Source of the DNA: Caecitellus pseudoparvulus | Lineage: Eukaryota; Protista; Bigyra: Bicosoecida | Assembly: GCA_965644315.1 (NCBI GenBank) | Contig: CBFFRQ010000212.1 | Location: forward strand, 72,090 to 136,089 | Length of the DNA stretch: 64,000 nt | Direction of reading: 5' to 3' | Shown: piece by piece, positions 1 through 64,000 of the stretch | Position numbering within the stretch: position 1 is the stretch's first letter | Layout: every line of letters starts with the position of its first letter | The notes under the pieces: generated by a model | The model's input: the letters and a program-made list of their open reading frames with translations, nothing else | Databases searched by the model: none | Told to the model about the DNA's origin: nothing | Made by a program: the position numbers and the translations under genes

Positions 1-645
1 CTCTCTGCCCCTGCTGTATCTATGATTGAAAAAGCAATGACATCTTCAACTGGTTCTATGTATATTTTTCAAGCACCAATCACTCAACAATCCAATATTT
101 TACCAAGTGAAACACAAGACATTACTGTCACTATGCCTTACCGTAATGTTGTAAAAACAGTTCATTTACCTGTACCATCATCTTATACACCAAACGCAAG
201 TGGTATTAGCACAGGTGATGTCATCAGCAACCTCGTATTTGTAGCACCAGACCAAGAATACGCAACCAATTATTTGGCAGGATTTATCGGCGGACAATAT
301 GTGAATTTAAATGGAACTGTTGGCGAATCAACAAATGTGGAGCATTTTATGGCTGCTATGAAAGCCGCTCGCAACTCTCCTTATGACAAATCTTATTTAG
401 CAGGATTTACAGAACTCTTTAAAACTGGTTCATATCAACCCCTTGTAGCAAACTTCTTAAAAGATGAATACAACGACACGAAAGTTGTCGATAGTGGTGT
501 AAATGGTATTAACTCATCAGGCAACCTCAATCTTAAATTCAATCTTCAATCCGCCCCTGCTAATGGAGCAAAACAACTTTTAACTATTGGATATGTTACG
601 ACTGTAATGGAAGTTAAAAACGGTGTTTCATCAGTCACACAATAG
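1..645 (+). CDS. Probable PLV double-jelly-roll major capsid protein, C-terminal part (5' truncated by window)
   Basis: Frame is open from base 1; beta-rich C-terminus LNLKFNL...TIGYVTTVMEVKNGVSSVTQ resembles PLV MCP ends; lies directly upstream of a penton gene. Confidence 0.6.
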   Translation, partial: LSAPAVSMIEKAMTSSTGSMYIFQAPITQQSNILPSETQDITVTMPYRNVVKTVHLPVPSSYTPNASGISTGDVISNLVFVAPDQEYATNYLAGFIGGQYVNLNGTVGESTNVEHFMAAMKAARNSPYDKSYLAGFTELFKTGSYQPLVANFLKDEYNDTKVVDSGVNGINSSGNLNLKFNLQSAPANGAKQLLTIGYVTTVMEVKNGVSSVTQ

Positions 646-742
646 GCTTTTTTATAAAAGCCTTACCAAAAACATATTGCGTCTTTTTACAAACGGATTT
701 TAAAATTTGTTTTTTTTAAAATCTGTTAATATATATATTAGA

Positions 743-1522
743 ATGAATACAAACGAAATTGAAATTTACATAAATAGCGAAATTGATAAATTACCAAGTG
801 AGACCCCATCAAATTGGACGACTTATTTTAATCAACGCATAGAATTAACAGGTTCAAATACTTATGAATTACAAGTTCAAAGCATCTCAATACCAAATGT
901 GTTTTCAGCGTTTAACTCTGTTGAGCGTAATATTGAATATTCGTTTGCCAGTCAAGCAACACAATATTTAACAATTGATGCGGAGCGTGTGTTTCAATCA
1001 TTAAGCGATTTAACAACATATTTAACAACGCTTTTTAATGATGAGATAGAGTTTAGCATAAATCCAATAACACAACGAATGAAAATCAAGAATACAACAG
1101 CAAATACTGTATTTCTGTATAACGATGGGGCAAACCACGCTTTTTTTAACAAATTGGGATTTAGCAAGGCATTAAATAATGTTGCTGGACGCATTCAAAT
1201 TTTAGCAGGCGACGAGGTAGAAGGTCAATATTTACCTGTTTTAATTTCAACGCAACGTGTATATGTGACCTGCGACCAAATTATAAATAACAGTATCACC
1301 CCTTCAAAATCAACACCATCAATTTTAGCGTGTGTGGATTTAAATGGCAGTTTCGGTAGTTTTAGCAATTACATCCAACAAAATAACAATTTTTTTAAAC
1401 ACATCATTACATCAACCAGTAATTTAAATTACTTATCGTTTTCGTTATTAGATGACCATTATGAACCAATTGAATTATTAGGGAGCGGTGTGCGATTAAG
1501 TTTAGTATTAAGACGCTTTTAA
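743..1522 (+). CDS. Minor capsid (penton) protein, PLV/Polinton type
   Basis: IYINSE..PSNWTTYF..IEL, SISIPN, VYVTCDQI, ILACVDL, LSFSLLDD..PIEL pattern of single-jelly-roll pentons; ATG at 743 preferred over TTG 707. Confidence 0.75.
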   Translation: MNTNEIEIYINSEIDKLPSETPSNWTTYFNQRIELTGSNTYELQVQSISIPNVFSAFNSVERNIEYSFASQATQYLTIDAERVFQSLSDLTTYLTTLFNDEIEFSINPITQRMKIKNTTANTVFLYNDGANHAFFNKLGFSKALNNVAGRIQILAGDEVEGQYLPVLISTQRVYVTCDQIINNSITPSKSTPSILACVDLNGSFGSFSNYIQQNNNFFKHIITSTSNLNYLSFSLLDDHYEPIELLGSGVRLSLVLRRF

Positions 1523-1580
1523 GACGCTTTTAAGAAAAGCGTTAGCAAAAGGGGTTTTAGGGGACATGTCCCCTGCGTAA

Positions 1581-1912
1581 GCAAAAGGGGTTATAGGGGA
1601 TAAATCCCCTACGCATTTAAAAATGTTTGTTTATATTAATGAATATTCAAAATAAAAATGGCGGAAGTCTTCATATTGATGGCGAAGATTTAGTAAATGA
1701 AAATTTAAGATTATTAAGAAACGAAAACGCACAATTAAATCAAACCATTCAAGATTTAAGAACACGAGTGATTGTTTTAGAAAGTCAAATGGAGAGAGTA
1801 AATCAATATTTATTTTTATTGAATGAGAGATTTACATTAAAAACAGCAACGACAAACGGCAACACAACTATTTACAATTTCTAATGGGGGATTCCCCTAT
1901 AACCCCTTTTGC
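1581..1912. repeat. 20-bp perfect inverted repeat GCAAAAGGGGTTATAGGGGA (1581-1600 / 1893-1912)
   Basis: Read directly from sequence. Confidence 0.9.
1639..1884 (+). CDS. Small coiled-coil hypothetical viral protein
   Basis: ATG 1639; heptad-like ENLRLLRNENAQLNQTIQDL; bracketed by a 20-bp inverted repeat. Confidence 0.6.
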   Translation: MNIQNKNGGSLHIDGEDLVNENLRLLRNENAQLNQTIQDLRTRVIVLESQMERVNQYLFLLNERFTLKTATTNGNTTIYNF

Positions 1913-1965
1913 CACAGATTTTTTTAAAATCTGTTTTTTTTATAGTAATATATTGTATAAGTAAA

Positions 1966-4410
1966 ATGGAATACAATATGTTTAGCAACAATCTCAATAT
2001 AAATGGCGAAAATATTGAGGACGAAATAAACCAAGACATACAAAATGTTAAAAATGAGATTTTAGACGCATCTCAAAATGTATTCAAAGGAGATGTAATA
2101 ATTCAAGGCACATTAACCGCACAGGAAGAAATTATCCAAAAAATCACAACATTAGAAACCACAGACGGTCTAATTGAATTAAATATAGACCACACCGCAA
2201 ACAATCCAAACATAGATTTAGGGTTTTTAGGCAAATACACAAATCAAGATGATGTCTTTAAAAAAGGAATAGCATTTTTAACAGATGATACAGATTTAAG
2301 TATTTTAAAAGATATAAATAAAGATGTGAGTGATAATATCCAAAATTACCAATTAGCAAATATTAAAATAAGCGACGCAACAGAACCAGAAAACGCCACG
2401 ACATTACAACAAGTAAATGATCTCATAAACAATATTGATACATCAGGATTTTTGCGTATTGATGGTTCAAACCATATGACAAATAATTTAAATGTAGCAA
2501 ACAATAAAGTAATAAATCTTTTAACACCTCAGAGCGAAAAGGACGCAACAAATAAAGAATATGTTGATACTAATTTTTTGCGTGTAGATGGTTCAAACCA
2601 TATGACAAATAATTTAAATGTCGCAAACAATAAAATAATAAATGTTTTAACGCCTCAAAGCGCAAAGGACGCCACAAATAAAGAATATGTAGATACTTTG
2701 ATAAACAATATTGATTTAACGGAATATGTAGATATATCAAGCAATCAAACCATAAGCGGAGAAAAGACATTTTCAAATTCGAATGGTATAAACGCAAAAT
2801 CGTTTCATTTCATAAGACCAAGCGACGGCAACACCTCATTTAATCAAATATACATAGATACAGTAGGCAATATTATTTACCAGAATTTAAGCGGAGAAGC
2901 AAAGCATATTTTTCAAACAAATCAAGGAGGACAACTAACGCCAAGAATGGAAATATCACACGAAGTCAATTTACAAACATCCGTAAATATGAACGCACAC
3001 ACAATAGAGAATTTAGCAAATCCCACAGAAGCACAAGACGCTGTAAATAAATCATATGTAGATAATAACTTCTTACGAACAGACGGAACAAATGAGATGT
3101 TTAATGATTTAAATATGAACTCACAACACATAACTAATGTAGCAACGCCATTAAGTTCAAGCGACGCAGTCAATAAATCATATGTAGATACAGCAATATC
3201 AAATATACCAAGCAATCCAGATATATCAGGGGTTTTAGTCATTAAAGATGGAATTGATTTTTATGAAAATGTATCAGGGTTTTCTATTTCAAATAATTAC
3301 AATTTAAATGTAGTAAATAATGCTTTTGTTTTGAATGCCATTCAAAATCCATCAGGCGTAGCGGACGCAGTTGTATCTGTGAAAAATAATGACAGGCAGG
3401 AAGATTGTTTAACAATTACGATGGATATATGCGGAAATAATATTGATGTGAATTCAAAAACTTATATGAATGATGTCGGAAAAAGTCCATTTTTAAGCAC
3501 AAACGCAGGAGGATTAAGAAACAGGGGTGTATTAAGTATCTTCAACAAAACACCAACCAAAAATACAACCTCATCAGCACCAAATCAACCAAATACGGTT
3601 TTATCATTATCAAGAGACGGTGAAAGTAATGTTGCCAATCCAGCCATTTTAGACATAGCATTAAGCAGTTTTAATCCAGCAGGTAATACAGGCGTTCAAG
3701 CAAATAGCAGAGCATCATTCGTTTTAAATGGTGATTATTCAGGCGACACAGGAAAAGAAGTTTTAAGAATGGATAATACTGGTGATGTGTCCTTATTTGG
3801 AAATTTAAATATGAACGGACATCAAATTAATGGAATACCATTATTACCAACCTCACCAACAAGCATACCCTCAAAACACTATGTTGATTTAATAGCAGGA
3901 CGACCATACACAACCACAAAAATAATGTCAGGTATAGTATTGTATAATTCTATGGAAACCTACATAAGTGTGCCTATATCCACAAGTGATTTAGGTTCAA
4001 TACCAATTGGTAATTATCGTGTAGATGCTGTTGTTACGGAATTTCATACAAACGTTCAAATACAACCACGAGTTATTACCTGTGTATATGATGATAATGA
4101 CACAGCCAGTCATAAACCAAGCAACCCCTTTTTATATTCTAAATTAAATTCTGTGATTGTAGATAGACAGATATTTTTAAACAACGCGCAAGGAATTGTC
4201 CCAGAGTATCCTAATTTTGTATATGGAACGGATTATGTAGCGTGTAATACAAAACATATGTTCCAAAAGACAATAACAAAATCAAGTAATTATTCAACGA
4301 GTATAGATATGTATTATCCTTTGGAATTAAGGCAAAACTCAGGAGGGCAAAACCAGTATAACGTATATTATAAAGTGTTTGTGGAATTAAAATTTACACC
4401 AATGAATTAA
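1966..4410 (+). CDS. Fibre/spike-like protein with DAxNKxYVD repeats
   Basis: Repeated LNM/VxxxxIxNxxxPxxxxDAxNKxYVD units and NQTISGEKTF tail-fibre motif; ATG 1966. Confidence 0.7.
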   Translation: MEYNMFSNNLNINGENIEDEINQDIQNVKNEILDASQNVFKGDVIIQGTLTAQEEIIQKITTLETTDGLIELNIDHTANNPNIDLGFLGKYTNQDDVFKKGIAFLTDDTDLSILKDINKDVSDNIQNYQLANIKISDATEPENATTLQQVNDLINNIDTSGFLRIDGSNHMTNNLNVANNKVINLLTPQSEKDATNKEYVDTNFLRVDGSNHMTNNLNVANNKIINVLTPQSAKDATNKEYVDTLINNIDLTEYVDISSNQTISGEKTFSNSNGINAKSFHFIRPSDGNTSFNQIYIDTVGNIIYQNLSGEAKHIFQTNQGGQLTPRMEISHEVNLQTSVNMNAHTIENLANPTEAQDAVNKSYVDNNFLRTDGTNEMFNDLNMNSQHITNVATPLSSSDAVNKSYVDTAISNIPSNPDISGVLVIKDGIDFYENVSGFSISNNYNLNVVNNAFVLNAIQNPSGVADAVVSVKNNDRQEDCLTITMDICGNNIDVNSKTYMNDVGKSPFLSTNAGGLRNRGVLSIFNKTPTKNTTSSAPNQPNTVLSLSRDGESNVANPAILDIALSSFNPAGNTGVQANSRASFVLNGDYSGDTGKEVLRMDNTGDVSLFGNLNMNGHQINGIPLLPTSPTSIPSKHYVDLIAGRPYTTTKIMSGIVLYNSMETYISVPISTSDLGSIPIGNYRVDAVVTEFHTNVQIQPRVITCVYDDNDTASHKPSNPFLYSKLNSVIVDRQIFLNNAQGIVPEYPNFVYGTDYVACNTKHMFQKTITKSSNYSTSIDMYYPLELRQNSGGQNQYNVYYKVFVELKFTPMN
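2449..2697 (+). repeat. 126-bp (42-aa) tandem duplication inside fibre gene
   Basis: FLRIDGSNHMTNNLNVANNK...DATNKEYVDT repeated at 2449 and 2575. Confidence 0.9.
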
Positions 4411-4454
4411 AAATCTATTTAGCGTGTAAATAAAATATTTAGTTATATTATAAA

Positions 4455-4910
4455 ATGAGTTATACTGGATACCCAAAGGCGTTAGAACAATTTTTAGAAT
4501 ACAATAAAAGAGTATTTGAATTAAAAGATGGAAGCGGTAATGATGTGGATATGAACCATATTCTATCAATTGAAGTTCCTGAACCTGCTCCTGCTCCTGC
4601 TCCTGAACCTGCCCCTGCCGACCCCGTTCCTATTGTATTTAGTGAAGGTCAAACTATTAGCATAGATTTTGGTGGTGGATATATAGCACAATCAGTAGTA
4701 TCTCTTGATGGTGTCAAAACGCAATTGGTGTTTGACGGACTAATGACTATTACTGAAAATAAAGGATTGGAATTGAATGCTACTGCCCCCGAAGAAGCGT
4801 ATGTTGATATTTCAAATAACACAACATATTATGTCTTTTCAAGTGATGGAACATATAAACTTTTCTACAATAATTCTGATTCAGGTGGTGCTACTTGGGA
4901 ACAAATTTAA
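4455..4910 (+). CDS. Hypothetical viral protein with Pro-Ala linker
   Basis: 151-aa ORF, PEPAPAPAPEPAPA linker, AT-rich upstream region. Confidence 0.6.
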   Translation: MSYTGYPKALEQFLEYNKRVFELKDGSGNDVDMNHILSIEVPEPAPAPAPEPAPADPVPIVFSEGQTISIDFGGGYIAQSVVSLDGVKTQLVFDGLMTITENKGLELNATAPEEAYVDISNNTTYYVFSSDGTYKLFYNNSDSGGATWEQI

Positions 4911-4974
4911 AAATATACATAAACATAAATTAATTAATTACACAATAAATTATAATATTTAGTTATTGTATAAT

Positions 4975-5559
4975 ATGAGTTTAGACAGTTTTTCAATCCC
5001 AACTCCTACTGGTGTTTTTGGTTATTCTAAATACCTATACGATGTCGTTGAGGGGTTAGTAACCTCTGTAAATGCTAATGCCACAAAAGCAAATGACAGA
5101 CACGACGCACTTGTCGTAGATATTAGTGCCGTTGAAACTGCCGCTGCCACTGACCGTGCTGCTATTCGTGGTGAAGTTGCTGATTTTGAAACAGCTGTAG
5201 ATGCCTCTTTGAGCGCTCTTCAAACCGCGGTTGATGGTAAAAATGCTGAATTAGACGCGTCTTTAAGCGAACTCTTTACATGGCGGTCTAATAATATAGA
5301 TGAAATTGCCACCGAAGTTGATAAGGCTATTAATTCAAAGGTCAGCCAAACCGCATACGACGCCGTTGTTGCTTCATTACAAAGTGCTGACAGCGCTCTT
5401 ACAACCTCACTATCTGCTGCTATTGCTGATCGCCAATCCAAAGATGTAGAGCACGATGCTAAGTTAGACCAAATTGAAGCATTTATCGCTGCTCTATTAA
5501 GCACATACAATCTTACCGACGCATCTGGTAATGTATTGACTCAAATAAGCGATTTTTGA
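4975..5559 (+). CDS. Ala-rich coiled-coil hypothetical viral protein
   Basis: ATG 4975; long amphipathic helical pattern. Confidence 0.6.
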   Translation: MSLDSFSIPTPTGVFGYSKYLYDVVEGLVTSVNANATKANDRHDALVVDISAVETAAATDRAAIRGEVADFETAVDASLSALQTAVDGKNAELDASLSELFTWRSNNIDEIATEVDKAINSKVSQTAYDAVVASLQSADSALTTSLSAAIADRQSKDVEHDAKLDQIEAFIAALLSTYNLTDASGNVLTQISDF

Positions 5560-5595
5560 TTTAGTAAAATAAATATATTAGTTTAGTATATAACT

Positions 5596-5724
5596 ATGAA
5601 CAAGTGGATGGAAGCTTTAAAACAATGGAATAGCAAACATAACAAATCAGGAAAATATCTGATACCCAAGAAAGGTTCAAAAGAATACGAAGCGGTAAGG
5701 AAATTAATGGCGAAAATGAAATAA
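5596..5724 (+). CDS. 42-aa small basic protein (absent from ORF track)
   Basis: MNKWMEALKQWNSKHNKSGKYLIPKKGSKEYEAVRKLMAKMK*; clearly similar to ORF 27724..27942. Confidence 0.75.
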   Translation: MNKWMEALKQWNSKHNKSGKYLIPKKGSKEYEAVRKLMAKMK

Positions 5725-5825
5725 GTATTTTAGCAAAAATTATATTAATTGTTATAAAAATTAATATAGTTTAAAATTGAATTTAAAGAGATTTGAATTC
5801 TCTTTAAGTTGTTTTCATAATATAT

Positions 5826-6068
5826 TTACTCCTTTGTTTCACCCTTCTCTATCGTATTCAATTTAGCAGTCAGTTCTGCCTCCAACCGCTGAATTATTTT
5901 ATTCTCAATATCAACTTTAGTTTGTTCTAAATGGTTATTTAAATCGTCACGAATTTGGTTCGTATCAATCCTACAGGAACTGTTTATAAAATAATGTTTC
6001 GATAATTTGTATAATACTAATGCTAAACTAACAAATCCAGCGCTACTTAATCCTGTGGTTATATCCAT
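5826..6068 (-). CDS. Small membrane protein
   Basis: N-terminal hydrophobic helix (AGFVSLALVLY) followed by charged coiled tail. Confidence 0.55.
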   Translation of the reverse strand: MDITTGLSSAGFVSLALVLYKLSKHYFINSSCRIDTNQIRDDLNNHLEQTKVDIENKIIQRLEAELTAKLNTIEKGETKE

Positions 6069-6113
6069 ATATATTATATTGGTATTTTTAATATTGTAAT
6101 AATATATATTTAA

Positions 6114-6938
6114 ATGGCAACCGTATTCTACGAGCTTTTAGAGAGCGCATTAAAGTCGTATGTATTTGATAAATTAACAGCATCAAGTAGAGATGAAATT
6201 ACCGAGAGATATAAAAATAATTACAATCCATTACAAGTAAGCACGATTGGAGACATTCCTCAAAAAATAAAAGTCTCACACGAAGCATATTTATGTGCTT
6301 TGATTTGTAATGAATGCTTTAAACCAGTAGGAGAGAGAAGTAATGTATTTGATAATCATTACTTTTACGAAAAAAATATGAGTAATGAGCGAATAGCGGT
6401 ATATTTAAATACATTTATTAATAAAACAGCGATTATAGGGATACGAGGGACTGATTTAACAAATACTGATGATATACGAGCAGATATGGGTATAATACAA
6501 GGTGATTTTGAGAATAATAGTAAATTAATGAATATTGTAAATAATACAATAGGGGTGATAAATCGTTTAATTAGCGATGGATATGAACCTGATAATATTA
6601 CAATTACAGGTTTTAGTTTGGGCGGAGATGTGGCATTGTATTGTGGAGCAACTTTTAACACATCAAGAATAATAACATTTAACGCAGGTTCAAGTCCATT
6701 ACAAGATGAGGTAATATTTAGAAATCCATTAGCAACCAACTATATAGTAAGTGGTGATATAATCTCACAAAATATAGAGCAGGTGTCCCCTCATAATACA
6801 GAGGTTCTAAATATACCAGTAGGAAGCGCATTAGAAGCACATAAATTAAGCACAATACTCTCTCATATATATAGCGATTATGAAAACCAAAAGAGAGAGC
6901 GTGGGCGGTATAAGAGTTTGAGTGTAGTAGATTTTTAG
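6114..6938 (+). CDS. Alpha/beta hydrolase, class-3 lipase-like
   Basis: IGIRGT, ITGFSLGG (GxSxG elbow), TFNAG, GDIIS and C-terminal His. Confidence 0.8.
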   Translation: MATVFYELLESALKSYVFDKLTASSRDEITERYKNNYNPLQVSTIGDIPQKIKVSHEAYLCALICNECFKPVGERSNVFDNHYFYEKNMSNERIAVYLNTFINKTAIIGIRGTDLTNTDDIRADMGIIQGDFENNSKLMNIVNNTIGVINRLISDGYEPDNITITGFSLGGDVALYCGATFNTSRIITFNAGSSPLQDEVIFRNPLATNYIVSGDIISQNIEQVSPHNTEVLNIPVGSALEAHKLSTILSHIYSDYENQKRERGRYKSLSVVDF

Positions 6939-7032
6939 AAAATCTATGGCAAAACAGGGAACCGCAAGCGGTTATATTTTTAGGTGGTAAAGTGGAGTAT
7001 ATTTCACACATCACACACATTGTTAAAATACT

Positions 7033-7340
7033 TAGTTCCCAATAAGCAAAAGTCTATTATAGATTATTACTTATTGGGAACTATTCAGGAATTATCTTCT
7101 TACATAGGGGGTTGTAAAATAGATTTCAGTTAAATTAATGGTTCTTTGATAGTTGGTAAAGGTCTTTTCTTATCTCTGGCCCCCTTATCAGTAGTGTCTT
7201 CATATATGGGTATGAATGCTTTTAGGGGGGCCATTAATTCTTGAATACTTAAATTAATGAATTTTGGAATACTTATCTTACTACCCCCTCAAAGGCATTC
7301 ATACCCATATATGAAGACAAAGCCTTTAGGGGGGTAGTCA
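7033..7340. repeat. Cluster of subterminal hairpins
   Basis: 14-bp stem 7033-7046/7070-7083; 25-bp stem 7195-7219/7295-7319. Confidence 0.85.
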
Positions 7341-7646
7341 TTAATTGTAAAATACTTAAATAAATAAAAAAAAATGAATTGTAAAAAAAATGAAACATAC
7401 AAAACCATTTAATTATTTGGTTCTCTCTATGTGTCTATTTTGTTTTGTAAAAGAGTAAGATCAAAGTATGAATAAACGTGAATGAGGGTGTATGTGAGGG
7501 GGTAGAATAAGGTGTGTGCTCACTCGCTACGCTCGTTGTGCGGTGCCGACCTTGGGAGGCACATTTTGGCGGATGTTGTGAGATAATTAGCAAGGGGACC
7601 CCCTTGTGATTGGCGTCAAAAATGGTCAAAAATGAGATATTTTAGA

Positions 7647-7809
7647 AACCAAACCACAAATGGTGTGAAGAATTGTTGGCGGATTTCATCACAAGACCAT
7701 AAAAAATAAATTTCACACCAGCACACCACAAATGGTCTTTGGCGGATGATTTCATTTCAATCACAAGACCATAAAAATAAATTTGAAGCAACCAAACCAC
7801 AAATGGTGT
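7647..7809 (+). repeat. Degenerate ~72-bp subterminal tandem repeats
   Basis: AACCAAACCACAAATGGTGT at 7647 and 7790, ACCACAAATGGT near 7724, ATCACAAGACCATAAAAA twice. Confidence 0.75.
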
Positions 7810-7867
7810 CAAATGAGGCGAGTGATTGACAGACACGAGACGGTGATGGTGTCCAAGAGGCCATGTC

Positions 7868-7947
7868 TGTCACCCGCCATTCAAACCAGTCATCGTCGCC
7901 CCTTTATATATAGGGGCGACGATGACTGGTTTGAATGGCGGGTGACA
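7868..7947. repeat. 80-nt palindrome with 36-bp perfect arms
   Basis: 7868-7903 is the reverse complement of 7912-7947; loop TTATATAT. Confidence 0.95.
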
Positions 7948-7980
7948 CACCGGGACAGGCAGTGATCCGTCCCCAGTTCC

Positions 7981-8520
7981 CCAGAGAGGGCGCGCGCGTT
8001 CGATCACCTCCTGGCGGAGGCAGTCCGAGGAAAAGGCCGTGTGCTCTCGACCCAGGACGGGGCGGACATAACCGCAGCGTTGAAGGCGCACACCGGGGTC
8101 GGCCTCGGAGGCCTGCGGTCAGGCTGCCACAGGTTCTGGGTCCAGCAAGGGCTCCCAGCAGCGGCCATCCACCAACAGGGAGGGTGGGCCCCGACCTCGA
8201 ACGTTCCCAGCCTCTACTACTGGGGGCGGTCCGGGGTAGGGTACAGTCTGCTGCGGGACGCCATGCGGGGCAACAGGCGGCCCAGTCAGGACTCGGGTCG
8301 CAGCGAGGCTTCCTCACGGACAGGGGGCACAACACAGTGGGGGGGTACTCAGAGGACCGGGTCCCTGAGCTCCACCCCTCCGTCCGGCACCGCACGGCCA
8401 AGGAGAGGAGAGGATTGCCCTCCCCGGCGTCCACCAATGGCCAACACCGGTCAGTGGCCCCCCTGGGGGGGGGAGGGGGGGCAAGATGCAAGGGTAAACG
8501 ATGTGAGATGTACGCCTTAA
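7981..8520 (+). pseudogene. C-terminal remnant of a tyrosine recombinase (DIRS/Ngaro-like)
   Basis: GLRSG...QGL....I.QQGGW..S.V..LYY matches YR box II (xxR...GxW...Y); HxxR His missing; in-frame stop at 7963 and no N-terminal half. Confidence 0.5.
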
Positions 8521-8695
8521 CACCTTGGGGCCACCGGGTACGGGAACCCGCCGACTGCAGCACGCCGGTGCCGAGCGCGGGGTCACCGTGGTGTCGGGCG
8601 ATCTGGCAAGGATGCATTGACAACAATGCATTCTAATACCACACCACCCGCTCGAGCGTTCAGCAGAACTTCCCTGAGCCGGAGAGTCGTACATT

Positions 8696-9325
8696 TTGTT
8701 CCATGCATTTTCTGGCAAGTCGCACACCAGCACCTCTCGCCCTCTCTCTGCCGCCTCGAGTTGCAAAGAGAGTGCCGAGTACTGGTATCCGTCCTGGGAG
8801 GACGCTCAGGGCGAGTGCCTCACCCTGCAAGAGGTGAGGCGCCGCCAGAGCGAACGCTTCGCTGCGGTCCAGGACTTTTCTTCCATGGACACCCCCTTTG
8901 AATTTTTGAAGCTACTGGCGTCTTTCAAGGAGCAGTCTCTCCGAAGAGATCATGCGAAGCAAATCGGCAGTCCACTCGAGCCATCCGACACGCGCACGAT
9001 GGAGGCGTTGCAGGCCATGTTGGACATCGCCAGAGAGCTGCTCGGAGTACTTCGCGACCACGCATACAGCCTTGCGCGAGATGTGCCGCAGCTTCCAGTG
9101 GACGCGAAGTGGCATACGCTAGGTTGCCCGCAGCTGTACATCGTTGCTGCCGTGCTAGGGCCGATGTGGACCTACCTGCGAGGGGAGGACGGCTGCGCCA
9201 TAAGCTGGGGCTTCGTCACGAGGGCATTCCGGGACTCAATGATGAAATGCCAGGAGAACCTGGCGGAGAAGATAAAAGAGCGCGTTGAAGAGGCCCTGCA
9301 TGCACGTTCACTCCCTGTTGCTGTT
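8696..9325 (+). pseudogene. Host ORF interrupted by the virophage (continues at 32497..32622)
   Basis: TSD ends on a codon boundary; joined empty site reads on for 41 codons to TGA 32620-32622. Confidence 0.55.
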
Positions 9326-9909
9326 GGGGGACAATAAATCCATAAATGAATTTATGAGCGATATGTCTCAACTGCTGCCGCAGTTTGCGACTAAAAACAG
9401 ATATATTTTTATACTATATTTTTAGACTATATCTATAAATATTATTCTTAGATATATTTATATTATATCTATAACACTTATTAGACACTATCCCTATAAA
9501 AACAATCTCTTATAAACCCTTTAATATATTTTTTACTTACTTTTTACTACTATTTTATAAGTGTTATCTTAAGGGTTATCACTACAATAAATAGAAATAA
9601 TATAAAAAATATAATAAATATATATATATATATTTTTTCTGAGACTATTCTTAGCCCTTATCTGACAATCAGTCAAAACAAAATTGAAGCAATCAACCAT
9701 CCATCCAAACACCCTATTTTAGAAACAATCAAAGGAGGCGAAATGACAAAATAAAAAGATACATTTTAAATCACTTATTCATATATCATTTAACACTAAA
9801 TCCATTATAACCCTTAACACTTAATCACTAAATCACTTAATCACTAAATCAGACATAGCGTGGGGCGTGTGCGAATATATAATAAAAAACACTCTCTCAC
9901 ATTTTAAAA
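9326..9909 (+). repeat. Left terminal inverted repeat (584 bp)
   Basis: Reverse complement of 31908-32491; one mismatch seen (9766/32051). Confidence 0.95.
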
Positions 9910-9998
9910 TATAAAATATGAAAATCATAAAAATATATCTATGATAAAATATCTAAGAAAATTTCAAAAATCTCTAGAAAAAAAAATTCTAAAATAAA

Positions 9999-10035
9999 AA
10001 AATATGTTTAAAGAAAAAATATTTTATCTAGTATA
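9999..10035 (+). promoter_or_regulatory. 37-bp TCTA-containing promoter cassette (identical copies at 12070-12106 and 12964-13000)
   Basis: AAAATATGTTTAAAGAAAAAATATTTTATCTAGTATA just upstream of three ATGs; variant upstream of 31871 on the minus strand. Confidence 0.8.
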
Positions 10036-10042
10036 TTATATA

Positions 10043-11764
10043 ATGGATATTCAACAACCAAAATTCGCAATTGATAAACTTATTAAAATGTATGAAGAAG
10101 AAGCAATAGAAGACTTAATAAAAAAAGCACGTAATAAGAATATAACAGATGATGATTTATTATTAAAATGTAAAGACTATATATCTAAAACCATTTTTAA
10201 ATGTGAAGATGCCGAAAAATACATAGTTAATGATAAATTCATATCTGATAAAATTTTTAATAAAAAATTACAAGTGTTCCCTAAGCCTTTAAAGTATTGG
10301 TTCAAAAATTCATATATTGGATTTAAAAAAGCAGTTGTTAAATTTCATCACGAAGAATTAAAAGAAAACGAATTTAACTTATTACCACCTCTCAAATTTA
10401 AACCTGAACCATACGAACAAACATCAGACGATTTAAAAGAGAAAGTTGATTATTTATTAAAAAATTATTTCTTACGTGTCTTATCAAATGGAAACGAGGA
10501 GAATTATAATTATTTAATTAAATGGATAGCTAATATGGTTCAAGGTAATAAAAATACGTCTATGATAGTTTTAAAAGGTCCTGAAGGTTGCGGTAAATCT
10601 ACATTAATTAGATTTATTGAAGATATGCTAGGGCTTAAGAATGTTATTAATTCATCATCTCAACCACTAATTGAAAAATTTAATATGGAACTAATGGCTA
10701 AAGTTTGCGTATACTTTGAAGAACTCACAGGAGGAACAACAAGAGGACAAAAAGCAGCAGCAGCAGCAAGACTAAGAGATTATATCACGAATCCATATTT
10801 AAACTATGAAGAGAAAAATAAAAACCCATTAGAAAATATTAAGAATGTTTCAAATTTTATTTCTCTATCAAATGAATATTACGCAATTAAAGACGACCAA
10901 GGCAGACGATATTTTATTTTAGATATTGACTCAAGCTTATTAGGCAATAATGAATACTGGGATAATATTCATAATAATTATGTTCATAATGAAAAAATTT
11001 CAAAAGCATTATTTAATTTTTTTAGTAGTGTTGATATTTCAGATTTTCAACCACTTAAAATGCCTATAACTGATTCAAAAATTAAAGCTCATTTAAAATC
11101 TTTTGACCCTTATATATCATTCATAAGAGAAAAATATTTATTTAAAAATAAAGGAATAGAAAAAATAAAATGTAGAGATTTATTTTTAAAATATGCCACC
11201 TATTATGAAAAGGTATATAAAGAAACTATAAACACTAAATCACGTAAAACATCAGTTTTTTTCTATGATAGGTTAGAACATTGGGGGATAAAAAAATATT
11301 CTAAAAAATTAGACGGTTGTAATATTTATAAAATTTCATTTGAGGAATTAAAGAAAATATCAGAAAATTATAAATGGAACTTTAAATCAGACTATGAAGA
11401 CGAAGAAGACGAAGAAGACGAAGAAGAAGACGAAGAAGAAATAGATTTTCAAGAAGAAGAAACAGAAAATAACCACAAACCAGATTATAAATATCAAGCG
11501 TTAAAATATAAAAAAATGTATGTAGAACAAGCACAAGAACTAAAAAAATTAAAGGAAGAATTAAGAGCGTTAAAATTAAATATTATTAAAAAAGAAGAGG
11601 ATAAATACGAGGATGACAGCGAAGATGAAGACAGCGACGATGAAGAAGAGATAATAACTTTATCAGATAAACACCAGAAATTAAATAAAAGTTTAAGTAG
11701 TATGACAGCGGATAAAATGTCTAAGAATTCAGAACCACAAGATTTATTTAAAATTTCAATATAA
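10043..11764 (+). CDS. Superfamily 3 helicase (D5-like primase-helicase C-terminal type)
   Basis: YLIKWIA, Walker A GPEGCGKST, FN..L, FEE, LSN, GRRY; acidic tail; ATG 10043 follows the promoter cassette. Confidence 0.85.
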   Translation: MDIQQPKFAIDKLIKMYEEEAIEDLIKKARNKNITDDDLLLKCKDYISKTIFKCEDAEKYIVNDKFISDKIFNKKLQVFPKPLKYWFKNSYIGFKKAVVKFHHEELKENEFNLLPPLKFKPEPYEQTSDDLKEKVDYLLKNYFLRVLSNGNEENYNYLIKWIANMVQGNKNTSMIVLKGPEGCGKSTLIRFIEDMLGLKNVINSSSQPLIEKFNMELMAKVCVYFEELTGGTTRGQKAAAAARLRDYITNPYLNYEEKNKNPLENIKNVSNFISLSNEYYAIKDDQGRRYFILDIDSSLLGNNEYWDNIHNNYVHNEKISKALFNFFSSVDISDFQPLKMPITDSKIKAHLKSFDPYISFIREKYLFKNKGIEKIKCRDLFLKYATYYEKVYKETINTKSRKTSVFFYDRLEHWGIKKYSKKLDGCNIYKISFEELKKISENYKWNFKSDYEDEEDEEDEEEDEEEIDFQEEETENNHKPDYKYQALKYKKMYVEQAQELKKLKEELRALKLNIIKKEEDKYEDDSEDEDSDDEEEIITLSDKHQKLNKSLSSMTADKMSKNSEPQDLFKISI

Positions 11765-11806
11765 GATTTTTAATATTTAAGAAAAATAATTTTCTATATT
11801 CAATTA

Positions 11807-12055
11807 ATGAATATTGAAAATTCTTTAAAACCAGAATCAGGAGAAAAGAAAATAACACCATCAAAAGAACCAGAAAAAGTCAAAGAATATAATAAGAAAT
11901 ATTACGAAAAAAACAAAGACCGAATTTTAAAACAAATGAACCGGGTTATAAGGTGTGATATTTGCGATAAAGACGTTAAATTTTATAATTACCCTAAACA
12001 CTGCCGAGGATTAAAGCATAAACACTTAAAGATAATGAAAGCTTTTGAAAATTAA
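11807..12055 (+). CDS. Small basic zinc-finger protein
   Basis: KEYNKKYYEKNK helix then CDIC..x12..H..x5..H. Confidence 0.65.
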   Translation: MNIENSLKPESGEKKITPSKEPEKVKEYNKKYYEKNKDRILKQMNRVIRCDICDKDVKFYNYPKHCRGLKHKHLKIMKAFEN

Positions 12056-13000
12056 AAAAATATCTAAATAAAATATGTTTAAAGAAAAAATATTTTATCT
12101 AGTATATTATATATAATGGATTTTATGAATTTTTTTCAAGGTTCTTTATTTTCTAATTTAGAAAATAACAACGTATTTTATGATAGATATAAAAATAAAT
12201 ATAATATTGTTTGTATAAAATATGATATGAAAGATATTAAAGAAGACCCACATAATGAGAAATGGAATTATGATTTCGTTTCTGGATTAAAAGATTTAGA
12301 TTTAAGCTTCGTCAAAGAATACCCCGATAAAGACTGGTGTTATTTCTCATTATCAAAACTAATAAAAAATAAAAAAGATTTTGAATTCGTGAAAAAATGT
12401 CCGGATAAAGACTGGTATTATTTCTCATTATCAAAATTTATAAAAAATAAAGAAGATTTTGAATTCGTCAAAGAATACCCGGATAAAAATTGGGATTTTA
12501 AATATTTTTCAAATTTGAATTTTATAAATAGTAATATCATAAATTCTATTCATTCTGAGAAATGGAACAAAAACGAATTATTATTTAATGATAATTTTGA
12601 TATAAGCTGGGTTAATGAATGTCAAAATATAAAATGGAAATTTGGATTAATAACATTATCTAGAAATTTTAATATAGAATGGTTATATAAATATCCACGT
12701 AAAAAATGGGATATATCATCAATTGAAAAAAAGGATTGTTTCTTTTATGATTTAATATCAATTTTTCCACATTTCAAATGGTCTTCTAAAATACTAAACG
12801 ATTATAAACAAATTCAACAACATAAAGAAGAACATAAAATAAATTATAAAGAGGTATTAAATGAATTCTTAGCGGTGATTTATCATCCAGATAATGCGGA
12901 ACGTTTAGGATTATTTGATAATGTTTCAAAAGATGATTTTGAAAATTAAAAAAATATCTAAATAAAATATGTTTAAAGAAAAAATATTTTATCTAGTATA
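12043..13000 (+). repeat. 64-bp perfect direct repeat (12043-12106 / 12937-13000) bracketing the repeat-protein gene
   Basis: Includes FEN-stop codons plus the promoter cassette; read directly. Confidence 0.9.
12116..12949 (+). CDS. Trp-rich repeat protein (FVKxxPDKDW repeats), paralog 1
   Basis: ~25-aa repeats; C-terminal YHPDNAERLGLF shared with 31092..31871 and 30529..31065. Confidence 0.75.
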   Translation: MDFMNFFQGSLFSNLENNNVFYDRYKNKYNIVCIKYDMKDIKEDPHNEKWNYDFVSGLKDLDLSFVKEYPDKDWCYFSLSKLIKNKKDFEFVKKCPDKDWYYFSLSKFIKNKEDFEFVKEYPDKNWDFKYFSNLNFINSNIINSIHSEKWNKNELLFNDNFDISWVNECQNIKWKFGLITLSRNFNIEWLYKYPRKKWDISSIEKKDCFFYDLISIFPHFKWSSKILNDYKQIQQHKEEHKINYKEVLNEFLAVIYHPDNAERLGLFDNVSKDDFEN

Positions 13001-13009
13001 ATATATATA

Positions 13010-14965
13010 ATGGCTCAACAACAAAAACCCACATTCACACAAAGTGAAAATATAGCAGCTAAGACATTTAAAGCATTCAACCAGAAAACAAAGAAATATA
13101 AAGATGGAGATTTAAAAATATCTTTATTTGGAGTTTCTGATAATGACGAAAGCGATTATTTAAATTTTGATGACACAATTGATAACCCTGAAGATTTAAA
13201 ATATTATTCTCAGGCAGTAAGAGAGCAATTAAAGGGGACAACAATAAAAACCACTCAAAATTATTTAAATGTATTATCTAAACTAGCACAATATAAAAAT
13301 TTAGATTATAATATAAGCGTTTTATTTTCTATTGGATGGCGTAATATTTCCAATGGTTGGAAGAATCCAGGACAAAGAATCAAAATAAAAGATTTCTTTA
13401 ATCAATACAACGCACCAAATATTAAATATGTTTATGGTGTATGTATTACAACAAAACCACATATAGAAGCAGAAGAAGCAGAAGCAGGGGCGAACAGTGA
13501 ATATAACGATTGTTTATATTTATCTATCAGGCGAGTAATAGGGCAAGACAGGATGAAACCTTTTACAACTGCGGGACGTTTAAAGAATTTTTTAAATTTA
13601 GATAGAAAAGATAAAGTGCCATTAAAGGACATTTCAAAAATAGAAGATAAATTAAATATTAATATTAATATTTATGGTTTTGAGAATCCTATTTTATCAA
13701 CCAAATCAAACTCACAAACAGTTAATTTACAATACAAAGACGGACATTTAAAAAATAAATATAATAAAAGAAAAGGATTATCAGGAATCAAAAAACATAA
13801 ATCAGATTTAAAAATTATCATATATCAGGAAAATTTAGATTTCATTATTTATTATGATGGAATCACAGAAGAAAAGACCGATAAGATAACCTTTTATAAA
13901 GACATCTATAAAAAACATTTTCATTTTTACCAATCCAACACAAAGAATGATATTAAATCAGAGTATGAAAAATATAAGAATGATATTAACGAAATTAAAA
14001 AAGATGTTGATATATTAAAATTCAAATCAATCTCAGATTTTATTAAAAATGAATGTTATTATATTTCTCAAAAATTAAACATTGAACCTTTAGAAAATCC
14101 ATTAGAAATCCATTTTTTAAATAAATGTTTCAGTGGTGGTTTAATCCATTGTAAGAAAGGAAAATATAAAAATGTTAAATGTTATGATATTAACAGCCAA
14201 TATCCCTATATTTTACAACATCAACATTTTTTAATGCCAACTAAAACAGGCAAATTTGAGAAATTAACAGAAACTCCAAAGTTTTATAGATTTGGAATTT
14301 ATAGAGCAAGAATAACAGGAAAAATAGACGATGCCTTATTTAATGTGAAACAATCTAATTTTTACACTAGCTATGAATTAACCAGAGCAAAAGAACTAAA
14401 TTATAATATTGAATTAATCCAAGATGGAAGATATAATTTTTTATTCTATGATTCTAAAAGCCGTGTTAATGGTTCAATGGTGTTTAAAGATTATATTAAA
14501 AAGATGATAACATTAAAACAAACCTTTAAAAATAATCAAATCCCTAAGATGTTATTAAATCGTTTATGGGGTTTGTTATGTTCTAAGAATTTTAAAATAA
14601 CATCATTAAAAACATATAATCAAAGTATAAACAATATTAATTTTATCCATCCTTCTAATGATAATAAAGAATATGTAGTAAATTACAGCCCAGATAATCC
14701 ATTTAATACCGATTTAAGCCGCTTAAGTTGCTTTCTCACAGCTAAAGGGCGTGTTTTAATATCTTCAATAATTGAAAAATACGTAAAAGACACAAGTAAA
14801 ATATATAGAATTCACACAGACGGATTTATAACCGATAAAAACATTATCATTAATAAAATTAAAGGATTAGGAAAAGATGAATTAAGTAATAATGAACTAG
14901 GAGGATTAAAAATAGAATATGAAAAAGATAAAATCAAAATAGTTAATGTTAATAAAATAATCTAA
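13010..14965 (+). CDS. polB: Protein-primed-type family B DNA polymerase, divergent
   Basis: FSGG, YDINSQYP (motif A), KMLLNRLWG (motif B), IHTDG (motif C), LGGLKIE; no recognisable exonuclease motifs. Confidence 0.8.
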   Translation: MAQQQKPTFTQSENIAAKTFKAFNQKTKKYKDGDLKISLFGVSDNDESDYLNFDDTIDNPEDLKYYSQAVREQLKGTTIKTTQNYLNVLSKLAQYKNLDYNISVLFSIGWRNISNGWKNPGQRIKIKDFFNQYNAPNIKYVYGVCITTKPHIEAEEAEAGANSEYNDCLYLSIRRVIGQDRMKPFTTAGRLKNFLNLDRKDKVPLKDISKIEDKLNININIYGFENPILSTKSNSQTVNLQYKDGHLKNKYNKRKGLSGIKKHKSDLKIIIYQENLDFIIYYDGITEEKTDKITFYKDIYKKHFHFYQSNTKNDIKSEYEKYKNDINEIKKDVDILKFKSISDFIKNECYYISQKLNIEPLENPLEIHFLNKCFSGGLIHCKKGKYKNVKCYDINSQYPYILQHQHFLMPTKTGKFEKLTETPKFYRFGIYRARITGKIDDALFNVKQSNFYTSYELTRAKELNYNIELIQDGRYNFLFYDSKSRVNGSMVFKDYIKKMITLKQTFKNNQIPKMLLNRLWGLLCSKNFKITSLKTYNQSINNINFIHPSNDNKEYVVNYSPDNPFNTDLSRLSCFLTAKGRVLISSIIEKYVKDTSKIYRIHTDGFITDKNIIINKIKGLGKDELSNNELGGLKIEYEKDKIKIVNVNKII

Positions 14966-15001
14966 AAATACTATAAAGAATCTAACAAAAGATTTTTTAT
15001 A

Positions 15002-17008
15002 ATGTTATTTAATATGAACTTGAATAAATTGAAAAAACAGGATTTAAAAGAGTTTTTTAAATATCAATATGGAAAATATCCACCCTCAAATTTTAAAAAG
15101 AAAGATATTATAACAGTTTTAAGCCACGACATACAAACAGGAGCAGGAATAAAAGATTTTTTCAGAAGCAAAGCAAATTCAACATTTTCATTTTTAAAGA
15201 AAGGTTATAACAAGGTAAAAGACACATTTAAACCAGTTCAAAAAATAGAAGATACAATAACAAAGCCTTTTGATTATAGAACACGTTTAACAAATGAAAG
15301 CAGACGAACATTAGAAGAAGTAGGAGATAAAGTAATTAATAATATAACAATTATAAAAACACCAGTAAATAAAACGTTAGTCAGTATTTTAGATAAATTA
15401 TCATTTGGATATTTTAAACGATTAATGGAAAATCACGGATTTGATAAATTTTTTCATTTAGCCTTAGTTTTATCAATAGATGGGCGATATGTTATTTTAG
15501 AGAAACTAGCCGAGGTTAATATATCATTCAATTATAAAAAGTCATATACAGAATTAAGCGAGGCAACAACAGTTGAAAACTATAAAGGAGGTTTAACATT
15601 AAATCAAATGGTGAATAAAACCCGAGAATTTATGGGCGATAAATTATTTTTTGACTATGACGCCTTCACTAATAATTGTCAAAATTTTATTATGTCAGTA
15701 TTAACGGCAAACGGGCTTGACAACCAAAGAAATAAAGAATTTGTTTTTCAGGATATTAAAGAGATTTATAATGAATTAGAAAAGAAAGCGTCTTATTTAT
15801 CACCTTTCGCTAAAATGACAACACGTTTAGGGGCTTGGTGGAATAAACTAACAGGAGCCGGAAAAAATCAAGCTGATATATTAACAAAGAAAAAACCTAT
15901 AAACTATGGAATAGAAACAAACGAAATTATTAAAATGTTATCATTCAATTATAAAAATGTTGAAGTTATGGGCTCATCAGCTATTAAGGCTACTTTATAT
16001 CCTTCTGATTTTGATTTATACGAGGTTATAAAGGTTAAAAACTTAAAAGATTTAGAAAATAAATTTCAAGATAAAGTATTAAAAATAGTTCAATCTAAAA
16101 ATATATATTTAGGCGATGTTAAAATAGGAGAGTTTCCAGAATTTAAAATTTTAAACAATGATATATATTATAAAAACGGGCGATTAATAGGATATAACCA
16201 AAAACAAATTAAGAAAGATATAAAAGATAAATTATATTTTTTAACAAAACAAGAAAAACAAGAATTATTAAAACTCATTAAAGCAAAACCAACACCCGAC
16301 GAATTAGATATTATAAAAAATAAATTAAGATATCATATTTTAAGATGGACTCCAGAAGAAATATTGAACGGTTCTAAAGAATTATCAAAAAATAAATATA
16401 TTAGTTTATTAGATGCTTTTAAAAGTGATGGATTATTTAAATTAGACGTTGTAGGATTTACCAGAAATAAATTTATTGACTTTTCTATAATCTATGAATT
16501 ACGAGACGAGAAAACAAATAAAAGAATAAATAATTTTATGGTTAATGTGAAAGATAATTTAAACGACCAAATAAGAACATATAAAATAAAGGGTCAATAT
16601 TTCAAAGCTCTAAAGCGTGAATACTCAAAATTAAAACATACTTTCACATATACAAAAAATAAAGAAACCAAAGAAAAAGCATTAAGAAGATTAAAAGAAC
16701 TAACGGCATTTTTTAACGGTCAAGCAGGTATTATATATAGTGTTATTAATGATATTGAGGCGTTATTAAATGTTATGAAAATATCTAAAACTGAATATTC
16801 AAATAATGAAAAAATAATAAATGTTATAGAAAGTTTTATATATAGATTATCTAATATTTATTCTGTTAATGAATATTTAAGAAATGAAAAGAATATTTTA
16901 TTAAGCATAAAAGCAATATTGAGACATCCTGATAATATGGAGGAAAACTTACAAGATTTACAAAATATATTATTTAAGATATTAAATAAATTTTCTAAAT
17001 CTATATAA
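15002..17008 (+). CDS. Fusion: permuted papain-like peptidase domain plus Pol-beta-type nucleotidyltransferase
   Basis: FFHLAL...YDAFTNNCQNF (His before Cys); VMGSS..x..YPSDFD and KLDVV NTase motifs. Confidence 0.6.
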   Translation: MLFNMNLNKLKKQDLKEFFKYQYGKYPPSNFKKKDIITVLSHDIQTGAGIKDFFRSKANSTFSFLKKGYNKVKDTFKPVQKIEDTITKPFDYRTRLTNESRRTLEEVGDKVINNITIIKTPVNKTLVSILDKLSFGYFKRLMENHGFDKFFHLALVLSIDGRYVILEKLAEVNISFNYKKSYTELSEATTVENYKGGLTLNQMVNKTREFMGDKLFFDYDAFTNNCQNFIMSVLTANGLDNQRNKEFVFQDIKEIYNELEKKASYLSPFAKMTTRLGAWWNKLTGAGKNQADILTKKKPINYGIETNEIIKMLSFNYKNVEVMGSSAIKATLYPSDFDLYEVIKVKNLKDLENKFQDKVLKIVQSKNIYLGDVKIGEFPEFKILNNDIYYKNGRLIGYNQKQIKKDIKDKLYFLTKQEKQELLKLIKAKPTPDELDIIKNKLRYHILRWTPEEILNGSKELSKNKYISLLDAFKSDGLFKLDVVGFTRNKFIDFSIIYELRDEKTNKRINNFMVNVKDNLNDQIRTYKIKGQYFKALKREYSKLKHTFTYTKNKETKEKALRRLKELTAFFNGQAGIIYSVINDIEALLNVMKISKTEYSNNEKIINVIESFIYRLSNIYSVNEYLRNEKNILLSIKAILRHPDNMEENLQDLQNILFKILNKFSKSI

Positions 17009-17607
17009 TGTCAATGAATAATAACGAAGTCAGAGAATTATTATTAAAACTCGAACAAAATAGAACGTTAGAAAATCAAAGCGGGGCGGGATGTTGTGAA
17101 GAAAGAACGGTAGGAGGTCAAGTTTACTACGGTGATTTAAAAAACAAAGAAAAAACATTCGATAATATTAATTATAAACGTTTAGACGGTTTATTAGGAA
17201 GCAATAGAAGCCTTGAAAAACCACCTAAACGAGGAGGTAGAGTTCAAGGCGATTTTTTAAATGGTGGAGCTACCAAACTAGGGGAAGAATACGCCCGGGA
17301 ATTACAAAAACATTTTAAGCATTTAGAAGGCGGGGAAAGCTTCTGGGATGGTTTCAAAAGAGGTTTTAACGCAGTATGGAAACCCGCAGGAAAAGTTATT
17401 AAAACAATTTCACCCGTGCTGCCATATGGTGATAAAATTAAAGCAGGTTTAGAAGCGGTAGGATATGGAAAAGCAAAAAAGAAAAAGCGTCAACCATCAG
17501 CAAAACAAAAAGCACGAGGACAATTAATAAAAGAATTAATGAAAAAATACGGCTTTACATTAGGTCAAGCCTCAAAATATATCAAAGAAAATAAATTAAT
17601 GGATTAA
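17008..17607 (+). CDS. Putative virion core/membrane-lytic precursor protein
   Basis: Several xxGG sites, LEGG|ESFWDGFKRGF amphipathic helix, basic C-terminus. Confidence 0.55.
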   Translation: MSMNNNEVRELLLKLEQNRTLENQSGAGCCEERTVGGQVYYGDLKNKEKTFDNINYKRLDGLLGSNRSLEKPPKRGGRVQGDFLNGGATKLGEEYARELQKHFKHLEGGESFWDGFKRGFNAVWKPAGKVIKTISPVLPYGDKIKAGLEAVGYGKAKKKKRQPSAKQKARGQLIKELMKKYGFTLGQASKYIKENKLMD

Positions 17608-17666
17608 ATATTTATTATAAATATCTAAATAATATAATATTAAAAAATATTATATAATTTATTATA

Positions 17667-19343
17667 ATGACAGAAAATAAATTTAATATGTTTCATAACG
17701 AACAGGCGGAACGTATGCGACGCCAAGTTATGGAAGGGTTAAAAAATACTCAAAACTATATTAATTATTCATTAAGGGGGCAATATCAAAACCAACCCAA
17801 GCCAAATCCAACAGGTAGTTTTAATCGTATGTCTTCTCATTCTTTTAATACTTCTAATTTATCACAAATGAAACAAATTGAAGATTTAACTGGAGGGGCA
17901 CAAACAAGAGAAGGGCATAATTTAATAATGAATCAATTAAAAAATAGGGCTTTACAATTAGAGCAATTAAGTGCAGGATTACCAGCACAACAAAGACAAC
18001 AACAAACAGCACAAGAAATACCCGATACCGTTTCAACCTCTTTTGAGTTATTCTTTAGTTCTTTAACAAGTGCTGATTTTTCTTTATCTTTCATCTCATC
18101 AATGAATAAAGACGCAAAACAGGCATTAGGCAATTTAAAAGCCTACGGTTTAGATTTAGATAAACAAACATTGGAAAGATACGCACAAATTACAGAAGCA
18201 CATTTAGATAATTATTTAACCAATATAGATGAATTGTATTTAGGGCGTGATATTTTCGGACCAAATCTAACAACTAAAACAGAAAAGAAAAAAGCTGGGG
18301 ATTTATACTTGGAATATTTAGAGCGTTTAGATTATTACGAGGTTATATTTAAAATTTATTTAACTTTACAAGCCCTTATTAATAGTTTTGGAACTTCACC
18401 AGATACCAGAAAACAGGCATTTAATGGAGAATTTAAAAATATTATTATGGCTCCGTTAGATAGTATCATAACTCCAGAAATACAAACCATAAACGAAGAA
18501 GCAAAAAAAGGCATAAAAACATTAAAAGACATTCTACCAAAAAACGCATATCAGGAAATAGAGGAATATTTCGAAAGTGAATCAGCAGCAGCACAAGCAG
18601 ACGGCACAGATTATTATAAATTAAGAAATTCTAAACCACGTTTAGTAGAAAGAATTAAGAAACTAGAGCAGAGAGCAAAGAAAGCAACAAAACAAACAGC
18701 GAATAAAATCAAAAAACAAATTGTAGAACTTCAAGAAGCAGTAGAAGAAGCATCAGACGAAGAGGACTCAGAAGACGATTTACCAGAAGCACCACAACCA
18801 CCCAGAACGAAACGAGCACAAACACCAGCAAAAGCAAGGGCACAAAAAGAACCAGCAGTTCCAGCAACACCTGCCCCAGTCGTTCCAGCTTCTCCTGTTT
18901 CTCCACTTGATGCGACAATCCGGCGACTATATGACGATTTACAAAGAAAAGAAAAACGATTATTAGACCATATAGAAAAATACGGGAACGATGATGAAGC
19001 TATTGAAAACAAAAGAGCCAGAAACCATAGAAAAGATTTAAGAAAGCAATACAACAAAGCAAAAAGAGACTTTGAAGCACAAGAAGAAGCACGGGAAAAA
19101 GCACGAGAAACACCAACCAAGCCACCAACCGAAGGTGTTAATAAGCCAAGTGGAGCTGCCGTAGATGATGAAACAGACGGAACAGGAGATGACGACGAAG
19201 GAACACTAGGAGATTTAGACCCATCATTATTTGGAGAAGGAATGAATCCCGCAAAATTCACAACTAATTTTTTAAAAGGTTCCGGACCAATGTTTAAACA
19301 AATAGAACAAGTCTTTAAAGGTAAAAGGCGTTTATGGAAATAA
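17667..19343 (+). CDS. Hypothetical coiled-coil virophage protein
   Basis: 558-aa ORF with charged coils and Pro/Ala linker, LTGG site. Confidence 0.65.
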   Translation: MTENKFNMFHNEQAERMRRQVMEGLKNTQNYINYSLRGQYQNQPKPNPTGSFNRMSSHSFNTSNLSQMKQIEDLTGGAQTREGHNLIMNQLKNRALQLEQLSAGLPAQQRQQQTAQEIPDTVSTSFELFFSSLTSADFSLSFISSMNKDAKQALGNLKAYGLDLDKQTLERYAQITEAHLDNYLTNIDELYLGRDIFGPNLTTKTEKKKAGDLYLEYLERLDYYEVIFKIYLTLQALINSFGTSPDTRKQAFNGEFKNIIMAPLDSIITPEIQTINEEAKKGIKTLKDILPKNAYQEIEEYFESESAAAQADGTDYYKLRNSKPRLVERIKKLEQRAKKATKQTANKIKKQIVELQEAVEEASDEEDSEDDLPEAPQPPRTKRAQTPAKARAQKEPAVPATPAPVVPASPVSPLDATIRRLYDDLQRKEKRLLDHIEKYGNDDEAIENKRARNHRKDLRKQYNKAKRDFEAQEEAREKARETPTKPPTEGVNKPSGAAVDDETDGTGDDDEGTLGDLDPSLFGEGMNPAKFTTNFLKGSGPMFKQIEQVFKGKRRLWK

Positions 19344-19433
19344 AAGATTTACAAAAACATTAAAAAACTTATAATAAAATATCTAGAAATTACAATATGA
19401 TATATAGTTTTTTTAAGTTTTTGTAAATCTTTT
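19342..19433. terminator. Intergenic stem-loop after ORF 17667
   Basis: AAAAGATTTACAAAAAC (19342-19358) pairs with GTTTTTGTAAATCTTTT (19417-19433); function inferred. Confidence 0.5.
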
Positions 19434-19449
19434 TTTCTAAATCTTAATA

Positions 19450-20232
19450 ATGCCTAGTTTTGAATTACTTGATTATAAAAACTCTAAATTAAAAAAAGAT
19501 TATACACCGGTCGCCATTGTTAAAGGTGATGAAAACCACAAAGACTTTAATAAATTCTTATGTTTAACCGATAAAAACACGGGTCATAAAAGCATAAAAC
19601 TACCTGACGATTTAATTTTTAATATTCTCCCATCAACAAAAAGGGGAAAACGTGATATTTTTTATATTGCTGGTGCTTCTGGTTCTGGTAAATCATATCA
19701 AGCAAAAATTATTTGTAATAATTACCATAGATTAAATCCGGATTTGCCTATATTTTTAATATCTAAACTAGAAGAAGACGAAACATTGGACGAATTGGAT
19801 TATATCCACCGTGTAGATATTGAAGATTTTATAGAAGAATTTAATATCAATAATGAAGATTTAGCGGGATTCTATATTTTTGATGATTTTGAAACATTAG
19901 AAAAACCTATTTTAGATAAAGTCATTAAAATTATTGATGATATATGTATTATGGGGCGTCATAAAAATATAACTCTTGGTTATATCAGCCATAACCTGAC
20001 AAACTACAAAAAAACGAGATTAATTCTCTCAGAAAGTAGCCATATTGTGGTATTTCCTCAAAGTTCCGCACCACATCCATTAGGCTATTTATTAAAGAAT
20101 TATGGAGGAGCAGATAAAAGCGAAATAAAAAAACTTAGAAAGCTTGGGCGTTGGTGTGCGGTCTTTACAAACTATCCGAATTATATATTATCTTCAAATT
20201 ATGCTTATCTTTTACATCAGGACGAAGATTAA
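19450..20232 (+). CDS. FtsK-HerA family genome packaging ATPase
   Basis: GASGSGKS, IFDDFE, MGRH, ISH; first gene of morphogenesis block. Confidence 0.9.
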   Translation: MPSFELLDYKNSKLKKDYTPVAIVKGDENHKDFNKFLCLTDKNTGHKSIKLPDDLIFNILPSTKRGKRDIFYIAGASGSGKSYQAKIICNNYHRLNPDLPIFLISKLEEDETLDELDYIHRVDIEDFIEEFNINNEDLAGFYIFDDFETLEKPILDKVIKIIDDICIMGRHKNITLGYISHNLTNYKKTRLILSESSHIVVFPQSSAPHPLGYLLKNYGGADKSEIKKLRKLGRWCAVFTNYPNYILSSNYAYLLHQDED

Positions 20233-20271
20233 AAAATAATATATGATATTATTATTATATAATATATTATA

Positions 20272-20853
20272 ATGAAAAAATCTAAAAATGACCCAGAACA
20301 TAACGAAGAATTAAGAGAACATCTTAAACGTTATTATTTATCAAATAGTGATTTAGAATATTTATTTAATGATGATACAAATATTATAAGTTATGATAAA
20401 TTATATAATTATAGACATATTGACGAGATTTTCGATAAAAAAGGGCGTTGTATTTTATTATATCTAACGTCTGACCCTAATGTCGGGCATTGGGTAGGAT
20501 TAATTAAAAAAGGAAATGTAATAGAGCATTTTGACCCTTACGGACACGCACCAGATACAGCAACTGAAAATTTAAACGCAGACGAAGAAGTAGAAAAACA
20601 AACAGGACAAGACGAACCCAGATTATTAAGAATGATAGACCAGGCGGGATACGGTCTAGAATATAATACATACCCATTTCAAAAAAAAGGAGAAGGCATA
20701 GGGACTTGTGGCAGACATACAGCTGCAAGATTACTTTTATATAAATTATCTTTAGAAGATTATAAAAAATTAATGAAATCATTAAAAGATAAGAATTTAA
20801 AAGACTTTGACGACGTAGTCACCAAATTTACTCACGATTTATTAAAAAAATAA
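20272..20853 (+). CDS. Adenain-like cysteine maturation protease
   Basis: GHWVGL, HFDPYG, Q..TCGRH catalytic His/Asp/Gln/Cys. Confidence 0.9.
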   Translation: MKKSKNDPEHNEELREHLKRYYLSNSDLEYLFNDDTNIISYDKLYNYRHIDEIFDKKGRCILLYLTSDPNVGHWVGLIKKGNVIEHFDPYGHAPDTATENLNADEEVEKQTGQDEPRLLRMIDQAGYGLEYNTYPFQKKGEGIGTCGRHTAARLLLYKLSLEDYKKLMKSLKDKNLKDFDDVVTKFTHDLLKK

Positions 20854-20888
20854 CTTTATTAAAATATTTTATCTAATATATATTAATA

Positions 20889-22025
20889 ATGTTAAATTCT
20901 ACAATGTATCAAGAAGATAAAAATATTTATTATAATATTGATATTATCAACGGAAGAAGCACGAGCCAAGGTAAGATTAACGACCCTATAGCCAGTTTTA
21001 GTGAAACAAGAGACGTGCCTTTAATTAATGATGCTAGTAAATATAAAATGTCTATTATTCGTTTTACTATGAACGGTATTAATGATTTACCTTTATTTAT
21101 TCCAGTAATTGAAGAAGGACAAACAAACCCTAATAAAACCGTTTATAAAATCACAGTTAAATATAATCATATAGGCGGGAACGAATACGAATACACACAG
21201 CCCGTAATATGGGAAAGCAACGATTCAAGCTTATCAGCACCTTCAAATTTTGAAACACAAGGACAAGACGCATCTCAAGAATATTACTACTGCCACACAT
21301 ACGACCATTTTATAAAATTAGTAAATACAGCTATCACATATTCTATAACTCAACTAAACGCATTAATAAAAGTTGATTATCCAGCATTTACAGATTTAAT
21401 AAGCCCTTTTATAGTATATAATAACGCAAATAAAAAATTTGATATTTACTACCCCGCAGATAATGACGGCGGTTTCTCGTTCTTTTTTAATTCAAATTTA
21501 TATAATTTATTATCACATTATCCCCACGAATACAACGATTTAGACGAAACTAAACAATATAGAATTATCCCCCGTAATTATCAGGGTTTAAACTCTATCA
21601 CATTAAACAGCGTAGATTATATTAAAATAGAACAAGAAGCCATAAGCCTTGGCACATATTGGAGCCCTATATCTTCTATTGTTTTTACGTCTTCTTTACT
21701 TCCTATTATTTCTGAGGGTGTTTCTCAGCCTGTGAAATTTGGTAATTCTAACAATGCTAATGCCGTTTCTTCAGTTTCTAGTTTTGAACCTATTATTACT
21801 GATATTAGCTTAACTCTAGACGATGCCTATAACTATAAGGACTTTTTATCATATATCCCGGGTGCTGAGTATCGCTTCGTATCTCTTACAAATTCTAAAC
21901 AACCTATAAGAAATATTAACATTAATATTTATTGGAAATATAGATTAACGGGGCAATTAGTGCCTTTAAAATTATCTAATTTATCAAATGTATCTATGAA
22001 ATTTTTATTTCAGCCTAAATATTAA
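20889..22025 (+). CDS. Virophage minor capsid (penton) protein
   Basis: IYYNIDIIN, SIIRF, LPLFIP, WSPISSIVFTS.LLPI, IITD, YIP.AEYR, IYWK; between protease and MCP. Confidence 0.9.
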   Translation: MLNSTMYQEDKNIYYNIDIINGRSTSQGKINDPIASFSETRDVPLINDASKYKMSIIRFTMNGINDLPLFIPVIEEGQTNPNKTVYKITVKYNHIGGNEYEYTQPVIWESNDSSLSAPSNFETQGQDASQEYYYCHTYDHFIKLVNTAITYSITQLNALIKVDYPAFTDLISPFIVYNNANKKFDIYYPADNDGGFSFFFNSNLYNLLSHYPHEYNDLDETKQYRIIPRNYQGLNSITLNSVDYIKIEQEAISLGTYWSPISSIVFTSSLLPIISEGVSQPVKFGNSNNANAVSSVSSFEPIITDISLTLDDAYNYKDFLSYIPGAEYRFVSLTNSKQPIRNININIYWKYRLTGQLVPLKLSNLSNVSMKFLFQPKY

Positions 22026-22116
22026 AAATATCTAGTTTAATTTTTTTTAAGAATGCGTGATTTTTTAAAAAAAATATAAGGGTTTATTTTTAAAAATATT
22101 TTCTAAATTATATTAT

Positions 22117-23949
22117 ATGTCTAGTATTGAAAAAATTAAATTAATTGATAGCCGCATCGTTCAACCTCAAGCTCGCTACAGCGTTGTTGCCGGTGCTGTT
22201 TCTACGTCAAACGTTCAATTTAGCTCCTCAACTGCTAATACTACAGGGGCTTCTTGGAATATTACAACACCTAACCAGCAATCATTTATGGACCGTGTCC
22301 TGCCTGTTTCTACTGATATTTACGGTAAAATTACTGCTGTATTAACTAAAACAAGTGCCGGTCCTGGTGATATCCCCGCCACTTTTGCTCAAAAAGAAAT
22401 TTTAAATTTTGGCGATGATGTCGCCCCCTGTGCTTATCCTTTTCAAAGTTCAATGAGCACAATTGTAGCAAACATTAATAATGCTTCTTCTTCTGTTAAT
22501 GCTTCTGATATAATGAATGAAGTTCAAAGAATTGTAAAAACTAAAGATAGCCACAAAGCAAGAACCACACCCACTATGCTTGATAGATACGTCGATTATA
22601 ATACAACAAGAACCCTTCAAAATTCAGTATTGAAAGGATATAATACAGCCTTCAATAATGATAATTGGAGCAACGGGGCTTTTACTGGCTTTGATTGGAT
22701 GGATGCTAATGGAAATGTTCTAAATTCAGCACCTACCTGGCCTGCTACTGGTGGCGGAAACGCTCAAAGCTGGAGTGTTGATGCTTACTTTAGATTAAGA
22801 GTGACTGAAAATTTAATGGTCCCCCCTTTTATTTTCAATGAATCACAAGAAGACCACGTGGGCTTATATGGTATTAACAATATTAAAATTCAAATGACTG
22901 TTGGTGATGTTTCAAGAATGTTAAGATTTGCTACAACCCGTCTTGCTCTAACAAATTATAATGTTAATTTTACAACTTCTTTATATGGTAATGAACCCTT
23001 TAAAAATGCCGTTGTAAATTGTACTTTTAGAACTCCAAGTTTAAGCATTCCTTTGCCTTCTCGTTCAATCGTGCCTTATATGGAGTATCCCCGCTATATT
23101 ACAACTACTGGGGCTAATATTGCTAATGGTTCAAGTGCTTCTTTAACAAGTCAGACAATTACACTCAGTCAAATTCCTGATTTACTCTTAATTTATGCTA
23201 AGCCTAATTTATCAGGTGTCAATAATAAAGGCGATCATTATTTACCAATTAAAAAGATTTCAATGAATTTTATGAATGTAGCCGGTATTTTATCAAGTCA
23301 TACTAAAGAGCAATTATTCCACATTTCACAAAATAACGGCTTAGATATGAACTGGAACGAATACTGCGGCGAAGCCTGGACCGACCAAATTGCAACCGCA
23401 GCTACTGGCGGTATTCCTGCTTCTAATGGTAAAGTTTCATTATGTGGCGGTTATCTAGTGTTGAGACCTGGGGTCGACTTTGCTCTACCTGCTGGCGTTG
23501 CTCCTGGTTGTGGTGGTAATTACAATCTTCAATATTCAGTTGAAGTAGAAAATAAAAGCGGTTCTGCCGTTCAATCTCCCACATTATACACAATGGCTGT
23601 AAATAGTGGCTTTTTCGTGAGTGAAAACGGTCAATCAGCAATTACAACAGCACCCCTTAACGAACAAGACGTTATCCAAGCACCCGTTGAAGGAGACACG
23701 ATGTCATTAAAACGATATGTTGGGGGTAGTTTTTGGGATAAAGTAAATTCAGGCTTAAAAAAAATTAAAAATCACGACGCATATAAAGCAGCATCAAAAC
23801 TTGGTAAAAGTGCTTTACGTGATGTAGGTATGGAAGGAAAAGTAGCAGCCGACGTATTAGATAAATTAGGACTTGGGGTAAATACAGGAGGTGGAAAAAC
23901 TACAGGTGGAAGACGTAAAAAGAATAACCTTCAAAATTTATTAAGTTAA
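22117..23949 (+). CDS. Virophage major capsid protein
   Basis: 610 aa; DSRI N-terminus, YPF, ENL..PPF, GLYGINN, LSQIPD, GILSS....QL...S..NG, G.GGNYNLQ, NSGFF. Confidence 0.92.
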   Translation: MSSIEKIKLIDSRIVQPQARYSVVAGAVSTSNVQFSSSTANTTGASWNITTPNQQSFMDRVLPVSTDIYGKITAVLTKTSAGPGDIPATFAQKEILNFGDDVAPCAYPFQSSMSTIVANINNASSSVNASDIMNEVQRIVKTKDSHKARTTPTMLDRYVDYNTTRTLQNSVLKGYNTAFNNDNWSNGAFTGFDWMDANGNVLNSAPTWPATGGGNAQSWSVDAYFRLRVTENLMVPPFIFNESQEDHVGLYGINNIKIQMTVGDVSRMLRFATTRLALTNYNVNFTTSLYGNEPFKNAVVNCTFRTPSLSIPLPSRSIVPYMEYPRYITTTGANIANGSSASLTSQTITLSQIPDLLLIYAKPNLSGVNNKGDHYLPIKKISMNFMNVAGILSSHTKEQLFHISQNNGLDMNWNEYCGEAWTDQIATAATGGIPASNGKVSLCGGYLVLRPGVDFALPAGVAPGCGGNYNLQYSVEVENKSGSAVQSPTLYTMAVNSGFFVSENGQSAITTAPLNEQDVIQAPVEGDTMSLKRYVGGSFWDKVNSGLKKIKNHDAYKAASKLGKSALRDVGMEGKVAADVLDKLGLGVNTGGGKTTGGRRKKNNLQNLLS

Positions 23950-24014
23950 ATAATTTAATTTATTGTTTAAGAAATATTAAATAATAAAAAAAATAATATA
24001 TATTATATTAATAT

Positions 24015-25916
24015 ATGTATAATAATGCAAAATATCAATATGAAATGAATAAATTAGAAGTGTATAGTGAACCAGAAACAGTTGAAAACGTGGCAAGATT
24101 AAAAGAAGCTATTAATTTTTTTTCAACTGCGGGGACTGCTTACGGAACTCAAGATACTATCAACGCAAATACTGCTTATAAAGCTATGTTCTTTTCTCAA
24201 CCTCTAAAAGATGTTTTAAAAGTTCCAGATGATAAGGGCACATATTCACGATTAAGCTTAAATTATTATTGCGAAATTGAAACAACACTAAACGAACAAT
24301 TAAATTTAAATGTCAGGTTAGATTATTACGATAAAGACGAAAATTATATTTCATCTAGTAATGAAGCCGATATTTTAAACACCGACCATTTAATAGATAT
24401 TCAAATAGTAGGGGACGCCTTACAATTTCCAGCGAATACAAAATATATTTATTTGGCAGCTAAAAATAACGCAAACTTTAACACCACATTTAAATTTAAA
24501 CACGCAACGGCTAAAACTTCAACAGCTCAAGAAGTATTATTAGCAGACCCGCCCACTAATTCAAATCGTTTATTTGTAATACTCGGCAATAGTAATCAAG
24601 GCACTCCTGCTCCAATTCCTCCATCTAATCCATCATATGAAACCGTCACCCTTGATAAAGCCTCTAACCCTTCTTTAATCTTTGATAATGGTTCATCAAC
24701 AATGGATTTAACATATAATAGCGATGATGAATTAAATATTAACGGAAATTTAGGATTTGGAGGGACTGAAGTTTTACTAAATCAAGACGATAATAATAAA
24801 ATTTTAACTTTATCAGCTAAAAACGCCTCAACCGCTCAATTTAGAATTGGAAATGACCCAAATAAACAATTAACTTATTTTTATGAAACAGGGGCAATTT
24901 ATCTGAGTCCTAGTTGTCGTATTTTTCAAACTGACACAGCTTTTAATGATGATTGTTTAACCAATAAAAAATATGTTGATGATGAAATAACTAATAAATG
25001 CGTCCAACTTACAGGAAATCAAAGCATAGCAGGAAATAAGACATTTTCAGGAATTACAAGCATAGAAGCTTTGCTAGATATGAATAATAATAAAATTGAA
25101 AATGTAGCAACACCAACTATAGGAACTGATGGAGCTAATAAAGCTTATGTTGATAGTGTTGCAGGTGGTAGCAACTTCACAAATAATATAAATTTGAACG
25201 GTAATGATATTGAAGACGTTGGAGAAATTCAAGCCGATAAATTAACGCTTATTCGTCCTGATGGTTCGTTAGAATCATATTGGATAGAACAATTAAGCAA
25301 CGAAACACGATATGTTAATATGTCAGGTGGTAGCTCTTCAGAACACGCCTTTTTCTGTAATAATTTAGGTGGAGCGGTTCAGCGTTTCTCAGTTTCTAAT
25401 ACAGAAATTAAAACAAGCGTTAAATTAGATATGGGTAATAGGAATATTGAATGGTTAAAGGATGGAACAACACAATATCACGCCATAAATTACGGGCAAT
25501 TATTAGCAAGAACAGCAAATTTTCAAAGTTATAAAATAGCTCTTAATGATGTTTTCACCGCTAACACCTGGAAAACATTTGTTATGGATACTGTTATCCC
25601 TGTTGAATCATACCAAACAGGAACTTATATTTTATCTGCTACTATAAATTTAGTAATAGACGGACCAGGACAAACAACAGCCGTTGTATTTGGTAGATTA
25701 ACTACCCCTGCTTCTGCTTCTGGTGTTGATACAACTATAGGGCGTATATTTATGGAGGCTGAGGCATCTAAAAATTACGGACAAATTACATTAAGCAAGG
25801 TTATGTCTGTATCTTCAGCAGGTAATTTTCCCACTTGGAATGTATCAGTCAAAAGTGATATAAACGAAAATATAGACGTTGAAATAACATATAAAATGGA
25901 TAGAATATCAAATTAA
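24015..25916 (+). CDS. Fibre/spike-like protein
   Basis: TNKKYVD, NQSIAGNKTFS, LDMNNNKIENVATP..DGANKAYVD; modules shared with 1966..4410. Confidence 0.7.
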   Translation: MYNNAKYQYEMNKLEVYSEPETVENVARLKEAINFFSTAGTAYGTQDTINANTAYKAMFFSQPLKDVLKVPDDKGTYSRLSLNYYCEIETTLNEQLNLNVRLDYYDKDENYISSSNEADILNTDHLIDIQIVGDALQFPANTKYIYLAAKNNANFNTTFKFKHATAKTSTAQEVLLADPPTNSNRLFVILGNSNQGTPAPIPPSNPSYETVTLDKASNPSLIFDNGSSTMDLTYNSDDELNINGNLGFGGTEVLLNQDDNNKILTLSAKNASTAQFRIGNDPNKQLTYFYETGAIYLSPSCRIFQTDTAFNDDCLTNKKYVDDEITNKCVQLTGNQSIAGNKTFSGITSIEALLDMNNNKIENVATPTIGTDGANKAYVDSVAGGSNFTNNINLNGNDIEDVGEIQADKLTLIRPDGSLESYWIEQLSNETRYVNMSGGSSSEHAFFCNNLGGAVQRFSVSNTEIKTSVKLDMGNRNIEWLKDGTTQYHAINYGQLLARTANFQSYKIALNDVFTANTWKTFVMDTVIPVESYQTGTYILSATINLVIDGPGQTTAVVFGRLTTPASASGVDTTIGRIFMEAEASKNYGQITLSKVMSVSSAGNFPTWNVSVKSDINENIDVEITYKMDRISN

Positions 25917-25934
25917 ATTATATATATTTTTATA

Positions 25935-26207
25935 ATGATTATTGATATTAAGAAAAGTAATAGAAAAAATAAACGTTTTATGGCTTTATTTGATGATGGA
26001 ACAAAAACACATTTTGGATATGATGGAGGTAAAACATATATAGACCATAAAAATAAAAAAAAGCGTGATAATTACAGAAAAAGACACGAAAAGGATTTAT
26101 TAACATATGACCCTAAAAGAGCCGGTTATTTATCCTATTTTTTATTATGGGGTAATGATGATAATTTAAAAGATGCCGTTGAAACATATAATAAAATGTT
26201 TTTTTAA
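25935..26207 (+). CDS. Small basic protein, DUF5754-like
   Basis: KKS.RK.KRF...THFG....YIDH...R.NY.KRH...AGYLS..LLWG pattern seen in large DNA viruses (recalled, not searched). Confidence 0.55.
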   Translation: MIIDIKKSNRKNKRFMALFDDGTKTHFGYDGGKTYIDHKNKKKRDNYRKRHEKDLLTYDPKRAGYLSYFLLWGNDDNLKDAVETYNKMFF

Positions 26208-26242
26208 TTTTTTTAAATATTTTTTTTCTCTAGGTTTTTAAT

Positions 26243-27067
26243 ATGGATAGATTCATTTTTAATTATAATGGTAATAAATATCTAGAAACAAAGAAATATT
26301 TAAATGATTTTGTTGAAAATTCTAATTTTGATTATATTGCTGAACCTTGTGCCGGTATTTTTGGATTTAGTAGATATTATTTTTTAAAACATAAAGATAA
26401 TGATAATATTAAATTTTTAATTAATGATATTGACCCACGTATAATTAAATTTTATAATGATTTAAAAAATGATTTTGACGGAACATTAAATTATATTATT
26501 GATTATAAAAATAAATTATATGATGAATTAGAACTAAGCAAAGAAACAGACGATAAAAAATTAACTCAATATTTAAGAAAAAAAGAAAATAAAATAAAAT
26601 ATGAAAATTATTTATTAAAATTAATATCTTCTAAATGTCTTGGTATTTGTGGAATTGATAAATTTGAAACAAAAATAAACAATTTCTTAAAAAAGAAAGA
26701 CGATTATATTAAAATGTTTTCAAAATGTGAATTTTCTAATTTAGAACTTAACGATTTTTTAAAACAAACTAAAAAGAAATATAAAAATAAAAAAATATTA
26801 TATTATTTTGACCCCCCTTATTTTAATTCTTGTAATACTGAATACGCATACACTTTCAAAGGAAAAGATAAAAAAATAAAATATACTGACGGGACAACTA
26901 TCTATTTAGATATATATAAATTTATGAATGATAATAAAAATTGTTTATTTGTTATGAATAAAATTGACGTTTTAAATTACATTTTTAAAAAATTCTATTA
27001 TGAAGAATACGGGGGAATTTATCAAATTAATAAAAATAAAAAAGTTCATATTATATATAAATCATAA
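26243..27067 (+). CDS. DNA adenine methyltransferase, D12/Dam-like
   Basis: YNGNK, EPCAG, INDID, YFDPPY. Confidence 0.85.
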   Translation: MDRFIFNYNGNKYLETKKYLNDFVENSNFDYIAEPCAGIFGFSRYYFLKHKDNDNIKFLINDIDPRIIKFYNDLKNDFDGTLNYIIDYKNKLYDELELSKETDDKKLTQYLRKKENKIKYENYLLKLISSKCLGICGIDKFETKINNFLKKKDDYIKMFSKCEFSNLELNDFLKQTKKKYKNKKILYYFDPPYFNSCNTEYAYTFKGKDKKIKYTDGTTIYLDIYKFMNDNKNCLFVMNKIDVLNYIFKKFYYEEYGGIYQINKNKKVHIIYKS

Positions 27068-27126
27068 AGATAAATAAATTATTAAAGACAGGTAAATAAA
27101 AAAATAAAAAATCTCTAGTATAATAT

Positions 27127-27690
27127 ATGAATTTAGAAACAGGATTAATGGTAGGCGGCGCCCTAGTATCTTTAGGCGTTAAAAGCTCTTATAATTGTTG
27201 GAAAAATGGAAGAGCTAAAAAATTTAAAGCAGTAAAATTTGGGGCTGTCGTGATGAGCTCTAAAACTGGCAAATCGAAAATGTGTAGTCAACTTAAAGGA
27301 AATAATAAAGTTCTTTTAGTAGATGTTGGCGAAAGTGTGCCACGTGAAAACTCAGTAAATTCTAACGTAAATTATTTAGTAAAAGCTAAAGAATATGTTA
27401 ATAAACTTAGAAAAGATTTAAAAGACCACTCATTATTATTAGTTGTTTCTTCTATTGATGAGGCTAAATTTCTTGGTGTTGAAGATAAAGCAATCGTATG
27501 CTTAACCCCTTCGAATGATTTATTTAGAAAAATCACGCAAAATATCCCCGCTGATGAATTAAAAAAAGTTGAATCTAACAGATTAGAATTAATCAGCAGC
27601 TGCGGTCAAGATTTATTAAATATCTTTTCTTCTTATGATGAATTATATAATGTTATTAAAGCTACTTTCAAATTATCAAATAAATTTTAG
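27127..27690 (+). CDS. Membrane-anchored degenerate P-loop protein
   Basis: Hydrophobic N-terminus; AVVMSSKTGKS...LLVDV. Confidence 0.5.
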   Translation: MNLETGLMVGGALVSLGVKSSYNCWKNGRAKKFKAVKFGAVVMSSKTGKSKMCSQLKGNNKVLLVDVGESVPRENSVNSNVNYLVKAKEYVNKLRKDLKDHSLLLVVSSIDEAKFLGVEDKAIVCLTPSNDLFRKITQNIPADELKKVESNRLELISSCGQDLLNIFSSYDELYNVIKATFKLSNKF

Positions 27691-27723
27691 ACCTAATAAA
27701 AATATATTCTAAGATGTTATAAT

Positions 27724-27942
27724 ATGGTTAATGTATGGATTCAAGCATTAAAAGAATATAATAAAGGTAATGGTGCCTGGTGTCTCCCAAGAAAAGGAAC
27801 TAAAGAATATGAAAAAGTAAGGCAAATTATGGACGCTCTCAAAGGTGTTAAAACAAATCAAAAACAAAAAGAAGAGACAAATAATAAAACGCCTAGTAAA
27901 GGAAGAATGGAATATTTAAAAAAGCTAAAAGACAAGGTCTAA
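27724..27942 (+). CDS. Small basic protein (homolog of 5596..5724)
   Basis: NVWIQALKEYN...LPRKGTKEYEKVRQIM; TCTA upstream. Confidence 0.7.
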   Translation: MVNVWIQALKEYNKGNGAWCLPRKGTKEYEKVRQIMDALKGVKTNQKQKEETNNKTPSKGRMEYLKKLKDKV

Positions 27943-27986
27943 TTAATGAACTTGACGATTTTTTAACAAGTGCTAGATACCATTTT

Positions 27987-28190
27987 ATGAGTAAGCAGTC
28001 ATTATATAAAGCACTAAAACAAATATTAAGCATAATTGATATCTACGGAGACGCCGGACCAACTGAAGGAGCACTAAAAACCGAGTATAACAACGCATTT
28101 AATAAAATTAACGAACAAATATCAAAAATTAAAGGTGAGAGAAATAAACAAAAAGGAAAAGAAATTATTAATTCTATTCTACAAGTTTAA
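27987..28190 (+). CDS. Hypothetical protein, possibly the -1 frame continuation of 27724
   Basis: Frame open from 27900, overlapping the upstream ORF. Confidence 0.45.
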   Translation: MSKQSLYKALKQILSIIDIYGDAGPTEGALKTEYNNAFNKINEQISKIKGERNKQKGKEIINSILQV

Positions 28191-28221
28191 ATATATTTTT
28201 ACACTGTCTATAAAAATATAT

Positions 28222-28671
28222 TTATATTTTAATCTTTTCAATTGGTTTTAGTTCTGTTATGGGTATTTCTAAATGAAGTTTATTTATATCTCTGTCAAAT
28301 CTTTGAATAAATCTTTTTTTGAATGTATCAAATAATTTTGATTTATACTTAATGTAATATAAACCATTTGTGAAATTGAATAAAAAATAAAAACGTTTCT
28401 TAGGATGTTGTAATTTAGCAGCTTTTATATGTCTTATCTTTTCTATATTTATTATTGTTGTTGAGTATTTATCATATGTATTATTTCTGCTTTTCAATTC
28501 TATATTATATTTTTCGTCTTGGGTTGTAAAATCAAAAGGAGAATATAAACTTTTAGTTTTGTAAAATGTGTGTTTGGTTGTTTTGTTTATTGTTTCTAAT
28601 ACTTGAACTTCTTTTTCTAAACCCTCTTTTAAACTTTTTTCAATGCTCCTTAAATCACGGTGAGACTTCAT
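28222..28671 (-). CDS. PD-(D/E)xK nuclease-family protein
   Basis: E...YSPFDF...NIELKSR. Confidence 0.7.
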   Translation of the reverse strand: MKSHRDLRSIEKSLKEGLEKEVQVLETINKTTKHTFYKTKSLYSPFDFTTQDEKYNIELKSRNNTYDKYSTTIINIEKIRHIKAAKLQHPKKRFYFLFNFTNGLYYIKYKSKLFDTFKKRFIQRFDRDINKLHLEIPITELKPIEKIKI

Positions 28672-29756
28672 TATAAAGCCCTAGAAAATATATTTAATGA
28701 TTTATTTTTTTCTAGAGTTTTTTTATACTTTTTCACTAAATCAGGAACCTGAGAATTTATGCGCCGGGCTAGTTCATATGTTTGCTTTTTGTATCCCTTC
28801 CATTTTATACGATAATATTTTTTATTCTTTATCTTCTTCTCTCCTGTTATTTTTTCTACTTCATATCGTTTATTATCTTCTATTTCTTCTGGTTTATCTT
28901 GTTCTTTTGGATTATATAAAAGTTGATTTCGTGTGTATCCTGTATTATCTATACCTTCAATCGTATATATTGGCGGTTGTCCTGGTGTAATTAGAACACC
29001 GTCTATTTTTCTTAAATTGTTTTCATATCTAAAATCACCCGTTCTAAATGTTCCGTGTAATCTTTGACCGTCTATATTTTGTGGATAATCTAAAATGATT
29101 TTTACTAAATCGCCACGTTTCAATATGTCTTTTGGTATATGTGGCATTTTGAAAAATTCTTTAATTCCTATTTTTGGTCGTTTTAAAATTATTTCATTAT
29201 ATAATTTCATTATTTCTGGTATAGTTTCTACCCATTCTTTATTTTCTTGTTTATGGATTAGCTCAAAGTTTTTTTGCTTTAGTGCTATGATACGCCCTAA
29301 CGTTTTATTTAATGCTTCAACGACTGCTGTTTGCCTATGTCTTGCAACTCTTGAATTTTTCAACGTTGCATTATCTGAACTCTCAAAATATTTTTTAACA
29401 TATCCTTTAAATTCTTTGCCATCATCTGTTTTAAATATCACGGATGGAGGATTTAAATATTTTCGTTTCCATATTCTCTTTAACGCTTTTAATACGGTTT
29501 TGCTTTCTTTATTTTTTAATGGCTCAGCGTCTGCGGCTTTTGTTGCTACATCAATAATAACTAGTAAATATTTATAGCCTTTATCCTCGGGTAAATATAA
29601 CAAATCACCTTGTTGAATACTATCTTTAATTAATGCTTTATGTTTTGGTATCTCTTCGCCTTTGTCTTTCTTTGGAGGTTTGGTTAATGTTGTTAATTCT
29701 GATTTTTTAGAATCTTTAAAAATTTTCAATTCTTCCAAAATCTTATCTGATATCAT
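28671..29756 (-). CDS. Retroviral-type (rve) integrase with C-terminal chromodomain
   Basis: QGDL, IIDVATK, TDDGKEF, VEALNKTL (DDE); YEVEKI....YYRIKWKGY. Confidence 0.92.
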   Translation of the reverse strand: MISDKILEELKIFKDSKKSELTTLTKPPKKDKGEEIPKHKALIKDSIQQGDLLYLPEDKGYKYLLVIIDVATKAADAEPLKNKESKTVLKALKRIWKRKYLNPPSVIFKTDDGKEFKGYVKKYFESSDNATLKNSRVARHRQTAVVEALNKTLGRIIALKQKNFELIHKQENKEWVETIPEIMKLYNEIILKRPKIGIKEFFKMPHIPKDILKRGDLVKIILDYPQNIDGQRLHGTFRTGDFRYENNLRKIDGVLITPGQPPIYTIEGIDNTGYTRNQLLYNPKEQDKPEEIEDNKRYEVEKITGEKKIKNKKYYRIKWKGYKKQTYELARRINSQVPDLVKKYKKTLEKNKSLNIFSRAL

Positions 29757-29789
29757 TAATAATATATAGATTAATATATTATTAGTAAT

Positions 29790-30347
29790 TTAAAATTTAT
29801 GGTCTGGATATTCCTCTTTTAAGTATTTAATTAAATCTTCTTTTGTTTCATATCTTGTATAAAATCCGTTATTTTTAATTCTGGTTATCATTTTAATAAA
29901 AAACTCATCTTTTAATAATTCTTTTAATTCATAAGATACCGTTTTTATATTCTTTGGTAGCTTGGGTAATATCTGAGATTTTAAAATATAATGTTGTTGA
30001 ACGAAAGCCTCCGGACAATTTGTCCCGAGTGTATCAATAATAAACTGCCGCTTGGGTAAATCATCAATATATAAATTTATAACTTCTAATAAATCTATTA
30101 ATTGTTCGAAGGTTTTAATTTTATTTTTAATATCTTCTGTTTCTGCTTCAACTTCTAATTTAACTTTTTCTAAATTCTCTAATTTGGTTTCTTTTCTGAT
30201 TTTTATAGATGGTTCATTAAATATTGAGTAATAAAAGAAATACGAATAATCCTCAATTTTACAAAATTTATTTATTAATGAGTGATAAGAGTTTAACTCC
30301 CTCTTATGAATGCTTAATAATGTCTTTAGACTTTTTAAAGTTGTCAT
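29790..30347 (-). CDS. Hypothetical virophage protein
   Basis: 185-aa ORF with TCTA upstream. Confidence 0.6.
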   Translation of the reverse strand: MTTLKSLKTLLSIHKRELNSYHSLINKFCKIEDYSYFFYYSIFNEPSIKIRKETKLENLEKVKLEVEAETEDIKNKIKTFEQLIDLLEVINLYIDDLPKRQFIIDTLGTNCPEAFVQQHYILKSQILPKLPKNIKTVSYELKELLKDEFFIKMITRIKNNGFYTRYETKEDLIKYLKEEYPDHKF

Positions 30348-30528
30348 TATATAAATTTAGAATATTTATTTTTTAAATTATTTTTTAAATTTAAATAAAT
30401 TAGTTTTAAGAAATATATTTTCTCTAGATTATTATATATATCAAGATGTAATTTTTATAGTGCATTAAATCAACGTTGTATCATAAGCCATAATATCCAT
30501 TTTTTATAAGTATTAAATAATATAATAT

Positions 30529-31065
30529 TTATAAAAAATCATCTTTTGAGACTGTTTCAAATAATCCTAATCTTTCGGCATTGTCTGGATGATATACAAC
30601 CGTTATTAATTCATCTAAAACATTTTTATATTTTACTTTGTGTTTTTCTTTATGTCTTAGAATTTTTATATATTCTTTTAATGTATTTGAAGACCATTTA
30701 AAATTATCAAATATTTCTATTAAATCATAAAAAAAAATGTTTTCTCTTTCTATTCCTTCGGCACTCCATTCCTTATCGGGATATTTAAAAAGCCAATCAA
30801 TAGTAAAATTTTTAAATTTATGAAATATCTTAAAATTTAAATTACCATCATTATATTTATCTATTAGTTCTATTGTTAATCCTGATTTTTTTATATCCTT
30901 AATATCTTCAATTGTAATTTTTGAATTATCAGCCCCTTCTAATTTTGTAATTTCAATAAATTTCTCTCTTACGCATTCTATATTACCACAACAACTTAAT
31001 AAAATATCATCTTCTATATTATCACAGGTTATTATATCATAATATAAATAAAAATCAATATTCAT
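30529..31065 (-). CDS. Trp-rich repeat protein, paralog 3
   Basis: WLFKYPDKEW and YHPDNAERLGLF C-terminus. Confidence 0.7.
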   Translation of the reverse strand: MNIDFYLYYDIITCDNIEDDILLSCCGNIECVREKFIEITKLEGADNSKITIEDIKDIKKSGLTIELIDKYNDGNLNFKIFHKFKNFTIDWLFKYPDKEWSAEGIERENIFFYDLIEIFDNFKWSSNTLKEYIKILRHKEKHKVKYKNVLDELITVVYHPDNAERLGLFETVSKDDFL

Positions 31066-31091
31066 TATAGACCTATATAAAATAAAAATCT

Positions 31092-31871
31092 TTAAACATT
31101 TATAAAAAAATCATCTTTTGAAACATTATCAAACAAGCCTAAACGTTCCGCATTATCTGGATGATAAACAATTGATAAGAATTCATCTAATACATCTTTA
31201 TATTTTATTTTGTGTTTTTCTTTATGTTCTTGAATTTGTTTATAATCATTTAATATTTTAGATGACCATTTAAAATGTGGAAATATTGATATTAAATCAT
31301 AAAAGAAACATTCTTTTTTTTCAATTAATGATATATCCCATTTTTTACGTGGATATTTATATAACCATTCTATATTAAAATTATCAGATTTTGTCATAAG
31401 TCCAAAAATCCATTTTATATTTTGACATTCATTAACCCAGCTTATATCAAAATTATCATTATATAATAATTCGTTTTTGTCCCATTTAGCATCATAAAAA
31501 TAATTTATTATATCACTATTTATAAAATTCAAACTTGAAAAATATTCAAAGTCCCATCCTTTATCAGGGTGTTTTTTAACAAATTCAAAATCCTCTTTAT
31601 TTTTTATAAATTGTGATAATGTGTAATAACACCAGTCTTTATCGGGATTTTTTTTTACAACTTCAAAACCCTCTTTAATTTTTTTATTTCTAATTCTTAT
31701 TGATAATATTTTATAATCCCAGTCTTTATCGGGGTATTGTTTAACAAAATTAAAATCTAAATCTTCTTCTATTGCTGAAACCCATTCATAATCCCATTTC
31801 TCGTTATGTGGGTCTTTTTTAATGGCTTCCATCTTATAATCCTCATTAACATATATAAAATAACCAGTCAT
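31092..31871 (-). CDS. Trp-rich repeat protein, paralog 2
   Basis: Near-identical C-terminal half to 12116..12949. Confidence 0.75.
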   Translation of the reverse strand: MTGYFIYVNEDYKMEAIKKDPHNEKWDYEWVSAIEEDLDFNFVKQYPDKDWDYKILSIRIRNKKIKEGFEVVKKNPDKDWCYYTLSQFIKNKEDFEFVKKHPDKGWDFEYFSSLNFINSDIINYFYDAKWDKNELLYNDNFDISWVNECQNIKWIFGLMTKSDNFNIEWLYKYPRKKWDISLIEKKECFFYDLISIFPHFKWSSKILNDYKQIQEHKEKHKIKYKDVLDEFLSIVYHPDNAERLGLFDNVSKDDFFINV

Positions 31872-31907
31872 ATAATATACTAAATAAAATATTTTTTCTT
31901 GAAACCC

Positions 31908-32491
31908 TTTTAAAATGTGAGAGAGTGTTTTTTATTATATATTCGCACACGCCCCACGCTATGTCTGATTTAGTGATTAAGTGATTTAGTGATTAAGTGT
32001 TAAGGGTTATAATGGATTTAGTGTTAAATGATATATGAATAAGTGATTTACAATGTATCTTTTTATTTTGTCATTTCGCCTCCTTTGATTGTTTCTAAAA
32101 TAGGGTGTTTGGATGGATGGTTGATTGCTTCAATTTTGTTTTGACTGATTGTCAGATAAGGGCTAAGAATAGTCTCAGAAAAAATATATATATATATATT
32201 TATTATATTTTTTATATTATTTCTATTTATTGTAGTGATAACCCTTAAGATAACACTTATAAAATAGTAGTAAAAAGTAAGTAAAAAATATATTAAAGGG
32301 TTTATAAGAGATTGTTTTTATAGGGATAGTGTCTAATAAGTGTTATAGATATAATATAAATATATCTAAGAATAATATTTATAGATATAGTCTAAAAATA
32401 TAGTATAAAAATATATCTGTTTTTAGTCGCAAACTGCGGCAGCAGTTGAGACATATCGCTCATAAATTCATTTATGGATTTATTGTCCCCC
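31908..32491 (-). repeat. Right terminal inverted repeat (584 bp)
   Basis: Ends ...GGATTTATTGTCCCCC then TSD CTGTT. Confidence 0.95.
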
Positions 32492-35390
32492 CTGTTACTG
32501 CTGCTGCTGGTGCCACTGCAACGCACTCTGTCGCGATGGACAGTGGCACGGAAGGCCAGGTGGGGGGCACCAAGCGCCCACGTGACACACTCGGATGGTT
32601 TTCATGGCTTGCCTACGAATGAGCTGCCTTGGCCGACCCCGTGCACGTGCCCAGCAACTGGGGCGGCGAAGGGTTTCACTTCAAAGGACGCGTGAGTGGT
32701 ATCAAACGCTGCCAAAAGAGCCGGTCAAGGTGCAGAATCTGACCGCCAAGGGGTTCCTATGTTACTACACCCCGCCGATGTTGCAGTAATACAAGCTCGA
32801 GCCTCTGAGGACACAGGAGCACCCCATTGAAGGAACTGCGTCTCCGCGTTGAGTTTAGGTGCACACGGAAACTACATTATCCGTTGTAGCAACTGAACGA
32901 GCAGCAGCTGCGAAACTTGCTCCCTTGCCAAAGGAAAATGGGGCACCAGAAGTACGCAAGCGTCAGGCTTTGCTTCAGAAGGATCTGCTGCAATCGTTGA
33001 GGCGAGACTTCGTCGAGGCTTGTACGAGCCATGGGTTGTCCATTGACCACTTGACAGTACCCCCCTCTTCCTTTGCCCCCGAAGAACCCGCTTCTGCCGG
33101 GTCACAGGCGCCTTGGCAGCCTCCATATCCTCCATGAAGGTGGCCACATGGTCAATCACAACTTACGGGACCTGTCGACCGCTTGCATCGGCGCGCCGGT
33201 CCGAGAGTGCGGCCAACACAACCGCTTGCGACTCCTTAGGCTCTGGCACACTCGTGCCTGACTCCCTGGGGAGGCACAGGAACTTGAGGATGGCCCGTGG
33301 CCTTGGACACCATTCCGTGAACCCTAGCTCTGACAAACTGCTTGATGTTGCCTGTAAGCAGCCATTTGAAGACTGGTTCGCGGAGGGAACCTCAAAACCT
33401 TGCGCTAGAGCCACATTCCTGTTTAGCGAGGTCAAGTGCACTGCACTTCCTTGGTTTCTTGGGCAACCTCCAGCTCCGCCCTCTTCCAAGTGCTGCGCCA
33501 ATTGCAGATGGCAGACTTGGATGGCGTGGGCAGCCCATGTTGCCTCAACAGTTTTAAGCTGCGAGCGACAACGTCCCTCACCGAAAGGCCCACAGTGCTG
33601 TCCAAGCACTCCAACTTGATCTAAGCAGTTAAGTCAGAAGTCCCGTGGGCAGCACACTTGATGGTCTGGGGGGCTTGTAAGTGACTGTGCAGATTCCATT
33701 TCTGCGCGCACTTGATCCAGAGCTCGTATGGTTGCTTTGGGGCGCTGCGCTTCGCCCGGGCTCGGCGCGTGCTATTCCTTTTCGATACTGCTTGTGCAAG
33801 GGCTGCTGTGTCATGGTCATGTATACAGGAAGGGAGTGCCTCTTGAACTACGACGAATGCCGCCTCATCCGGTTGGGCTGGCAGAGCAAAGATGATGGGC
33901 GCTTTGTACTCTTGCACTTGTGTGTACGAACGGGCCACAGCTGCAGGCACGTATCTGGGAAGCCGGTGTCCAAGGGTGGAAGTCCTTTGTGGTCCGTGTC
34001 CTTGAAAAGACTCGGCTTGGATCCAGAAACTTCCATCTGTGAATGCTGTCTTGGCTCCTGCATCCACAGCCTTCTTGTAAGCAAGCCGAACTTGGAGCTG
34101 CCGTGCTCGGTTGTCAGCATGACATGCTCTTTGAATACGTGCAGTTTGACGTGAGATGCTACTTAGGGTGATCAACAGCACATGTCCAATGCAAGGGCCG
34201 CCAGCAGGCGAGTGTGCCACTGTGTGCAGCTCTCGTTCAACTCCTGCCTCTCCGAGCTCATTGCTGAGTGGGATCAAGAACCCCCAAATGCGGTCTGACC
34301 ACTGAGCAGGGCCTTTCGAGGTACACTTCATGCCCATACTGATCACACAGTGTGCCGGCACGTGGGCGATGTTCTTGGGCGTGGTGGATCGAGTGCTGAG
34401 ACGCTGGTTCAAATGCATTTCACTGGAATGAGTCGATGAGACATGAAAATCGGCACAAAGGCACGCCGTGGGGAGGGGTGAGAGATGATGGTTGCAAGCA
34501 TGGGATCGGTGTCTGTCGTTCTACGTCAAATGCAATGGCGCCGTGAGTGCACCTTGAAGAAGAGCAGCTGAAAGGCAGCTCACCCACTGCGCAAAGTGTT
34601 TGAAGGGACGGCACAAATATTTGAGGATGTATTCAAGTTTATTCATTTTCCCTTGTGGTGGTGTCAGGAATCGAGCCCACCTGCAGCTCCCTCTGTGTGT
34701 GTATGACGAAGTTGTGCTCGAGGCCAAGTCCTCCTTTGACCGACCGACCCAAGCACCATCGCGTGATCAGGGTGAATGCAATTCAGAACTGAGCTTGCAA
34801 GCTGTAGCCAGTACAGTGTGTTACCCTGCTTGGCCAACCGGAGTCCACGCCGGCGCGGTTAAAGTTCGTACCACTGGTTGTAAAGCAATGATCGGTCTCT
34901 TCTTGCGACAGATTGCAGATGTGTTTTGTGGTGTATCCTTGTTTGCTGCGGCTCGTGCGTTCGGGAGTGAGTCAGCACACTGCAAACCCGATCCGCAAAC
35001 TGGTGCATACTCGCCTTGGCGAATCGGCCATCAACCCATTCCGCGGATCGAACGCGCTTATTCTCCCACATAGTCCGGACGTTTGCTGCAGCAACGACAG
35101 TCTCCACGAGGTACACGATTTGGCTCTCCCTGCGAACTGTATACCTCATGGTTTCAAATCGTGTACTGATTCTGTGGCTGAAGCTCTTGATGTGGTGTAT
35201 GGCATTCTCAACACCTGTCCAGAGCTACGTAGTCATCCCACTTCGCATCTCACGAACAAATGTGATATCAGCAGCTGCGTCAAGCTGTTCCACTGAAAGG
35301 GGGCTAGCACTCGCTTCACGGCTTCGCAGACAAGCTACCGCTGGGCTGTCAGAGACTCGCAAGGAAGTGCTAGATGAAGTTCGCGCCGCA

Positions 35391-37324
35391 ATGGCGAACG
35401 CGCCACCAGTCAGCACGCCCAGCACGAGCACGCGGAGGGCAAGCGCCGGCGCGCTAGCGCGCCGGAAACTGCGCCTGAGGCCACCCCCCAGCCGCATTCG
35501 CTGGAGGAGGCGCGCTAGCATGGTTCATGGCTACAAGGAAGCAGCATCCGCAGTCCGGCACCGAACACTCGACTCCCTATTTTCGTGGGGTGCGACATCG
35601 TGCAAAGTGCTGGCCTACAAGCCTGATGTGCGGTCCTTCCAGTTCACGGACGAAGAGGATCGGGGGAACTCTTTCAGCTTTGCATTTGATGCGGGCTCTG
35701 GGAATCCTGTCGTCGACCTTGGAACATTCTCCAACCCTCTCGCCGAGAGCCTCCTGTTTCTGGAAGACCAGCAGCCGGGCGAAGGAGGAGCGCACACCGC
35801 TGCCGGTGCTGGTGCGGCCTGCTCTGCCCAGCACGCCACGCAAGCAACAGTTGCGTGCATGGCCCTTCCAGAAAATATTCGAGTGCTGGTTGGAGGCTCC
35901 GAAGACTTCAAGGGCAAGCTCACTCAGCTTGTGGCCCGTTTCGAGGGCGAGCCGCGCGTTCTGCTGCGCTTGGTTGGCACCCTCAAGAGCTGCGAGCACC
36001 TGGATCCAGAAAAGGCTTCAAAGGTGGCCAGTGAACTTGTCGCTGACATCATCAAGGAACGAAGCAAGTCCTTGAAGCAACACTTGGTCGAGTGGCTGGG
36101 TTCGCGGGCAGGAGGAGACGCCAAGCTGCCACTCAAGAACCTGCTGCGGCTGGTGGCGGACGCCACTGCGCCAAGCCCGCAGTATCCATACTTGCGCCGA
36201 TGCACTGAGAGCCCGTTTCGTGCATCTGATCTTGCATTCAGAATCGCAACTCATGCGATGCTCTCCTTGTCCGGAGAGGTTTCGTGTGGGGCGTCCCAGG
36301 ACCACCTCGACAACCTGATGCTTCTCAGCGCTGTGTTCGTGAGGCCCCCATGGTGCTCATGCGCGCTGGCATGGCGCAGCACAGGCCAGCAAGAGCTGGC
36401 TGACGCCGTGCCCCTTGCCATTGCCGAGACCAAGGCAGCGCTGACGTCTTGCAAGCGGCACTCGGCGACCTTCCACGCTCACGCGCAGCACAACGTAGCG
36501 TTCGCTGATCCTGCCGTGAAAGCACGGGCAGAGGCCGACCTTGCCACGATCCGGTGGAAGTAGGTCGAGGACATCTGTGCCATTGAGCGCCATGCGAAGC
36601 TGTTTATGAGGGCAATAGCTGGAACGCCGGTCCTGTGGACAGGCTGCATGTGCTCGGCGCAGGGGTGGTGGGGGACCGGACATGGGGCGCACTGGAGCAG
36701 GCCATGTCGGTGCCGGGCACTCGGATGCAGGATGCTCGGCACTCAACCTTCATGCACCGTGTGCAACAGCCACGCCTACATTGCTTCGATGGCGTGCAGG
36801 TTGTCGGCGCGGGGAGAGACACGGTGGTCGAGCTGTCGGCCAGCAACGCCGTCATGGCAGAGGACAAGATAGGCCTCACTCGTTGGCAGACTCTGATGGT
36901 GGGTACGGACAATGCCGTGGTGGAGCCACCCAAGCTTCGGCAGCTGCTGAATGCGCTGCAGGGGGCCGTGGGCGTGTTGCTGCGCTTCACGCATGGGAGA
37001 GCAGTGCCTTGGCCTCGCGACGCGTGCTGCCTGGCCCAGTGGATGGCTCGAGTGGCCACCCTGTTCCAGTTCTTCAGCAATGAGCTCAGAAGACTGGGCC
37101 GGGTGGCCCAGCCACTTGCCTTCACCAAGCTACATATCGCGCAACAGTTGGTGCTCGACATGCATTGGTTCGGTAGCCTGGAGGCGGTCGATACCGACAA
37201 CGGCGAGACGCTGCACACGCGGATCAACCGCGTCCTCCGCAAGATTCACCGTGGAAGGCAGGACGTCCTCTCCATGCTGGCGGAAAGGGTCTGCCTCATG
37301 CAGGCCATGAGCTGCGTGCGGTGA
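35391..37324 (+). pseudogene. Decayed CMC/Plavaka-like transposase
   Basis: DRLHVLGAGV and TKLH......M.WFGSL...DTDNGETLH motifs; internal TAG at 36561 and a frameshift near 36635. Confidence 0.5.
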
Positions 37325-37379
37325 TGATTACCTCCAGCTCCTGGAGACTTTGCGCCAAGGTGGGGAGCTCAAGGCTGCG

Positions 37380-37979
37380 CTAAGGGGCTGCTGGCGCCGA
37401 TGCTCTGATAGCTTCAGCGGCTTCAGCCCCTTGCTTGTGCTCTTCAAGCACCCGAGCCACTGCTGCTGAGTATGTCGCTGGGTCGAGGGCAGCTGCCTGG
37501 ATGCCATGCAGCTGCTCTCCTAGCCCAGCGGCCAAGTCGTAGCCAATGCCCGACATACCGTTGGCATTTTGCATGGACGCGAGGTGCTCAGCGGCATTGG
37601 GAATGGCTTGGACGAGATGAACCCAAGCCTTTGTCAGTTTGAAGTTGGTGTCAGCGATGGCCCCCACCCCCACGGCGAAGACAACTACATCTGAATACGG
37701 TACCAAACCGTACGACGATGGTCGTGTGCCAGGGGTGGGGGGCAGCTTGGTGGGAGTAAGCGTCAGGGAGAGCTGGTCGCCGGCCTCGACGTGTCCGGTG
37801 AAGAGGTGCTCGGCCAGCACAACCTTGCCTGGGCGTGCGCCGACAGAGCGGGCAAGCTTGGTGCGGTAGGCCCTAGACAGGACAATGTCAACAATGTCTC
37901 GCTGGGGCGACTCTTGGTACACTTCAAATGGGACAGGTGGGGGGGCCTGTCTCTCCCCGTCGATCTCAAGCTCAAGCAT
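37380..37979 (-). CDS. Hypothetical protein
   Basis: 199-aa ORF of globular composition, no motif recognised. Confidence 0.3.
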   Translation of the reverse strand: MLELEIDGERQAPPPVPFEVYQESPQRDIVDIVLSRAYRTKLARSVGARPGKVVLAEHLFTGHVEAGDQLSLTLTPTKLPPTPGTRPSSYGLVPYSDVVVFAVGVGAIADTNFKLTKAWVHLVQAIPNAAEHLASMQNANGMSGIGYDLAAGLGEQLHGIQAAALDPATYSAAVARVLEEHKQGAEAAEAIRASAPAAP

Positions 37980-39260
37980 TGCCGTCGCCTTCAGGCCTTC
38001 AACGGCAAGGTCCAGGGGGCTGACGCACTCTGCGGTTCAGCAGAGTGGGCGGCTCACCGGTATGCCAGGGCTTTATGGGCCACCAAGTGAATGCTGACCA
38101 ACGGGACCACGATGGAGTGGTCCAGACAGATTCAAAAGCTTGAATGGGCCTCGGCAAGAGCCAACGCAAGCCCCCAGGCACAAGAGGGGGGTGGGATACA
38201 TGAATCTATGCACCCCAGTCTCCCAGCACGACGGGGGCGGCTCCCAAACGAACAGAGGCTGAGACGACAGCCCAGTTCGGCGGCAAGAGGCCCGGGGGAA
38301 GCCCCCCTTTGTGTTCTCCGCCAAAACACAGTGAGAATATTCTTGCGTAGAGGACTACAATACATTCAATAGTCCTCTATACAAGATTACCCTCACAATG
38401 TCTTGGCGGACACCAAACATGCTGCAGCGGAGCGCTGCAGCGCAGAGCCTGCAAAGCAGCTGCTTCCACAGACTCTGGAGATAGGTTCCCGTGCAAACCT
38501 GGTGCAGCTGCGCCCTCCTCGGGGCTCTGGACACGGCAAGAGACAGGTGGTGGAGAGCAGAAGACCGGCTCCGGGGCTGGCAGCCGAAGCCCTGGAAAGA
38601 ACAGGAAAACTGCTTCTCGCCCACCTTCATCATGTTCTTGTGGGACCAACCCGTATGTTATGGCCACGGCTTCTTGCTCTGTGGCACGGGTAGGCGAAGG
38701 TTTGTCCTGCCGTTTTGAGTGAAACGCCGCGTGCACCACACTGCTCACGCACACGCACCCTCTGCTGCCGTGGTGGCACGGCACGCCTAACAATGATAAG
38801 TCCCAAACTTGTTCGTTTCATAGGAGCGCCAGAGGCGCTTGTCAGAGGGGCAGTGGTCGTGAAAGCCACTCACGAAGGGTGAGCTGTGGCAGACTTGCTG
38901 CGCAGCACGGCATGCACTGCATCGGTGCGGCTGACGCTGCCAAGACGCGCAGCTGCCCTGCACCTTTTCACTTTGATACAGTGCCATGACAGCACTCGAG
39001 GGCACATAGCGGCGTCCAGCTTTGGGCGGCGCGGAGTCGTACTTCGGCGCGTGGAGGCGTCCGCTGGTGCTGGCGCTGGCGCTGGCGCTGGTGTAGGTGG
39101 ATGGCACATTCAAAACTATGCCACGTTCAATGAGATCAGGGCAAAAGTGCCGGGTGAAGAAAAGTAATTTAATTTGAAAATATGATTCTAATTGCAACTT
39201 CATCGCGCGGCTCGATGCCTTCCGGTTGGGAAGAAGTCTCGACACATTGCCCGCACATGA

Positions 39261-41168
<1,908 letters not shown>

Positions 41169-41218
41169 AAAACACACACTCACAAAAACACCTCTCTTGC
41201 AATACATGCCTGCCGCCT

Positions 41219-44200
41219 TCACCTGCGCCTGCGCTTGATGGCTTCCTGCACGCTGTGCACGAGAGCGGACAAGCGGTCGACAACAAAGGCCAGGCGGCGG
41301 GGGGCGCCGTCATCCCCCACGCTGTGCACCACCACCATGCCGGGGATGGTGTGTTTGAGCGTGAGGCGCTTGAGGCTGCTCAGGCTCCAGCGTTCCTCGG
41401 CGTCCATGCGCTGCAAGTCCACGGCCAGCATGAAGGGAGCCTGGGGCGACGTGGTGCCTGCTGGGCTGTCCCCATCCACGTCCACTGCCACCCGCCCCGT
41501 CAGACTGCCCGACATGCCGGGCGGGTCTGTGGTGGGCGCGTGTGTGTCGTGCAGGGCGTCGGCACAGTGCAGGGGGCATAGGCGTGGGCGCAGCACCAGC
41601 AGGTGAGACTTGGTCAGCACCAGGAAGCGCCGGTAGGGGAGGAGGGAGGGGGACATCAGGTGCCGCCCCTCGTGCCCGCCTGCCCGCTGCAGCGCCGTGT
41701 ACACCTCGTCGCTGGCGACCAGCGTCGCGCCGAACACGGGGCGGGAGGCGTCCTTCAAGGAGAGGCAGAGGAAGGCGCCACAGCCCAGGGGCAGGGAGTG
41801 TGCCGCGTCCATGTCGCCGCCCCCTTCTGGCGCAGCGTGCGGGTCCAGGTGTGAAGCATCCCCTGCTGTCCAGGTCGCTCCCAGCTGCTGCAGGGGCAGG
41901 CAGCCGACTTTGGGCGTGGCCAGCTGCTGCAGCACGCGGGCGTGCAGCAGTTCGGTCAGGTCTCCCCGCGGCAGGCGCCCTTGCAAGGTGGACAGGGGAG
42001 ACGTGTCGCTCGCTCTGCCTCGGACTGGGGGCGGCGTCCCCCCTGTGCCTCGCTTGGTACTCCACTGGCGCAGGCGGCTGAACAGTCCACGCTTGGTCGG
42101 CTTGTCCTCGGCAGGGGGCGGCGGTGGTGTTGCAGGAGGTGGACTGGCTGCCTCCGGGCTCAGCCACGTGTACAAGTCGGCATAGGCCAGCAGGAAGGGC
42201 GACACGCTGGCGCCCTCCCCCGCCAGACTGTCGCACTGGGCCTCGAAGAAGGCGTCATCCGGCACGTGCACTGACAGGTCTGGGCTGGGAGCACGCCCTC
42301 CTTGGGCAGAGGAGGTGCTGGGAGTCGAGGCTGAGCCCCCGCCCTGGGCTCCCGCAAAGCTGCCTCGCCGCTGCCGCCCCTGCTCTGTGGGGCTCAGCAA
42401 CTCATGGGAGGTGCTGGCTCGGCCACGGGTGCCCGTGCTGGCGCCACGTACAGGGCCACTGGACGAGGCGGACCGTGGGCGAGAGGGCGAGGGGACTCCG
42501 CCCCCCAGCTGCCGGGAGCGGTGCAGAGCGCTGAGGGCGGAGGGGGTGTGGACAGTGTTGGGGTTGGGCGGCACTGGCGCCGAAGCTTCGCGCAGTGCTG
42601 GGTGTGTGGGGGCGCTGGCGGGGGAGCCGCCCGTTGTGGTGGCGGCTGCGCTGGCGCCATCAAAAGCCCGTGTGTCAGGGCTGGTGTCCCCCGGCAGGGA
42701 GCCCTCGGTCCCGCCACGAGAGCGAGGCGTGGAGGTGGGAGCCTGGGATGTGGTGGAGCAGGCGTGCTCGCCGCCGCCGCTGGCAGCGGCAAAGGCAGCC
42801 GCGTCCGAGGAGGGCGTCGGTGTCACAACTTCAGGTCGTGTAAACAGACTGGACACGAGGCGCTGCGCCAGGGATGTGGAGGTGGGTCCGCCCCCCGCCT
42901 CGCCAGCCGTCTCCTCCGCCGCCTCCTCCACAGGCAGCTCAGACTCCACGAGCAAGTCGGCCGTGGCGGCGTCCCCCTGTCGCTGGCGCAGGGCTGCATA
43001 CCCTCCCTGCACTTCACTCACGTACTTGAAGCCCCGCTGCAGCAGGAACAACACCACCAGCCGTGTGACGTCCTCAGCCGAGTAGTCGTCGCCCTCCTGC
43101 CCGCTCACCAGGGCAGACGCGTGGGCCACAGCACCACCCCCCCCCGCATCCTCCGCTTTCCGGCGCCTGCGCCATGACTTGGGCAGGTGCAGCATGCCCA
43201 GCCGCCTGGCTCCTGAGCCGCCGCCCTCACTTGCGGCCCCACGCTCCTGCCGCCCATCCTGCAAGTCGGAGATGTCCCCCGGCACCAAGAGTGCAGTGGG
43301 GTCCAGGGGGGGCGCCGGCGCAGACCCCGTGTAGTACGCCTTGGACGTGTCCCCCTCCCCCATGACGGCCAGGTGCTGCCCCTGCAGCGCCCCCAGCATG
43401 GCCGTCAGGGGGTCCAGCGCAGATGGGTCCAGCAGGGCCCGGGGGTCCAGGTGCAGGGCTGTGGGCAAGTGGCCCGCCGCCCACTCCCCAGCCGGGCGAC
43501 AGTCCACGACGAAGTACTTGGGCGCGACAGGCACTGTCACGCCAGCTGCTGCGGTGGGCGGAGCCGCATCCCCCATGCCTGGCTGACTGGCCAGCAGCTC
43601 CCCAACGCTGACCTTGGCACACACGCGCTCCTCCAGCCGGGCAAGGAGGGGGCCGGACACGGGTCGGCCGGGGGCGTAGCACACGACGAAGAGCAGGTCG
43701 CGCAGCGACACGGGCGAGGCGAGGTACAGCTGCCCCGCCAGCAGGCACACTTCCCGGATGTGCTGTGCGTCTCGGAACTGCAGGCGGGAGATGCCGCCCA
43801 GCAGGTTTGAGTAGGCGTCCCCCCCCGCGCCCTGGGCCCACTTCTCGATGGCGTCGGCGTGGCTCATGAGGAACGCCACAGCGACAAAGTGCAGGATCTC
43901 AGGGCCAAGCGGCGCCTGCACCTGGGCCTCTGCGCCGCCCCCGTCGGACCACGTGACCACTTCGGGGGGCGGGACGCAGGGGGGCCGTGTCCGGTGCCCG
44001 CTCGCGTCCCGGCCCGAGCCATGCCACAGCAGGAAGTCCCACAGCACCAGCAGCGGCGCTGGCTCCAGCATGCGTGCGAACATGGTGATGATCCACGGCG
44101 TCGCGTACAGCTCGGGGGGGATGTCATGCGTGTCCAGCAGCGTGCACATCCACGGGCAGTGGTACTGCAGCGTCAGCCGGAACAGCCGGAAGGAGCACTG

Positions 44201-44921
44201 CAACGACACGAAGTCGTCATCCTCCGCGTACATCGTGGGCAGGAACTGTGGGGGGGGGGGGGGGCACAGCGCAGTGCGTGGACAAGCTCGGCAGAGGGCG
44301 TCGCGGGCTCGGCACGCACCTTGGCCACAGTGCGCTCCAGCATCTGGTACACGACGGCGTCAGGGGCCACGCGCTCCACTGCCTCTGCGTCCACGGTGCC
44401 TGTGCCGGCGGACTCCACGTCCTCGGCGCCGCCCTCCCACCCTGCTCGGTCTGCCAGCCCAGCCGCGGCGGCGAGCACAAAGGGCGGCAGCAGCTCGTTC
44501 AGGCCCTGCTTGTACACGACGGAGCGGTTCTTGACGTAGTAAGTCATGACACGGCGAATGCGGGCCCTCATTTCGTCCGTCTTGAACAGGGGGTGCCCTG
44601 CTCGTGTCTGCAGCAGGCAGGTGCGCCTGGGTGTCGAAGAAGCAAGGTGGGAGCAGGCCAGCGCTGCCCACGCACCCGTTCGGCATCCACACGAATGACA
44701 CGCTGATTCGGCAGGTCCTGCTTGGTGGCAGCGATGCGCTGGTTCATCAAGTCATGGCTCGTGGAGTCCACGCTGCAGGGGGGGGCGGCCAGCGCGAGGG
44801 ATGTGAAGTGGGAGCGTGCAGGCACAAAATCCGCACCGCCGCACCCGAGCAGCTGCTTCCACAAGGCCAGCCGCCTGCTGGGCTTCACCGCTGGCCAGAG
44901 GACGGTGTCCACATACTCCAT
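41219..44921 (-). CDS. TBC1D23: TBC domain plus rhodanese-like protein (multi-exon, start uncertain)
   Basis: IRVDAER, YKQGLNELL.PF, LQYH.P, LYATPW; FVVDCRP..E..AGHLPTA.HLD. Confidence 0.8.
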
Positions 44922-45425
44922 TGTGCGCAGTGAGGCTGGGCTGTGACCAAGCCTCAACGCATGCCCACGAGGCACAGGCGAGGACGGTGCAGACAAACAC
45001 CGGGGGCTGCCCTGCGTTCACGCTCGCAAAGCCAGGGAGGGCGACCAGCTTTTGAATCCAGTGCTGGGTTGACGCCCCTGCCTCGAGCAAAGGTTGGGCG
45101 TTGGGATTGTGGTTGATCGTCGTGCATGCGTGCGCTGGGCACGACTGCCGCCGTGGCGCTCGCAACTCCCTCCCACACAGCACATTTCCGCAGCAGTGCC
45201 TTTGTGCGCTGACAGATGATCGACCCTGTGCGCACTTGCTCGCGTGTCTGCGCCAACGCGTGTGTGGGCTGACGCTGGAGTTCCCTACTTGCGGTGTTTG
45301 CGTCGCTCGGGCTGCCTGCCAACCCAGTCAGCCGCAGCCTGCACGCCCGCCCGGCACACTGAGGCCCCTGCTGTGGGCCAGTTCTTGGGCAAGTACACCC
45401 GGTCGTGAGCACTGTTGTGACCGGC

Positions 45426-48400
45426 ATGCAGAGCTCTTCGTCGCGCATCCTACCGGGTGCTCAGAGCAAAGCCAGCCTGGCTTCCTCTCGAAGGGGCGGC
45501 GGTGCTGGCGGCACCTCCAAGCAAGCACTGGTGCGTGGCGGGCCCAGGAAGCGTGTTTTTGTGCGATGCTCTTTGTATTTCATGTGTCCCCTGGCACTGC
45601 AAGGGACGGCGGGCCCCCTGGCAGGGGCTGCAAACGGCGAGCGGCGTTGCGATCTCAGCTCGATGCCCGCCCGGCACGCCAGCACGCCCCGGCCCTGCGC
45701 AGAAAGACAAGCCCGTCATTCGTGATGAGCATGGGAATGACGTGACACCTGCCTCCCTCCTGTCTGAGGACCCGAAGGATGAAGGCGTGAGTAAGTTCTT
45801 CTCGTTCAACCCCGGCACTGGCGAGAGCAAGCAAGGGGGCGAGGAGGACGATGCGTTCTCCGTCGGCGCCGCCTCCATTCGTAGTGGAGAGGCGTCAGAG
45901 GGGGAGGAGGAAATGCCCGCCACGGCTGCAGGGGCTGGTGGCTGGGGTGGCGACACGGCAGCCCCCGCCGCCTCGCTGGAGTCCCAGCCAGGCCCCGCCA
46001 GTGCAAGCAGTGCCCACCCCCGCCTGACTGAGGCCGAGCTGGCTGCCACGGTGACACTGACGCTGGAGGAGACGGACACGCTGACGGACCTGTTCATCCC
46101 CTCCTCTGTCGTCATGGTGGCGACGGAGGCGGCGGCGGCGGCAGAGGAGGCCAACGCCCGGTACACTGCGTACCGCACCGTCATGGCCCGGGGAGGGGAG
46201 GGCTACACCACCACCGCTGCCCAGACGCTGGCGGGGCCCTCCTCCCGCTCCATGGCCAACAAGCGCGTGCAGACGGCGCCGCCCACCATGGTGTCTTCGG
46301 GCGTGCAGGCCACGGCGTGGGGCATCGCGGACGCCGTCGCGGCAGCCGGGGAGGGGGACGCGGAGGAGGAGGAGGAGGCGTTGGGGGGGGACCCCGCCGC
46401 CACGACGGGGGGGGGTGGCGAGGAGACCTCTGCCGCTGCTGCTTCTGTGGCGGCGCAGGTGCGCCACGTGCTGACGGCGGGGGAGGCCGCCCCAGGTTTC
46501 CTGCTGGACGAGGTGGGGTCCGTGGTCATCCGACCCGTGGGGGTGCCTGAGGGAGGTGCGGCAGATGCCGGGCCGGGTGGCCGTCGTCGTCGTCGTCCTC
46601 GAGACGCTGCCAGTCTGGGCGTGTCTGTGGGGGAGGCGCGGGCGGTGGCGCCACCCCCCGCCCCCAGCGCCTCTGCCGCCTCCCTGCCGGACCTGGCTGG
46701 CAGCACACTGCTGGGGTCTGGCGCCGTGCACTCCAGCACCGGAGGCGGCCTCCTGGCCTCCTCCCAGCACAGCACCCTGCAGGACGGCGGGGAGGCCCAC
46801 GGGGACGGCGCCGCGGTGGAGGCCACGCCAGGCAGCACGTGGGCGACAGTGGCCACCGCCAAGGAGGCCGCCGCCGTGCTGGGCTCCCGGCGCCTGCTGT
46901 CCTCCCTGCGCATCGTGGAGCAGGCTGTGCAGCAAAACCTGTACCACCACGCACACAGGCTGTACCGGGCCCGGGCAGGGGCCGAGGCGCTGGAGGGGCT
47001 GCTGCTGTCCCTGGGCCTGTCAGTGGACCGGGGGTCCCCCGAGGAGGACATGGGCGGCCTGGCGGGCATCACATCTGTGGGCAGTGGCACTGCCCACCAC
47101 GCCTCGCTCTCTGCAGAGGGTGGCGGGGTGCTGGATGCCGGCGGGGGGCTGCTGGATGCCGGCGGGCTGGAAGAGGGCGATGAGGAGGACGACGAGGAGG
47201 AGGGTGGCGGTCTGAGCAGTGCCCCCCTGAGCTCGGCGGCGCACTCCAGTGCCATGAGCGAGGCGTCTGACGGCGAGGAGGGGCCCGGCGACGGACACAG
47301 CGGCGTGCCTGGCGGCGGCGGCGGCGGGGGGGATGACGCCTCTTCCTCCGGGGAGGTGGATGAGGCCACCACCCTCGTGAACATGCTGGGCGCGGGGCTG
47401 GCCACGGACGGCGTGCCGGGCCTCCTGCGCCTCTTCACGTACACCTGCCCTGCCCTGGTGGGGCGCAACGTCACGAGCCTCGTGTGGAACACCGTGAACA
47501 CCGACCTCCTGGCGGCGGGGTACGGCCCGGGGCAGTACACGCCCGACGCCGCGGCACCCGGTGCCCTGGCCCTGTGGAGCATGACCAACCCCTCCTACCC
47601 CCAGGCAGTGGTGACCCTCCCCGTGGGCGTCATGGCCCTGGACTTCTCGTCGCAGCACGGCAACCTGCTGGCGGCGGGGTACTACGACGGGCGAGTGGCG
47701 GTGTTCGACGTGGCGGCGCTGCTGGCAGGCACCGCCTCCGGCCCCAACATCGTGTCAGACCCGCTGGGGCGAGAGGCACACAGTGAGCCCGTGTGGCAGG
47801 TGAAGTGGGTGACGTGGGACGAGGCGGGGCAGGAGCGCATCGTCAGCGTGTCCACCGACGGCCGTGTGAACGAGTGGAGCTTGAAGAAGGGCCTGCAAGG
47901 TAAGCGGCTGATGGAGGTGCGGCGGCGGCGGGAGGTGGGCCCAGCGCCCGCAGCGGGCGGCGGCACTGGCGCCCCCACCCCCGCCACCTCTTCCGCCAAC
48001 ATTTCGGGTCTGTCCGCGACGGAGGCAGCCGCCATCGTCAAGGGCGACGTGCCGGCGGACCCCATCGAGGCCGCCCTGGCCAAGAAGAGCTCCAAGGAGC
48101 GGCAGCGAGCCCTGGCCGCCCTGGCCAACAAGGGCCCCAAGGGGGGCCAGGCCGGCGCCGACTCCGTCATCACCTCCACTGCCGCCGCCCTCTGCGTGGA
48201 CTTTCCCTGGAGCGACCCCACGCGGTACCTGGTGGGGGTGGAGGACGGCACGATGCACCAGTGCAGCGTCAGCTACACTGACAGCCCCCTGGAGTCGTAC
48301 GCAGCGCACGCGGGCCCCCTGAACCGCCTGCGCATCTCGCCATACTACCCCACCGCAGTCCTCACCGCGTCAGCTGACTGGACCGTCAAGCTGTGGGACC

Positions 48401-49131
48401 TCCGAGACACGTCCGGGGTGGATGAGTCTGCCACGGCAGCGGGGGGGGCCTCTGCCGCGGGTGGCGCCTCCTCTGCCGCCGGAGGGGGGGGCTCCTCTGC
48501 CGCCGGGCGGGGGGGCACCGGCGGCCAGGGTGGCGGCGGGGCTGGCGCCACGGGGACCCCCTACGTCACTGACACCTGTCGCTCCGCCGTGTCTGACGTG
48601 GCGTGGAGCCCCACGGTGGCCACGCGGTTTGTGTGTGTGGATGAGGACGGCTGGATCCGCCTGTGGCAGGTGGGCTCCTCTGGCCAGCCCATGCTGGAGC
48701 ACCGGGCCACGGCGCCCCCCCCCGGACAGGAGGAGGCGGGGGGCTTCATGGCCACCCTGCGGCGCAAGCTGGGCAAGTCAGCAGCAGGGGGCGGTGGAGG
48801 CGACGACGCCGATGGCGCAGGTGGCGGCGACGACGCCTTGGGCCTGGCTCTGGGCATGACGGCGGAGGAGGAGGAGGAGGGCGGTGCAGGGGGGGGTGAG
48901 GGCAGGGGCAAGGCCGTGGCCATCACGCTGGCCCCGCAGAAGCTGTCCTGCGTCGTGTTCGCGCCGAACGCGCCGGTGCTGGTGACGGGGGACAGCATGG
49001 GGCGTGTGGATGTGTACCGCCTGATGGGGCGGGCCGCCACCAGCACCCTCATGGGCCTGACAGCCATGGAGCAGACCGAGGCGCTGTACTTCGCCATGCA
49101 CCCAGACGAGAAGGACCTGGGCGAGCTGTGA
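45426..49131 (+). CDS. DNAI4: Axonemal dynein intermediate chain, WDR78/IC138-like (probable intron 45531-45702)
   Basis: G.DVTP..L, V.QN.Y, GRNVTSL.WN..N.DLLA.GYG, WS..NP.YP, H.EPVWQ.KW, WD40 repeats. Confidence 0.75.
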
Positions 49132-49163
49132 TGAGGCAAGGGGCAGGAGCAGAAGCATTGAAT

Positions 49164-49543
49164 TCAATCGGCCTCCTTGCCCGTGCTCTCGGCTGGTGGC
49201 GCCTCCGCAGCCAGCTTGGCCTTGACTTCCTGTGCCGTGGCGGCCTTGGCCAGCTCCTCGGCAGCCTTGGCTGTCTTGGCGGCCAGCGCCTCGTCGTGGC
49301 GGGCCTCTGCGCTGCTCATGCGCGCCTCCAACTTGGCCTTGATGGCGTCAGGGGTCTTTGCTGAGTGGTGTTCCTGGGCACGTGCCGCCAGGCGGGCCTG
49401 CGATGGCGAGCGCCAGGCACACCTTCCTCGTGCAGTGCCGTTGCGCATCACCACGCCGTCCACTCACCTGCACGCCTTTCAGCTCTTCCGTCTTGCCTTC
49501 CGCAGCCATAGTGGCGGACCTGTGAAAGGCGGCATGGTGTCAT
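49164..49543 (-). CDS. Small Ala/Lys-rich coiled-coil protein (spliced, stathmin-like)
   Basis: IKAKLEARMSSAEARH helix; GTGAGT donor near 49468; start uncertain. Confidence 0.35.
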
Positions 49544-49908
49544 GCGGTGCTAAAGCTGCTCAGACTGCCCGTCTCGCCTGCTGCTTCTTTGTGGCAAGCG
49601 AGCCACGCACAGGGTTGGTGCACTTTGAAAGGGGCAGGTGTGCTGTAAGGGGGCAAGCGTGAACTGGCCGATGTTCACAAAGGCTGGGATGTGGTGTTGA
49701 AGTTGAGTTTGACTCCACCCCTGGGTGTGCGCCTGCGTGCCTGGAGAAGACTGGCGTGTTTGAGGAGCTGGTGCTGATCCCGGCGCAGTCCTGGCCAGCC
49801 GACACTGGCCCCACCATGGCACAAAGCACTGCACGCAGAGACAGGCAGCTCACACAGTGCCCATGGTCCCTCTTCAGACCTCAGCAGCCCTTGTCCCGTG
49901 CTGCAGCC

Positions 49909-51113
49909 ATGCATCGCCTGCGCACGGCGGCAGCTTGGCGGCGAGGCATGGCCTCCGCAGCCCGCCTGCCCCTGAACCTGAGCGAGGTCGGGCTGAAAGT
50001 GCTGCAGGCGCCAGCAGTCGAGGACAAGATGCGCTGGACGCTGGAGGCGTGGGACGAGCTGGATCAGCAGGGCACCCTGGGCCCCTGGCCGCCCACGGAG
50101 CATTTGGATGCAGAGCAGGCCGCCTCCCTGCGCAGCATCCCAGACACGGACCTGCCGGGGCTCCCCACCAATGCCGTGCGGTCCTTGCTCCCAGCATCCG
50201 GGTCCTGGGCACCAACCATTTGCAGGGCGTCCCTGCCGGGACACGCTGCAGTGCCCGATCACCCAGCACGGCCCAGCAAACCCGAGCTCGTGTCTGGTGC
50301 GGAAATTGCCGCCTGCGCGAGACGCCGCCGACCTCGCTGCACCCCCACCCGTGCCTCCTGCAGGCAAGAAGTTCCGCAGGCCAAAGGTGGCTGCGAATGT
50401 GTACCTCCTGCACGCCCTGGCACACGTGGAGTTGAACGCGTGTGGTGCGTGGGGGGCGCCAGTATCGCGGTAGTGGATCGCCCCTCGCACAAGCGTTGCT
50501 GTCATGCGCCGCCTGCACAGATCTGTACTGGGACACCATCGTGCGCTTCTACGATGACGACGTGCCCACGCAGCTCTTCGTGGACCTGCTGGACATCGCC
50601 CGGGACGAGGCCAAACACTTTTCCTGGCTGCAGCAACGCCTGGTCGCACTGGGCAGCGGCTACGGCGCCCTGCCTGCGCACAAGGCCCTGTGGGAGCAGG
50701 GCCACAGCTCCCGAGGCAGCCTCCTGGCGCGCCTCGCCGTCGTGCCTCTCGTGCAGGAGGCCAAGGCGCTGGATGCCGCCGACCGACTGAGGGGGCGCAT
50801 GGTGGGTGCGGGGGATGGGCCCAGTGCGGAGCTCGTGGCGCAGATTTGCGCCGAAGAGGTGGGGCACGTGTACAAGGGCATGCAGTGGTTCATTCACCTG
50901 TGTCTGGAGCAGGGAGTCCACCCGCCCACCGCCTTCCACGCCCAGGTGGCGCGGCACTGCCCGTCGCCACTACCCGGCCCCTTCAATGAAACCGCCCGCG
51001 CCATGGCAGGCATGTGGCCAGAGTGGTTCCGCCCCGTGTCTCGCGGCGGCGTGTCGCGCCGGGCCTGGCTCACCATGAAACATCATCAAGCGGGAGCGGG
51101 TACTCCCCATTGA
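49909..51113 (+). CDS. DUF455 ferritin-like protein (multi-exon)
   Basis: LLHALAHVELNA, DEAKHF, YG.LPAH, VPLVQEAKALDA, EEVGHV; Arg-rich putative transit peptide. Confidence 0.8.
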
Positions 51114-53309
51114 AGCAGGCGGTGCAGTGGCCTCGGGCAGTCGTGCGCAGGTATGGCGGCGGCTTGGCCAGGGCGCCCAGCGTATTCCGCGGGGGGGAAG
51201 CCCCCGCGGCGTCCCCTGCCTCGCCTTCCATGGCCGGACGGGGTGGACTGGAGGTGTACTCCCCCCCCACGGCCCACCCCCCCATGCCGCCCGCCTCGGC
51301 AGCGTCCCCAGGCGTGCAAATGCCTCGCACAGTGCCTGCCTCCCCCCACAGCTCCGACGGGAAGCCGCTCTGCTCGAGAGGCACGTCAGTCAGGGTGCTG
51401 GTGCTGGGACCACCCTGCTTTCCCGGCGCCTCCCCTCGCCGGCGGGGCAGTGCCTCTGGGTCGGGGCTACTGGCTGGGGCGCCGTGCAGGGTGTGGGTGT
51501 ATGCCGTGAGCGGCTGGGCCTCGGCGCCCAGTGTCACGGCGTGCATCATGCCGTCGTGAGACAGGAATGCCAGGGAGTCGGCGCCGAGGTACTCTGCGAT
51601 GCGCGCCACGGAGCCGACGCGGTGGGCGATGAGCTCCTCTGGGGCGCCGATGTCCACACCCATGAAGCAGGGGTGGCGCAGGGGGGGCGAGGACACGCGG
51701 ATGTGCACCTCCGCCGCCCCTGCCCGGCGCAGCAGGGGCACCATTTGCCGCATGGTGCTGCCACGGACAATGCTGTCGTCCACCAGCACCACCACCTTCC
51801 CGGCGATGTTCTGGGCGAGGGCGTTGAACTTCAACTTGATGGCGTTGTCCCGCATGGCTTGGTCCGGCTGGATGAAGGTGCGCCCGATGTACCGGTTCTT
51901 GCACAGGATCTCCGTGTACGGCTTGCCCGCCGCCCGCGCGAACCCGATGCCGGCGGCGAGGGAGCTGTCCGGCACGCCCGACACGATGTCGGCGTGGGGC
52001 ACGGGGGACTCCAGGGCCAGCTGGGCGCCCAGGCGCTGCCGGACAGTGTGCACGAGCTGCCCCTCCAGCACTGTGTCGGGGCGGGAGAAGTAGACGTACT
52101 CGAACACACACAGGGCAGGCGGAACAGCCACCTGCTTGGCCGGCAGTGCCCACCACGACGTCACGCCCGACGCGTCCACACGCACGATCTCCCCGGGCAT
52201 GACCTCTCGCACGAGGGTGTACCCGACCGTGCCCAGAGCACAGGACTCTGAGGAGAGGCAGTACGACACCTGCCCCTCCTCCACACACGCCCCGATGCAC
52301 AGCGGCCGCATGCCGAACCGATCCCGCACCCCGTACAGCGCCTGCCCTGTGAGCAGGGTGAAGGCGAAGGCCCCCTCACACTCCCCCACCAGGGCGGCCA
52401 GGCGGAATTCGAAGCTGTCCCCGGGACTGTCAGGGTGAGGCAGCACGCCGCCGCCGCGGCCTGGCGCGGGAACTTCCACTTGCACTTCGTCCTGCCCACG
52501 CGGCGTGGCCACCCGCACAGCTGCCGGGTCCTGCTTCGCCTCTGCCGCCGCTGCGTCGCTCCCTGCAGCTGCTGGCTGTTCGGGGCTGGCCAGACTCGTG
52601 GTGGGCTGCCCCCGGGCAGTGGGCGCCAGGCCACTCCAGCCGCCTGCCTCGGGGAAGTAATGTGCGAGGAAAGGGTGGTCGGGGGTCGCCTCCTGTGGCG
52701 CCCGCGCCATGCACTGCGCGATGACTTCGCTGTCCGTGTGTGTGAAGAGGCCCACGCCGCGCCGCAGCACGGCGGTGCGCAGGGCCTTCTGCCGTGTCAG
52801 CTGGCCGTTGTGGGCCACTGCCACCTGGCCCAAGTCCGTCTCCAGGACGAATGGCTGCGCGTTGGCGGAGATGCTGCCGCCTGCCGTGGAGTACCGCGTG
52901 TGCCCGATGGCGGCGGTGCCGGGCAGGCTGCGGATGGCTTCTTCAGTGAACACTTGAGACACCTGCCACGAGGAGGGGGGGCGTGTGGAGGTGCGCACGT
53001 GGGTGGGATCACAGGGCGGACCTGCACGCACCAGACCCATGTCTTTGTGCACGTGCATGCGGCCGTTGTGGCACGTGGCAATGCCTGCAGATTCCTGCCC
53101 CCGGTGCTGCAGCGCATACAGCCCGAAGAAAGCCAGCCGGGCAGCCGACCGCTTCACGCAGCGGATCCTGTGGCGAGGGCAGGGCATTGAACAGAGAGTA
53201 AACTTCAGCAGGCCACATTGCCCTCGCACTGGCGAGCCACAACGCACCCAAACACTCCACATTCGTGCTGCGGCTTGTCGCCGTCGTGGCTGGAATCTTG
53301 AGCTGCCAT
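51070..53309 (-). CDS. purF: Amidophosphoribosyltransferase (multi-exon)
   Basis: Exon 1 MAAQD..KPQHECGVFG; LQHRGQESAGI, GHTRYST, AHNG, CVFEYVYFSRPD, LVDDSIVRG, CTACF.G.YP. Confidence 0.93.
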
Positions 53310-53579
53310 GGCGTAACAGCAGTGGGAAGCAGGTCAACAGTCCAGTGGAGCTGCCCTGTCGTTTTCAGGCATGTGCTTAGAATTCTTGGATGATTTACAC
53401 GCCCGACAGATCTGTACCACCACCCTTACGGCTGGACAAGGGGTGCTCGGGGGGGCGAGTCGATTTCCGCACCCAGCACCAGTTCCCACTGGCGCACACA
53501 TTCCCCACACCTGCACTTTGGCGCCCCCACAGCCAGCACGCACCTGTACTGCACCCTGAGCACTAGCACAACGTGCACG

Positions 53580-55120
53580 ATGGCAGTGTCCGTGCAGCCG
53601 ACAGCCGGCACTGCGCAGGATGTGTGGCGGCGCATCGGCATTCTGGGCGGGGGGCAGTTGGGCCTCATGATTGCAGAGGCTGCGCGGCGGCTGAACGTGC
53701 ACACAACGGTGCTGGACCCCAACCCTGCATGCCCAGCGTCCTTGGGTGAGTGGCGCCCCACCCCGCCACGGCCTGCCACGCCCACCCGGCCAACACCTGC
53801 CGCCCGCGCCAGCTGCCGACGCGACTTTGGAGGGCAGTTTCCGGGATGCTGCCCGCATCCGAGACCTAGCCAAGGCGTGTGACGCGCTGACGGTGGAGAT
53901 CGAGCACATTGACGCCGGTGCCTATGGCGAGGCGGGCCGCGCCTGCGGCATTCCGACGGCGCCCTTGCCGGCCACCGTGGCTCTGATCCAAGACAAGTTC
54001 CTGCAAAAGCAGCACTTTGCAGAGCAAGGCGTGCCGCAGGGGCCCTGTCGGTCCGTGGACAGTGCCGAAGAACTGGCAGTGGCTGGCCAGGTGCGTCGGC
54101 TGCGCCGTTCGCGCAGCCCGCGTAGCGGCGAACCAAGCGCCTTCACCTGCGCAGGAACTGGGCTACCCGCTCATGCTCAAGGCTCGCAAGGGCGCCTACG
54201 ACGGGCGAGGCAATGCTGTGATAGACTCTGCTGCGTCTGCCGTCTCGGCTGTCGCCAGCCTACTGCCACCGCCTGCAGCAGAGGCGTTTGCAGCGGGGCA
54301 GCCGGGTGGCGCGGGCTTGTTGTACGTGGAAGGGTGGGTGGCGTTCCAGCGAGAGTTGGCGGTGATGGTGGCGCGCAGTGCCACGGGGGAGTGTGCAGCA
54401 TACCCTGTCGTGGAGACCGTGCACAAAGACAGCATCTGCCACGTCGTCATCGCACCTGCTCCCGTGTCTGACGAGGTACACGCTGCGGCCACCGCTGCGG
54501 CGTTGGCTGCGGTGCAGTGCCTCAGCGGGGCCGGCGTGTTTGGCGTGGAGCTGTTCCACACAGACGCGGGGGGCGTCTTGCTGAACGAAGTGGCCCCCCG
54601 CCCGCACAATTCCGGGCACTACACCATTGAAGCCTGCGAGTGCGACCAGTTCGAGCAGCTCGTGCGGTGTGTACTGGGGCTACCGCTTGGCTCCACTGCG
54701 CTGCGTGTGCCGGCGGCCATCATGGTGAACGTCCTGGGCACGCCGGCGCAAGAAGACGACGACGATGCCGCTTTGCTGCCCAGTGCCGAGCTTGCCGGCG
54801 CTGCCGCCAACCCCCTGTGGAGTGACCCCGCAGCCAAGCAGGTGCTGCTGGCCAGCGGCGTTGCCGAGCCACGCGCAGTGCAGTCCACGTGGGCCATGTG
54901 CCAGCGAGCCTTGGGTGTGCCAGGTGCTGCCGTGCATTGGTATGGCAAGGCAGGCACGCGGCCGGGGCGCAAGGTGGGCCACATCACCGTCACTGCGCCG
55001 AGCCAAGCGGAGGCGTTTCTCCGCGCCGGGCGCGTGCTGGGGCAGGGCCTCGCATCTGAGCCTGCGTATGCCCGGTTCTTCTCCGCGCCCACTGACGCGA
55101 CGGGCAGTGCAGGGAAGTAG
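53580..55120 (+). CDS. purK: N5-CAIR synthetase, ATP-grasp PurK domain (multi-exon)
   Basis: IGILGGGQLG.M, TVEIEH, IQDK..QK, YDGRGN, NEVAPRPHNSGHYTIE, HWYGK...RKVGH. Confidence 0.9.
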
Positions 55121-55150
55121 GTGGACCCCTCGCTCGTCTTTGCATTGCGC

Positions 55151-57482
55151 TCAGCCGAGCCTCAGCCCCGGCACGCTGGACGGTGTTTTTGAGGCGGGCT
55201 GGGCCGGCGCGGGTTCCTGCGTCAGAGGCCCGCCAGCCTCCATGCTGCCACCTGCACCCTGCGCCTCCCCCTCCTCCCCGCCATAGAAATTGTACACGAC
55301 AATGCAGCAGTCCTCCCCCACGCTGACGATCTGCCGCTCGTCGGGGGCCCACGCCAGCCCCAGCACGCGGGCTGTGTGCCCTTCCAGCACCTTGCGGGAA
55401 ATGACCTGCCCTCCAACAGGCGTCACGCCCTGCGTCGCCAACTCCGTGCTCAGCGGCATGAGCTCGTACACAGTGACGCTGGCGTCGTCCCCTGCTGTCG
55501 CCAGGAAACGCCCGGAGGGGGACACTGCCAGCGCATTCACCCGTGCTGCGTTGGGCGCGGGCAGCTCCTGCACGGGCGTTTCTGGCAAGTCCACGTCCCA
55601 GCACAGCAGGCGGCCGTCAGCGCCGGCGGTGATGATTTCCTGCTCGCTGTCCCTGCGCTGCGAGATGGCTGTGAGGGCTGCCGCTGCCGTGGAGGGCAGC
55701 TGGTGGCACACCACCTGCCGCTCCGTGCGCAAATCGTACGCAAACACGCAGCGGTCCGCACCCACGCTGTGCAGAATGGCGGGGGACAGCACGTCAGGCA
55801 GCACCTGCAGCACACCTTTCGTGTGGTCTGCGAACACTGCCACCAATTCCCGTTTGTCCCTGCTCCACACCGCCACGCGGCAGTCCTCGCCGCCGCTGAT
55901 GATGGCGAGGGGCGTCAGTGCGAGGCTGGTGGCGGCACCGCGGTGCGCTGGCACGTGCCACAGCAACTCCCCCGTTCCGCCAGTGAACGCGCGCAGCGCA
56001 CCGTCCTCCCACGCAGACACAATGGACCCATCCAGTGTGTCATCCATGGCCACAGCCGTCACTGCCACGCCGCCGGGGCCGCGGGAGCTCTGCAACACGC
56101 TGTAGTCGTTCAAATCCCACACGCGCACACGGCCGTCAGCTGACCCCGTCGCAAACACTTCACTTGAGGTCGTGCCGAAGGCCACACAGGTGACAGGCCC
56201 CGTGTGGGCGGCCTCCAACTCCAGGGGGGACAACGTCACACCCCCAGTGGTCGGGTGACTCCCAACTGCAACCCTGTACAGCCGCCCCGCTGCCGTGCCC
56301 ACCAACAGCCACGACCCGTCTCCCGCCGCACTGATGGATACGATGCAGCCTGCCAGGTCCACCCGCGCCTGCACAGTCCAGGAGAGGTCCCCCCCCACCA
56401 CCCGCACCAGGGCGCCCTCGCCCGTGCCGGCGTACACCGCCGCCGGACCAGATGCCGGCGCCGCCTGGGCGATGGCGGCATCCGCGGCGCTCTGCACGGC
56501 TGTGCCAGCGGGCAGGGTGGAGGTGGTGGATGCGGGGGGGGGTGGCACGACGCACAGGGCGTGCACACCCCCTGAGCCGATGGGGAACGACCCCCTGTAC
56601 ACGTTGGCGGCTGCGGAGAATACGGCCATTTCTCCGCTCTCAGTGCCCGCCAGTACGCTGCCGCTGGTGGGGTGGCGGTCGTAAGCGCCACACAGGTAGG
56701 CACGGTTGTAGCCCGTGCAGGGCATGCCTGCTGGCTCGGCGGTGAGTTTGTAACGCAGCACGCGCACGTCGTAGGTGACGGCTGCCTCGTGCACGGAGCT
56801 GCCGAGCGAGAAAAAAAGCGTGTACTCCGGGCGGCGGTGGGGGATGGTGACGCCGCCCCAGGCCAGGAAACCAATGGACTTGCCACACTTCTGCGAGTGC
56901 AGTTGCTCCCCCGTTTGCATGTCCCACATGAACAGGCTGTCGTCGGTGCCGGCGGCCACGAGGAAGCGATCGTCCGGCGCAAACGCCAGGTGCTTCACGC
57001 CGTCCCGGATGCCGAAGAGATTGTACACCTGCTTCTTACTGCCTGCATGCCATACGACGACGGGCGCCTCGCGGGTCTGCGCAGCGCGTGGCGGGCGGGC
57101 GGGCGGCGGCGTGAGCTGCAAGCTTCAGTTACGGCAGGGGAGAAACGCCCCGAAACTCCGCAGGGCACTGCGGCCGACGCCCAGCACGCACCGCTGCTCG
57201 ACGGGAGCCCACTTGTCCCGAGGCTATGAGTGTGCCCATGGGCGACAGCACGACGGAGCTGATTGACTCATCGTGCGCCCTCAGGAACTCCTGCTTGTGT
57301 GGGTCCGTCGTGTCCCCGATGGCAACATGGGCGCCTAAACTCGTCACGAACGTGTTGGCTTCCCCCGGGTGCACGTTCAGCGTGTGCGGGTGCAGCCCTG
57401 TGTACCCGATGACATGCTCGATCTCCAGGATGTCTGCGGGTGGCTCCTCGCCGCTGCCCACGATGCCCGGCACTGCCGCCAT
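55151..57482 (-). CDS. CFAP52: Cilia/flagella WD40 protein, WDR16-like (multi-exon)
   Basis: LEIEHVIGYTG, KQEFLRAHD, IASGQ, many WD40 repeats. Confidence 0.75.
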
Positions 57483-57865
57483 GTTGGTGAGCTGGGCTGC
57501 GCCACGCGCAGCGGCCTGCTCGGCACGCTGAGAGCGCGAAGGGGGGCGTCGCTGCAGATCCTGGGCGCACCATGTGTGCACCGTGTTGTGCAGTGGGGTG
57601 GGATGTGCAGTGGGGCTGCGAATGCCCCTGTGGCGTCGATGCGCCCGCGAGGCGCCTGACCAGGCGATAGAGTGGCAACACAAACGCAACCACCCGTGCA
57701 AAACACCTGCATGCTAGAACCCGGCTTAAATAGGTAATTGCTTCACCTCTGCTGCCGAACATAACTGCATCGTGGTCCCGAAAGCGCCCTGTCTTGTCGT
57801 CGGAGGCGGCTGCCGGGTAGCAATTTCCGCAGGCAGCCGCGGCTACACATCCCGGGCACTGAGCA

Positions 57866-58946
57866 ATGGATGCTTCCCCACGGCGGCCTTCTGCGGCTGG
57901 TGAAGATGGGGCAGCCCAAGATGGTGTGCCCACTGATGCCGGTGCGTCCTTTGCTCTGCCCTTGCTCCGACACACGCCCACCCAGTGCACGCCTGGCCCA
58001 CACAGAGGCGGCCGCCGCCTGGGAGCAGCAGCTGGCGACTGACGAGCAGTACTACGCGAGTGAGGGGCTGCTGGAGGGCGGGACTCTGTTCGATGACGTG
58101 GCCGCCTTTGCTCCCAGAGGACCTGCCCTGGAGGGCGACTTGTTGTCGGGTTTCCACCACGGTCTAGAACGCGACACCAGCCTGCCAGGTTCAGGGGCAG
58201 ACTTCTCCGAGAGCCTGCCCGGCATGCCAGGCGCAGGGGAGAGTGTGACTGCGACAGGAAAGGCGCTGGAAGCCGGCCAGCACGCGCTGCAGGCGCTCAC
58301 TGCCGCCCTGGAGGCCATTGACGCTCACGAATTCCTGCAGCCGCCAAACCCGGCCCAGCTCCAGGGCACTGACAGCCCGGCGGCACCAGCCAAGCCACGC
58401 CCACGGGCCACAGACCCTGCGAAAGGACCTTTGTCTGGAAAAGGCAGGGCGTGCGCGCCGTCGGAACTGGCAGGGCTGCCGCCTGCGCCCGACGCTGCGC
58501 CTGACAGCGGCCCCGAAACGCCGGCGCAGGAAACGACGCACCTGGACGACGACTTTCACGCCTCCATGGTGGCAGGCAGCGAGGGGGGCGGGGCAGAACC
58601 CACCCTTGCAGAAGCGTTTGCGGCAGATCTGCGCGCCATGCGCCCAGTGGAGGCGGATGGTGACGAATCCGAGCCGGGAGCTGGCGCGGCGGGGCAACGC
58701 AGCAAAGAAGGCATTGCCCTGGGCGAGCTGCCACCAGAAGCGCGACGCACGCCAGGCATGGGACACGATGCACCAGGTGCATCCTGTGCCGTGACGCCGA
58801 GTCGGGAGGAGCTGGAGGCGCACGCTGCAGCCCTACACTCGCTTGCAGCAGGGGTGCTTGGCAGTGAGGAAGCAGCTGCGGATTTCGTGCGCAGTGCACT
58901 GCGCCCAGCCTCTGCCACGACACAGTCCGCTGCGAGTGACAAATGA
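57866..58946 (+). CDS. Hypothetical low-complexity host protein
   Basis: Long acidic/Ala-rich ORF with probable GTGCGT intron near 57942. Confidence 0.4.
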
Positions 58947-59065
58947 AATTGCCTGCACCCGTGCCGTGTATGTGGGCGGCGTGCAAAGGACGCATTGGCA
59001 GTTTCCCAACCTCGCTGCTTTCTGCTCCTGCTCACACACGCGAGCAGGAGCGGAGCGGCGGCGGC

Positions 59066-62047
59066 ATGGCTGAGCCGCCCAGCGGCGAGGGTAGCCCGGG
59101 AAAAGGCCTCGCAGAGTTTGCCATTCACGATGGCTACTTTCAGCTGGGCTCCAAGCAGCTGGAGGCAGAGTACAACAAGGCCTACATCGTGGACGCCTGC
59201 ACGCAGCTGTCAGACGCCGAGCCGCGCCTGCGTGCGTCCAACGCGCCCCCCAATGCGCCAGTGGTGCTGGTGGTGTCTGCGACAGACAGACATGCCTTTG
59301 ATAAACACCGCTCGCACATGTTTGACTCGGCCAGCAACGCCCGCGCAGCCTGGCAGGCTGCCCTGGACGCGGTGAGCCAAGTGCACTGCAGGACAGGCAA
59401 ACGATTTCCGCTGGACACAGACTGCCCCCGCCCTCCCCCTCGCTGCACAGTGGCGGCCCGGCACGCCCGTGCCTCAACGCATCGCGCAACTTGCCTCCTC
59501 TTCCCCCGTCCCTCCTGCGCTGCGGTCCCAGCTGTGGTCCCAGGCCCTGGGTGAGTGACCTGGCGCTGCCTCGAGCGTTGAAAGCGCGGTACTCCACTCG
59601 CCCCGCGCCTCGCCTGCCGCACAGGCAACCCCAGCCACATGACCTCCAAGGCCTACGAAGCCTGTCTGCAGCGCGCCGTCTTCTCCATGGACCTGGCCGG
59701 CCTCGTCAAGGCGGCGGCCGCCCCCCGTGACAGCCCCTCGCCACCCCCCCCCCCCGCGGCGGCCTCCCCCCACCACGACGACGACGACGTGGGGCTACTG
59801 ACGCCCATCCGCATGCGGGGTGGCGTGGCGGAGGCCATGTCTCTGCCCTCCACACCCTCCTCTTTCTCATCCACCCCCACCCTGCCCTTCCTCAACCGCC
59901 TGAACCAGGCTGCCAGCGGGGCCCCCACATTGCCTGCGGCGGGGGGGGTGGACGCCACCCCCGACAGGGGGGGTGAAGGGGGGTCCCGCCCCGCTCTCCC
60001 GGCTCTGCCTTCCTCCCCAGCGGGGCGCATGACTCAGGTGGCGGGAACCCCCCTCACGGGCGGCGCGAGGGGGGGTGCCTCGCCCCCCGGCTCCGCCCCC
60101 CTCCTCGCCCGCATGGCTCGTATGGACACCGTGGTGGGCGGCTCCAGCCTCATGGCCAAGGCGGGCGGACACCCCCTGCCGTATTTCGCAGGGGAAGCCA
60201 CCGTGGAGTGCATCGGCCGCGACCTCAGCCGCACCTTCCCCCACCTGGCGTTCTTCGCGGGGGCCGACGCCGCCGAGCGCCAGCAGCTCGCCAACATCCT
60301 CATGGCCTTCTGCTTCTTCCGACCTGACATCGGGTACACGCAGGGCATGTCCTACCTCACCGCAGTGCTGCTCCTGACGCTGTCGCCGCCAGGACAGCAG
60401 GGGTCGGCGTTCCAGGCGGCACGTCGCAGGCGCCGACGCAAGGCCGGGCACGCCCTCGTGCAGGCCCGCCGGAGGGAGTACCTGGGCGAGGGGGGTGAGG
60501 GGGGGGGTACGCCCCCGCGCCCCACCACCTCGGGCGGCACCACGCCCTCCCCCCGCACGACCCCCGTCCCCACCCCCTCCTGCGGGGATGGGGGCGGCGG
60601 GGGAGGAGGGCGGAGGGGGTGGTGGGCCCACCCCCTCCGCCCCTCGCCCCATGCCCAGTCCCTTCGAGGGTGGGCCCACCCCCTCTGCGTCCCCCTCCCC
60701 CCGCCGCGCCCCCATGCCCAGCGCCCTGCTCCGGTACGGAGGGGGGGGGGGCGTCTCCCCCCAAGGCACCTTGGCACGACGCAGCACAGAGCCAGCCCCT
60801 GTGGAGCCGGCCGCCACGCCGCCCCACGGCCTCCGCCCCCGCACAGGCAGTGCGGCGTCCCTCGTCTCCGTGGCCATGTCGGAGGGGGGGGGGACCCCGG
60901 CCCGGGGAGGGGGGGGGTCCCATCCCTCCTTGGCTTCCCTCGGCTGGGAGGGGGGTGCCGCCGGCCTGACCCCCCCCTCCTCCCTGCCAGTGGGCGCCTG
61001 GGCTGCCAACGCCCAAGGGGGTGCAGGGGGGGTCGCGCCGCTGGACCTGGGCCCACCCCCCCTGCCCCAGATGGAGGCCCCCCCGCCCCCCTGCCAGCCG
61101 TGTGCGCACCCCCATTCACCGAGTCCCCCATCTGGCCTCCGGCATGGCCAGCGGGCGTATTACGGCGGGAGGGGGGGGCGGACACCCCCCTCCCGCCGAA
61201 CGCCAGCACAGCCCCACCCTGGAGGTGCTACTGCGGGGGGGCGAGCGCGCCCTGCCCGCAGGTGGCGCCACCCATGGGCGGGCGGGTGACTCCGCCTCCC
61301 CCCACGCCCCCCTCCCCTCCCCCTCCTCCTCCAGCAGCCTGGCAGCCCTGGCCACAGGGGGGCATGCGTACCTGCGGGGGGGGCGGCGGCACCTCCCCCG
61401 CCTCCACCGCCAGCGCCACCTCCGCACCACCCGAGGTGCAGGGGGGGGGGGGGGTGCCCCAGGTCGGAGGGGGGGGCGGCGACATCCCCCCCCTGCACCG
61501 CCCCTCCGCCGCCTCCTCCGCCGCCTCCGGCCCCGCGGGGGATGGCTGGACGCTGGAGTCCCGCGTCTTCCGGTGCTTCTCGGCACTCGTGGCGTCGCCG
61601 CCCGTGCGGCACTTCTTCGCCCTGGACCTGGGCGTCATGGAGGCCTGGTTCGACGCCTTCTACTCCGCCCTGCGCCGGCACTCCCCCTCCGCCGCCGACG
61701 CCCTGCCACGGGACGAACTGCCCCCCCACGCATACCTCACCAAGTGGCTCATGACGCTCTTTGCACAGCCGCTGGCGGGGCAGTTGGAGGTCGTGGTGGT
61801 GATCTGGGATCGCGTGTTGCTGCTGGGGCCCGTGGAGATTCTCCGCTGCGCCGTCGCCCTCGCCACCACCCTGGCCCCCCTCCTCGCCCACCTGAACCCC
61901 GTCAACCAACAAGCCCTCCTCGCACGGGTGCCGGAAGGCCTCAAGCTGTACGAGGAGGCCTTCTTGCGACAGGTGCGGTCTGTGCGCCTCACGCCGGCCG
62001 AGGCGGCGGCGGCGGATGTGGGGGTGGCCCTGGAGCCCACGGCCTGA
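59066..62047 (+). CDS. Rab-GAP TBC domain protein (TBC1D12/14-like; spliced, probable homopolymer frame errors)
   Basis: IGRDLSRTFP, RPDIGYTQGMSYL, YLTKWLMTLF, IWDRVLL. Confidence 0.75.
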
Positions 62048-62094
62048 CGAGGCAGCAGCGGCAGAGGCATGCATTCACCAGCACCACGGGCCCG

Positions 62095-63340
62095 TCACAG
62101 CAAGGCGGCCAGCTGCGCGCGTGTGGCGGTGTCTATGTGCGTGGGGAAGGTGATGTGGAACTTCAGGCGCAGGTCACCCTTGGACCCCGGCGCCTTGCTC
62201 ACCGGCATGCCCTCGCCTGGCACGCGCTTGGTGTAGCCGGGCGAGATGACCTCGTTGCAGGGCACGGAGAGCGTGCGGCCGTCCAGGGTGCGCACGTGCA
62301 CGGTGTGGTCGCACAGGGCCTGCTTGAGCGTAATACGCGCCGTGTGCACCAGGTCGTTGCCGTCCCGCTCGAACCGGTCGTGCGGCTTCTCGCCGATGAC
62401 AAAGACGATGTCAGCGGGGATGGTGCCGGGCGCCTCATCGCCCTCCTTCTCGAATGTAATCTTCGTGCCCCGCTTCCACCCCGCCTTGATCGGCACATCC
62501 AGCACCTTCTCAGCCGTGCTCCCGTCGGCCAGGCGCCGCGTCACCTTCAGGTGCTTCGTCGTGCCAGTGTACAGGTCCTCCAGAGACACGGGCAGCTGCC
62601 GCCGGATGGGCGGCGCCTGCTGCGGCCCGCGAGACCGCTGCCCGCGCATGCCGGACATGGGCCCGCCCATGGAGCTGAAAACGGTGCGGAAGCCACCGCC
62701 GCCCAAACCGCCTGCGTCGTCGTCGAAACCCATGGAGCTGAACACGGCAAAGGGGTTGTCTGTACCAAAGAACTTCGCAAACACCTCGTTTGGATCGTGG
62801 AAACCTGCGCCGCCACCAGAGGAGAAGCCTGCGATGGGAAGCGGGCAGCGGGAACTGAAACGCTGGAACTTTCTTCACGAAACGCTGCCGGCCACAGGCA
62901 CCCGCGCCTCCCCGCGCCGCGAAGCGCCTGCCAGGCACAAAGCAGCCCTGCACGTGGCGAGAACACAAGCCTGCACGCACCTCCACCGCCAGAGCCACCT
63001 CCTCCAGCGCCCCCGGCCTTCAAGCCTTCCACGCCAAACTGATCGTACACTGCGCGCTTCTCCTTGTCGCTGAGCACTTCGTACGCCTCGTTGATCTCCT
63101 TGAAGCGCTTCGCAGCCTCCTCCTTCTTGTCGGCATTCTTATCTGGGTGCCACTTCACCGCCAACTTGCGGTACCTGCGCAGGGTCGACGGAAAGCCAAG
63201 TGCTTCCAGCAGCCGCGGGGTGCAGCACATCGATGTTGGGCAGATTCCTGGGAGAACATTCGGCCACAGCGCACGCACGCCTTCTTCAAGTCGCCATCCG
63301 ACGCATCCCGATTCACACCCAACACCTTGTAGTAGTCCAT
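62095..63340 (-). CDS. Class B DnaJ/Hsp40 (multi-exon)
   Basis: [17 protein letters not shown] region, [23 protein letters not shown]. Confidence 0.9.
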
Positions 63341-63811
63341 GGCACACGTGCACAGTGCTCGTGAGCGTGCTCGAGCTCTGCTGTGCCTGGGTTTGTGCGG
63401 AAATTGACACCTGCACACAAGCTGCCAATGCCCTGAGTTTGACTTCGCGCCGATTCACTCCTCGACCCTCGCAATCTGTCTATCAAATGCTGCGTTGTAG
63501 TGGAAGACTGGGAATGTCAATTATTTCGTTCGTTGGTTGCATGGATTTGTCAACAGAACTGCATTGAGTTGCTGCTTCTGGAGTTTGCCGCCTGGACATC
63601 TCCAACCAGCATCACCACACGCACGAAGCCATCCACCCTTGGGCCTGGAACTCGCACAGGCTGGGATGTGCTAGTGCATTCTCAAACATAGCCGTGCCCG
63701 ATCCTGCATTCCCTGCCACACATGAGTTGGCAACAGTCGCACAACTGTCACGGGCCAGTGCTAAGCCACCTCACCAGCGATGAAAGTTGCTTGCTTGTAA
63801 GGGGAGAGGCA

Positions 63812-64000
63812 TCAAATCATGTGCTTCAGGTCATCAAACTTGATGGCACGCTGCCTGAATCTGTCGGGGATCCGGCGATGCCCCGTCAGAGCCAGCAACT
63901 CACGCACCACATCCTCATGGCCACCCAGACACGCAAGTTGGAAGCCCCCGTCAGGAACGCCACTTACCCGAGCATGCACATCCACCTCGCGATGCCCGGT
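63812..64000 (-). CDS. 3' end of an ankyrin-repeat-like protein (runs off window)
   Basis: VDVHA...FQLACLGGHEDVVRELLAL. Confidence 0.55.
   Translation of the reverse strand, partial: TGHREVDVHARVSGVPDGGFQLACLGGHEDVVRELLALTGHRRIPDRFRQRAIKFDDLKHMI

Follow-up and report, generated by a model that had tools for sequence, protein, structure and literature searches.

Complete endogenous virophages that are bounded by terminal inverted repeats (TIRs) and target site duplications (TSDs) and encode a protein-primed family B DNA polymerase (pPolB) and an rve-type integrase have been described by the dozen (PMC8547959; PMC10120064; bioRxiv 10.64898/2026.07.28.741278). Integrated mavirus has TIRs of 615/616 bp and TSDs of 5-6 bp, according to the available part of its description (10.1101/068312). 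In Cafeteria, one of the eight endogenous types responded to CroV, with inefficient induction, in the accessible portion of PMC10945749, and the presence of the TCTA motif marks this one reactivated EMALE type, as far as the available text of PMC8547959 and PMC10945749 goes. Virophage defence has so far been demonstrated for the mavirus-type elements of Cafeteria; whether it extends to other orders and hosts is a wider question. The family Burtonviroviridae is known almost solely from metagenomes, with no isolate as of 2023; among its members, Roux et al. (2023) list a partial, unpublished Caecitellus virophage from a bicosoecid genome (PMC9952930). The locus described here, located in a window of 64,000 nucleotides (the whole stretch of DNA that was analysed), is almost certainly a virophage and, with high confidence, a real, recent and intact insertion.

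Termini and gene complement

The element spans positions 9326..32491 (23,166 bp, 27% GC), and the adjoining 1-kb bins are richer in GC (left, 64%; right, 53-76%). Its TIRs differ at a single position (9766 vs 32051), and the similarity between them ends sharply on both the inward and the outward side. The repeated pentanucleotide at the borders is CTGTT, five being the sole matching length among the lengths of 3-9 tested. The 21 ORFs are essentially non-overlapping, cover 94% of the inter-TIR region and contain no internal stops; the catalytic motifs are kept in the integrase, polymerase, helicase, ATPase and protease. The principal structural claims of the sequence-only reading of this locus, namely 584-bp TIRs with one mismatch and GGGGG/CCCCC ends, a 5-bp TSD and uninterrupted core genes, were all reproduced. 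The identity of the TIRs (583/584) and the GC content of the element amid a far GC-richer flank imply that there has been little time for drift.

Table 1. Features of the element and its borders (positions within the window; L numbers denote virophage loci used for comparison)
Feature	Position	Strand	Evidence or remark
Host multi-copy repeat hit by the element	7948..9325	.	many 90-99% variants, all four runs
TSD, left copy	9321..9325	.	5 bp; single copy in empty-site contigs
Left TIR	9326..9909	+	584 nt, GGGGG start
SF3/D5-type helicase, primase domain not recognisable	10043..11764	+	likely start 10043; longest ORF from 10004
Small protein, CxxC...H..H pattern, possibly zinc-binding	11807..12055	+	without Pfam family
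26-aa-repeat protein, paralogue 1	12116..12949	+	repeats in sequence
pPolB, 651 aa	13010..14965	+	Atlas, PHROG, motifs
Two-domain protein	15002..17008	+	C-half, Sputnik V21/mimivirus L544-type nucleotidyltransferase
Conserved virophage protein	17008..17607	+	47% over 111 aa to L004/L024
Conserved virophage protein	17667..19343	+	33% over 319 aa to L004/L024
DNA-packaging ATPase	19450..20232	+	43-58% identity to complete virophage-contig ATPases
Maturation cysteine protease	20272..20853	+	36-58% to proteases of virophage contigs
Penton (minor capsid protein)	20889..22025	+	Pfam V18-19 2.4e-21
Major capsid protein (MCP), Sputnik-type, 610 aa	22117..23949	+	Pfam
Fibre-like protein	24015..25916	+	PHROG tail-fibre matches; same post-MCP position in sister contigs
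DUF5754 protein	25935..26207	+	Pfam 9.1e-14
Probable adenine DNA methyltransferase	26243..27067	+	DPPY motif
Protein with P-loop-like stretch	27127..27690	+	without family
Small basic protein	27724..27942	+	one relative, in L036
PD-(D/E)XK endonuclease	28222..28671	-	Pfam PDDEXK_14 2.1e-6
rve integrase with C-terminal chromodomain	28671..29756	-	Pfam rve 3.5e-8, Chromo 2.1e-6
ORF without assigned function	29790..30347	-	ORF call
Repeat-protein paralogue 3, divergent	30529..31065	-	sequence
Repeat-protein paralogue 2	31092..31871	-	75% identical to paralogue 1
Right TIR	31908..32491	-	584 nt, CCCCC end
TSD, right copy	32492..32496	.	5 bp

Among the features by which virophages (class Maveriviricetes / Virophaviricetes) are delineated (PMC9952930), the element encodes an MCP of the virophage type (Pfam, PDB), a packaging ATPase and a cysteine protease; it also has the penton and a genome length within the 15-45 kb dsDNA range, traits that are expected but optional. 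The MCP matches the Pfam domains Sputnik_MCP_1st (2e-43, 148.9 bits) and MCP_V20_C (6.7e-45, 153 bits), and its sole match in the PDB is Sputnik V20 (3j26, 3e-21). Structures of the mavirus MCP are available in the PDB as well. The Walker A and B motifs of the ATPase are conserved, and residues H73, D88 and C146 of the protease are invariant across 8 aligned sequences; the protease by itself yielded no Pfam or PDB match.

Among the replication and integration proteins, the helicase contains Walker A and is similar to Pfam DUF5906 (2.6e-16) and to the C-terminal half of a PHROG primase (1.9e-27). The polymerase yielded no Pfam match and is assigned through the Atlas (0.98 to DNA_pol_B_2 clusters), a PHROG DNA polymerase (2.1e-8) and motifs A, B and C, the last of these being HTD instead of DTD. 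The integrase has an intact D51, D111 and E147 and aligns with its L004/L024 counterpart at 25% identity across 330 aa. The N-terminal half of the two-domain protein, with conserved H/E/NCQ, yielded no family-library match and may be papain-like, to judge from the motif. The model of this protein (pLDDT 94.5) matches the folds of 4xul/4ams/4amq as well as YSLV5, Zamilon, QLV and mavirus proteins, so that its nucleotidyltransferase moiety, considered as a possible new gene, is instead a member of the V21/L544 family. The putative methyltransferase, which we take to be adenine-specific from its motifs, matched nothing in Pfam, PHROGs, NCBIfam or the PDB. Neither a family in the family libraries nor relatives among viral contigs were found for paralogue 1 of the repeat proteins.

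Empty sites and mobility

A host reading frame is split by the insertion, running through 8885-9325 and resuming in frame at 32497, as indicated by the flank translations. The flank is of low complexity and rich in CTG and GTT, so the TSD alone may be due to chance; the contigs that contain the empty site remove this doubt. In three of the four runs analysed (X1, X5 and X7), such contigs pass from 9325 into sequence identical to 32497-32526, so that the left flank runs directly into the right flank with one copy of the 5-mer. Furthermore, public contigs place the same TIR tip next to four or more flanks different from this one, which indicates that the element is mobile and polymorphic; the four of these flanks that were searched for in the window are absent from it. 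The insertion into the host repeat is likely recent and mediated by the element's own rve integrase.

The repetitive flank, the multi-copy TIR and the lack of a contig bridging the filled left junction among the contigs listed are what one would expect if the assembly had joined a free or collapsed virophage contig to host flanks via the repeat. Such an artefact is nevertheless highly improbable: the flanks are contiguous in three runs, with the duplication exactly at that point; the one-base difference between the TIRs shows that the assembly did not place a single collapsed repeat at both ends; and, as a weak indication, the TIR tip in X3, possibly the source sample, has a mixed loose end of two contigs that resembles the right flank in reverse complement. 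With the insertion thus read as real, one qualification concerns its interior. In X1 and X3, the depth of the TIR is far above that of the flank, depth here not being a copy number, and the deep TIR implies that the assembled interior may blend many copies into one consensus, which makes the intactness of this particular copy less sure.

The host flank is gene-dense, intron-poor and GC-rich (about 65-70%), which is unlike dinoflagellate sequence. Near-identical counterparts of the flank genes are deposited as proteins of Symbiodinium sp. KB8, but this assembly also contains a CFAP52 falling in the Cafeteria cluster; for this reason and because of the character of the flank, Symbiodinium was rejected as the host. 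Cafeteria burkhardae was rejected too, on the low CFAP52 identity given below. The host is probably a bicosoecid-like flagellate of another species, likely marine. A second viral insertion lies beside the element, and the surrounding multi-copy repeat is decayed. A transposase-like remnant in the flank has no match in the family libraries.

Promoter motif and proposed life cycle

The TCTA motif, which is the CroV late promoter motif, is found upstream of the start codons of 15 of the 21 genes vs 1.7 expected; this count was reached in none of 5000 shuffles, and in the next upstream interval the motif occurs for a single gene of the 21. The six genes without TCTA in the tested interval include those for the protease, the fibre-like protein and ORF 17667. 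Most sister contigs carry the motif too, namely L001 (4/4), L003 (3/4), L005 (3/3), L006 (4/5) and L026 (4/5), and it is rare or missing in L004 (4/17), L024 (2/16), L023 (1/5) and L027 (0/7). Being a 4-mer, it cannot name the partner virus, but it is the one feature here that bears on a dependence on a giant virus, a further trait of virophages. The element also avoids GATC, CATG, GTAC, TGCA and GGCC, as free virophage contigs do and the host flank does not; considered as a special trait, this avoidance was dismissed because it is widespread among the scored virophage loci of at least 7 kb.

These signatures bear on the possibility that an intact virophage spreads as a self-synthesising, Polinton-like transposon, or is induced without benefit to the host, with the capsid genes intact merely because the copies are young. 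The combination of pPolB, rve integrase and TIRs is the Polinton kit, and copying within the genome would account for the deep TIR and the several insertion sites just as well as re-infection would. This scenario appears unlikely given the giant-virus late motif in the promoters, the virophage-like avoidance of palindromes and the identity of 36-58% between the morphogenesis genes and those of metagenomic virophage contigs.

We lean, with modest confidence, toward a complete virophage that recently inserted by its own integrase and is inducible by a giant virus with a TCTA late promoter. The claim that this is a complete, apparently intact, integrated virophage was upheld, and the empty-site and alternative-flank contigs and the TCTA motif strengthen it. 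In the mavirus/EMALE04 model, from which the activation, replication, particle and defence steps are taken, the provirus would be silent until a CroV-like giant virus infected the cell and supplied a late transcription factor that activated the provirus promoters; the helicase and the protein-primed polymerase would then copy the linear, TIR-ended genome, and particles would be built by the ATPase, MCP, penton and protease. After lysis, these particles would reduce the output of giant virus from nearby cells and insert their genomes elsewhere. By analogy, the provirophage is, on balance, probably still inducible; it might also measurably protect the host population, a prospect that we rate at somewhat below even.

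It is also conceivable that the insertion is a dead end, with intact genes that cannot be induced from the nucleus, either because the partner virus lies outside the host's range or because chromatin in the repeat silences them. The location in a decayed multi-copy repeat with an adjacent viral insertion would fit, as would the lack of response to CroV in seven of the eight EMALE types (the accessible portion of PMC10945749) and the very low expression of the Halocafeteria elements (bioRxiv 10.64898/2026.07.28.741278). Several different insertion sites across samples, however, show ongoing integration in the population, this copy not necessarily being the source, and make a dead end improbable.

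Beyond an inducible virophage, the element might be a member of the Burtonviroviridae with the whole mavirus lifestyle (pPolB, rve integrase, TIRs and CroV-type late promoters), i.e., an inducible provirus with antiviral action that is actively integrating in a bicosoecid-like flagellate distinct from C. burkhardae. This broader proposal is tentative and on the doubtful side. If it is correct, the family would gain its first isolate from this element, and a single promoter type would enable virophages of unrelated orders to protect different flagellates from giant viruses like CroV. The locus ties a probable Burtonviroviridae genome to a host through real junctions, and provides insertion polymorphism across samples and a predicted promoter class of the giant-virus partner. 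Should the host be in culture, it would be feasible to isolate the virophage and to test defence directly, making this element a practical candidate for isolating the family.

Relationship to other virophages

By sequence similarity, an indirect though consistent line of evidence, the element likely belongs to the Burtonviroviridae (Priklausovirales). The MCP falls in a 17-row clade with L024 (IMGVR_UViG_3300031224_000055; Burtonviroviridae, aquatic virophages 2) at an SH-like support of 100, in a FastTree tree of 86 rows that contains no outgroup families and no mavirus. All four family-labelled loci (L024, L029, L050 and L061) are Burtonviroviridae, three of these labels being BLAST-based; the labels come from Roux Table S1, where, for the 18 dataset ids looked up, three others carry no label and the rest are absent or not among the rows listed. 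Identity to L024 is 43% for the MCP, 52% for the penton, 55% for the protease and 52% for the ATPase, and identity to L029 is 45% for the protease and 43% for the ATPase; both loci were classified with the ATPase marker in that table. The element and L024 share the gene order ATPase-protease-penton-MCP-fibre, two unknown genes and an rve-type integrase. Unlike the Burtonviroviridae contigs, the element is complete, with both TIRs, the TSD and host flanks. No pPolB was found in the 94 related loci, but these are mostly fragments of 4-20 kb, so that the viruses concerned may still encode it. The Caecitellus virophage of PMC9952930, likened here by description, is partial (19,690 bp), with no penton detected. 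Single-query searches of viral contigs with the MCP, pPolB, integrase and repeat protein yielded no relatives; the TIR tip had no exact match in JGI metagenome contigs, and the MCP matched nothing in the phage collection.

The analogy with mavirus drawn in the sequence-only reading holds for the lifestyle genes (pPolB, SF3 helicase and rve integrase) but not for the capsid, a Sputnik-type protein whose closest grouping is with contigs labelled Burtonviroviridae; with its nearest classified relatives in that family, the element is not mavirus. In the available parts of their descriptions (PMC8547959, PMC10945749, 10.1101/068312), mavirus and the type-4 EMALEs of Cafeteria burkhardae are similar to it in the near-identical TIRs of about 600 bp, 5-bp TSD, low GC, pPolB, short helicase, rve integrase, TCTA motif and marine flagellate host. 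The EMALE core proteins, by contrast, are all in the mavirus clade, no FNIP repeat gene was detected here, three genes with 26-aa repeats being located near the ends instead, and the host CFAP52 shares just 40% identity with its C. burkhardae counterpart (one best named match).

The endogenous virophages of Halocafeteria seosinensis resemble the element in the capsid from a non-mavirus clade (likened by description only), the length of about 24 kb and the TIRs, and some of their subtypes also encode pPolB, a D5-type helicase and an RVE integrase (bioRxiv 10.64898/2026.07.28.741278). Further similarities are their clustering with PLVs inside host repeats and a giant-virus-like promoter in one subclade. 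They differ in the host, whose GC content is about 47%. Polintons/Mavericks (Polintoviricetes) share pPolB and the rve integrase within TIRs, whereas the element lacks a Polinton-type capsid and has an MCP and penton of the virophage type (Pfam). Altogether, the phenomenon is already known, and the element adds one member to the described design of endogenous virophages.

Structure and mobility of the inserted element

The element (23,166 bp; window 9326-32491) has a GC content of 27%, compared with 64% (left) and 53-76% (right) in the flanking 1-kb bins. The sequence-only reading described its ends as 584-bp terminal inverted repeats (TIRs) with one mismatch, GGGGG/CCCCC termini and a 5-bp target-site duplication, and this description is exact: the element starts with GGGGG and ends with CCCCC, the identical 5-mer (CTGTT) is present on both sides, and 5 is the only length that matches among those from 3 to 9. 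The core genes, also claimed to be uninterrupted, indeed are, with 21 ORFs that occupy 94% of the element interior and contain no internal stops.

Contigs of 4 of 21 public sequencing runs (X1, X3, X5 and X7) were compared over window 7400-9560; X1 and X3 share one organism label and may represent one campaign that includes the source, and X5 and X7 come from two further studies. An empty site is present in X1, X5 and X7, where the contig sequence that follows position 9325 is identical to window 32497-32526 and the duplicated 5-mer occurs once. Over 340 flank positions, the X1 empty-site contig has 3 differences and may be a close paralogue, the flank being a multi-copy repeat. Other flanks also adjoin the TIR tip: one common to X1 and X3, two in X5 and one in X7, none of these four being found in the window, as well as mixed groups in X3 and X7. 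The virophage insertion is real, intact as judged by sequence, and recently mobile; the assembled interior may be a consensus of several copies. The summed contig depth of the TIR relative to the flank (about 10-fold in X1 and at least 50-fold in X3), which is not a copy number, hints at many copies. Among the matches listed for the X1, X3, X5 and X7 contigs, there is no piece bridging the filled left junction. In one X3 contig (depth 29, similar to the flank), TIR position 9533 is joined back to the TIR start at 9326 with two extra letters, possibly through insertion of one copy inside the TIR of another.

Features of the element and its surroundings (window positions)
Feature	Position	Remarks
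Capsid-like fragment, left insertion	1-645	by inspection; no Pfam match
Penton-like gene, left insertion	743-1522	by inspection; no Pfam match
Lipase-like gene, left insertion	within 1-7950	
Terminal palindrome, left insertion	7865-7950	86 nt, near-perfect; z -17.7
TIRs	9326-9909 and 31908-32491	584 nt each; single mismatch at 9766/32051
Paralogous genes	12116-12949, 30529-31065, 31092-31871	26-aa repeats in two
Nucleotidyltransferase ORF	15002-17008	
Intergenic hairpin	19339-19436	strong; z -5.9
DHFR, TBC-domain, WD40, PurF, PurK, DnaJ	right flank	ordinary eukaryotic host genes

Affiliation and gene content

The morphogenesis block is of the virophage type and consists of the major capsid protein (MCP; Pfam Sputnik_MCP_1st and MCP_V20_C), the penton (Pfam V18-19), an ATPase with conserved Walker motifs and a cysteine protease with conserved H73/D88/C146; the gene order, ATPase-protease-penton-MCP-fibre, is the same in related contigs. 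Sputnik V20 is the sole PDB match of the MCP, and the closest relative among 364 matches shows 52% identity. In a FastTree tree of 86 MCP rows, made up solely of the relatives retrieved, with no other families and with partial and duplicate rows omitted, the MCP of the element falls within a 17-row clade (support 100) that includes the metagenomic contig L024 (IMGVR_UViG_3300031224_000055). Among 18 dataset identifiers looked up, four loci (L024, L029, L050 and L061) carry a family label in Table S1 of Roux et al. 2023 (PMC9952930), in all four cases Burtonviroviridae; according to this source, the family had no isolate as of 2023 and has one partial, unpublished member listed from a Caecitellus genome. 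Identity with the endogenous mavirus-like elements (EMALEs) of Cafeteria burkhardae was rejected because EMALE core proteins are all reported to group with mavirus (PMC8547959).

The replication genes encode an SF3 helicase and a 651-aa protein-primed PolB (pPolB) with HTD as motif C; the rve integrase contains a chromodomain and an intact D51/D111/E147 triad. Among 94 related loci, most of them fragments, pPolB is found in none and the rve integrase in three (L004, L024 and L083, of which L024 and L083 are one contig). Earlier work has described capsid lineages exchanging their replication and integration modules (10.64898/2026.10.13.758929).

The C-terminal half of the nucleotidyltransferase ORF has a confidently predicted fold (pLDDT 94.5) and matches the nucleotidyltransferases mimivirus L544 and Megavirus Mg662 as well as V21-type proteins encoded by YSLV5, Zamilon, QLV and mavirus, and is therefore a known virophage accessory gene, present in 25 of 79 related loci. 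The three paralogous genes lie close to both element ends, recalling by position the variable FNIP-repeat genes of mavirus; two of them form an internal inverted repeat (577 nt, 88% identity), and searches of Pfam, PHROG and viral contigs detected no family or relatives. The hairpin directly before the ATPase gene is a possible transcript end of the type found in mimivirus.

Promoter motif, palindrome avoidance and proposed life cycle

The motif TCTA is located shortly upstream of the start codon in 15 of the 21 genes (mean of shuffles 1.7; 0 of 5000 reach 15), compared with 1 of 21 in the next 16-nt window upstream and 5 of 21 in the one after that. Sister contigs carry it strongly in five cases and partly in one (L002, 2 of 4), and four show little or none of it. 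In Cafeteria, TCTA is the late promoter of the giant virus CroV and marks type 4 EMALEs, reported as the only one of eight types that CroV reactivated, the resulting particles being inhibitory to CroV in subsequent rounds (PMC8547959; PMC10945749); the trigger proposed for mavirus is a late transcription factor of the giant virus (10.1101/068312). By analogy, the provirus would be silent in the host genome until activated by a TCTA-type giant virus; pPolB would copy the linear, TIR-ended genome, lysis would release virophage particles that would inhibit the giant virus in neighbouring cells, and the virophage would re-integrate. We infer every step of this cycle beyond integration.

Relative to synonymous shuffling, the element is depleted of GATC (1 vs 38 expected), CATG (0 vs 26), GTAC (1 vs 26) and TGCA (7 vs 44). 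This avoidance, like that of free virophage contigs and unlike the host flank, argues for a recent free-virus history of the element and suggests that the restriction systems of giant viruses or hosts have selected for it; the avoided sets might help to pair virophages with partners. As a trait special to the element, avoidance was rejected, being common among the virophage contigs scored (L004-L076), most of which avoid palindromic 4-mers, with a different set in each. Both viral elements of the window nearly lack GATC, CATG, GTAC, TGCA and GGCC. A narrow literature search found nothing on palindrome avoidance in virophages.

Neighbouring sequences and known endogenous virophages

A second AT-rich, virus-like insertion occupies window 1-7950, 1.4 kb left of the element. 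Its fibre gene and the virophage fibre share 28% identity across 187 aa. The terminal palindrome of this insertion, from which X1 and X5 contigs run at 7948 into other sequence, resembles those of Halocafeteria Polinton-like viruses and virophages. It is probably a Polinton-like virus whose left part lies beyond the window. On the other side, 32497-38000 is a decayed region of lower GC (52-63%), in which frames near 36564-37321 resemble, by motif and with no Pfam support, the end of a CACTA/Plavaka-type transposase.

The flank PurF and CFAP52-like proteins are 98-99% identical to ENA/Logan proteins and group with entries deposited as Symbiodinium sp. KB8; among only 10 matches, the best named one of the CFAP52-like protein is from Cafeteria roenbergensis (burkhardae), at 40%. 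One CFAP52 of the KB8 assembly falls in the Cafeteria cluster, which makes this label unreliable. From these protein matches, rather than from a phylogeny, the host is inferred to be a marine flagellate, probably bicosoecid-like and distinct from C. burkhardae. At least two further organisms, the host of the element and Cafeteria, are represented among the proteins of the KB8 assembly (window 51070-57124; proteins P0241, P0277 and P0284), and therefore the mavirus-like MCPs reported for KB8 (PMC10120064) may come from contaminating flagellates.

In the literature searched, no complete integrated genome of Burtonviroviridae that combines pPolB, an rve integrase and TCTA promoters is described; close relatives may be present in the Halocafeteria supplements and PMC10120064 datasets. 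Complete endogenous virophages with TIRs as such are documented in Cafeteria, in Halocafeteria, for which 36 complete copies are reported (bioRxiv 10.64898/2026.07.28.741278), and in other protists (PMC10120064).
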